A DNA stretch of 45,986 nucleotides, taken from positions 1-45,986 of IMG/VR virus record IMGVR_UViG_3300014888_000001; one strand, written 5' to 3'. Below, one piece after another: positions 1 to 45,986 of the stretch; within the stretch, counting starts at the first letter, position 1, and each line of letters begins with the position of its first letter. Made by a program: the position numbers and the translations under genes. The DNA is from a virus. Under the pieces are notes generated by a model. It saw nothing but the letters and a program-made list of their open reading frames with translations. It was not told where the DNA came from and ran no database searches.

Positions 1-79
1 GTGGTGCTCTGCTACCTGATAAAAAACGCCATGCTTTTCACAGGTGATGCTAATCTTTGACTTTATGCCAAAAAACTCA
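1..79. repeat. Terminal direct repeat, identical to 45908-45986 (closure overlap of a circular or permuted genome; unit 45,907 bp)
   Basis: Read directly: gtggtgctctgctacctgataaaaaacgcc...tatgccaaaaaactca is present at both window ends. Confidence 0.95.
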
Positions 80-159
80 CTCTGTGAGTATTTATATTTA
101 TCGGCGTGGTGTTTTCTTGCTCTGGAAAGGAAATCTATGAATGTAATTGCTTTTGACAC
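1..159 (-). CDS. 5' part (53 codons) of the junction-spanning homing-endonuclease-like gene; it continues at 45907 downward to 45068
   Basis: The frame of ORF 45068..45850 stays open to the window end and, across the 79-bp overlap, up to GTG 159-157. AGAGG (170-166) lies 6 nt upstream and an in-frame TAA at 192-190. Encodes ...HHADKYKYSQSEFFGIKSKISITCEKHGVFYQVAEHHANGHGCRKCG. Confidence 0.6.
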   Translation of the reverse strand, partial: MSKAITFIDFLSRARKHHADKYKYSQSEFFGIKSKISITCEKHGVFYQVAEHH

Positions 160-273
160 ATTGCACCTCTGCAAAAACCTGATTGAGGATTAGGCAGGAA
201 GTCAGGTTAACTTCTTTTCGGGTTGCATGCCCTAGCCTTAACTAATCTTATCAAAGATTTCTGGAATAATCCA

Positions 274-687
274 TCACTCATCCACACTCTTATAAAAATC
301 ATCCAACCCTTTCGGCTCAACGGTAATGTTGCCGCGAAGCTCGATGACCTGCTTATCCAGTCCAGTCAGCTTGGCCTTGCCCATCGTTGCAGATACTGCC
401 GCGCTGGTTTGCGGAGTCTCGCAGGTTAGCGCCACAGTTCTCGCCTCTTCAAGCTCCTGCAGCAGAGATTCAATCGTAATATCGTGCTGCATTTTAATTT
501 CCTCTTGCAATTCTTTTATCCTGAGGGTCACGGTAGGGCGCTGCTTGACACGCGTTGATTCTACGTGTATGGACGTGGCTGCCATGTTTTTGGCGTTATA
601 TGCTTCCCTGTAAGCGTCAGATGAGCTACTGGTTCTCACATAAGCCTGGGCAAAATTTTCTTCTCGTGGGTTTTTTAGGGCACCCAT
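274..687 (-). CDS. terS: Terminase small subunit (Terminase_2-like N-terminus)
   Basis: 137 aa. NPREENFAQAYV...DAYREAYNAKNM...TLRIKEL resembles small-terminase HTH N-termini. AGGTA SD before the ATG. Lies upstream (circularly) of terL. Confidence 0.75.
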   Translation of the reverse strand: MGALKNPREENFAQAYVRTSSSSDAYREAYNAKNMAATSIHVESTRVKQRPTVTLRIKELQEEIKMQHDITIESLLQELEEARTVALTCETPQTSAAVSATMGKAKLTGLDKQVIELRGNITVEPKGLDDFYKSVDE

Positions 688-862
688 AATGCGTACCTAT
701 GCGCAATAATATCTGAATTCATTCTATCACTACGCAGGGGATGGGGCAAGGATGCCTGCGCAGAATCCGCATAAGTTATTCCGGGGCGTCGCTGCATCTT
801 CCGTAATTAAATCGCCAGACAAGATACCATATCGGGTCATAATGGCACCTGTAATCGACGTG

Positions 863-1086
863 GTGGCATTATCTCGCTAATCTGGTACTAACCCACACCT
901 TACACCTACAGAGCCGTCATAATCGATCTGAGTGGCAATGCCGGGCATTCGCTAATATGGCAAGTCAGTTGAGGGATAATGCCAGGCGAATATGGGCGCT
1001 GTGATGCGGTGGAAGCGTGGTTTCGGTCACATGCCAGGCGCATCTGATTACCGGTTATTCCTGGCGAATAGGGTTGCTGGCATATT
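863..1086. repeat. Cluster of at least 5 overlapping 10-20 bp repeats upstream of terS (candidate terminase or late-regulator binding sites)
   Basis: ggcattatctcgctaatctgg 865-885; gggcattcgctaatatgg 943-960 (with palindrome aatgccgggcatt 937-949); aatgccaggcgaatatggg 978-996; atgccaggcgcatctg 1031-1046; attcctggcgaataggg 1057-1073. Confidence 0.6.
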
Positions 1087-1092
1087 TCAGTC

Positions 1093-1118
1093 AAAAAAAG
1101 ACCCCTACAGGAGGGGTC
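1093..1118 (-). terminator. Rho-independent terminator of the early-left transcript
   Basis: Minus sense: GACCCCT-cctgt-AGGGGTC followed by TTTTTTT (A7 at 1093-1099 on the plus strand). Confidence 0.8.
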
Positions 1119-1570
1119 AAAACTCAGGGTGATGAGTGTGTTGCTGGCTGAGGTGAGGATGTATCGGTAAGTCTGCGTGATGGCGCCTTAACGATAAACC
1201 CTGAACTGAATGTAATACGGATTTATCTGCTTGTAAAGTGATAGGGTGTAATCCCTCGCATATTGGTAAAGCATCCATCCAGCAGCGCACTGCATTACGC
1301 TGAACTCGCATTCCACTCCGGGCAGTACCAGTAAGGTTATGAGCCGCTGGTTGCATCTTCGCTTCCTGCTTGCTATCTCACTTCAGCCTCAACCGGGTAG
1401 GTTACACCTTGCTCCAACAAGGATAAGCCGTCATGGATACTGAATCGATTTGTTGTGATGGCCGGTGCTGAAATCCGGCTTGCCAGGTAATGGGCTTGCT
1501 GGCGAAGTCCCCATGTTTATCAACCTCGAGCATCAGCCTGCTCACTACATCACAACGGAAAGAACACTTT

Positions 1571-1618
1571 GGCGGGTCAGATGGAATCGAACCATCATCA
1601 TCACGGTAGCTATCCGTG
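1571..1618 (-). other. tRNA 3'-half-like element (anticodon-arm-like hairpin, 5-nt variable region, canonical T-arm, acceptor-like tail); not a complete tRNA
   Basis: Minus sense: CACGG-atagcta-CCGTG atgat GATGG-TTCGATT-CCATC tgacccgcc. No D-arm or pairing 5' acceptor strand could be found upstream. Confidence 0.3.
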
Positions 1619-1667
1619 ACAACACACCTGTAAACCCTGCAAAATGCTCTTACCTGTTGTGCCGAAC

Positions 1668-1871
1668 TTAATCGGCAATCCAGCTTAAATCGATAACCAC
1701 TACTTTGCCGCGATACTTTCTGATTGACGCCTTGTTGCCGCTTACCGTGTTAATCATCCTTGCTAACGTGTCGTACCGACCCGGAAGTGATGTTAGCTCG
1801 GCGACTGCCATTCGGTTTGTCGCTGCCTTTGCCTCTGCGAGAAGTTCCCGCGCTAGCTGGATTGTGCTCAT
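1668..1871 (-). CDS. Hypothetical early-left protein (67 aa)
   Basis: ORF track. First gene downstream of the consensus promoter at 1901-1929, with a GAGAG SD-like stretch before the ATG. Confidence 0.6.
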   Translation of the reverse strand: MSTIQLARELLAEAKAATNRMAVAELTSLPGRYDTLARMINTVSGNKASIRKYRGKVVVIDLSWIAD

Positions 1872-1900
1872 TTGAATCTCTCGCCTGTCCTGATGAGATG

Positions 1901-1929
1901 ATTATCCGTTAACGGCTGGAGTGTGTCAA
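1901..1929 (-). promoter_or_regulatory. Sigma70-type leftward early promoter
   Basis: Minus sense: TTGACA (1929-1924), 17 bp, GATAAT (1906-1901), about 30 nt upstream of the ATG at 1871. Confidence 0.7.
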
Positions 1930-2425
1930 CCGACTTAGGATGTTTATGCGGATTTATTTGCCAGAGGTGGTGTGGTGGCTGTGTGTTGTGCACGACTTGC
2001 TACTTCCACGTTAATTATCAATAGTTTAGAAGGTTTCCCTGATACTTCCACGTTACTTCCCGGCGACCGGGAACTTTAATATTCAATGTAATCATGCACT
2101 TAACATGCGTTTTCCCCGGTTCTGGGTGTTCCACGGGTTTTCTTAGGAAAATGGAGGGTTGCCATTTCTTTTTACTAGAGAGAGATACTCTTCTTATATT
2201 GTAAGACTACCCCTGGAAGTTGGGGAACCAAAGAAGTGCGAAAAAATATCCTTGTATTACAGGTATATACCAAAAAACAAACTTCCCCGGTGACTTGGAA
2301 GTAGCAGGGAAGTTTCCGGGGAAATGGCCCATTTTAGCCATTTTTAGCTCAAAAAGTGAGCAATTTATTTGCGTTCTCACGGGGAAGTCCGGCGCAGAGT
2401 GATGCGGGAAATTCATGAATAACGA
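1930..2425. promoter_or_regulatory. ORF-free control region between divergent early promoters, rich in ACTTCC/GGAAGT and TTCC(C)CGG motifs (operator array or origin candidate)
   Basis: 13-bp direct repeat TACTTCCACGTTA at 2001-2013 and 2043-2055. Palindrome TTCCCGG-cga-CCGGGAA at 2057-2073. TTCCCCGG at 2112 and 2283, with its complement at 2316. ACTTCC/GGAAGT at 2002, 2044, 2055, 2215, 2281, 2297, 2308, 2383. Confidence 0.55.
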
Positions 2426-2453
2426 TTGACTTTAATGTAATAATGTTTATTAT
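2426..2453 (+). promoter_or_regulatory. Sigma70-type rightward early promoter
   Basis: TTGACT 2426-2431, 16 bp, TATTAT 2448-2453; followed by AGGAGG 2469-2474 and ATG 2478. Confidence 0.65.
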
Positions 2454-2477
2454 TGAGTTAAACACACAGGAGGAAGT

Positions 2478-2681
2478 ATGAAAGAAAATCTAATCTCAGT
2501 AGCGTCGTATTTGGTTCGTGAAGTGATGCAGGAAGAACAGTCATCATTCCCGGTTGAAAAAGATCAACTTAGCGGCGTGCGAACGTATATTTCAGTTATC
2601 TGCCACCATGAAAAACTTAACGTGACGACTCGCTACAAGAAAGAAACTGGGTTGCTTCATGTTTTCAAGGTTGGAGAGTAA
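2478..2681 (+). CDS. Hypothetical early protein (67 aa)
   Basis: AGGAGG SD 4 nt upstream. TAATG overlap with the next gene. Confidence 0.7.
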   Translation: MKENLISVASYLVREVMQEEQSSFPVEKDQLSGVRTYISVICHHEKLNVTTRYKKETGLLHVFKVGE

Positions 2682-3010
2682 TGACGCCTAAACCAGGAAC
2701 AAAAGCTGATGCCGTGTTCGGTGCGCTGCAGGATTTACCCGTTGGCAAGTCTGCATTCTTCTTCTTCACAGCGGGTCGCGCTATATGCTGGTGGACGCTT
2801 AACCATGAGCGATTCATGGTTAACGGAGAGCTGAATACTGATGACCCCGGAATGATGGAATCAATGGTTCACCTGCAGTACTGGCAGCAGCCGGACATGA
2901 AAGAGCTAAGAGATATCGTGCGTTCATTCGAGTCACATTCTGAGCGTATTTTTTCAATCACAACCAAACGGAGTTACAGCCGCATGGTAAGAGTTCAAAG
3001 GTCGGTGTAA
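2681..3010 (+). CDS. Hypothetical early protein (109 aa)
   Basis: ORF track. TAATG couplings at both ends. Confidence 0.65.
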   Translation: MTPKPGTKADAVFGALQDLPVGKSAFFFFTAGRAICWWTLNHERFMVNGELNTDDPGMMESMVHLQYWQQPDMKELRDIVRSFESHSERIFSITTKRSYSRMVRVQRSV

Positions 3011-4629
3011 TGGATATTAAAACAATCGCGGCCATGTCTGCCGCATCTGACAAGCTGAGGGGAATGGCAGTAAATCAGCAAGAGTCAGACCCACTGAAGG
3101 CAGTGATGCTGCCAGGTGTTAGCCTGCACAATCCGCCCGGGGCGCTGTCTGACTTTTGCAGCATTATCGAAAAGCACTTTGAGCGCCGCGAGGGTACTGA
3201 AAGCTACCGTATTATTGGTGCGCTCGGTGTGGCTCAGTTGCTGGCTGGCCGAAACGTGGTTACACCAACCAACTCAAAGATGATGTTCCAGATGATGCTT
3301 GTTGCGCCTTCCGGTAGTGGCAAGACGGCCTGCGTTGATTTTGTCGGCAAGGCTGCTTTTCACCTTGGCCTTGATGCAAGATTCCGTAGTTCGATGGTGA
3401 CGTCTCAGAAACAGCTACAGATGGCGGTGATTGAGGCTGGAGGCTCTCTGGTTTACTCCGTGGATGATAACGACACGCATATCATCAACTGGGATAACGA
3501 ACGCTCTCCTCTTGAGGGTATATCTAACCTGATCCGCTCTGAGTCATCCAGCACAATACCATGGGTGGCAAGCGCCCCGATAAAGGCAGCTTTCGATGAG
3601 GTGCTAACTGCGGCGTCTGCTGAAAAGATGCTGGACATTAAGTCCAAGTTAGAGGGCTGGATTCTTCCAAGGCTGGATTTCAGCAAGTCAATTGATTACA
3701 ACGCTCTCGCAAAAATGAAGCAGGATGTGGCAAAGCGATACGCTAAGGCCAGACGTGATTCTGAGATGGCGCAAAACCCAATTGAGCGCTTCAAGATTGT
3801 CCCAATCATCGCGCTAACCCCGGACAAAGGAAGGAGGATTATATCGAACTGGAAAGACAACGGCTCAATGGGTCGCACACTCTTCATTGCTAACTCGGGA
3901 GACAGCGGGGACAAGAAAGACGATCCGAGCGAATGGAAGTCGCTCTCTTTCGTCAATCAATGGAAGCCGCGCATACCTGGCAGACTGGTAAAGGGGCAGT
4001 GGGGACCGGGTGCTGCGGAACGTTATCGCCAGCTTGACCGGCAGATTGACTCTTTCAGGAATGACGGCGGCATTACCGGCACTGTGTCGGCTCGATATGG
4101 CCAGATGATTCTTGACATAGCTACGCTGTGTGCTTTCGTTGATCCAGCCGCGCGCTCTGGCAATGATTTTTTTGTTAACGTAAATCACATTGAGTGGGGT
4201 TATCAGGCGAGCCTGGAGAGCCTTATCGCCATGCGTGATTACTATGAGGGGGAGCCGGAAGAAAACGGACTGGAGTCTGACGAGTGGGCGGCGATTATTT
4301 CCAAAATCAAGATGTGTGTGGAGGGTAACACCAAGTTCATCAAGTTCCGCACGGTAGCTGTAATGAAAGACCGTATCTGCCGCGACAGGGTGAAGAGCAT
4401 CATCTCGGCCTGCTCTAGCTCCGGCATGGATATGAGTCCGGACAAATTCATCTACCGCGTGCTGGAGTGCATCAGCCAGTATCGCCAGGCTCCGATTGAT
4501 ATCGATCCGGAAAACCCGAAGAAGGTGCTGATTAACGAGGGTGGAGACTGGTCTGGCATCCCCATGAATCAGGAAATGCGAAACATCCTTTCAACCGCGA
4601 TGAGAAAACTGAGGTTTATGAAGAAATGA
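3010..4629 (+). CDS. P-loop NTPase, possibly a DUF3987-type replication or helicase-loader protein
   Basis: 539 aa. Walker A in MLVAPSGSGKTACVDF. Large early-operon ORF. Family assignment from memory only. Confidence 0.45.
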   Translation: MDIKTIAAMSAASDKLRGMAVNQQESDPLKAVMLPGVSLHNPPGALSDFCSIIEKHFERREGTESYRIIGALGVAQLLAGRNVVTPTNSKMMFQMMLVAPSGSGKTACVDFVGKAAFHLGLDARFRSSMVTSQKQLQMAVIEAGGSLVYSVDDNDTHIINWDNERSPLEGISNLIRSESSSTIPWVASAPIKAAFDEVLTAASAEKMLDIKSKLEGWILPRLDFSKSIDYNALAKMKQDVAKRYAKARRDSEMAQNPIERFKIVPIIALTPDKGRRIISNWKDNGSMGRTLFIANSGDSGDKKDDPSEWKSLSFVNQWKPRIPGRLVKGQWGPGAAERYRQLDRQIDSFRNDGGITGTVSARYGQMILDIATLCAFVDPAARSGNDFFVNVNHIEWGYQASLESLIAMRDYYEGEPEENGLESDEWAAIISKIKMCVEGNTKFIKFRTVAVMKDRICRDRVKSIISACSSSGMDMSPDKFIYRVLECISQYRQAPIDIDPENPKKVLINEGGDWSGIPMNQEMRNILSTAMRKLRFMKK

Positions 4630-5009
4630 AAATGTATTTTGCTGAGCAGGGTCATGACTGGGGTTGCATAATTGATTCCAATCCTAACATGAGTACTTTC
4701 GCGCTGTATGATGACGGAGGTGTTTTCGACTGGTCGAACAGAAAGTCGGATAAGCCAGTTGAGGTTGTAGCAATGCCGTTCGGTTCTTGTCTTGTTCACT
4801 ACCATAAGGGGCATGATATTTATTTTTCTGCGCACCAGTTCATCTGCGGCGGGCTGCTTATTAACTGCACCGGATACGGAAGGAGCAAGAAGTTATCACT
4901 GAGGAACCTTCAGTCATGCCGAAGGAAAACAATGGATGAATGGTACAAGGACCGGTTTGAGAGTATTGATCTTGAGCTTCAAAAGCGTCGTGGAAATCCA
5001 ATTGTGTAG
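4626..5009 (+). CDS. Hypothetical protein (127 aa)
   Basis: ATGA overlap with the upstream gene. Confidence 0.6.
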   Translation: MKMYFAEQGHDWGCIIDSNPNMSTFALYDDGGVFDWSNRKSDKPVEVVAMPFGSCLVHYHKGHDIYFSAHQFICGGLLINCTGYGRSKKLSLRNLQSCRRKTMDEWYKDRFESIDLELQKRRGNPIV

Positions 5010-5025
5010 ATAATTGGGTAGAAAA

Positions 5026-5069
5026 CAGCACAATTAGCTAAAGACAACAATCCACATTCGGATTAGTAT
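5026..5069 (+). promoter_or_regulatory. AGCAC-box promoter-like cassette H
   Basis: CAGCAC-aatta-GCTAAAGACA-17 bp (contains AATCC/GGATT hairpin)-TAGTAT; precedes the GAGGGTGA SD and ATG 5097. Confidence 0.55.
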
Positions 5070-5096
5070 TACCGCAACAACAACGAGGGTGATGAG

Positions 5097-5267
5097 ATGA
5101 AAAAGTTAACGGCTGAGTGGTGCAGGAATCACATCGAATCAATGAGAGCTAACGGTCTTAGCTTACTTGAAGAGTATTACGTGCAGGCCCTTGAGATTGC
5201 GCTGCCTGTACTCGAGCATCGGGAGAAGGGCAATGATGGTCGTGTCGATAATGCTGGCGTTGAATAA
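5097..5267 (+). CDS. Small hypothetical protein (56 aa, below the ORF-track cutoff)
   Basis: GAGGGTGATGAG SD then ATG 5097; MKKLTAEWCRNHIESM...; TAATG coupling to the next ORF. Confidence 0.45.
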   Translation: MKKLTAEWCRNHIESMRANGLSLLEEYYVQALEIALPVLEHREKGNDGRVDNAGVE

Positions 5268-5365
5268 TGAGTGACTTCTTCAATGAGCACGTTATGCGAT
5301 ATCACTGGGAGACTCTCAAGCGACGTCACGCTGAATGGGTCGCCCGTAGAAATGAGGATGAGTAA
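5267..5365 (+). CDS. Small hypothetical protein (32 aa)
   Basis: ATG overlaps the TAA of the previous ORF. MSDFFNEHVMRYHWETLKRRHAEWVARRNEDE fills the gap exactly up to 5366. Confidence 0.35.
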   Translation: MSDFFNEHVMRYHWETLKRRHAEWVARRNEDE

Positions 5366-5593
5366 TTGACACTACAAAAACAATTTGAAGCCCGAGCATC
5401 AGAGTTAGGATACAGCATCAGAAAGGATGAATCTGGCGAGTACAGCTATCACCCAACTCAGCGATTGTGGGGATGGTATCAGGCAGGTGCGCATAGCGTG
5501 CTGGATTATGGAGACCCTAACTTTTTGATGAGCGGAGAATGGCAATCAATCGCATCGTCGTGTGCGGGATTTAATCAGGTGTATGAGGGTTAA
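5366..5593 (+). CDS. Hypothetical protein (75 aa, TTG start)
   Basis: ORF track. GAGGATGAG lies 5 nt upstream of the TTG. Confidence 0.5.
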   Translation: MTLQKQFEARASELGYSIRKDESGEYSYHPTQRLWGWYQAGAHSVLDYGDPNFLMSGEWQSIASSCAGFNQVYEG

Positions 5594-5595
5594 AA

Positions 5596-6132
5596 ATGAA
5601 ACTTAAAGTATCAAAAATAATGCTGGAGTCAGCATTAATTTTTTCAGCAAAAAACGATATCCGTTATTACCTGAATGGCGTATGTTTTAAGCCTGGTGGG
5701 GTTTTTGCATCAACTGATGGGCATCGCCTTTTTTATGGCCAGCACGAAAATGACAACAAAGATGAAATTATCGTAAGTAACATCAAGTCGCCAACAAAAA
5801 AATACCATGAAGCTGTGTTTGATACCGAAACCGGAATTGTGGATTTTAACGATGACTCTGGAGTAAAGGTTGGCGTGTCATCATTTACTGTTGTTGACGG
5901 AAGGTTTCCAGATGTTGAGCGCATATTGCCAAAGAGCTTCCAGCCTGTTGATGCCATTGCATTCAATGCGGGCTACCTGGCAAGCATTGAGAAGGCGGCG
6001 AAGTTTTTCAACAATCGCTGGCAGAACGTGAAAATACAGTTCAGCGGCGAATCGAGCGCATCGGTGTGCGAGCTAAGGAGTCCATCCGGGGAGGTTGGTA
6101 AGATAGTAATAATGCCAATGCGTTTAGATTAA
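5596..6132 (+). CDS. Truncated DNA polymerase III beta sliding-clamp (DnaN) homolog, 178 aa
   Basis: NDIRYYLNGVCF, ASTDGHRLF, VVDGRFPDVERILPK and a C-terminal VIMPMRLD match DnaN hallmark strings (DVRYYLNG, ATDGHRLA, VDGRFPDYRRVLPK, VVMPMRL), but at about half the DnaN length. Confidence 0.75.
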   Translation: MKLKVSKIMLESALIFSAKNDIRYYLNGVCFKPGGVFASTDGHRLFYGQHENDNKDEIIVSNIKSPTKKYHEAVFDTETGIVDFNDDSGVKVGVSSFTVVDGRFPDVERILPKSFQPVDAIAFNAGYLASIEKAAKFFNNRWQNVKIQFSGESSASVCELRSPSGEVGKIVIMPMRLD

Positions 6133-6135
6133 AAC

Positions 6136-6159
6136 AAAGCCCCATTAAGGGGCTTTTTT
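6136..6159. terminator. Bidirectional hairpin terminator at a convergent block junction
   Basis: AAAGCCCC-attaa-GGGGCTTT followed by T6; A-rich on the 5' side. The Rz stop codon lies in the loop. Confidence 0.8.
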
Positions 6160-6684
6160 ACTTCCATCAGCGATGTACCCACCTGCCTGTAGTTTCCTGA
6201 TGTAGTCCTGCAGGTAGCGTATCTTTGCCTGGTCTTCTGTTATTCCGGTTCGGATATCGTAAACAGTTGCTCCAGCTTCTGAAGTGAGTCCGAGGGAGGC
6301 TGCATTGCCCACGCTGCCGGAGCTGGCGGTATTGCCTGCGGGGCGCTGACAGTCTGCAAGTTTTGACTGCGCGATGAGCACCCGGCGCTTGCCAGCAGCA
6401 ACATCGTTACGCAGAGCGGTATTATCTTTCTGAGCATTTTGTAGTTCCTGGGTTGATTGTGAGTCTAGATCTGCCAGGTGAGACTGCAGGTCATTTACCC
6501 GCTGCGTGGCGAGAGTCATTTCTTTTGCTGCTGATTCTGATAATGCGCGGCGCTCACCTGCGTATGTCGATTTTAACCGCTCTATTTCGGCCTGTGCGTG
6601 GTTATAATTAATAAACCACCCGGCAGTAGCTCCGAAGCAGAAAAACGCCGCATAGGGCCATACAGAGCTAAATATCGCCTTCAT
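6145..6684 (-). CDS. Rz: i-spanin (Rz-like)
   Basis: 179 aa with an N-terminal TM (AAFFCFGATAGWFI) and a coiled-coil periplasmic part. Last gene of the lysis cassette and contains the embedded Rz1. Confidence 0.8.
   Translation of the reverse strand: MKAIFSSVWPYAAFFCFGATAGWFINYNHAQAEIERLKSTYAGERRALSESAAKEMTLATQRVNDLQSHLADLDSQSTQELQNAQKDNTALRNDVAAGKRRVLIAQSKLADCQRPAGNTASSGSVGNAASLGLTSEAGATVYDIRTGITEDQAKIRYLQDYIRKLQAGGYIADGSKKAP
6240..6437 (-). CDS. Rz1: o-spanin lipoprotein (Rz1-like), fully embedded in Rz in another frame
   Basis: 65 aa. Signal plus lipobox LLLASAG|C, and a Pro-rich mature part (QAIPPAPAAWAMQPP). Confidence 0.75.
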   Translation of the reverse strand: MLRKIIPLCVTMLLLASAGCSSRSQNLQTVSAPQAIPPAPAAWAMQPPSDSLQKLEQLFTISEPE

Positions 6685-6943
6685 GCTTTACCTCCTCTGG
6701 CTGGTTAGCGTCTTCTACTTTCTGCTCAAGCCTGACCTGTTTGATGCGCATGCCGTGCATTTTGCCGAGCATCGCCATAACCAGGATGGAAAAGCTGATG
6801 GCCTTAACGTAGAGGGGAGGGATGGCGCTCTTCAGGTCTTCCGGCATCATGTTCCAGACCTGAAGCAGGGCGTCTGGCCAGAACTGCAGGGCCGTACAGA
6901 GTGACATCCATATGCCGATTAGCCAGTTAGATATTTTCTTCAT
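6668..6943 (-). CDS. Two-TMD membrane protein (holin or antiholin candidate)
   Basis: 91 aa. Hydrophobic segments WLIGIWMSLCTALQFW and AISFSILVMAMLG with a charged C-terminus. Sits between the endolysin and Rz. Confidence 0.55.
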   Translation of the reverse strand: MKKISNWLIGIWMSLCTALQFWPDALLQVWNMMPEDLKSAIPPLYVKAISFSILVMAMLGKMHGMRIKQVRLEQKVEDANQPEEVKHEGDI

Positions 6944-7521
6944 AACTTGCCGCCGAACTTAACGAAGGCATCGCGCATCTTCGTATGATAAGCATTAACT
7001 GCGAAACCGGCGCCGTTGTAGAGCCGGGCAACCGTTTCCCAGTCATTTCGCTTCAGTGCAGCTACGATATTCGGGTTGACTCTCAGAAAGCGGGTTGCCA
7101 GCTCAAGCTGTCCCTGGTCCGAATAGGCGGCGTTAACCAGCGACTGCACGCTGTCATAACCCAGCAGTTTCCAGTGGAAACCCATCACCTGAAAGGCTCC
7201 CCAGCTGCATGACTCCAGAGCGGACTTTCTGTCGATTGTCACGGCGCGCTGCAGTTTCGGGTGCTGTGCTGACAGCTTGCCGTACCCACCTGGCGAAGTG
7301 TTGCATATATCAGGGTCAGTTTTTGATACCGTATGGGCAAATGCCTTTCCGCGATTGGTGGTCAGCTGTCGATAGAAGATGTGTCGCTCGAAGAGAATCT
7401 TCACTTCTCCTGTCGGCAGGAAGCCATCTCCGCTGGACTCAACCTCCGCAAAGGCCTTGATGTGAGCAACTGACACGCCTAGCGAATCTGCGGCGCGCTG
7501 GTAGTCTTTTTCTGTAAGCAT
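6940..7521 (-). CDS. Endolysin, N-acetylmuramidase family (DUF3380/PF11860-like)
   Basis: Start trimmed to MLTEKDYQ (ATG 7521, GAGG SD). FAEVESSGDGF...ILFERHIFY...SWGAFQVMGFHW...LYNGAG motifs. Confidence 0.8.
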   Translation of the reverse strand: MLTEKDYQRAADSLGVSVAHIKAFAEVESSGDGFLPTGEVKILFERHIFYRQLTTNRGKAFAHTVSKTDPDICNTSPGGYGKLSAQHPKLQRAVTIDRKSALESCSWGAFQVMGFHWKLLGYDSVQSLVNAAYSDQGQLELATRFLRVNPNIVAALKRNDWETVARLYNGAGFAVNAYHTKMRDAFVKFGGKL

Positions 7522-7528
7522 GATTACC

Positions 7529-7918
7529 TCATTCTTGACGGCGGTCCAGGCCAGGAGCGGTGGTCTCTCGCCTGATGGTTTCAGTGATTCCTTTGATGAC
7601 TTCCGGGGCGTTATCGACGTTATGGAGGGAGCCACTTTGCCTGGCGAGTAGTGTGACAATGGCGTCAGACATCACACGATGCTGTTCAGTCCTCTGCCGG
7701 TCAAGTCGTGACATCTCATCATCACGTCGCTTGCGTGAGCGGTAGGTAAGCCACGCGAAGAACAGGCCGCCGAAAGTGCCAATGATAAATATAACGTTGT
7801 GCGGATTAAGAAGGGTGCCGACGCCACTGAGGACGCTGGTTGCTCCGCTGGTATAGGTCGATACCGGAGAGTGGATGATATCCGCTGCCCGCTGACCTAC
7901 GATGTCGGATAGCCTCAA
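7529..7918 (-). CDS. Single-TMD membrane protein (holin candidate), TTG start
   Basis: 129 aa. TM VIFIIGTFGGLFFAWL followed by RSRKRRDDE. GGAG 8 nt before the TTG. First gene of the lysis cassette. Confidence 0.5.
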   Translation of the reverse strand: MRLSDIVGQRAADIIHSPVSTYTSGATSVLSGVGTLLNPHNVIFIIGTFGGLFFAWLTYRSRKRRDDEMSRLDRQRTEQHRVMSDAIVTLLARQSGSLHNVDNAPEVIKGITETIRRETTAPGLDRRQE

Positions 7919-8006
7919 TCGCGATTCTCCGGTCTGAAGGGTAAAGTTTAGTTAACAGATGGAGGGTATCACGGAAGGGTATTTTTACGCCAGAAAATGC
8001 TTGAAG

Positions 8007-8036
8007 AAAAGCCCGCGATGTGCGGGCTGGTTTTTT
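8007..8036. terminator. Hairpin terminator after gene 8036..8599
   Basis: AGCCCGC-gatgt-GCGGGCT at 8010-8028. T6 on the plus side, TTTTCTT on the minus side. Confidence 0.5.
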
Positions 8037-8599
8037 CAGTTGTCGAACCAGAACACAATTCTCAGATCTTCCGCTTCAATCCCATCGAAGCCAGCAATAA
8101 TTTCTTCAATGCCACTGCCCAGGATAAAGCTCATAGGAACATCAATGCTAAAATTAACATATTCACTCATGTTGGTGGATTGGCAATATGGGTAGATAAC
8201 CATCCAGTTAGGCTCTGGCTTCTTAGCTTCTTCCTGTACTTTCGCCCATTGATCTCGATGCATCATACCATTGATGGTGGCTTTATCGTTCTTCACGATT
8301 TCAAAGGCAGCTTTAAGTTCACCGATGGTCAGGTAGCTATGGCTGTGACCATCAGCTCCCCACGCTTCACAGCACTTTTTTACCTCAGCAGATGCATCAG
8401 AAGGCATACCCTTGACATCGAATGACTTTTCGTGATGACGGCGCGTGCCTTTTGAAATGAAGCCAAACAGGTTGTAATTGCGGTCGCCGTAGTTACTTCT
8501 TTCGCAATAAAGCTCATCTTCTTCATTAGACCAATCATCAGCGGTTACCCACTGGCCGTTTACCTTCTTTTCTTTGAATAAATGAATATCACAGCCCAT
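8036..8599 (-). CDS. Hypothetical protein (187 aa, N-terminus MGCDIHL...)
   Basis: ORF track. GAGGGTGATAAAATG SD. Confidence 0.7.
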   Translation of the reverse strand: MGCDIHLFKEKKVNGQWVTADDWSNEEDELYCERSNYGDRNYNLFGFISKGTRRHHEKSFDVKGMPSDASAEVKKCCEAWGADGHSHSYLTIGELKAAFEIVKNDKATINGMMHRDQWAKVQEEAKKPEPNWMVIYPYCQSTNMSEYVNFSIDVPMSFILGSGIEEIIAGFDGIEAEDLRIVFWFDN

Positions 8600-8639
8600 T
8601 TTATCACCCTCAACGCCGCACCATTGCGGCTTGGATAAA

Positions 8640-8682
8640 ATAATACCCGCACTTGGCGGGTATGGTTATGCATAAAGTGCTA
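8640..8682 (-). promoter_or_regulatory. AGCAC-box promoter-like cassette A
   Basis: Sense: TAGCAC-tttat-GCATAACCA-17 bp-TATTAT. The spacer forms ATACCCGC-caagt-GCGGGTAT. Confidence 0.55.
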
Positions 8683-8922
8683 TCAGGAATATTTCTGCAG
8701 TATCTCGTTAATCCTGAGCCTGACGTCCATATCAACCACATTTCCGTATGATTCCTGCAGAATATTAATCACATCATCAGGAAGTCGTTGAGTGTTGGAA
8801 TAAAAAATAACATCATCGGGGTTGTTTTTATCCATTCTCATCGCGACAAAATCCGCATCGCCGTTAAGCATGTCTGATAGCTGCTTTCGTGCTACATAAG
8901 CGGTCATTGCTCGGTCTGGCAT
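8683..8922 (-). CDS. Hypothetical protein (79 aa)
   Basis: ORF track; co-oriented. Confidence 0.6.
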   Translation of the reverse strand: MPDRAMTAYVARKQLSDMLNGDADFVAMRMDKNNPDDVIFYSNTQRLPDDVINILQESYGNVVDMDVRLRINEILQKYS

Positions 8923-9011
8923 AAGTCATCCCCGACTGTGTGAATTTAACTTAACTCTATACGTATTTATTGACGAAGGTATCGGTTAATTCCTAATCGG
9001 ATTAATCTGCA

Positions 9012-9434
9012 TCAAAAATGAGTGCCACCACGATTAACAGGCCAGCAAACGCCATCAAAAGGGTCGGGGTCATATCTTTTAGGCTCCTCAGCCTTGCGGG
9101 TTTCTGCGTAGTTGAATCCAGTCTCGCTCGCCAGTAGTTTAGACGCGTTATCAGGGTGCAATGATACGACACTTGCCGCATCCTTGAGCGCATACTTTTT
9201 GGCAGCCATGCTGATGAGCATCCTGGTTCTTACTATCCTGACGTAATAACTTATTGGTGGCATGTTGTGGTGGATTATAAAATTCCTCAGGGTGAAAATG
9301 TTCCAGTTAAGAAAATTGCACAGGCGTGTAGCATTGCAGCGGCCTTGCTCCACAGCCTCCTCTATCTTCTGCATAAATTCATGTCGTGTGAGTCTGACTC
9401 CGCCACCAACGCTGATTCTCGGTTCTTCGCTCAT
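9012..9434 (-). CDS. Hypothetical protein (140 aa)
   Basis: ORF track. ATGA coupling with the upstream gene. Confidence 0.6.
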   Translation of the reverse strand: MSEEPRISVGGGVRLTRHEFMQKIEEAVEQGRCNATRLCNFLNWNIFTLRNFIIHHNMPPISYYVRIVRTRMLISMAAKKYALKDAASVVSLHPDNASKLLASETGFNYAETRKAEEPKRYDPDPFDGVCWPVNRGGTHF

Positions 9435-9676
9435 CGTTTAAACTCCCGAGCCTGTTTAATCACATCTTTTATGGTAATGCCCCCAACTACGCCAGGGATA
9501 ACCCGCGCGTTCTGGTGTGATAATTCATGCAACACGCTCACCTCTCCGCCTGCGTGAATCTCGATGTCTTTAATGGCGTCTTTGCCAAAGCAGCGCACGA
9601 TGGCGCTGATTCCTTCGGTTAATCCTGCTGAGTCCGCGTGCTGGCGGACGGAGGTGGGGCCGTGGTTGATTTTCAT
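9431..9676 (-). CDS. Hypothetical protein (81 aa; start trimmed to MKINHG)
   Basis: ATG 9676 forms an ATGA overlap with the stop of 9673..9963. Confidence 0.55.
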   Translation of the reverse strand: MKINHGPTSVRQHADSAGLTEGISAIVRCFGKDAIKDIEIHAGGEVSVLHELSHQNARVIPGVVGGITIKDVIKQAREFKR

Positions 9677-9963
9677 TTGAAGTCCTGCCCCCAAAACTCA
9701 ACGTTCTTGCCATCAACTTGCATCGCGCCAGCCAGCCATGAGTTCGCCTCATTGAAAGCACGTTCTGCCTTCTGTTCCTGGCTCAGCCAGTTGAAGATTA
9801 CTGCACGCTGCGCATTTCGGCGAGCTTCGTTCATGTGCTTATGGTCAACGGCGTATTCTTCACGATTGTAACGGACTGCAAGCTGCTCGTGAGATGCTGT
9901 TTCCGGGCATAGTGATTTCGGATCAGCCCAGTATTTTTCGCGAAGTTGGTTAATTGTCAGCAT
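9673..9963 (-). CDS. Hypothetical protein (96 aa; start trimmed to MLTINQL)
   Basis: ATG 9963 is preceded by a GAGGAA SD. Confidence 0.6.
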   Translation of the reverse strand: MLTINQLREKYWADPKSLCPETASHEQLAVRYNREEYAVDHKHMNEARRNAQRAVIFNWLSQEQKAERAFNEANSWLAGAMQVDGKNVEFWGQDFK

Positions 9964-10004
9964 TTTTGGTTCCTCGATAATGCCCGGCAAACCGGGCTGT
10001 ATTT

Positions 10005-10211
10005 TTACCACTCGCTCATGCGCATGACATCTTTTTTAGAGTAAGACTTCCAGCCGGTGAATGATGCATTGTCAGGCTTAAGAAGGACATTGAAATCATG
10101 TCCACGATCAACAATTTCCAGCACCTCAAAAGAGCAAGGGCAAGAAACCCCAGCATGGAAAACATCACCAGCAACGAGTTCAGATACTTTTTTAAGAATT
10201 AATTTTTTCAT
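10005..10211 (-). CDS. Hypothetical small protein (68 aa; start trimmed to MKKLILKK)
   Basis: ATG 10211 is preceded by a GAGGGT SD. The track's upstream extension runs into cassette B. Confidence 0.6.
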   Translation of the reverse strand: MKKLILKKVSELVAGDVFHAGVSCPCSFEVLEIVDRGHDFNVLLKPDNASFTGWKSYSKKDVMRMSEW

Positions 10212-10258
10212 TTGTTTACCCTCAATAATTAGCAGCACCTCGCCGCTCCATGCATACA

Positions 10259-10301
10259 AATATACCCGCACGCGGCGGGTATGGTTATGCAAATCGTGCT
10301 A
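10259..10301 (-). promoter_or_regulatory. AGCAC-box promoter-like cassette B
   Basis: Sense: TAGCAC-gattt-GCATAACCA-17 bp-TATATT with hairpin ATACCCGC-cgcgt-GCGGGTAT. The TAG of the box is the stop codon of 10299..10526. Confidence 0.55.
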
Positions 10302-10526
10302 TTTTGACTGCCCCTCAATGTTTCTGAGTATTTCCGACACGCATGAGTTCCAGATTGCTGCCAAGTCACGATTGCTAAATTTGACATCAACATAATCTTC
10401 TGCAGACTTTCTTGGTGGAACCAGCTCCCGGTTAGTCTCAGCTGAGTATTGCGCACTTTTAGCATTGCTTTCGCACTCTGCTTTGAGGGTGGCTATCTCC
10501 TGCTTCAGTCCATCTATATTCTCCAT
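10299..10526 (-). CDS. Hypothetical protein (75 aa)
   Basis: ORF track; abuts the HNH gene. Confidence 0.6.
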   Translation of the reverse strand: MENIDGLKQEIATLKAECESNAKSAQYSAETNRELVPPRKSAEDYVDVKFSNRDLAAIWNSCVSEILRNIEGQSK

Positions 10527-11024
10527 TTAAATCCACTTGAATTCACCATGAAGATTTTCCGCCGCCGCACAGTAAGCTGCGTAAGCCTCTTGCGGAGTTG
10601 AGAAATATCCAAGCCAGTAGCTTTTCCCCTGCCTGCCAATTCGAGCAGTCCATTTGCCGCTTTTCTTGTGTGGATGAACACCTTTGTAACCAGATGAGTT
10701 GTTCCGGTTCATTCCTCGGTTGCATTGGTTATCAGACCTAGAGCAATCACGAAGGTTTTCAATTCGGTTGTCTGTTTTTACGCCGTTAATATGGTCAATT
10801 TCTCCGGCCGGCCAAGTTCCATAAAAAAGGAACCAAGCCATCCTGTGAGCTTGTATCCTCCTGCCTAATACTTTTACTTGCAGGTGGCCTGTGCCACAGG
10901 TGATCTCCGCTCTTTGTCCAGGAGTGTCTCTCCTCCTCTTTGTTACCATGCGATATATCTCTCCGGTCTCTGCGCTGTAACTGAAGCAGCGCAGAATCTC
11001 TGGTGAATAATCCACTTCACTCAT
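10527..11024 (-). CDS. HNH homing endonuclease with an AP2 DNA-binding domain
   Basis: AHRMAWFLFYG...EIDHINGVKTDNRIENLR (HNH_3-like), then SGYKGVH...GKWTARI...YWLGYFSTPQEAYAAY (AP2-like). Confidence 0.8.
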   Translation of the reverse strand: MSEVDYSPEILRCFSYSAETGEIYRMVTKRRRDTPGQRAEITCGTGHLQVKVLGRRIQAHRMAWFLFYGTWPAGEIDHINGVKTDNRIENLRDCSRSDNQCNRGMNRNNSSGYKGVHPHKKSGKWTARIGRQGKSYWLGYFSTPQEAYAAYCAAAENLHGEFKWI

Positions 11025-11077
11025 CTGTCATCTCCTGTGCAATGCCAGCCTTTCGACTGGCGATATTAGTTAGTTGT

Positions 11078-12256
11078 TTACCACTGAACAGCCAGTCCAG
11101 CGCCTACTGTCCACTGCTGCTGTGAATCATTACCTACTGACACCTTTCCGATGACTGAATCAGTCAGCTGAGAGGAGAATCCAACAGCTACCGCCTGCTC
11201 ACTTCCGCGCTGGCCCACTCCTACACCGGCAGAGAAGCGAGCGCCACCACTTACTTGCGGGATATTTGAAAACGCTGCTACTGCCGCAATGCCTGCATTA
11301 GCACTACGCTTGTTCTCATCAATGCGCTTATCGATATCAGAGAAGCGAGATGACGTATTTCGCTCAAGTTCGCCCAGGCGCTGCTCATGGTTGGCCAGTG
11401 TACGGCTGTGTTCTGCTACTCGCTCATTGGTGCGACGGATTGACTGACTGTTGGCCGCCGCATTGCTGAATGCCTGGTCAGCGCGTGATGCAGCATAATC
11501 GCCGGTGGCCTGCGCCTGGCTGATGCCCGCTGACAGTTGCACAACCTGAGATGCGCGGGTGCGAGCTTCCTGGCTGATAGCTGCGCTGTTCTGCGCGTCG
11601 CCGTCGATACGCTGCTGGCGGTCAGATTCCATCTGGCGATCCTGCACGCGCTGGCCTTCTTCCAGCTTATCGGAACGCACCTCTACGGCACCCACACGTC
11701 CATCCAGTACGCCCGTTTGTTTTTCGATACCATCCATACGAACAGCACCGGCGTCCGCTTTTTCGTGTGCCTGCTGGATCACAACATCCTGCCCGGCGTC
11801 ACGATCAGACTGCACGGCGGCGCCTGCGGTAATCCGCGCGCCCAGCGCATCATCGCCAGCTTTACGATCAGCATCGGCACGGGCAACCTTAACGTCAGTA
11901 TGAGAAACAGCGGTCTGATATGCTGAAGTAGCTTTCTTATCAGCGTAACCCTTAAGGTCGACTGACTGTTTTGCATCGATACCAGCCTGAGCTGTCACGG
12001 TTGCCGCCAGTGCTTTATCCTGACGCTGCTGATCGGAAGTGAATACTGACTTATCCAACTTATCGGCCTGCAATTTTCCAATGTTCGCACGGTCTTCAAG
12101 GCCCCATGATTCAGAGTACTTGGAGTTGACATTCATATGTGTCTGATGCAAGCCTGCTTTAAGGTCATCAATCTGCTGCTGAACGCCGTTATTTCCGGTT
12201 GCCTGAACTGCTCCTGATGCCATCATTACTGCCACTGCGATTAATGTTACTTTCAT
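11078..12256 (-). CDS. Trimeric autotransporter-like outer-membrane protein (signal peptide, coiled-coil stalk, YadA-type anchor)
   Basis: MKVTLIAVAVMMASGAVQA signal. Long Q/A/D/R-rich stalk. C-terminus NAGIAAVAAFSNIPQV...FSAGVGVGQ...AVAVGFS...VGAGLAVQW ends in an aromatic residue. Confidence 0.75.
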   Translation of the reverse strand: MKVTLIAVAVMMASGAVQATGNNGVQQQIDDLKAGLHQTHMNVNSKYSESWGLEDRANIGKLQADKLDKSVFTSDQQRQDKALAATVTAQAGIDAKQSVDLKGYADKKATSAYQTAVSHTDVKVARADADRKAGDDALGARITAGAAVQSDRDAGQDVVIQQAHEKADAGAVRMDGIEKQTGVLDGRVGAVEVRSDKLEEGQRVQDRQMESDRQQRIDGDAQNSAAISQEARTRASQVVQLSAGISQAQATGDYAASRADQAFSNAAANSQSIRRTNERVAEHSRTLANHEQRLGELERNTSSRFSDIDKRIDENKRSANAGIAAVAAFSNIPQVSGGARFSAGVGVGQRGSEQAVAVGFSSQLTDSVIGKVSVGNDSQQQWTVGAGLAVQW

Positions 12257-12303
12257 TTCTCATCACCCTTTGTTTGCCGGGGCACCGCGCCCCGTTGATG
12301 TGT

Positions 12304-12345
12304 AATATATCTGATTAAGGATACTATGTTTAGCAAAAAGTGCTA
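12304..12345 (-). promoter_or_regulatory. AGCAC-box promoter-like cassette D (upstream of the autotransporter gene)
   Basis: Sense: TAGCAC-ttttt-GCTAAACA-17 bp-TATATT. The TAG is the stop of 12343..12528. A GGGGC/GCCCC hairpin follows in the leader. Confidence 0.55.
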
Positions 12346-12528
12346 CCCGCGATGATTGAATCCAAGACAGCAATCCAGCGTGCGGACAATGCCATAACCA
12401 GACAGCACCATGCTGAGCGTTAGTACAGATGCCAGTGCTGCATCATCGGTGAGGCCATACCAGATAGCTGACAGAGTGAAACCGCAGCTACAGGTGATGA
12501 TTGATGCAAGATATGCCAGGTTGATCAT
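12343..12528 (-). CDS. Small membrane protein (61 aa)
   Basis: Hydrophobic throughout (LAYLASIITCSCGFTLSAIWYGL...). ATGA coupling upstream. Confidence 0.55.
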   Translation of the reverse strand: MINLAYLASIITCSCGFTLSAIWYGLTDDAALASVLTLSMVLSGYGIVRTLDCCLGFNHRG

Positions 12529-12860
12529 TTGTCCATCTCCACGTACTGACGCATGTCGCGCATGATAAGGTCGTACCTTTTCGACAGGTCGCTCTCTGGC
12601 AAATACTCATCCTCAATCGACATATCCAGATCTTTGCTGAACTCCCATGCCGAAGTGTCATCCATGCCAGCGCCAGAGGTGAGGGCGTGCGCAATCATGC
12701 CGCGAGTGATGAATACATCAAGATTGTTCGACATAATCTCTCCGGCCTGCTGAATGTATGCGCTGGTATAGCGTGTTTCTGTACTCTTGCGTGACTGCAT
12801 GATAAGCCAGTCGAGTTCGGTGTCTGCAAATGCCATCGGTGCTGCTGGTGTGCTGTTCAT
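12525..12860 (-). CDS. Hypothetical protein (111 aa)
   Basis: ORF track. AAGGAG SD before ATG 12860. Confidence 0.65.
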   Translation of the reverse strand: MNSTPAAPMAFADTELDWLIMQSRKSTETRYTSAYIQQAGEIMSNNLDVFITRGMIAHALTSGAGMDDTSAWEFSKDLDMSIEDEYLPESDLSKRYDLIMRDMRQYVEMDK

Positions 12861-12886
12861 GTGCTATCTCCTTAAATGATGAAGCC

Positions 12887-12929
12887 AGCATAATAGCTGG
12901 CTTTAAAGTTGGTTAGGCAGAAAGTGCTA
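12887..12929 (-). promoter_or_regulatory. AGCAC-box promoter-like cassette C
   Basis: Sense: TAGCAC-tttct-GCCTAACCA-17 bp-TATGCT. AAGCCAGC/GCTGGCTT hairpin. The TAG is the stop of 12927..13448. Confidence 0.5.
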
Positions 12930-13448
12930 TTCAATTTTCACGCCGGGGATTTCACCGGCTGCGATGGCGTCGTAGATTAAACCAGCCGTGACCTCTAAAA
13001 GAACAGCGCTGCAATTAATCATTGCCTTGATAGCTTCATCACGCTTGCGCTCTGCTTCGGTGCGGATAGGGCGGAACCGATCTGTCCTCTCAGCAAGGCA
13101 ATAAACTACCTCATAGCCTAAATCGGTTCTTTCGGTGACGACGTATTTTTCACCTACAAATTTAATTACGACAGGGTTCCACTCATCGCAGTCGAAAAGC
13201 TCACATTCACAACCGGCCGGAGGCAGACCATCGCCAGACCACTCATCCTCCTTTGATGCTGCAAGAGCGGCCTCGTATTCACCTTTGTAAATGCGATGAT
13301 TTGAGCTCTTGTCAGTGAAATACAGTGTTCCATTAAGTTCCTTTGTCCAATACCCGCAGGGCAACTTCATGCGCACGGCTGAGTCGATAGTTTTGGGCCA
13401 GCCCCCTGACTTATTAAATTCAGGAACTAACAAATCAATCAGTTTCAT
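12927..13448 (-). CDS. Hypothetical protein (173 aa)
   Basis: ORF track; 4-nt overlap with the upstream gene. Confidence 0.65.
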   Translation of the reverse strand: MKLIDLLVPEFNKSGGWPKTIDSAVRMKLPCGYWTKELNGTLYFTDKSSNHRIYKGEYEAALAASKEDEWSGDGLPPAGCECELFDCDEWNPVVIKFVGEKYVVTERTDLGYEVVYCLAERTDRFRPIRTEAERKRDEAIKAMINCSAVLLEVTAGLIYDAIAAGEIPGVKIE

Positions 13449-13660
13449 TTCTCATCTCCAAATTCAAGTTCATAAGCCCGCTTAGCGCTGGCAATAATAT
13501 CCTGAAGGTCTTCTTTTCGGTCTTTATGACCACGCTCGCCAGGCTGCAATGCCTTCTTCACCAGGTGAGAAAGCGCTGGGTTTGATACTTCCCATGCATG
13601 CAACACCATGTAAACGTCAACCCATACGCCTGGCGCAATCTCCCGCATATATTTATTCAT
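13445..13660 (-). CDS. DUF3310-like small protein (71 aa)
   Basis: VDVYMVLHAW...LVKKALQPGERGHK...DLQDIIASAKRAYELE pattern recalled from the DUF3310 family. Confidence 0.5.
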   Translation of the reverse strand: MNKYMREIAPGVWVDVYMVLHAWEVSNPALSHLVKKALQPGERGHKDRKEDLQDIIASAKRAYELEFGDEK

Positions 13661-14054
13661 AAGTCACATCAACATGGCTGCCATTTGTTACTGCTGGCGT
13701 GTTGTCATTCCATGAGTTAATCTCACGGCACTCAACTTCTTTGTTGCTGCCGACCAGAAGCCATAACTTACCCTGACGAAGGCTTGAGTTTGTGAAGCTG
13801 ATTGCAGCTTCTTCGCCTTTCTGGTTTGCAGCCCGCAGCATAGTGACCATATCGCCTCCGCCCATATTAGGGATTGAAATGGCCTCTTTTCCGAACGGAT
13901 ACGGTCGGCCATCGACGATCATCTGAGTGCCGGCGCTGTCATCGTGAGAGAATTGCACCACTGACTTTCCGCACTGCAGGTTAGAGTGAAACACGTTGGC
14001 GCTGGCGCCGAATGATGCGACTGTGATGACTACTGCTACGATTAACTTTTTCAT
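13653..14054 (-). CDS. Secreted or periplasmic protein (133 aa)
   Basis: Sec-type signal MKKLIVAVVITVASFGASA|N. ATGA coupling with the upstream gene. Confidence 0.65.
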   Translation of the reverse strand: MKKLIVAVVITVASFGASANVFHSNLQCGKSVVQFSHDDSAGTQMIVDGRPYPFGKEAISIPNMGGGDMVTMLRAANQKGEEAAISFTNSSLRQGKLWLLVGSNKEVECREINSWNDNTPAVTNGSHVDVTYE

Positions 14055-14368
14055 TCACTTACCTCGAATTTAATTTGTTTAAGTTGTTTAACTCTGCGTT
14101 CGAGCGATGCAATCTCCTTCCTGCGCATCACCTCGGCCTTTGCTACTGCCTGCCGCTCACTTAGCTCGAACTCACCATTTTTGTAGTAGTCCGTTGAAGT
14201 GAATGCTACCTTACCTCCGGCTTCTAGTTTTGCGTTTTCGTGCTGTATCCCACGCGTGAGCGAATATTTCGTTATCCAGATATCAGCAAATATTTCATCA
14301 GCACGAGCCACTGCACATGCAGCAATCAGCAGAACAGGAGCGCCGATAGCCACGCAACACCACTTCAT
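14051..14368 (-). CDS. Putative lipoprotein (105 aa; start trimmed to MKWCCV)
   Basis: ATG 14368 overlaps the primase stop (ATGA). MKWCCVAIGAPVLLIAA|C is lipobox-like. Confidence 0.55.
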   Translation of the reverse strand: MKWCCVAIGAPVLLIAACAVARADEIFADIWITKYSLTRGIQHENAKLEAGGKVAFTSTDYYKNGEFELSERQAVAKAEVMRRKEIASLERRVKQLKQIKFEVSE

Positions 14369-22086: not shown

Positions 22087-23060
22087 CAATTAAAATCTTC
22101 TCCAGCGAAGAGCTAAGCAACAACGATTATCATGCAGAAACCGAACACGTATCTGGATCGCAACTGCATAAGCTGTTCATCACCAGCCCGGCATCGTTCA
22201 GGTACGGCGTTGCAGAGGATGAGGAACCGCAGGATAAATCGCGCCCCCTTAACTTCGGTAGCTGCGCGCATACCAACCTTCTTGAGCCGGAAAAGTTCCA
22301 TGCCGAATACATTCGCGGGACGATGAAGGATGACAAGCTGGACGGTATTTTCCTTACTACCCAGGCGGCGTGCGGAAAGTTTCTTACCGACAGGGGAATC
22401 AAGGGCCACTCCGGGAAGAAATACCCGGAACTGATTCAGATGGTGAAGTCCGCAACTAAGCCTGGCGAGGTTGTTCGGGTATTGGCAGAGATTGAGCAGC
22501 AAGAGGAAGAGGATGCTAAATCAACCGCGCGCACCATTATCCGTGGCGATGACTTCGACGCCTGCCTGAAGATGCGCGAGGTGCTTTACCAGAATGGCGA
22601 TGTGCGGCACATCATCGGCACCGGCCAGCCAGAGGTTAGCTGCTTCGCTGAGATTGATGGCGTGCCGGTTAAGGTGCGGTGGGACTATGTTTATGACTGG
22701 TCAATCATGGACTATAAGACTACCATCAGTGCCCATCCAGAGCAGTTCAGCCGTCAGTGCTTTAACGCTGGTTATTACCTGAAGATGGCGCTACAGCATG
22801 ACGTGTTTGAGCTGGCTTATGGTCGCAAACCTGCTGCGGTTAAGCTGCTGGCACAGGAGAAGAAACACCCATTCATTCCGGTGATGTATCGCATGACCGA
22901 AGAGCAACTGCATATCGGTCGAATGATGTACAAGTCAGCCCTGCAGCAGTATCGGGCATGCCGTGAGCGTGACGTTTGGCCGGCATACGGCGGCGGCGCA
23001 GAAATGGAGTTACAGACTCCGGGGTTCGTTAAAAACCAGTATAAGGATTTCATCAAATGA
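22083..23060 (+). CDS. PD-(D/E)XK recombination exonuclease (RecE/DUF3799-like)
   Basis: NNDYHA...VSGSQL N-terminus, FGSCAHTNLLEP, VRWDYV...IMDYKTT. Immediately upstream of erf. Confidence 0.65.
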   Translation: MTIKIFSSEELSNNDYHAETEHVSGSQLHKLFITSPASFRYGVAEDEEPQDKSRPLNFGSCAHTNLLEPEKFHAEYIRGTMKDDKLDGIFLTTQAACGKFLTDRGIKGHSGKKYPELIQMVKSATKPGEVVRVLAEIEQQEEEDAKSTARTIIRGDDFDACLKMREVLYQNGDVRHIIGTGQPEVSCFAEIDGVPVKVRWDYVYDWSIMDYKTTISAHPEQFSRQCFNAGYYLKMALQHDVFELAYGRKPAAVKLLAQEKKHPFIPVMYRMTEEQLHIGRMMYKSALQQYRACRERDVWPAYGGGAEMELQTPGFVKNQYKDFIK

Positions 23061-23710
23061 TTCTCAGCGAAAACAGCAGCAACTTCATCAAGGCGTTCTT
23101 TGAGGTTCGTTCGCTTATCAGTGGAAAGGTGGAGAAGAATACAGCGAATAACCACCTTAAGAGCAAGTATGCTGACCTTGGTTCTGTATTCAAAGCCATT
23201 ACGCCAGCACTTGAGGCCAACCGAATCCTGCCAATTCAGAGCGCCACTATGAACGACCGGGGGCAGGTGGAGGTTGTTACGGTGCTTATGCACGATAGCG
23301 GGGAGAGCGCCACCTTTACCAGTTGCATCCCTCTGGCCAAGGCTGACGCCCATGGATTTGGTAGCGCATTCACCTATGCGCGCCGCTACTCTCTAATGGG
23401 TATCTTCGGCCTGGTTCCGGCGGACGATGACGGCAACGCATCTCGCAAGACAGCGAAAGACGTCACTAAGGCGATGGATAAGGCTGAAGATTTGCCAGCA
23501 ATGGATAAGGTGCTTGAGCACGCTAAGCAATACTTCTCTGGTGACTCAGCAAGCCTGCGAGTGATACAGTCTCACTACGACAAGCGAAAGGCTGACATGC
23601 AGGCGGATAGTGCGGTAGGATTCAATCCACTTAAGCCGGTTCAAAAGGCAGCAGCACAGCAACCATCAGCGCCAGTTGGCGAAGATTTAAACCCTATTGA
23701 AGAATTCTGA
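23057..23710 (+). CDS. erf: ERF-family single-strand annealing protein
   Basis: KSKYADLGSV...ITPAL...LMHDSGES...HGFGSAFTYARRYSLMGIFGLVPADDDGNA. Confidence 0.8.
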   Translation: MILSENSSNFIKAFFEVRSLISGKVEKNTANNHLKSKYADLGSVFKAITPALEANRILPIQSATMNDRGQVEVVTVLMHDSGESATFTSCIPLAKADAHGFGSAFTYARRYSLMGIFGLVPADDDGNASRKTAKDVTKAMDKAEDLPAMDKVLEHAKQYFSGDSASLRVIQSHYDKRKADMQADSAVGFNPLKPVQKAAAQQPSAPVGEDLNPIEEF

Positions 23711-23724
23711 TAAGAGAGATAACC

Positions 23725-24195
23725 ATGCACGTAATCACCGGAACCATCCGCAAAGCGCCATATACAAAGACAGGAAGCAACTCTAAGGGCGATTGGAAGC
23801 TATATGCCATTGAGCTTTCAGAGTCATGGAAGGATAAGGAAGGGCAGCGTCATTATTCAAATTACCGTGCGTCGATGTTTGCCAGCACGCCTGGCAGCAT
23901 CGGATATAACGATGAAGTGCTGGTAGAGGGAGCAGTTGTATCGATTTCATCAGAGTGTTTGCAGGTTGTATCTCGCGAGAGCAACGGCAAGATGTATACT
24001 CACTTGGAGATGATTCAGCCTCGCGTTGTGTTTGCCAAGGCACCTGAAGGTGCTGCGCCTCAGCAACAGGCGCCACAGCAACAGCGTGCACCACAACAGT
24101 CACAGCAGAGCGCGCCGCCAGCTGACTTCGACTCGGACATCCCCTTTGCTCCAGTCGGCCTGCAGTATGCAAGCCACGCCATTTACTCAATTTAA
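23725..24195 (+). CDS. ssb: SSB-like protein with a Q/P linker and an internal DFDSDIPF motif
   Basis: 156 aa. Position after erf. QQQAPQQQRAPQQSQQSAPPADFDSDIPF followed by 15 further residues. Confidence 0.55.
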   Translation: MHVITGTIRKAPYTKTGSNSKGDWKLYAIELSESWKDKEGQRHYSNYRASMFASTPGSIGYNDEVLVEGAVVSISSECLQVVSRESNGKMYTHLEMIQPRVVFAKAPEGAAPQQQAPQQQRAPQQSQQSAPPADFDSDIPFAPVGLQYASHAIYSI

Positions 24196-24204
24196 GGATC
24201 AACC

Positions 24205-24402
24205 ATGAAAAGCAACCTGAAGAAGTTACGTGAAAAGGCAGAGTTAAGCCAGCCACAACTGGCGCAGTTATCCGGCGTGAGTCAGCAGACGATCAGCAAG
24301 ATTGAGATGGAAGAGGATGGATACTCGCCGAAGCATGATACGCTGGTCAGCATCGGAAATGCGTTAGGTGTTCATCTTGATGAAATAACAAATGTCAAAT
24401 GA
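24205..24402 (+). CDS. XRE-family HTH transcriptional regulator (65 aa)
   Basis: LREKAELSQPQLAQLSGVSQQTISKIE is a canonical HTH_3 pattern. Confidence 0.8.
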   Translation: MKSNLKKLREKAELSQPQLAQLSGVSQQTISKIEMEEDGYSPKHDTLVSIGNALGVHLDEITNVK

Positions 24403-24404
24403 AT

Positions 24405-24428
24405 AAAGCCCCTTTCGGGGCTTTTTTT
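24405..24428. terminator. Bidirectional hairpin terminator at a convergent block junction
   Basis: AAAGCCCC-tttc-GGGGCTTT followed by T-run; A-rich 5' flank. Confidence 0.8.
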
Positions 24429-24843
24429 ATGCTGGAACGTCTGGCCAGGATATGTCTTGATCAGTTGAAGTATCTACCCGGTTAAGCAGTACGAGGTACC
24501 TCTTCCATGAAGTTAGAAGAGTGGATTCTTCTGGCGTTGCCATTTCCAGATCAGCTGCATACTGTAAAACCGAAATGTTACTTTCAGCAGATAGTCTTAA
24601 CTCCTGCTTTCTGCTGTCATTAATTAATTTGTAATCAATCTTTGGCTTTGAGAATTTCCTGGCTTTATATACCCAGCCATATTCAGGTGAAGGATCAACA
24701 TTAGTTATATCGACCCATATAAGATCAGGGTGAAATAATTGGGTTATATCTTCCTCTGTCTCGAATATTTCAGCCACGATTCCATTGTCAATTCTTGCAT
24801 ACTTAGCCACGATTCCATTGTCAATTCTTGCATACTTAGCCAT
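24427..24843 (-). CDS. Tail fibre assembly/chaperone protein (138 aa; start trimmed to MAKYARIDNG)
   Basis: ATG 24843 overlaps the fibre stop (TAATG). M.KYA.I.NGIV N-terminus and a ...ISWPDVP C-terminus are typical of Tfa-type proteins. Confidence 0.7.
   Translation of the reverse strand: MAKYARIDNGIVAKYARIDNGIVAEIFETEEDITQLFHPDLIWVDITNVDPSPEYGWVYKARKFSKPKIDYKLINDSRKQELRLSAESNISVLQYAADLEMATPEESTLLTSWKRYLVLLNRVDTSTDQDISWPDVPA
24773..24838. repeat. Perfect 33-bp tandem duplication (2 copies plus 5 nt) within the Tfa N-terminus
   Basis: gccacgattccattgtcaattcttgcatactta at 24773-24805 and 24806-24838. Encodes AKYARIDNGIV twice. Confidence 0.95.
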
Positions 24844-26090
24844 TAGGAATACTCCTCGATAACAACCACTCCATAAGCGCCAGCCCTGCCAACAACTGAA
24901 GATTGAGATGCATTCCCGCCGCCGCCACCACCAAAAGCGCCTGCGGTGGGAAACGCTGAAGCTGATCCATTTGCTGAACGATACCCCCCACCCCAAAAAG
25001 AAGCGCCGCCATCACCTGACCCACCAGAAAATCCAGATCCCGGACTATCACTACCGTATCCTCCATTCAAATTAATGTCCCCTCCCGACCCTACACCTCC
25101 AGCTCCACCAGTCCCGGAAACCCCAGGGGAACCTCCTGTTGCAGAAACAATGGTTGAAAATGATGAGGATCCCCCTGCCGTTGGGGTTCCCAATCCTACC
25201 GTTATTGCATAGCTCGCAAGCGTAATTGGAAGAAGTTTTATCGCCGTTCCGCCAGCGCCCCCACCTGCGCCCCTTGCAGCATTAAGAACAAATTCACCTG
25301 AGCCCCCTGCCGCTGTGACAATTACCTTGATTTTGGTTGTTCCGGGCGACGGGGTATATGTCCCTGAAGATAGGAATGTCTGAATCGACAATAACCTTCC
25401 TGAGTAGCCAAGAATGCTACTATCAAGGATCACATCATTTCCATCGCCAACCACATGCGCAGTAAATGCCGAGGGAACGGACACCCCTGACCCAGTAGGC
25501 GTTTTCACCGTTACTGAAAATGCACCAGTACAATTGTTAACTATGGTCCACTTTTTTCTCCAGGCAGGCACGGTGAGGCTTATGTTTGCAGAAAGGGAGC
25601 CAGTTAAGACAATCCTTTCCTTCGATGCCTGAAGCGCAGTCAATGTAAGGGATGATCCGGATAATCCTGTAATAGCCGTTGTGCCATAGCTATCCGATGG
25701 CACCCATCCAGTCAGAGACGCATTAGAATTTTCAGGGTTTGCGGTATTGTCCTGAACTGTATTCATCCAGTAACCACTCCCTGTGCTATTGGGTATTCTT
25801 GCTCCTATCGGATACCCACCGATAGCTGTAGAGAATGCTGAATCATATACATAACCACCACCCGCCGAGAAGTAGCGGTTGAATGATGACTGCTCGAACA
25901 GGATCTGGTTCATATCCTGGCCTTTAGGTGGCAATCCTCCTGCGCTCTTAAGCGTCATGGTAATAGGGGGGAATCCCTGGTCGTATGATGCCTGATTGCT
26001 ACCACTTGGAGTGGTTGGGGTAATCGGCTCTCTCGGGCCATTGGCGCCAAATGGCGTAGCTTGTTTCTGTGGTGCGTCATTAGACTTCAT
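24843..26090 (-). CDS. Tail fibre protein with a glycine-rich C-terminal domain
   Basis: 415 aa. GLPPKGQDMNQILF...GGYPIGA N-terminal fibre-type motif. C-terminal GG-rich blocks. Last structural gene before Tfa. Confidence 0.75.
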   Translation of the reverse strand: MKSNDAPQKQATPFGANGPREPITPTTPSGSNQASYDQGFPPITMTLKSAGGLPPKGQDMNQILFEQSSFNRYFSAGGGYVYDSAFSTAIGGYPIGARIPNSTGSGYWMNTVQDNTANPENSNASLTGWVPSDSYGTTAITGLSGSSLTLTALQASKERIVLTGSLSANISLTVPAWRKKWTIVNNCTGAFSVTVKTPTGSGVSVPSAFTAHVVGDGNDVILDSSILGYSGRLLSIQTFLSSGTYTPSPGTTKIKVIVTAAGGSGEFVLNAARGAGGGAGGTAIKLLPITLASYAITVGLGTPTAGGSSSFSTIVSATGGSPGVSGTGGAGGVGSGGDINLNGGYGSDSPGSGFSGGSGDGGASFWGGGYRSANGSASAFPTAGAFGGGGGGNASQSSVVGRAGAYGVVVIEEYS

Positions 26091-26738
26091 TTATTGAACT
26101 CCATAAAAAATACCTTCATTAAACCCATATGCGTCTTCAGAGAAACCGAAGTCAGGGTTTACAATCTGAGTCAGCCTTAATTGTACGCCAGAGGGTATAG
26201 GCATTACATCATAATTCATCAGGATGGACTTCTCATAGGGCTGCAACTCAAATAAGGTTGTTATTCCCATGGCCATGCCAAAATAGTTGCTGCAGAAGGC
26301 CACGCCACGTCCAGCAAAAAGCATGCGCAGGAACTGGTTGATCTCAGGGATGGTGACAATCGATATGTTGCTGAATGCCTTTGCCAGAATAAGCGTGCGA
26401 TAAGCATCATCTACCAAGCGAACATTCGTCGTTTCCTGCACACCTGCGTAAAATGGCGAGCTGTTGAATACGTCAGGGTAGAGCGTCGAATCGTTGTCTT
26501 CAGCCTCAAAGAAACCAAAGCTATCACTGTCGATATCCGCCTTTATGTAACGACTGATGTTAACTATCTTACCCCACATATCAAGGCCAAAGCTGCCGTT
26601 GGTAGTTAAATCCCAGACGTCACGAATGAAATCATCAGTGAAATCATCCAAAGATACGGCCTGGTCAAATGTGGATATGATGTTTATCAACCTTTCGCTG
26701 GCTGAATACTGCTTCAGGATTGTATCTTGCCAGCTCAT
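26091..26738 (-). CDS. DUF2612-like baseplate/fibre-attachment protein
   Basis: ILKQYSASERLINII...DVWDLTTNGSFGLDMWGKIV pattern; position between the J-like gene and the fibre. Confidence 0.6.
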   Translation of the reverse strand: MSWQDTILKQYSASERLINIISTFDQAVSLDDFTDDFIRDVWDLTTNGSFGLDMWGKIVNISRYIKADIDSDSFGFFEAEDNDSTLYPDVFNSSPFYAGVQETTNVRLVDDAYRTLILAKAFSNISIVTIPEINQFLRMLFAGRGVAFCSNYFGMAMGITTLFELQPYEKSILMNYDVMPIPSGVQLRLTQIVNPDFGFSEDAYGFNEGIFYGVQ

Positions 26739-27979
26739 AACAGCACCACCGTAACATTGCTTTGGTCAATTACCGGAACCTGGTCAATTCCCATTGTTAC
26801 CGCCGGAAGGAAGGTAACGCCGTCCTTTGAGATGGTGATAATGGTGACGCTTACGGTGTTAGGATTGATAGCAATCACCGGCGCATAAAGCCTACTGGCT
26901 GACACAGTAGAGCCAATCCTGGCCTTTGGTACTCCATCCACCATGCCGTTTATTGCATTTACCACCACACCTTTAACCTGCGGCGTAATATCACTTGGCG
27001 GATTAAGTGAGGCATCAATCTCAACCCTGACGTAAATGGTTGTTGGGGTAACTGATTCCCACTGCATTAAATACTGAGGCTGAGGGGCAGGGTAGGTCAT
27101 ATCCATAATGGTGAAAGTGGTGTCACCATTCATATTAGCGCCGGGGTTGTAGGTATTAAAAATGGCCTCAGCGACATCAGCAGGCTGCCCACCGTAAACG
27201 CCGATATAAATTGAATGTGGCTTTACAGGGTAGTTAGTGACACCCTGATTTACCGTTGCATCTGTGCGGTTTGACCAGACATAAGCATCAAGAACGCCGG
27301 CAGTCGCAAGCAATGCAGATCGCACGCTGCCATCCTGATTCCTGCTGCCGCGATAAACTGATTCTTTGCGGCGAGCCTCGAAAGCCAGGCGACTCTCTAC
27401 ATCAACACCCTGAACGCCAGCCGATTCGTTGTAAACTGAATCCCATCCATCAACGCTACGATAAATCGTGTTTAGCTCACCTGGAGATACGGCAATGGGT
27501 CCGCCTGTCTGGTTGGTGAATTGCACGTCTATTGAACCAGAGGCAGAGATGGTTACGGCGTAGTTGGTGGCATAAATATAACCATTTGTGTCAATTGCTG
27601 TGCTGCCAGCGGGGATGACGGTATTCACCTTTCCCGCAATGGTGGCGGTGACAACGGTTCCCGATCCAGCAATTCGCTCCATGAAGTAGATGCGCCCAAT
27701 GCCATCCTGGAACCTGCCAGAGGAGAAGTCAGGATTAATCTGACTGAAAAGCACCAGCAATTTGTCATATATCTGAGCGATAATCTCAGTGTCTGACATG
27801 GCCATTTGACCCTGCGGCGAACTCAGAGCCATGCTTGGCTCAACTCCAGAGCCGTTTCCGATTGAAAGGGCGTTAAAAAGGTCCGTAAGTCGCCCGCTCA
27901 GAACGTCCGCAACTTCCGGCACGCTGATGCCATTTTCTGTAATTGTTACGTCCGGTACAGACGTCTGAATAGTTGTCAT
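26735..27979 (-). CDS. Baseplate J-like wedge protein
   Basis: 414 aa. Synteny V-W-J-fibre; overlapping starts and stops. Confidence 0.6.
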   Translation of the reverse strand: MTTIQTSVPDVTITENGISVPEVADVLSGRLTDLFNALSIGNGSGVEPSMALSSPQGQMAMSDTEIIAQIYDKLLVLFSQINPDFSSGRFQDGIGRIYFMERIAGSGTVVTATIAGKVNTVIPAGSTAIDTNGYIYATNYAVTISASGSIDVQFTNQTGGPIAVSPGELNTIYRSVDGWDSVYNESAGVQGVDVESRLAFEARRKESVYRGSRNQDGSVRSALLATAGVLDAYVWSNRTDATVNQGVTNYPVKPHSIYIGVYGGQPADVAEAIFNTYNPGANMNGDTTFTIMDMTYPAPQPQYLMQWESVTPTTIYVRVEIDASLNPPSDITPQVKGVVVNAINGMVDGVPKARIGSTVSASRLYAPVIAINPNTVSVTIITISKDGVTFLPAVTMGIDQVPVIDQSNVTVVLL

Positions 27980-28335
27980 AAAGTAACCTGCGCCGTGTTT
28001 CCTTCAGTGTCGGTAAGCAGCATTCTGCCGCGTGCTGATCGTGTCTCACGGTCAAAGTATACCGTACAAATGGCCTGGTCTACTATCGGCAGTTTCTTCG
28101 CTTCATTCTGCATCTTCTGAGCGATATAAACCGTGGAAGGCGGCTTGCCAAGCACCTGAGTATCCCAGGGAATCCCAAGCGTGTTGTCATAATAGCACTC
28201 CCCATAGAATACCAGGCATGCGCTTGCCGATTCCTGCGCCACCGCCTCTGACGATGTAGCTACGGCAATGTTGCCGAATCCATCAAGTGTTAAATCCCAG
28301 GTTGACGTGTCGAGCTTTGCTGTTGCGAATGTCAT
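27976..28335 (-). CDS. Baseplate wedge protein (W/gp25-position, 119 aa)
   Basis: Size and synteny. Confidence 0.5.
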   Translation of the reverse strand: MTFATAKLDTSTWDLTLDGFGNIAVATSSEAVAQESASACLVFYGECYYDNTLGIPWDTQVLGKPPSTVYIAQKMQNEAKKLPIVDQAICTVYFDRETRSARGRMLLTDTEGNTAQVTL

Positions 28336-29042
28336 ACTGGCTTGTCCGTAGTGTTGGATGTTGCTGTTGATGAGCCACTCTGCACGTTTGGAACTGGATG
28401 CTTGTGAGCGTCATATGCATCACGCAGCGATTTAATGCTAGCTGCCTGCGTGCCATTGTTATCGGTTATGTTACCACCTGCTGTAATGTTGCCAGTGAAG
28501 TGAGCGTTTGGAGTGTTGAATGTGGTTCCAGATGGTGCCGTGACTGTTAGCTTGCCTGGCGTGTTGAGGATTATCTCATTGCCAAGGAATTGAATGTACT
28601 CCGTAGGCTGTCCATTCATAAACCCACCCAGGTAAAGCCCGTCAGACCTGCTATGCCTGCGCTTTCCACCAGGAACAGAAACATCAAGGTTGGCTCTCAC
28701 AACGGTTGTGTCGCCATCACATACTGCCATCATGCCAATATCACCCACTACCGGGTCCATGATGATAGCGCTCGATCCACGCTGCAATCTGAATACCGGG
28801 CATCCATACACCGTGGAATTTTCAATCATCGCGCCAGAAGGGTCAATCTGGGTCATCAGGGGCATAACGTCAACCGTCAGATTTGGCGCCGCGCCTTTAA
28901 CTGCAACAACCTTAACTAGCTCAATGAAGAATCTGCTATTTAGCAGTCGGTTAAAGCTGAATGCGAATGCCTCTGCATCACTGGTTTGCGAGGATGGTGG
29001 CTGGTAAAAGCTCTGCTGGTTATTGCTTGATTGTTCCGCCAT
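28332..29042 (-). CDS. Baseplate assembly protein V / Mu gp45-like spike
   Basis: VAVKGAAPNLTVDVMPL...PVFRLQRGSSAIIMDPVVGDIGMMAVCDGD and a C-terminal HKHPVPNVQSGSS apex-like motif. Confidence 0.65.
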   Translation of the reverse strand: MAEQSSNNQQSFYQPPSSQTSDAEAFAFSFNRLLNSRFFIELVKVVAVKGAAPNLTVDVMPLMTQIDPSGAMIENSTVYGCPVFRLQRGSSAIIMDPVVGDIGMMAVCDGDTTVVRANLDVSVPGGKRRHSRSDGLYLGGFMNGQPTEYIQFLGNEIILNTPGKLTVTAPSGTTFNTPNAHFTGNITAGGNITDNNGTQAASIKSLRDAYDAHKHPVPNVQSGSSTATSNTTDKPV

Positions 29043-29886
29043 CTGGAATTTTTGTCCCTTGCGCTATGGTCAGCCAGGGTCCGTCTTTGACCCATGATGA
29101 CAGGTAGTGATCGACCGCAAACAACTGATAGGTTCCAGTGGCGTGCGGCAGTATGGTTTCCAGTTTAACATAGCGACCCTGAGCAAGGTAGGTGCTGAAC
29201 TGCGCCTGAAAAGTTATTCCGCTTGGAGTGAATACGGGGTATCCCACCAGGCCGTACTCTTTGGAAACGAGAGGAATTAACGTGTCTGTCTGTGTTCCTT
29301 GCTTCCATGCGATAACGTTCTTTCCGTTAACGGAAAACGCGAGGCCTGCTGAGTTGCATGCAAATCTCACCTGGTCCATCACGCTTCCGGCAAAATATGG
29401 ATTGGTGGTCACGATGCCATCTATGCCAACGCCACGGAAGTTATAGCCATTACTCTGACATATTGCCTTCAGGATGTCAGTGTACGGCTGCGAACCCTCC
29501 AGCGAAAAAGGCTTAGCTGCACGCCTTGACAGCTCAAGCCCTGCCACGGCGCTAATGACCAGAGACGAATCAGGGACGGCATTCATGTTGGCGTAACAGG
29601 AGAAAATCTGGCCAGAGAAAACTTCAGTATCATTAGCGAAAACAGTCATGCCAATGCGCTGTAGCTGGTCTGTGTATGGACCGATACCTTTTGCAGACAG
29701 TGCTGCGATAAGGTCCATGCCAAGGCCGTATAGCGTTACCTCAGTCTGGAAGCCGCCAGTGTTTCCCATGTATGAAACTTTGCACATGGCCTTGCAGTTG
29801 CTGATTGAAAGAGAGGTATTTCCAGCCTCATCAAATGCGCCGGTGTAGTTTTCAAACTCAAAGCGCAGCGTCTTCTCACTGTACAA
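29020..29886 (-). CDS. Baseplate hub-associated protein (288 aa)
   Basis: Synteny only. Confidence 0.45.
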   Translation of the reverse strand: MYSEKTLRFEFENYTGAFDEAGNTSLSISNCKAMCKVSYMGNTGGFQTEVTLYGLGMDLIAALSAKGIGPYTDQLQRIGMTVFANDTEVFSGQIFSCYANMNAVPDSSLVISAVAGLELSRRAAKPFSLEGSQPYTDILKAICQSNGYNFRGVGIDGIVTTNPYFAGSVMDQVRFACNSAGLAFSVNGKNVIAWKQGTQTDTLIPLVSKEYGLVGYPVFTPSGITFQAQFSTYLAQGRYVKLETILPHATGTYQLFAVDHYLSSWVKDGPWLTIAQGTKIPDGGTIKQ

Positions 29887-30181
29887 GTTCGGCCTCCGTC
29901 ATGTAGAAGAGGTTAAACCTGGAGCCAAGCTGTGAGAATTCAGGGTCAGATTGCCCCTGAGTATCAAGGAAAACCAGATCGCCAGAGAACCCAAGGTATG
30001 AATAGCGAACCATTCGAGTAGCGTACAGGCACGGGACGCCCTGAATAATAGCCACGTCATTTACCGAAAGGTCCATATAGATGCCGCTATCACGCTGCAC
30101 CAGGCGGATAGAGCAGGGCTGGTTAGCCAGCGTGACGTTGAATGACTGCTCCTTTACTGGCTCGACAGATACGGTAATCAT
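29876..30181 (-). CDS. Tail/baseplate small protein (101 aa)
   Basis: Synteny only. Confidence 0.45.
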   Translation of the reverse strand: MITVSVEPVKEQSFNVTLANQPCSIRLVQRDSGIYMDLSVNDVAIIQGVPCLYATRMVRYSYLGFSGDLVFLDTQGQSDPEFSQLGSRFNLFYMTEAELVQ

Positions 30182-30993
30182 GATATTGCGCCTGAAATTG
30201 ACTTGACGATAACGGTGGCCTTATCCGTGGCGCTCTTTGCCACTTCGGCTGCGGTCTTGGTGACGGTCTGTGAAGCGCTCTGGAAAGAGTCAGTTACCTG
30301 ACCAGAAACCTGGTCTGTTAGCTGGCCAGTAGCCTTCTTGAGGTTATTCCAGGACTTGCTCAACTCATCGAGTGCTGAAGGCTTTGCGCTGGCTTCCTTC
30401 GTAATGCTCGACATTCCAGTGATTCCAGATGCCTTTTCGTTTGTGGTTGGCTTTTCGCTCGACTGGCCACCAGACAGTTGCACCTCCATTTGCTCCAGTA
30501 TCTCCTGAAACTCCAGGTAAACGGTTAGCAGGGTGACGCCGCTCTGAGCGGTAATCTTATGGCTGTGGTCAACCAGGTCGTAGCCTTCAAGTACGCCATC
30601 CGGCGTCTCGATGTCATAAAGACCCGTCGTCTCCAGCATCTCTTTGATACGAGCCAGAGTTGCGGAGCGGCTGGTCAGCGTTAGATCGAAAATGTTGGGG
30701 ATGTTCCCGCTGTATCCTGTAAGCCCTGAAACCACCACGGCGCACTGAACCCGGTTAGGCTCGCGCACCTTGTTGATGGCTTGATACTTTCCGCCTTCAA
30801 TCGGCGCTGTGGTGATGGACGCCCGGCCATTGTTGCCGAACGACATCATGCCGCTGTATTCAAGCCCGACCTCGCCACTTCCTGATTGCCTGATAGCGTA
30901 AGTAGGGTGCAGGATGCCATTGATAATGGATAGCGGAGAACCTCCGCCGATCGCATTGAATATGTCTGCTGTGTTGAGTGACAGGATGCTCAT
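30178..30993 (-). CDS. Tail protein downstream of the tape measure (271 aa)
   Basis: Synteny; ATGA coupling with the tape measure gene. Confidence 0.45.
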   Translation of the reverse strand: MSILSLNTADIFNAIGGGSPLSIINGILHPTYAIRQSGSGEVGLEYSGMMSFGNNGRASITTAPIEGGKYQAINKVREPNRVQCAVVVSGLTGYSGNIPNIFDLTLTSRSATLARIKEMLETTGLYDIETPDGVLEGYDLVDHSHKITAQSGVTLLTVYLEFQEILEQMEVQLSGGQSSEKPTTNEKASGITGMSSITKEASAKPSALDELSKSWNNLKKATGQLTDQVSGQVTDSFQSASQTVTKTAAEVAKSATDKATVIVKSISGAIS

Positions 30994-32903
30994 GATGGAT
31001 TGTTCGCCCCTGCAAATGAAACGGTAACGTGACTGCGCTGAACTTGCTCATTGATTGCGCTACTCAACTGGTCAACGGTTTGCGGCGTGGTTTGCACGTT
31101 TACTGTCTGGATGTTCGTGGTGCTCGCCTGACTGTTATCAACGTTGCTCGCGCTGCTACCTGGCATCATAGCGCCATTGGCCATCCGGCGATAGTACCCG
31201 GCAACGCGACCTGAGTAGTTTTGCGTCTCCTGTGGCATTTCCTGACCACTGGCGCCGCGACCGGTCTTTAGGTATGCGTCCATATTACCCATTCCCCAGT
31301 TGTAAGCCTTCAGGGCATAGTCAACGTTTCCGCCGTAGCGCTTCAGCAACTGACTCATGTACATGCTGGCCGCTGCGCGAGACTTCTCAGGGTCAAGACG
31401 TTCATCAACGCCATTGCCAACCTTGAGTCCCATATCACGAGCAGTGCCAGCCATGAACTGATAAGCACCGGTGGCGCCGCTGCGCATATTTCTTGCCAGT
31501 GGGTTACCGCCTGATTCTGTCATCATCAGAGCATCCATTAGCTGAGCATCAACCTGTCCGGAAGTCATTACTGCTGCGCGACCGGAAAGGGTAGGTGACA
31601 TGCTTGCAGCGCCTGCACTACCGATGCCAACTGAACGCAGGAAGTCGCTAAACCAGTCGTTGCTCTGGCGCTCCTGCGGGTATGCTGCTTCTGGGTTGGT
31701 GGCGCCTGGCGTTAATCCCTGGCCGTTCGTGGCAGGAAGTCTTTTTAATCTCTCCTCCTGCATGTTTTTTTGCATATCATGAGCGCCGCTAGTAATCCAG
31801 GATATGAAATTACCTATAGGAGATTTTGCTCTTACATTTCCTCCAGCTATGGTGTCGCTTCCGTAAGCGCCTTTTCTTTCATTAAGCATCCCATCAAACT
31901 GCTGATTTGCATAGAGTCCGGCTGCCATCAGCGCGCCCATTGGGGTTTTAGCCCAAGTGGCGGCAAGTATCAGTAATGCGTTTGAGGTTCCGCCAACTGC
32001 GTCAGAAAACTGCTTAGCCCATGACGTTGACTCCTGGAAAAAGCCAGTGATATCTCCTGCATGCTCAGCAAGCCACTTTTGCAAAGACTCTAGCGCATTA
32101 TTTATATCTTCTCCAAATATCCTGACGAACTCCTGAGCGACTCCATCTGCTGTAGCCCTGAGTTTTTCAAGCGTCTCAGTAACATCCATAGCCTGTTTAA
32201 TGGCTGCGGGCGTAGCGTTGCTCTGCTGCTCGAACTGCTTCTGAAGCGTGGCAAGGTTGCCGGAGTACATCAGGTTGAACATGTCATCCTGACCGCCCAT
32301 GCGTTGCCACATCACCTGAGCCCGGTCTTTGTTGAGCTTGCGGAGTGCTTCAGCCTGCCGGTTTAATCCCTGCCCGGGGTCTTTTGCGCCAATGATATCT
32401 ACGCCTGTCATTCCCTGAAGCTGCTGGATGGCCACGGTTGACTCGTCAGGTGCGCCCATGCCGGTGCGCGCCCATAACTGCGCATTCTTAACTTTAGCCA
32501 GACTGCTCCCCATTGACTGCGACGATACGCCAACAGCACGAGCTGCACGCTCGTAACCCTGCAGGCCGGTAGCGGATATGCCAAGGAAGCTGGATACGTT
32601 ACCCAGGCGCACAAGGTCGGTAGTGGTGGATGCGAACATACGGCGCGCACCCTCAAGGGTGAGGGCGACACCCAGGAATTTGGCGGCACCTAATTGAATG
32701 CCGTTGAATGCGGTCTTGCCGGCATCGCCAAACTGGTTGAACGAGCCGGTAACTTTACCGAGAGCCGCATCAGTTTCATTGGCAGACCTGCGCAGCTGAT
32801 TGCGCATGTCATTAGCGCCTTGCTCAACCTGGCGCTTGCCGTTCAGGAACTTATCTGTTTTTACGGAAATGACATAAGCAAGTTCTTCTACTGTCTGATT
32901 CAT
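30990..32903 (-). CDS. Tape measure protein with a C-terminal lytic transglycosylase (SLT) domain
   Basis: 637 aa. Follows the chaperone frameshift pair. MTESGGNPLA...GATGAYQFMAGTARDMGL...YALKAYNWG. Confidence 0.85.
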   Translation of the reverse strand: MNQTVEELAYVISVKTDKFLNGKRQVEQGANDMRNQLRRSANETDAALGKVTGSFNQFGDAGKTAFNGIQLGAAKFLGVALTLEGARRMFASTTTDLVRLGNVSSFLGISATGLQGYERAARAVGVSSQSMGSSLAKVKNAQLWARTGMGAPDESTVAIQQLQGMTGVDIIGAKDPGQGLNRQAEALRKLNKDRAQVMWQRMGGQDDMFNLMYSGNLATLQKQFEQQSNATPAAIKQAMDVTETLEKLRATADGVAQEFVRIFGEDINNALESLQKWLAEHAGDITGFFQESTSWAKQFSDAVGGTSNALLILAATWAKTPMGALMAAGLYANQQFDGMLNERKGAYGSDTIAGGNVRAKSPIGNFISWITSGAHDMQKNMQEERLKRLPATNGQGLTPGATNPEAAYPQERQSNDWFSDFLRSVGIGSAGAASMSPTLSGRAAVMTSGQVDAQLMDALMMTESGGNPLARNMRSGATGAYQFMAGTARDMGLKVGNGVDERLDPEKSRAAASMYMSQLLKRYGGNVDYALKAYNWGMGNMDAYLKTGRGASGQEMPQETQNYSGRVAGYYRRMANGAMMPGSSASNVDNSQASTTNIQTVNVQTTPQTVDQLSSAINEQVQRSHVTVSFAGANNPS

Positions 32904-33528
32904 CTGCGGTTTTCCTGGAATCTGTGCCAGACTCTCTCGTTGTAGTTAGAGACTGAGATAGCCTCCAGGATATTATACATGTCGCGAACCGAAAGTTTAT
33001 CCTGCAAATCAAGGTAAGTTGCCTTACCCGATTGCATGACGGCGAACAGCGATTCTGACATGTTAACAGGTGACACCAGTTGTTCCGGGGTAGGGTCTTC
33101 TGCGATGTAAGGGAATTTTACTCGCTGCCTTTCCCTAAAAAAGAGAAGTTAACCTCGAACACTTTATCAAGCAGTGCGCGGATAGTCTCAACCTCTTCAA
33201 AGTCAATGGGGCCATTTACCGGTCGCTTGTTAGTCTGCCCGTTGTGAGTAACGACAATTTCCACGGTTGCCAGAAGGCGATCCCGCAATGCGCGGGACAC
33301 CTCTGGAGATGCGGCAGTAAGCACAGGCAGACCAAGGGAGGCAAAACCAGCGCAGCCCATATTAATCACATCTGTTGGGATGGAAGTGAACCCTTCCTCG
33401 CCCATGATGCGGAACAGGTCTTGCGCCAGCTCATCGCCAGCCCAGGCTGACATTTCAGTAATCAGGAACTCCTTGCCAAAATCACGACTGGCCTGATTCT
33501 CTACCTTGTACGTTACTTCTTTGCGCAT
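32900..33528 (-). CDS. Tail assembly chaperone -1 frameshift fusion (GT-like)
   Basis: After the slip: RERQRVKFPYIAEDPTPEQLVSPVNMSESLFAVMQSGKATYLDLQDKLSVRDMYNILEAISVSNYNERVWHRFQENRR. The stop overlaps the tape measure ATG (ATGA). Confidence 0.65.
33118..33528 (-). CDS. Tail assembly chaperone (G-like, zero-frame product)
   Basis: 136 aa. Lies between the tube and tape measure genes and has a slippery site near its 3' end. Confidence 0.75.
   Translation of the reverse strand: MRKEVTYKVENQASRDFGKEFLITEMSAWAGDELAQDLFRIMGEEGFTSIPTDVINMGCAGFASLGLPVLTAASPEVSRALRDRLLATVEIVVTHNGQTNKRPVNGPIDFEEVETIRALLDKVFEVNFSFLGKGSE
33136..33142 (-). promoter_or_regulatory. -1 programmed frameshift slippery heptamer T TTT TTA
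   Basis: Zero-frame codons tcT TTT TTA. The -1 frame is open from here to TGA 32902-32900. Confidence 0.7.
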
Positions 33529-33532
33529 CTTA

Positions 33533-33964
33533 TTAGCTCCGGGTTACTTGCTCAAAGTGGAAAACTGCTGCGCGTGGCTGCAGGATACGCCGACCGGGTG
33601 GGGTGGGGTTCCATGAATACAGCACGCCATTAACGAAGTTCCACTTTGAGTTATCCAGCGAAGGAATGGCCAGCGTAGCGTTGACGGTGAAGGCGCGAAT
33701 TGCAGTGCGCTCCGCTGAGTATACCTGGTCAAGAAGCTGACCGGCACGCGACGTGGCCATCAGGTTAATGGTGAACTCCACTGGATTATACACATAACCC
33801 GCGTGATACTTACCATCCGCCGACATCATATCTTCTTTGTTCTGCAATGCAGCAGTTTCAAACATGGAATCAGCCGAGTAATCATCAACATCGAATCCGG
33901 CAGGGAACAGTTCCGGGATTACGATTCTGAGCTTGCTGTTAGCACTGGTGATATCAATTGCCAT
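33533..33964 (-). CDS. Tail tube protein (DUF3277-like)
   Basis: 143 aa, directly downstream of the sheath gene. Confidence 0.65.
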   Translation of the reverse strand: MAIDITSANSKLRIVIPELFPAGFDVDDYSADSMFETAALQNKEDMMSADGKYHAGYVYNPVEFTINLMATSRAGQLLDQVYSAERTAIRAFTVNATLAIPSLDNSKWNFVNGVLYSWNPTPPGRRILQPRAAVFHFEQVTRS

Positions 33965-33974
33965 TTTTCTTTCC

Positions 33975-35462
33975 TTACAGAATCGCAGTAGATGCCATGT
34001 TGATAGACTGAATCAGCTGCCCGTCAACGTAGTAGAAGATAACGCCATTCAGCGATCGCTCAATGCGTGACGCGCCGGTTTGCGTCGGGATATGCAGATA
34101 CCATCCATCGCTGTAAAGCGTGGCTGAGATGTCTTTGCCGACCACATTAGACACCTGCTTAACCTGCGAGCTATCCAGCACAACACCGCGCTGAATGGCA
34201 CCGAAGTTTACTGCGCGGTTTGCGGGGTCAATGGTTGCAGCCTGGATAGATGCGTAGCCCTGTGCGTTGTAACTGTAGCTCTGGTTGTTGGTGAACAACT
34301 CAGAGTAGGCAGAAACCAGGTTGGCGTTGATCCAAACCTGATTGACAAAAGAGTCAATCCACAGGTATTTGCCAGTGATCGAACCATCAGCGCCATACTG
34401 CTTAAGGGTTTTGTTCAGTCCATAGTCGCCATAATAATTGTAACCATTACTTTCCAGCGCACGAGCCTGAGAAAGAGAAGTCACTTTCGGCACGATACCG
34501 GTAAACTTGCGGAACTTATACGACACTCGGCCAGCCGTCTGGTCAAAGTTAATGCTTGCCGCATAGGCGAGAGCAGTCATCGCATCCAGGTAGTCGCCAT
34601 AAATCGGGAATACGCCTTCATAGCCGGCGGGCAGGATTTGCGTTGGCACAAAAGCAGTTGAGCTGTTTGCGATTAGCGCGTCCTGATTGCCGTCGTGCAT
34701 GGAGTAGAAATGGCGGCTTTTCTGTGAGTTAACCCACGCAGCGATTTCGATACGCTCGGCGTCGTCAAGGTCAACAACGCTTGCCAGGCCAATCCAGTTC
34801 TGATTGCTGTCAACAACGTTGCTCAGCGTGTCGGTAAGGCTGGTAGTCGCATTGCCGGCAGAGAGTTGCGCGCCCGTTGCGGCGGTCAGCTTCAGGCCCT
34901 GGCTTAGTGCGTTATCAGCAGCAAAACTAACGGCTGACGTGGTGGCTCCAGTGGTTGAAGAGGTGATGATGAACAGGCTGGCTGTCGCATCCCACGTCAC
35001 TGCTACGCCATCAAGCGCGGTTTGCAGAATGGATGCGATATTGCTCTGGCTTGTTGCCGCTGACAGGTCGATCGCATCACTGACCTGCGTGGTTCCATCA
35101 ACCGAAAGAGTTAGCGTGCCGGCAGGGATAGCTTTCAACTGAGACAGAGGCACGCCGCGCTGACTTCCAGACATCAGATAACCAGCAGCCGCTGCCCCCT
35201 GAGTACGGGTCATCAGCAACGTGCCAGGTGTTACGCTTGAGTTGTCGTAGCCGTTGAAATAGACAACAGCCGCCTGATACTCGCGCGAATCTGAGCCAAG
35301 CAGCCCCGATACTTCATCAGCCGAAAAGAACTGCCGCACTGAGCCAGATGGAATCAGGTTGCTGTCCGTTAGCACCAGGCCGTTTGCATCGAGTGCATCA
35401 CCGGCAGGCGACACCACGTTCGGCGTGATGTTGAAATCTTTACTTAATGGAATGGTGCTCAT
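33975..35462 (-). CDS. Tail sheath protein (DUF3383-like)
   Basis: 495 aa. Sheath-tube-chaperone-TMP synteny. Confidence 0.7.
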   Translation of the reverse strand: MSTIPLSKDFNITPNVVSPAGDALDANGLVLTDSNLIPSGSVRQFFSADEVSGLLGSDSREYQAAVVYFNGYDNSSVTPGTLLMTRTQGAAAAGYLMSGSQRGVPLSQLKAIPAGTLTLSVDGTTQVSDAIDLSAATSQSNIASILQTALDGVAVTWDATASLFIITSSTTGATTSAVSFAADNALSQGLKLTAATGAQLSAGNATTSLTDTLSNVVDSNQNWIGLASVVDLDDAERIEIAAWVNSQKSRHFYSMHDGNQDALIANSSTAFVPTQILPAGYEGVFPIYGDYLDAMTALAYAASINFDQTAGRVSYKFRKFTGIVPKVTSLSQARALESNGYNYYGDYGLNKTLKQYGADGSITGKYLWIDSFVNQVWINANLVSAYSELFTNNQSYSYNAQGYASIQAATIDPANRAVNFGAIQRGVVLDSSQVKQVSNVVGKDISATLYSDGWYLHIPTQTGASRIERSLNGVIFYYVDGQLIQSINMASTAIL

Positions 35463-35977
35463 TTATTATCCACCTGTTCAAGAGTGATATCAGCACGATC
35501 GAAATAATCCTGCCGGAGTGTTACCGTGATGTGCGCTTGCAAGTAAAGGGTGATAATGTATCGCTCCTGCCACTGACTTTCCGCATTAATCATCGGTGCC
35601 TGGATTGCCTCGGACGAATAGAGCGGTGCGAGCCTGTCATCAAGCGTTTTGATTGTCTCATATCCATACGAACTGGCAAAGAGAGTTTCAAGCTCAATGG
35701 CGCGATTACCTGCTTCAGGGCCATATAAATCAACCTGAATTTCCGCCTGGCGTATCTCAGTGTATGACATCTGAGAGGTGATGGCGCTACCGGTGTCGGC
35801 TTTGATGTCTCTCGTTGTGCCAAGGCGTTTAAATTTGAGTGGGGTGATGATATTGAAAGCGCCAAGCGGCATAGGAACTCGGTCAGCCTGAGCCTGCTGG
35901 CACTCGCCAAGCCCAAGCATTTCAATAAAGTCTGCCACCGTGTCAACGATGTTATCTACAGTGTAATCGGTAGCCAT
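35459..35977 (-). CDS. Neck/tail completion protein (172 aa)
   Basis: Synteny. Confidence 0.45.
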   Translation of the reverse strand: MATDYTVDNIVDTVADFIEMLGLGECQQAQADRVPMPLGAFNIITPLKFKRLGTTRDIKADTGSAITSQMSYTEIRQAEIQVDLYGPEAGNRAIELETLFASSYGYETIKTLDDRLAPLYSSEAIQAPMINAESQWQERYIITLYLQAHITVTLRQDYFDRADITLEQVDNK

Positions 35978-36354
35978 CAGTTAGGGTCCGTTTGCAGACA
36001 AACAAGCAGGCGGCACCAGCCGGTATCCCACAGCTCAAGCGGTTCAATCACCAGCCAGGTCAGGCCGTCGATAATGAAAAGGTCGCCACCTTTCTGCATG
36101 GTGCGATTGACGCTGTAGATGGCGCCATTGATGTGAATTGATTTGAAAAGCCCCTGAAGATTCAGGCCATCGACATGCATCAGATCGCCTTTACTCAAAG
36201 GCTGAAGTTGAAACGTTACTGGCTCGTCGGGGTAGTAAGTGGGAACGGGCTTGCGTCCTGGACCAACCGTCTCGCCAAGGTATCGGCGCAGGATGCCGGT
36301 TTTATCCGGGTTAACCGTATTGATAGCACCGCGAACTATGGCGTGTAGATTCAT
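35977..36354 (-). CDS. Neck/head-tail joining protein (125 aa)
   Basis: Synteny. Confidence 0.45.
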   Translation of the reverse strand: MNLHAIVRGAINTVNPDKTGILRRYLGETVGPGRKPVPTYYPDEPVTFQLQPLSKGDLMHVDGLNLQGLFKSIHINGAIYSVNRTMQKGGDLFIIDGLTWLVIEPLELWDTGWCRLLVCLQTDPN

Positions 36355-36806
36355 TCCGTATCACCCGAATCTCTTACTTCGTAACTAATGCTGTTGATCA
36401 TGATTTTCGTGTCAATCAGCGGCTTGGTTGACATGTTACCACGCTCCTGGCGCTCACGGATAGTGCGCATAGAGATTGGCGGGTCCATCAATTGAGTGAT
36501 TGAGGTGTACGCGTCAGAAGCGGCCAGCGCGCCTACCTGTTCAAGCACCTGCGCAACAGGATATCCGGCACGGATTCCTCTGCCTATAGCGTCCTTCCAC
36601 TCATCCTGATGGTCTGATATTGCATTGCGAAAGAAGGGACGTGGAGGCTGACGCTTTTCTGGCACGCCGTATTCGTTATTGAATGCGACCTGAGCAACGC
36701 TTTCGCCGGTGGGGTAGGTGGCTCCATCAATGAAGCCGACCTTCAGCGTTTTGTTTGCCAGTTCGCGGGCAATGGCGTCAAGCCTATCGGTAATCGTGCC
36801 GGACAT
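36351..36806 (-). CDS. HK97 gp10-like head-tail/tail completion protein (start trimmed to MSGTITD)
   Basis: VGFIDGATYP...VAFNNEYG...PPRPFFRNA...KPLIDTKIMINSISYEV pattern. Confidence 0.6.
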   Translation of the reverse strand: MSGTITDRLDAIARELANKTLKVGFIDGATYPTGESVAQVAFNNEYGVPEKRQPPRPFFRNAISDHQDEWKDAIGRGIRAGYPVAQVLEQVGALAASDAYTSITQLMDPPISMRTIRERQERGNMSTKPLIDTKIMINSISYEVRDSGDTE

Positions 36807-37221
36807 GTTTACACACCATTCCAGGGTAATATTTTGCCATGCGCAGGAATTTGGTTGCCTGCCAGAACGCAAGCCCGTAAGGCGACAGCGTGTACCAGGC
36901 AGTTCCTCCTGGCATGGCTCCCAGCTCCGTGCCTACTGATACGCTACCTTCCGTGGCAGATGAAACTCGACCCACAAAACCAGCGCCGCCAATCAGGCTG
37001 CCACCGGCGTCGAGGTATCCGTATCGCATATAGGCAATGTGCGCCATCAGAAGGTAAAGAAGGCGCTCGCGCTTAGTGTACTCCTGCACCGGAGAATGTT
37101 CGGTGTTGTTCAGATAGTCTGTTGCCTCATCGAAAAGGAACTGCAACTGAGTATCAGTAACAGCGCTGAACTCAGGGAATAGCTCCCTGAACTTAGGAAC
37201 ATCAAGCGCGACAATAGCCAT
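36784..37221 (-). CDS. DUF4054-like head-tail connector protein
   Basis: FRELFPEFSAVTDTQLQFLFDEA N-terminus. Confidence 0.55.
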   Translation of the reverse strand: MAIVALDVPKFRELFPEFSAVTDTQLQFLFDEATDYLNNTEHSPVQEYTKRERLLYLLMAHIAYMRYGYLDAGGSLIGGAGFVGRVSSATEGSVSVGTELGAMPGGTAWYTLSPYGLAFWQATKFLRMAKYYPGMVCKHVRHDYR

Positions 37222-37547
37222 TACTCGGTCTCTTTGTCTTCTTTGACACCAGCGTCTTCAGCTTTAATCTGCTCGAAGCCGGTCTTCTGTCCTTTGCGCT
37301 CGTTAGCTGCATCGCGTGCTGACTTGGTGTCTTTCTGCGCGAAAACCAGCTCGTTCACGATGGCAGGGGATTTGGCATGAGCCTTTGCGTAGTCTTCCCA
37401 GACTTCGGCTGGCACGTCTTCGGTGATGCCGTAGCCGCCAATCACGCTGGATTTGCTTGACCCGTTAATCAGGAATTGCTTACCTGCACCGCGCAGAACG
37501 ATACCGTTAGGGATTTTACAACCGATAACAAGAGTTTTGCCTGCCAT
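37221..37547 (-). CDS. Hypothetical head-associated protein (108 aa)
   Basis: ORF track; synteny. Confidence 0.5.
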   Translation of the reverse strand: MAGKTLVIGCKIPNGIVLRGAGKQFLINGSSKSSVIGGYGITEDVPAEVWEDYAKAHAKSPAIVNELVFAQKDTKSARDAANERKGQKTGFEQIKAEDAGVKEDKETE

Positions 37548-37569
37548 GATAAACCTCTCAGTAAGTTAT

Positions 37570-37593
37570 AAAAAAGCCGCCCATGTGAGCGGC
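37570..37593 (-). terminator. Rho-independent terminator/attenuator after the major capsid gene
   Basis: Minus sense: GCCGC-tcacatgg-GCGGC followed by TTTTTT. Confidence 0.65.
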
Positions 37594-37620
37594 ATTTCTT
37601 AGAGTATATCAGCTATTTTC

Positions 37621-38661
37621 TCAAACGCCGAGCATTGATGACACGGCCAGCGGCTGAGTGATAACAGCGCCGTATGTTGCACCAGAATACTTCTGCTTCC
37701 AGTAGGAAGTCATGGTAATCAGCGGGTGAGCGCGCAGCTTGTCGCTGTATGCCAGATAACCGGTCTGCTGACCCTGAATTTCCGTAGCCATCATCTGCAC
37801 CAGTTCGCCAGCCGGAGTGCTGTACTGAGGTGCGACAACGAAGCGGATGTTAAGGAAGGAGTCGCGGACCATCTTCTCAACGGTGTTGCCGAAGATTTCG
37901 TTGGCACGCTTGAACCACACGGAAACCTGAGGAGACATCGCCAGCACCAGGTTGGATGCCATGTTAATGCCGTCACCGAGGATGCCGTTGGTGCGGGTAA
38001 TCAAATCCTGATACAGCGCCAGAATATCGTTGTAGATACCCAGCACGGACTTGTTTTCCCAGCGAACAGCACCAGCCGCGTTAGGGTCAGGGATTGGGCT
38101 GATTGAAGCTGGCAGGTCAGGGTCATTCAGGATGCCGAAGTTATCAATACCCGCAACGCCGAAGAAGTAGAACTTGTTCGCCGCCTGGTTCAGGGTGATA
38201 GCTGCCGCACGCTGCTTTTCTGCTGCATATGCCAGACCGGTAAGGCCCATGCGCTCCTGCTCCAGCTCACCGTAAGTTACCATAGTCTGATAGCGGTAAA
38301 CTGAGCGGTTTTCCCATGAGTTAGTAACCTGCACCGCGCCATCTTCGCTGTAGTCTTCATACGCCACTACGCGACCAGTTGGCTCAACGCGCTGGATCAT
38401 AATGTTATCCTGCGCCCACGAACCCATGCGTTTCTCAGGGAAAAGCTCCTGAGATACCAGGTTGGCAAACACGGTGCGCACAACAACCGGGTCGATGAAG
38501 CTGGAGACGATCGCCGGGATTCCGCCGTTTGGTGGCAGCATTGGCTGAGGGTCGGCATCGTTAGCCAGATGCAGCTTATTCACCGTTGCCGGCAGGTTCA
38601 CGCCTTTAGCTTTGGCGGCTGCCATGAAGGCGGAGAAATCCGCCTGAGTTAATTGAGTCAT
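37621..38661 (-). CDS. Major capsid protein (DUF2184-like)
   Basis: 346 aa. Preceded by the scaffold/protease and a small head protein and followed by a terminator. Family assignment from memory. Confidence 0.75.
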   Translation of the reverse strand: MTQLTQADFSAFMAAAKAKGVNLPATVNKLHLANDADPQPMLPPNGGIPAIVSSFIDPVVVRTVFANLVSQELFPEKRMGSWAQDNIMIQRVEPTGRVVAYEDYSEDGAVQVTNSWENRSVYRYQTMVTYGELEQERMGLTGLAYAAEKQRAAAITLNQAANKFYFFGVAGIDNFGILNDPDLPASISPIPDPNAAGAVRWENKSVLGIYNDILALYQDLITRTNGILGDGINMASNLVLAMSPQVSVWFKRANEIFGNTVEKMVRDSFLNIRFVVAPQYSTPAGELVQMMATEIQGQQTGYLAYSDKLRAHPLITMTSYWKQKYSGATYGAVITQPLAVSSMLGV

Positions 38662-39173
38662 TATGCTTTGCTCCAGGAAGAGATGATAATCAGGTCGCCA
38701 ACAGGAGCGCCATGAGCAACGGTGTAGTTAGTTTCAACGTGACCAGCAACGGTAGCGCCAGCAGCACCGGTGGCAATTGAGCCATCGGTAACGCTTGCAA
38801 ATACTTTCTGGCCAGCAGTAGCAACGGTGCTTGATTTAGCCCAGAAGTCGCCACCAACCTTCGGTGATACGCCGCGACCTGGTGGCACCATCATTGAGTT
38901 GGAGTCGAAGTAGCCGACATAACCCTGCAGCACGTTCTGAATGAAGCCAACCGGGATAGATGTGGCAGATGGCGCAACGGTGGTCACAACGATAGTTTCG
39001 TCATCGCCTGCTGGCACTTCTGCGCGGAACACGAAGCGACCGATGCGAACGCCATTCTCGCCAGCGCGGTATGCATCAGGGCCGCCAGATGCTGCGATAA
39101 TTGGAGCTGTGCCTGCTGGCTGAGCTTCAGCGCCAACACCTAAAAACAGGCCTACGGAAGTCTGAAAAGCCAT
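38661..39173 (-). CDS. Head protein adjacent to the capsid gene (decoration/cement candidate, 170 aa)
   Basis: Gly/Ala-rich; position immediately upstream of the capsid gene. Confidence 0.4.
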   Translation of the reverse strand: MAFQTSVGLFLGVGAEAQPAGTAPIIAASGGPDAYRAGENGVRIGRFVFRAEVPAGDDETIVVTTVAPSATSIPVGFIQNVLQGYVGYFDSNSMMVPPGRGVSPKVGGDFWAKSSTVATAGQKVFASVTDGSIATGAAGATVAGHVETNYTVAHGAPVGDLIIISSWSKA

Positions 39174-39175
39174 GA

Positions 39176-40312
39176 TTATTCACCTTTAAAGAAGTCAGAA
39201 ACGCGGGCGCGCGAATCATTGTTAATGACCGGCGCAGAATCCTGAGCCATCTTGTTGCTCTGCAGCATTTCAACCATTGGCTTGAGAGCGGAGGCGTGCA
39301 GGGATTCAACACCATGAATGCCTTTCTGCTTCAGAGCCATGCGGTAGACTTCTTCTGCTGAATCGCATGCTACGCGGCCAATCAGCGGCTCGCACATCTG
39401 CTCAGCCTCACGCAACTCGCGGAACTGTGAGCGCATGCGGGTTTCGAGTGCATCCATAGCCAGGCGTGAATCCTTAGCCATCTTATCATCCTTCTCGCGG
39501 TCTTTGCGCTCACGCTCTTCTTCTTCGCGCTTCTCGCGGGCCATGCGTTCAGCTTCACTTTCGCCATTATCCTGATCGTTGGCGGTCTTTGGCTTGTCTT
39601 TATCCTTGCCATCTTCATCTTCATCATCGACGATTTTGGCGACTTGTTCCTTCACTTCGTCCGGGTTTGAATCTTTTGCCAGACGGGGCAGAATGGTGGC
39701 CCACAGCTTTTCGAGTTTAGACATTACGTCGTATCCTTTGGGTTTGGAGTCGTACACTAAAACGTCAGGGCCTGCCCGTCCGTCTGGAACGATAGCGACA
39801 TGATTAAAGACGATATCTCTCATCACGCCGTCGTATTCCTCCCCATTATACACACCGGGCGTCATATCTGCACGATATCGATAAGAGGAGGAAATTTCAC
39901 GCTGCTGGCCGGACTCAATGCCAGCAATAGAAGCTGAATCCCAGTTCACCATCGAGTTGTACAGGTAAGGGTGATCGAACTCTGCATTCTCTCCGGTTGA
40001 ACCGACGACCGCGTCTTTTGGTGGTGCTGACGCAAGAAAGGGGAGGTGAGTGTTTAGCAGTGGGCGGCGATTGGCTGATGGTACTGCCTTCTTTAGCTCT
40101 TCCGGGCATCGCAGCATTTTATACATGCGATCGGGCTGTAGGCCCATTTCCTCACTGCCTGGAATCTCTTTTCCGTAGTATCCATTGACGCACGCCTTTG
40201 TAATTGGCGTGCGTGCGATGTGCATGACGCCATCAACGTCCATTGTGCGAACGCTGGCGCGATCGAAGGCTAACAGGCTATGCATTGATGCAGCATGGCT
40301 GGCAGTGGTCAT
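39176..40312 (-). CDS. DUF2213-like prohead scaffold/protease
   Basis: N-terminal DUF2213-like region (VNGYYGKEIP...LLNTHLPF...) plus a highly charged DE/K-rich coiled C-terminal half. Start uncertain (ATG 40312 or TTG 40333). Confidence 0.6.
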   Translation of the reverse strand: MTTASHAASMHSLLAFDRASVRTMDVDGVMHIARTPITKACVNGYYGKEIPGSEEMGLQPDRMYKMLRCPEELKKAVPSANRRPLLNTHLPFLASAPPKDAVVGSTGENAEFDHPYLYNSMVNWDSASIAGIESGQQREISSSYRYRADMTPGVYNGEEYDGVMRDIVFNHVAIVPDGRAGPDVLVYDSKPKGYDVMSKLEKLWATILPRLAKDSNPDEVKEQVAKIVDDEDEDGKDKDKPKTANDQDNGESEAERMAREKREEEERERKDREKDDKMAKDSRLAMDALETRMRSQFRELREAEQMCEPLIGRVACDSAEEVYRMALKQKGIHGVESLHASALKPMVEMLQSNKMAQDSAPVINNDSRARVSDFFKGE

Positions 40313-40347
40313 TTGTTGCAATCGCCTTATCAATCAGAATTATCAGC

Positions 40348-40376
40348 ATTATGCAACGGAGTGGATTAGAACGCAA
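40348..40376 (-). promoter_or_regulatory. Sigma70-like promoter upstream of the scaffold gene
   Basis: Minus sense: TTGCGT, 17 bp, CATAAT. Confidence 0.3.
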
Positions 40377-40424
40377 CAGGCGGGTGTTTTAAGCGGGGAA
40401 AGCGCCCGAAGGCGCCTGTTTAGT

Positions 40425-40742
40425 TTATTTTAACTCTTCAGGAATTTCCGGAACGGTAACGTGCTCCCACCATTCCGAGCCGTCATACTCCACGCGCTGT
40501 GAGAATGTGCCATCTTTGTACCAAATTATTCCGAAAAGAAGCTGGCCGCCGTAGCCACTGTTGTAATCGAAATCAATTGTCTGCAAGAAATTATCAAGCC
40601 CTGATGCCGTGAACCCGACATTTAATCTCATGGGTTTGTTATCTTCATCCCAGTCATATCCGTATGTCAATTTAGCACACAAAACATCCGGCATTCCCTC
40701 GCCGAGTGCGTGATATACAAACTCATCTTTAGCGTTAATCAT
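40425..40742 (-). CDS. Hypothetical protein (105 aa) in the head-module insert
   Basis: ORF track; coupled to the upstream ORF. Confidence 0.6.
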   Translation of the reverse strand: MINAKDEFVYHALGEGMPDVLCAKLTYGYDWDEDNKPMRLNVGFTASGLDNFLQTIDFDYNSGYGGQLLFGIIWYKDGTFSQRVEYDGSEWWEHVTVPEIPEELK

Positions 40743-40993
40743 TATTTAACTCCAAGTGCTTTGTTGATGACAGCATGCGCATTTGCCAGTGCTGCCGAGT
40801 TTGCCTTTGTTGGCTTGCTAAACAAGATCATCATTTCTAAAGCATCCAGCAACTCCGCATTAACTTCCTGATGATATGAAATCATCCACTGGATGACCTC
40901 TGATGTGTCGAAATGACGCAGGCCATCTATGTAAGATGGGTTGGCTCCTTCCTTTAGCTGCTCATAAATTTCTTTATCAGTCATTTTATTCAT
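40742..40993 (-). CDS. Hypothetical protein (83 aa)
   Basis: ORF track (ATG 40993). Confidence 0.55.
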   Translation of the reverse strand: MNKMTDKEIYEQLKEGANPSYIDGLRHFDTSEVIQWMISYHQEVNAELLDALEMMILFSKPTKANSAALANAHAVINKALGVK

Positions 40994-41165
40994 CACCTTC
41001 TAACGCCATATATGCCAGAGCAAGATAGAATCCTGCTTCATCTTTCTTTCCTGCCTTTTCCGCATTCTCGCGCGCAATCTTCAGGATTTGCATTTGCTTA
41101 TCGAACTCTTCTTCGTAACCACAATCACGAGCATGGATTTTAAACTCGCTCAGGAAGTACATCAT
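40986..41165 (-). CDS. Hypothetical protein (59 aa; start trimmed to MMYFLSEF)
   Basis: ATGA overlap with the stop of 41162..41389. Confidence 0.5.
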   Translation of the reverse strand: MMYFLSEFKIHARDCGYEEEFDKQMQILKIARENAEKAGKKDEAGFYLALAYMALEGDE

Positions 41166-41389
41166 TCCACAATCTCCCACTCACCATGCGCGCACTCAGG
41201 GTAAATGCAGAAATTAACGCGACCAAAATCGTTGATGATTTCAAAATTACAGCTTCCTTCAATGTAGCCATACATGGCGCTCTTGTCGCCATCCGCCGCC
41301 GTAATGACGTATTCACGGTCAACCGTTAAATAGGTTGTGCCCTCACTCAAACCCACGCACCGAACTTTATCGCCTTTCTTCATCATCAT
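41162..41389 (-). CDS. Small protein (75 aa), paralog of 16001..16192
   Basis: GLSEGTTY...IINDFGRVNFCIYPECAHGEWEIVE aligns with GLTEGKEY...IMSDVGLVTLIRLGFPCAVGEWEEVK. Confidence 0.65.
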   Translation of the reverse strand: MMMKKGDKVRCVGLSEGTTYLTVDREYVITAADGDKSAMYGYIEGSCNFEIINDFGRVNFCIYPECAHGEWEIVE

Positions 41390-41413
41390 CGCCTCATTTG
41401 TTTTGATGAGGCA

Positions 41414-41455
41414 ATCATATCTTAATCAGGAATTAATTTTTATCAAAAAGTGCTA
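41414..41455 (-). promoter_or_regulatory. AGCAC-box promoter-like cassette E (inside the head module)
   Basis: Sense: TAGCAC-ttttt-GATAAAAA-17 bp-TATGAT (alternative TTGATA-N16-TAAGAT), followed by a GCCTCAT/ATGAGGC leader hairpin. Confidence 0.55.
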
Positions 41456-41460
41456 TAAAG

Positions 41461-41481
41461 CAAAAACCCGCCGAAGCGGGT
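41461..41481 (-). terminator. Rho-independent terminator after the head-morphogenesis gene
   Basis: Minus sense: ACCCGC-ttcg-GCGGGT followed by TTTTG. Confidence 0.6.
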
Positions 41482-42287
41482 CAGAATTTCAGGATAGGGC
41501 GCCAACTGCAAGCGCAGCCTTGCAAATAACCTGGCATTATCCATTCGCCATCCAGAAACGCACCCTTGGCCAGCTCAAACTCCAGATGCTCTTTCCCTGC
41601 CTTTACGTGACTGTGGCGAGGTTTCGCCTGACCGCCGCTGTGAATCCATTCGCCGTGGGTAATGCCTGCTGCCTGCTGCCGGACAGAGGACAGGGCGCTG
41701 GTTGCCTTGCGCACCTGGTCGCTTGCGATAAACTCTGCGCGGCGTCGCGTGATTCCCTCTCGCTTACTGAAGCCAGACATCAACTCATCAACAAGGCCCT
41801 CACGGTCTCCACCTTTTGTTACGGCGCGATATACCATGCCTTCAACCTCGGTGAAATACTTCTCAGGGATGGATTTAATCAGGCTGACGTTCTCGGCAAT
41901 GATTGCCTCCTGTCGCTCCATCATGGCCTCAGTCCACTGCATCTGGATGGTCATGCCTTCCTTGCGGGCTGACGCTTTCAGGTTCCGGTCTACGGCCTCT
42001 GCCGTACGGTCAACAAGCTGGTCGCTGATACCGGTGGCCATGTCAGTGAATCGCTTAACCCATTTACTGGCCAGAGTGCGAATTGCATCCCGCACCATCT
42101 TAACCGGGCTGGCATCCTGCGCCATTGTAGGTGTGGCAAGACTGTTTTCTCGGAAGATACCCACAACCGTTGACCGGACGTCGGTATTCATGTCGCGAAT
42201 CTGCTTCAGCATAGCGGATCGATACCACACGATATCACCCGCACTGTACTGAACCGGCCTGAACGTACGAGGGCGCTTACGGCTCAT
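41481..42287 (-). CDS. Head morphogenesis protein (Mu F / SPP1 gp7 family)
   Basis: 268 aa after the portal. C-terminal ...HGEWIHSGGQAKPRHSHVKAGKEHLEF... resembles the Mu F conserved region. Confidence 0.7.
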   Translation of the reverse strand: MSRKRPRTFRPVQYSAGDIVWYRSAMLKQIRDMNTDVRSTVVGIFRENSLATPTMAQDASPVKMVRDAIRTLASKWVKRFTDMATGISDQLVDRTAEAVDRNLKASARKEGMTIQMQWTEAMMERQEAIIAENVSLIKSIPEKYFTEVEGMVYRAVTKGGDREGLVDELMSGFSKREGITRRRAEFIASDQVRKATSALSSVRQQAAGITHGEWIHSGGQAKPRHSHVKAGKEHLEFELAKGAFLDGEWIMPGYLQGCACSWRPILKF

Positions 42288-43695
42288 CCGTCACTTCCTC
42301 ATCAGGCACGTAGCCATCTGCCAGGCTCTCAAATCCAGCGCCCTCAATCTGCTTGAGCGAGTCGCGCGCCTCTTCAGTGCTGATAATCATTGAGTCAGCT
42401 GCAGCAACAACCGTTTCAACCCTGGTCTTGATGATATCAACCCTGTCTTTGTCGGAAAGCTCATTGAGTGGGCGGAACTCGAAGTAGATATTGTCCTTAA
42501 TCTCGCCGAACTCTGATAACTGGATAATCTTGAAGATGGTTTCCAGTTTGCGACGGATATCGCGCTCCTGCATACCTGAGATGGTTTCGTGCCACGTTTC
42601 AAGCTCTGCGTCACCTGACGCGTTAAGGCCGGCTGGCGCGTTACCCAGCAGCTTCAGGTTGGTTACACGAGCGGGAATGCACAACTGGTCCTGAAAGTTT
42701 GACAGCAGGTTAGACAGCTCACTCAGGGACGTCTGCTGGTGAATAAGTTCCTCGGTATCCTTGTTAAGCGCCAGAGTACCGAAGTTGTCCGCATACAGGT
42801 TCAGGAATTTGATGCGGTTATCGAACTGACCTGGCTCAGCAAGGCGGGCGTCCATGTCGGTTGAAAGGATGCGCAGGCGAAGTGTCTCGATAATCTTGCG
42901 CACGTTGCGCTTAACATCGCGCCAGTCATCAACGTAGTCCTGCATCAACTGAATCAGCGAGAGGCCACCAAAGTTGTATGAAGGCCTGAGAATCTGCATT
43001 ACCGGCCTGGACACCATATCAATCAGATATGACTGATGCACGGTCTGTCCCATAACAAACCACTGCTGAGGCTTGTAGAAATCTTCCTTGAGAGGGTAGA
43101 GCGTGTTGTAGAGGGCCGGGTAAATCCAGGTAGGGTCAACGACGCGGAATCCCTTCAGTGAGCCTTTCTTAATGGCGCGAGGGTCAAGCACCAGCGGATT
43201 AGCCAGTTGCGCATCTGTGGCACCCACATCAACGAATGTGTGAGCAATGCCGAACGTGGCATCATGCACCACGGCCTCATGAATCAGGCGCTTGATGTCA
43301 AACTTAACCAGCGCATCCTCCATCGCCTCAACGTCCGGGTCGCCTGATTTGGTAGACTTCACCTCAATCCAGTTACGCACCATCTCATCGGCCAGCACCT
43401 GAACCATGTTGCTGTACTCAACCTGCTGGGCCATTGTGGCAAGGATTGGGTATCCACGGAACCCGGCATACTCAGAGCACAGATTCATCTGGTTAAGCAC
43501 GTCGTATGGCGTGGAGTCCATGGCAAGCGCCGACTCCAGCTTAGCGGGAGGGATGACGCCGGGAAGTGGCGTGTAACGCTCAAAATTCGCGTATTGGTTA
43601 ACCTCATCCTCAGGCTTAGCTGCCGCCAGCTCAAGGTGATGATTGGTAATCTTCGCAGGCTTTCTCGGCTCTGCTGGCTGGCGTTTAGTTGTCAT
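42277..43695 (-). CDS. Portal protein
   Basis: 472 aa. ATGA coupling to terL. terL-portal-MuF synteny. Confidence 0.75.
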   Translation of the reverse strand: MTTKRQPAEPRKPAKITNHHLELAAAKPEDEVNQYANFERYTPLPGVIPPAKLESALAMDSTPYDVLNQMNLCSEYAGFRGYPILATMAQQVEYSNMVQVLADEMVRNWIEVKSTKSGDPDVEAMEDALVKFDIKRLIHEAVVHDATFGIAHTFVDVGATDAQLANPLVLDPRAIKKGSLKGFRVVDPTWIYPALYNTLYPLKEDFYKPQQWFVMGQTVHQSYLIDMVSRPVMQILRPSYNFGGLSLIQLMQDYVDDWRDVKRNVRKIIETLRLRILSTDMDARLAEPGQFDNRIKFLNLYADNFGTLALNKDTEELIHQQTSLSELSNLLSNFQDQLCIPARVTNLKLLGNAPAGLNASGDAELETWHETISGMQERDIRRKLETIFKIIQLSEFGEIKDNIYFEFRPLNELSDKDRVDIIKTRVETVVAAADSMIISTEEARDSLKQIEGAGFESLADGYVPDEEVTDEP

Positions 43696-45083
43696 TTCAG
43701 CATGGTATCCGGTATGTGGAATGGTTTGTGAATAGGTGCAAATGCCATGATAAAGGAATCGGCGATGTTAGGCGACTTGATATCGCGCTTAGCCAGGTCT
43801 TTCTTGCTTTCGACCATTACACGCCCAACCTTATCAAAGTCTCTCTTAGGTGTCGCTAGTTCATACTTTAGTTTATCTATCTTTGGCATATCGCTTGAGA
43901 TACTTATCAACTGGTCAACTTTAAACTTTGGCGGCTCTTCACCTTTCCTCATTGCTTCCACAACCTGATGAGTGAGCCGGAATCTATCCGCGGCACCCCA
44001 CCATGCCTGCGACTTTAGGTTGGCAAAGAAGTCTTTGTTGGTTATGCCAGCCTGATATTTTTTCTCAGGGAACATCACGGCAGCACCTGCGTTAAACTTC
44101 TGATGCCTCCTGAATCCAATTTCATTTAGCTTAGATCCGGTAGCTGCACCAACGCCAATAGAGTCATACACGATATCAGCGCCATGCTTATCAGCCATAG
44201 CCTTAGCTCGCATGACACTCTTCAGCAATTCATCCTCGCCAGCCTTCCACTCATCGCAGTCATAAGCCACAGAGCCTTTGGCATAAGTGGTTGCGCATTT
44301 GTCATCGCCGGAGTCAGCTATATCAAATCCGACACGACTACGACCTGAATCGTCGAAGCCAATAGTAAGGTGCGCATCAACGGCAGACTCAATCCAGCTC
44401 ATTTTGATAACGGCATCATCATCATTCTCAAGCGGCTGGCCAAGGTAAATGTGGCGGAATAACTCGTAATCTTCCTTCTTCTCAGCATCGATATCTGCCA
44501 GTGCAGTTCGGTTAAGAAAAATGTTCTCATCATAATTTATGAATCTAACAACCGAACCGGAAGGGGGGTTAACCACGAGCCGCTGATATGCATAATCCGT
44601 CCTTAGCCGGGGGTTGAACGTAAACCACATCTCTGCGCCTTCGTTACGCATGATTGTGGGTCGGATGGCGACGAACATATCCTCAGTAAGGTTGTGCGCC
44701 TCCTCTATCCACGCAACGGATGCATTCTCGAAAGACTTTATCTCGTCGATGTTCCTGGCCATGCCATAGAAGCGAAAAAGTGATCCGTTGGTCTTATGCT
44801 CGATAGCATCCTTGTAAATCCTGAAGTTGGCACTCAGGCCAAACCCGTTAATCTTATCCTTCAGCAGGGTGTAAACGGAGTCGCTGATGCGGTTCTGAAA
44901 CATACGCAGGCAGAGGAAGCGCTGCTCGAAAAAGTTGGCACGGGCAATTGCCATGCCAGCAAAATCGTGTGATTTGCCTGACATCCGGCCTCCTACTGCG
45001 ATGCGGAATCTTACCGCATCGCCTTCATCGGTTATCCTGGTTTTCCAGTAATCCCTGAGCGCAGGGTTTAGCGTTGTTGGCAT
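43692..45083 (-). CDS. terL: Terminase large subunit
   Basis: 463 aa. Walker A VGGRMSGKSHD. Conserved WIEEA (Walker B-like) and a C-terminal nuclease region. Confidence 0.85.
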   Translation of the reverse strand: MPTTLNPALRDYWKTRITDEGDAVRFRIAVGGRMSGKSHDFAGMAIARANFFEQRFLCLRMFQNRISDSVYTLLKDKINGFGLSANFRIYKDAIEHKTNGSLFRFYGMARNIDEIKSFENASVAWIEEAHNLTEDMFVAIRPTIMRNEGAEMWFTFNPRLRTDYAYQRLVVNPPSGSVVRFINYDENIFLNRTALADIDAEKKEDYELFRHIYLGQPLENDDDAVIKMSWIESAVDAHLTIGFDDSGRSRVGFDIADSGDDKCATTYAKGSVAYDCDEWKAGEDELLKSVMRAKAMADKHGADIVYDSIGVGAATGSKLNEIGFRRHQKFNAGAAVMFPEKKYQAGITNKDFFANLKSQAWWGAADRFRLTHQVVEAMRKGEEPPKFKVDQLISISSDMPKIDKLKYELATPKRDFDKVGRVMVESKKDLAKRDIKSPNIADSFIMAFAPIHKPFHIPDTMLK

Positions 45084-45986
45084 TTTATTTCACCGATCAT
45101 ATTCATAGAATCCTGATTCAAATCAGAAAAGCACTCGGTGCTTCCCATGAATTTAATCTCAGGCTTATAAGAAAGATGCTTCAGCATTCGGTGAAGGTGC
45201 TTTTCAGCATCCCAAGCCTTTCCTGCCTCCATCCTTATAACAATACTGTCTGATATTTCATATGGGAAACCTTTCTTGAATCTACGCTTAAGGCCGTGCA
45301 TGCAGATACCAATCTTGATGAATGACTCGTCCTCTGACTTCATCCTAACGATGTATAAATTACTCATCCCATCAGTTTTAGCATTGGCCATCTCAATGTA
45401 CTTCGTTCGAGAATAGCTGTATATTGTTCCATCATTTTTCTTCTTTTTGTTTGCGGATATATAGCCGCACATCCTACAACCTTTACCGATATAATGCTCA
45501 TAAGCAACCTGTTCGAAATCACCATGCAACTTGCATGTAATGATTACCTTGTCGCGGCAATTAGAAAGCTCAACCTTTGAATAGTCGTACCTATCCCCAT
45601 GAATTTTTGATGACTTATCTAAGAAGTAACCAAGCCCTATCGGCTTGCTGCTGTTGGTTGGGTTTCTGCCGGAGCAAACCGTGCAGCCGGAGTTAACCGA
45701 AAGATGCTTTCCTGCTTTCCTAGTGAATTCACCATGCTTCATGCAAACAATGGTTACTTTTGATGTAGTTCTGAAATCATCGCATTTTACATAGCTGTAT
45801 TTATTGCCATGAATAAGGTTAGCTTCCCTGACGAAATCATCCCAAGACATAGCTCTAATTGCCGCGCTTCTTTCTGATCCACACTTCCTGCAACCATGAC
45901 CATTCGCGTGGTGCTCTGCTACCTGATAAAAAACGCCATGCTTTTCACAGGTGATGCTAATCTTTGACTTTATGCCAAAAAACTCA
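45068..45986 (-). CDS. Homing-endonuclease-like protein (three Cys/His repeats plus a T5orf172/GIY-YIG-like C-terminal domain). Partial here; the full gene is 332 aa spanning the junction to 159
   Basis: Repeats H(G/A)xKYxYS...I(T/V)C.KHG.F...H...G.GC..C occur three times. C-terminal LYIVRM...FIKIGI...RRF...TECF. Lies between terS and terL and overlaps terL by 16 nt. Confidence 0.65.
   Translation of the reverse strand, partial: EFFGIKSKISITCEKHGVFYQVAEHHANGHGCRKCGSERSAAIRAMSWDDFVREANLIHGNKYSYVKCDDFRTTSKVTIVCMKHGEFTRKAGKHLSVNSGCTVCSGRNPTNSSKPIGLGYFLDKSSKIHGDRYDYSKVELSNCRDKVIITCKLHGDFEQVAYEHYIGKGCRMCGYISANKKKKNDGTIYSYSRTKYIEMANAKTDGMSNLYIVRMKSEDESFIKIGICMHGLKRRFKKGFPYEISDSIVIRMEAGKAWDAEKHLHRMLKHLSYKPEIKFMGSTECFSDLNQDSMNMIGEIKCQQR
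45908..45986. repeat. Terminal direct repeat, identical to 1-79
   Basis: Direct comparison of the window ends. Confidence 0.95.

Follow-up and report, generated by a model that had tools for sequence, protein, structure and literature searches.

The stretch of viral DNA analyzed here (the window; all 45,986 nucleotides of IMG/VR record IMGVR_UViG_3300014888_000001) is roughly 94% coding and belongs to a myovirus with Jedunavirus-like head and tail genes, in which the replication/recombination module alone is T1-like. The phage is contractile-tailed and unrelated to T1-type phages; it is not a T1-like siphovirus. Protein families common to the window and phages T1 and TLS were restricted to primase, HelA, a VRR-NUC-like protein, RecE, Erf, SSB, HNH, a small phrog_2817 protein and three head proteins, plus a methyltransferase shared with TLS only. 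Neither an integrase nor a CI-type repressor was found among the ORFs scanned, and the phage looks virulent. The early region is hypervariable except for a 67-aa protein (1668-1871) kept in three relatives.

Eight promoter-like cassettes (A to H) with a conserved AGCAC box had been proposed in the initial annotation, and all eight were verified in sequence, position and strand (Table 1). As claimed, each of them is located between two genes despite the high coding density, and each points in the direction of the next gene. Inspection also bore out that the TAG of the box is the stop codon of the upstream gene in B, C and D (ORFs 10299-10526, 12927-13448 and 12343-12528, respectively), that G and F stand back to back with their boxes forming GTGCT-N10-AGCAC, and that the consensus promoters at 1929-1901 (minus strand) and 2426-2453 (plus strand) lack the box.

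Table 1. Cassettes and associated features of the window. Starts and targets are predicted; L numbers denote related phage sequences.
Feature	Position	Strand	Box and -10	Hairpin or repeat	Inferred start	Putative target or setting	Orthologues
Cassette H	5026..5069	+	box CAGCACAATTAGCTAAAGACA 5026-5046; -10 TAGTAT 5064-5069	inverted repeat AATCC/GGATT 5049-5064	about 5076	ORF 5097-5267 and genes after it	L353, position 4496, minus strand
Cassette A	8640..8682	-	box 8682-8663; -10 TATTAT 8645-8640	8663-8643, 8-bp GC-rich, then T run; terminator-like	about 8633	ORF 8036-8599; lysis genes further downstream, past terminator 8010-8028	
Indel unit	8029..8686	-			 	cassette A and ORF 8036-8599 (phrog_10141)	missing from closest relative
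Cassette B	10259..10301	-	box 10301-10282; -10 TATATT 10264-10259	hairpin 10282-10262	about 10252	next ATG at 10211	
Cassette D	12304..12345	-	-10 TATATT 12309-12304	ATCC-N6-AGAT repeat 12322-12309		adhesin-like ORF 11078-12256	L001 at 7823
Cassette C	12883..12929	-	box 12929-12910; -10 of the initial annotation TATGCT 12892-12887	predicted 8-pair hairpin 12903-12882; core arms AGCCAGC/GCTGGCT 12902-12883; TATTAT 12895-12890 in loop	about 12880		L001 at 7240; L206 at 5179
Cassette G	16225..16268	-	box 16268-16248; -10 CAATAT 16230-16225, TG-extended	hairpin ACATCC/GGATGT 16250-16233	about 16218	replication genes, ORF 16001-16192 through primase 14365-15309	
Cassette F	16277..16319	+	box 16277-16296; -35-like TTGCTT; -10 TAAAGT 16314-16319	none in fold analysis		replication/recombination operon 16349-24402	
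Cassette E	41414..41455	-	box 41455-41436; -10 TATGAT 41419-41414	leader pairing CCTCAT...ATGAGG	about 41407	MuF-like gene 41481-42287 on one side; small ORFs, then head protease and capsid genes, on the other	L353, L354, L355, L356

A spacing of exactly 17 bp between a -35-like and a -10-like hexamer had been described. This value resulted partly from the way the -35-like block (8-10 nt) was delimited. The true invariant is the distance of 36-38 nt from the start of the box to the start of the -10 hexamer. An ATG with a strong Shine-Dalgarno sequence follows the box at 66-90 nt. TAGCAC-N5-G occurs eight times in the window, six of them in cassettes, and the exact 12-mer TAGCACTTTTTG three times (D, F and E). 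The pattern YAGCACNNNWWG gave 10 matches versus 3.6 ± 1.9 in shuffled sequences, a number reached by one of 100 shuffles. A position weight matrix built from the eight copies scored the cassettes at 20-30 bits and the next best site, inside a coding region, at 14; because the matrix was trained on the copies that it scores, this separation shows only the absence of further copies. Only cassette D, whose box forms the perfect dyad TAGCA-N5-TGCTA, was flagged by a plain σ70 scan. Box, spacing and -10 are kept in the orthologous cassettes of related phages, while the spacer sequence drifts. Box and -35-like block of G are invariant in L001 and L206, and so is ATAGCACTTTTTG of F, the remainder of which has diverged. 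The L206 orthologue of F carries its -10 about 11 bp further away and has a better -35.

Hairpins in the spacers of A, B, G and H were found as described, with stems of 8, 8, 6 and 5 bp. Those of A and B are perfect and GC-rich, run into a stretch of T, were flagged by a terminator scan and look like terminators. The stem of C comprises 7 Watson-Crick pairs and a closing A-U (fold z = -3.2), and the spacer stems of D and E are weak and accompanied by a leader hairpin. Fold z-scores of individual cassettes were modest (-3.2 to +1.3). Across the family, a stem of at least 6 bp at positions 18-58 was present in 218 of 351 cassettes compared with 106 ± 10 after shuffling, and three annotated terminators of the T1 record sit within cassettes.

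Intergenic direct repeats of 21 nt have been described in the Drexlerviridae phages TLS (DR1-18, consensus aaATAGCACnnnTTGnTAAAA), T1, Rtp and Rogue1, and were left without a known function (PMC11447400). Judged from sequence, the YAGCAC-N5-G(C)TAA box of the window is this repeat. Both have the core YAGCAC followed by TTG or WWG and then TAA, the same spacer subclasses (TTT, GAA and AAA/AAT), an intergenic location co-oriented with transcription, an equal distance to the -10 hexamer and hairpins nested within the unit. The distance to the start codon is about 76 nt in TLS and 66-90 nt in the window. Consensus, subclasses, orientation and start-codon distance agree with TLS DR1-18 and also with T1. 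In contrast, the window contains eight copies and the T1-like phages 18-21, the 3' part reads GCATAACCA, GCTAAAGACA or GCTAAACA instead of G(C/T)TAAAAC, and the TG of an extended -10 is mostly missing in the window. That the element had already been described in T1-like phages (PMC11447400) could not be known to the initial annotation.

A probable promoter anatomy emerged from the larger collection. Of 391 unique boxes from phage contigs, 260 were accompanied by a -10 matching in 5/6 positions or better, and in 229 of the 260 this -10 was placed at position 37-39. In 327 unique cassettes, information peaks outside the search pattern appeared at TG 35-36, TATAAT 38-43, CA 49-50 and in an A-rich leader. 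The constancy, over hundreds of related cassettes, of the spacing from the box to a -10 (often extended) and to a CA start supports the proposed promoter type. Since the box is phased with both, it would occupy about -49 to -32 of a σ70-type promoter with a good -10 and no real -35. Transcription would start some 7 nt past the -10, in many cases with the A of a conserved CAT, and the transcript would begin with a short A-rich leader ahead of the strong Shine-Dalgarno sequence.

The initial annotation had suggested a distinct, activator-dependent (middle) class of promoters, which the comparison did not support in that form. Cassettes precede replication (G, F), lysis (A), head (E) and accessory genes alike. 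Sequence searches, which a diverged or non-homologous factor could escape, detected no regulator shared by the window and T1-like phages, and the family of the TLS regulator gp57 was not found in the window group. In lineages whose common replication proteins share only 34-47% identity, the 5' half of the box does not vary. Moreover, the exact 16-mer of the box stands 24-25 nt upstream of a consensus TTGAC -35 at one promoter of RB43 and in the pre-early region of the T5-like Proteus phage Stubb, and the box of the L206 F orthologue is arranged likewise, about one helical turn further upstream; these are only about three independent cases, and by our own estimate, which assumes a collection size, roughly 28 chance 16-mer matches are expected in the collection. 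Invariance across lineages, the RB43 and T5-like copies and the failure to find a shared regulator point to the host machinery; most probably, no phage-specific activator reads the box. A host-read upstream element is favoured because no shared regulator was found and because consensus promoters of RB43 and the T5-like phage carry the exact box one helical turn further upstream. The box may thus be a cis-acting upstream promoter element that recruits or positions the host RNA polymerase holoenzyme, contacted by the alpha C-terminal domains, sigma region 4 or a conserved host DNA-binding protein. The hairpin between box and -10 would stop or attenuate transcripts coming from upstream and thereby insulate each unit.

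UP elements of strong σ70 promoters, e.g. rrnB P1 and the T5 early promoters, resemble the box in part. The box is positioned like them (-60 to -38, or one turn closer), its TTTT-NNN-AAA part fits their consensus, and in RB43, Stubb and L206 it immediately precedes a consensus -35. UP elements have also been suggested for the T1-like repeats (PMC11447400). However, the invariant G/C-containing AGCAC is not known from any UP consensus, and the box of the window and of T1-like phages overlaps the -35 position. AGCAC and G12, unlike the classical A/T-rich UP element, suggest base-specific contacts by a dedicated protein. Furthermore, the imperfect dyad TAGCA-N5-TGCTA is centred near -42, where class II activators classically bind.

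These features suit a phage activator (class II, Mor/C-like or MotA-like) that binds the box, which stands in for the -35, and switches on weak promoters after immediate-early genes have been expressed from box-less consensus promoters, an explanation that we regard as possible but rather unlikely. The dyad is partial in general and perfect in D and many T1-like copies. Window and TLS both possess a few box-less consensus promoters ahead of small early genes, a layout that fits an immediate-early activator; one of only three in TLS drives the HTH regulator gp57. In the window, the two strong box-less promoters precede small conserved early ORFs including the 67-aa protein, and ORF 15299-15586, which occupies the position of gp57, has a low-confidence three-helix core. 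However, the model of the 67-aa protein gave no significant structural match (best E-value 0.19). Variation of the box does not follow phage lineage. Its promoter-proximal half-site shows poor conservation in the window, and a C1 never comes with a compensating base at position 15. The two phage groups have no homologous regulator in common as far as searched, copies exist in T4-type and T5-type phages, whose regulators differ, and genes of every functional class would be driven. Phage Mu has -35-less, activator-dependent promoters, with Mor at Pm and C at the late promoters. They share with the window a good -10, the missing -35 and an imperfect dyad over roughly -51 to -33, but the activator sites are unrelated in sequence to the box, and none of the small window ORFs compared with Pfam matched the Mor/C family.

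The authors of the TLS study raised the option of a stoperator-like or shut-off operator, at which a phage repressor silences or blocks transcription as gp71 of mycobacteriophage L5 does (PMC11447400). Like the L5 stoperators cited there, the boxes are numerous, asymmetric, intergenic and oriented with transcription, and they overlap the -35 region. We consider this improbable, since strict phasing with -10 and start site is foreign to stoperators, the sites at which the prophage repressor binds in temperate phages. No lysogeny genes such as an integrase or a CI-type repressor were seen among the scanned ORFs of this apparently virulent phage, and upstream of the -35 would be an unusual place for a roadblock.

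That the box acts in RNA, as a 15-nt UAGCA-N5-UGCUA stem-loop of read-through transcripts ahead of the terminator hairpin (a processing, boxB-like antitermination or stability signal), is hardly credible: although a 5-bp stem with a 5-nt loop is possible in many T1-like copies and D, and the dyad lies directly upstream of the terminator-like hairpins in A and B, the back-to-back boxes of F and G lie in a divergent region beyond the reach of any sense transcript, the 3' half of the dyad is not kept in A, C, E and F, compensatory change is absent (C at position 1 is never paired with G at position 15), and the box, being upstream of the inferred start, is missing from the RNA that it would control.

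A role of the cassettes in gene shuffling, also proposed initially, held in outline. The left junction of the indel unit falls inside the box of cassette A (ATAG/CAC, the slash marking the junction) and the right one at terminator 8010-8028 (CCAG/CCCGC). Cassette B is a conserved island between DNA that is non-homologous to L001, and E is one whose small downstream genes are replaced in a relative. Small gene units may be gained, lost or swapped at such joints, the roughly 45-bp unit offering short homology because it recurs many times. The layout is shared with the promoter-early stem-loops (PeSLs) of the T4-type phages RB49 and phi1 (PMC2839356, PMC4122927): the preceding gene ends in a stop codon, after which come an upstream element, the promoter with a stem-loop that separates or covers its hexamers, a Shine-Dalgarno sequence and a start codon. 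PeSL stem-loops act as terminators, a function proposed for the window hairpins too, and both kinds of element flank small variable genes and mark indel or replacement junctions. In contrast to the cassettes, PeSLs have hexamers of consensus sequence at both -35 and -10, preceded by plain AT-rich DNA without a conserved AGCAC box; experiments have demonstrated that they work as promoters and terminators and form mini-circles, whereas the promoter and terminator roles of the window cassettes are predicted.

The junction within the box of A and the islands B and E would also suit cassettes that are mainly recombination or mobility signals, i.e. homing-endonuclease targets or PeSL-type exchange points with only secondary promoter resemblance. 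An HNH endonuclease gene is often the first after a cassette in T1 and TLS, and such shuffling has been shown for PeSLs. We nevertheless consider this very improbable. Homology breaks at only four of seven cassettes within the compared regions, the phasing of -10, start site and leader is left unexplained, and any repeated sequence would serve as a joint. The best explanation, to which we give about an even chance, is a T1-type expression unit that would combine a host-read box, an insulating hairpin and a recombination joint. The repeat was already known in T1-like phages and occurs here in an unrelated, contractile-tailed phage.

The eight promoter-like cassettes with an AGCAC box reported in the initial annotation (A to H, 42-44 bp; H and F on the plus strand, the others on the minus strand) were all recovered in the window with the sequences, coordinates and strands described, and the finding is real. 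AGCAC and the G at position 12, counted from the start of the box, were present in all eight cassettes, TAGCAC in six, and TAA followed the G in seven. The pattern TAGCAC-N5-G matched eight times in the window, six of the matches being cassettes. The exact 12-mer TAGCACTTTTTG occurred three times (D, F and E), and the looser pattern YAGCACNNNWWG ten times compared with 3.6 +/- 1.9 in dinucleotide shuffles. Scored with a weight matrix derived from their own sequences, the cassettes reached 20-30 bits. As the runner-up reached only 14 bits and lay within a gene, there are no further copies in the window. All cassettes fell into the non-coding portion of about 6% of the genome and were directed like the next gene. 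The box was separated from the ATG by 66-90 nt (mean 77), and a strong Shine-Dalgarno sequence preceded each ATG. The TAG of the box was indeed the stop codon of the upstream ORF in B, C and D, G and F were arranged back to back, and two consensus promoters before small early genes lacked the box. An allegedly exact spacing of 17 bp was partly a product of how the -35-like block had been delimited; the true invariant is the distance from box start to -10 start of 36-38 nt. Coordinates are compiled in the table.

Features of the window discussed in the text
Feature	Position	Strand
Small terminase gene (TerS)	274-687	
Large terminase gene (TerL)	43692-45083	
Three direct copies of a 23-nt repeat	979-1079	
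67-aa protein	1668-1871	-
Box-less consensus promoter	1929-1901	-
Box-less consensus promoter	2426-2453	+
Region with TGMTACTTCCACGTTA copies	1998-2311	
TGMTACTTCCACGTTA, direct copies	1998, 2040	
TGMTACTTCCACGTTA, inverted copy	2293-2306	
Terminator next to the indel	8010-8028	
Segment missing from closest relative	8029-8686	
ORF within this segment	8036-8599	
ORF of phrog_2817	9431-9694	
ATCY-N6-RGAT in H	5050-5063	
ATCY-N6-RGAT in D	12309-12322	
ATCY-N6-RGAT in G	16235-16248	
ORF with three-helix model	15299-15586	
HelA-type helicase gene	17976-21176	+
Overlapping ORFs of this gene	17976-18917, 18752-19618, 19530-21176	
Intein start (CLTGDSLI)	~18432	
Intein end (VANGVIAHN/C)	~19700	
Cro/CI-type HTH protein	24205-24402	
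Pairing region at E	41389-41410	-
ORF downstream of E	41162-41389	
Endonuclease ORF	45068-45850	-

When 327 unique cassettes (54 loci) were aligned at the box, information peaks appeared outside the search pattern. These comprised AA before the box, TT at positions 10-11, CTAAAAC at 13-19, G at 36 (the TG of an extended -10), T-A-T-A-A/G-T at 38-43, C-A at 49-50 and an A-rich leader. Among 391 unique boxes scanned within positions 25-70, 260 were followed by a -10 hexamer with at least five of six matches, which was located at position 37-39 in 229 of these 260. With the start site set at position 50, the box spans -49 to -32, and a -35 consensus is absent. The -10 hexamers of the window (TAGTAT, TATTAT, twice TATATT, TATGCT/TATTAT, CAATAT, TAAAGT and TATGAT) also started at positions 37-39, and an A was found at the seventh or eighth base past them, often within CAT. 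Seven of the eight cassettes were positionally conserved in the closest relative, IMGVR_UViG_3300011832_000004 (L001), and box, spacing and -10 were kept in the relatives' orthologous cassettes while spacer sequences diverged. This comparative evidence suggests that the AGCAC-box unit is a promoter. The -35-like hexamers of the window cassettes matched the sigma-70 consensus at three to four of six positions, and cassette D alone passed a sigma-70 scan at 9/12. Standard promoter predictors overlook the cassettes, flagging one of the eight. In H, D and G, as in orthologous cassettes of relatives, the spacer contains an inverted repeat, ATCY-N6-RGAT, that abuts the -10. It showed no genome-wide over-representation (4 matches vs 3.1 expected) and could be a second protein-binding site or merely a preferred hairpin.

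A scan of IMG/VR for the 16-mer TAGCACTTTTTGCTAA matched more than 120 contigs, many of about 50 kb. Two box-bearing contigs checked by BLAST were T1-like, one being Klebsiella phage Sin4 (L308) and the other resembling IsaakIselin (L297). A 21-nt direct repeat with the consensus aaATAGCACnnnTTGnTAAAA was described in phage TLS by German, Kropinski, Misra and co-authors (2024; PMC11447400). Its 18 copies are all intergenic, all oriented along the direction of transcription and divided into the spacer classes AAA, TTT and GAA, and similar repeats were mentioned for T1, Rtp and Rogue1 (PMC11447400). About 20 copies each were confirmed in TLS and T1. The window cassettes are the same element: they agree with it in core sequence, spacer subclasses, orientation rule and start-codon distance. 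The window boxes match the TLS consensus, in which conservation peaks at ATAGCAC and TAAAA, and their mean distance to the start codon compares with about 76 nt in TLS (PMC11447400). The spacer is of the TTT subclass in A, C, D, E and F, GAA/GAT in G and B, and AAT in H. In contrast to TAAAAC in the T1-like repeat, the 3' end of the window box reads TAACCA, TAAAGACA or TAAACA. In a literature search for functional studies of the repeat the TLS paper was the sole match. Its authors considered a stoperator, an enhancer site or an UP element as candidate roles and counted the role of the repeat among the open questions on T1-like phages (PMC11447400). In front of the small terminase and tail-fibre J genes, AAA-class boxes were observed just 20-33 nt 5' of the start codon, where they overlap the ribosome-binding site (T1: 8363 and 25022; TLS: 24909). 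These had no -10 at the usual distance, and this subclass may work differently.

The carrier differs, as the window is not a T1-like siphovirus (Drexlerviridae); this is a property of the carrier and not of the element. With about 46 kb, it appears to be the complete genome, circularly permuted, of a phage that has a contractile tail and seems virulent. In addition to both terminase subunits it encodes portal, MuF-like protein, protease, capsid, sheath, baseplate and fibres. Head and packaging genes were nearest to those of Jedunavirus, Pectobacterium PEAT2 and Edwardsiella MSW-3 (TerL 63-68% identical, 67% to Jedunavirus). Only the replication/recombination module, consisting of primase, HelA helicase, VRR-NUC-like protein, RecE, Erf, SSB and methyltransferase, was T1-like, with 34-47% identity to T1-like siphoviruses. 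The box was absent from the Jedunaviruses KpV52 and ZCEC13, the closest cultured phages by structural genes. Several annotated promoters of KpV52 carry a palindrome, TTGACG-N3-CGTCA(A), across the -35 hexamer, which is a different repeated promoter cassette. No close nucleotide relative was found in GenBank, and a primase scan of bacterial genomes returned no relatives. Uncultured relatives were present in IMG/VR: the closest relative, whose primase is 89% identical, 3300009092_000007, 3300013307_000010 (L206) and 2974674742_000001 (L231). Two plant-metagenome runs from 2016 contained 100% of the window, which occurred in DNA-type metagenome runs only.

Three further features of this genome were observed. 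The HelA-type helicase gene is interrupted by an intein with a LAGLIDADG domain, whose frame is broken twice (0, 2, 0) to give overlapping ORFs; these breaks could stem from errors in the assembly or from decay of the intein, or the endonuclease could be translated separately. An HNH-related endonuclease ORF (phrog_681) lies between the TerS gene, across the window ends, and the TerL gene. The 23-nt repeat ATGCCAGGCGAATATGGGCGCTG is located in a non-coding stretch 5' of the small terminase gene that contains no AGCAC box; its copies may serve as a pac site, in terminase binding or in late control.

Hairpins had been assigned to seven of the cassettes. Stems were found in A, B, C, G and H, while those of D and E were weak, and their quality varied. 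A and B contain perfect GC-rich stems of 8 bp followed by a T run and were flagged as terminator-like. The stems of G and H measure 6 and 5 bp, respectively. In C, a predicted stem of eight pairs (seven Watson-Crick pairs and a closing A-U) presents TATTAT in the loop. Leader hairpins accompany the weak spacer stems of D and E, and F has no hairpin. A stem of at least 6 bp at positions 18-58 was present in 218 of 351 cassettes compared with 106 +/- 10 after shuffling. It was located in the spacer in 66 cassettes, overlapped the -10 in 122 and enclosed it in 30. Since hairpin sequences differ between cassettes, selection appears to act on structure and not on sequence. Because the stems are placed 5' of the inferred start site or across it, they can arise only in DNA or in RNA reading through from upstream. 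A GC-rich stem with T run was also present in the A/B equivalents of L001, L206, L231, T1 and TLS, and in the T1 record three of the annotated terminators correspond exactly to such hairpins nested in cassettes. On the most economical reading, the nested hairpin would insulate each unit from upstream transcription. Experimental evidence for such insulation exists for the promoter-early stem-loops (PeSLs) of T4-type phages (PMC2839356, PMC4122927). PeSLs possess consensus sigma-70 -35 and -10 elements, which the window cassettes lack. The PeSL stem-loop terminates upstream transcription; among the stems of the window, only A and B resemble intrinsic terminators. At cassette E, CCTCAT after the -10 can pair with ATGAGG holding the Shine-Dalgarno sequence of the downstream ORF. 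As the inferred start site falls within the 5' arm, the ribosome-binding site would be hidden only in read-through RNA.

The proposal that the cassettes promote gene shuffling was examined by comparison with the closest relative, in which the compared regions included seven cassettes. Homology broke at four of them (A, B, E and F) and not at C, D and G. The segment containing cassette A and one ORF was missing from the relative; its left junction lies inside the box, between ATAG and CAC, and its right junction abuts a terminator. Cassette A and the B-type cassette of the relative were 91% identical over 47 nt. B and E formed short conserved islands amid non-homologous DNA, and the small genes directly downstream of B, E and F were replaced. 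Like PeSLs, A, B, E and F lie at the edges of DNA that has been inserted, deleted or replaced between close relatives. The indel, the islands and the PeSL-like behaviour support shuffling, but as something that accompanies repetition and not as a proven mechanism.

Concerning the factor that reads the box, we give about an even chance to an upstream element recognized by the host. The exact 16-mer is present in the T4-type phage RB43 (L274:3424) and in the pre-early region of the T5-type Proteus phage Stubb (L296:6021), in both cases 24-25 nt 5' of a consensus TTGAC hexamer (TTGACT). The F orthologue of L206 is organized likewise. In this second register, documented by about three independent cases, the box lies approximately one helical turn further upstream, where UP elements are located, and its TTTT-NNN-AAA part fits the UP consensus. 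T5- and T4-type phages rely solely on host polymerase at their pre-early and early promoters, and for this reason the host-read element is preferred.

Recognition by a phage-encoded activator appears possible but less likely. The box constitutes an imperfect dyad, TAGCA-N5-TGCTA, centred near -42, its G/C positions are invariant, and the box-less consensus promoters before small early genes of the window have counterparts in TLS (P01, P51 and P57, the latter driving the HTH protein gp57). However, iterative searches found no regulator that the window group has in common with T1-like phages, and the gp57 family is absent from the window group; BLAST and iterative HMM searches detected no TLS gp57 homologue in the window. 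The left half of the box does not vary between lineages whose shared replication proteins are 34-47% identical, the promoter-proximal half varies without compensatory changes, and cassettes precede genes of every class. The second register also argues against an activator. Small early ORFs of the window gave no Pfam or PHROG match. Since only about a dozen gene families are common to the window and T1-like phages, phage-encoded candidates are sharply narrowed. The phrog_2817 protein is the only uncharacterised small protein among them and is itself box-driven; if it fails as a candidate, the host is the likely source.

The early region contains a 67-aa protein behind the strongest consensus promoter, which is kept in three relatives with otherwise unrelated surroundings. 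Its confident AlphaFold model (pLDDT 88; helix-strand-helix-strand-strand) had no significant match in the PDB, only weak winged-helix-like ones. The model of a second ORF showed three helices at low confidence (pLDDT 59). All copies of TGMTACTTCCACGTTA are located between the divergent consensus promoters and look like operators of an early regulator.

Several known systems were compared. The cassette architecture fits the Mu Mor/C promoter, in which a dyad at about -51 to -33 replaces the -35; no Mor/C-family Pfam match was obtained among the small window ORFs scanned. The box agrees at 13 of 15 positions with the Lrp consensus YAGHAWATTWTDCTR, and Lrp is kept as a lead only, because the window cassettes do not conserve the right half. 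L5 stoperators bind the phage repressor of a temperate phage, and the scanned window ORFs included neither an integrase nor a CI-like repressor; one Cro/CI-type HTH protein is encoded. A sigma-54 (-24/-12) promoter was rejected: the box halves resemble TGGCAC and TTGCW, but the sigma-54 consensus is GG-N10-GC with invariant GG, and the box has AG-N8-GC, 2 bp short and with AG in place of GG.

The core of the element is already known from T1-like phages. What is added here is a carrier of a different virion lineage, a quantified phasing to -10 and start site, the second register, the indel junction at the level of the box and the narrowed list of candidate factors. We tentatively consider, while rating it below an even chance, that the AGCAC box defines an uncharacterised promoter class of several virulent enterobacterial phage families read by one trans-acting partner. 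Its carriers would be T1-like siphoviruses and the myovirus lineage of the window, and T4-type and T5-type phages would contribute single copies. As the partner, either a conserved host protein that these phages exploit or a small phage protein diverged beyond recognition is conceivable, and the short list of shared genes makes the choice between phage activator and host factor directly testable. The phasing of the box to -10 and start site in two registers one helical turn apart provides comparative support for a promoter role. The element extends beyond Drexlerviridae and travels with, or tolerates, a different virion type. In the lineage of the window it represents a putative control of replication, lysis and head genes, and the cassettes are the main candidate promoters for this whole group of uncultured phages.
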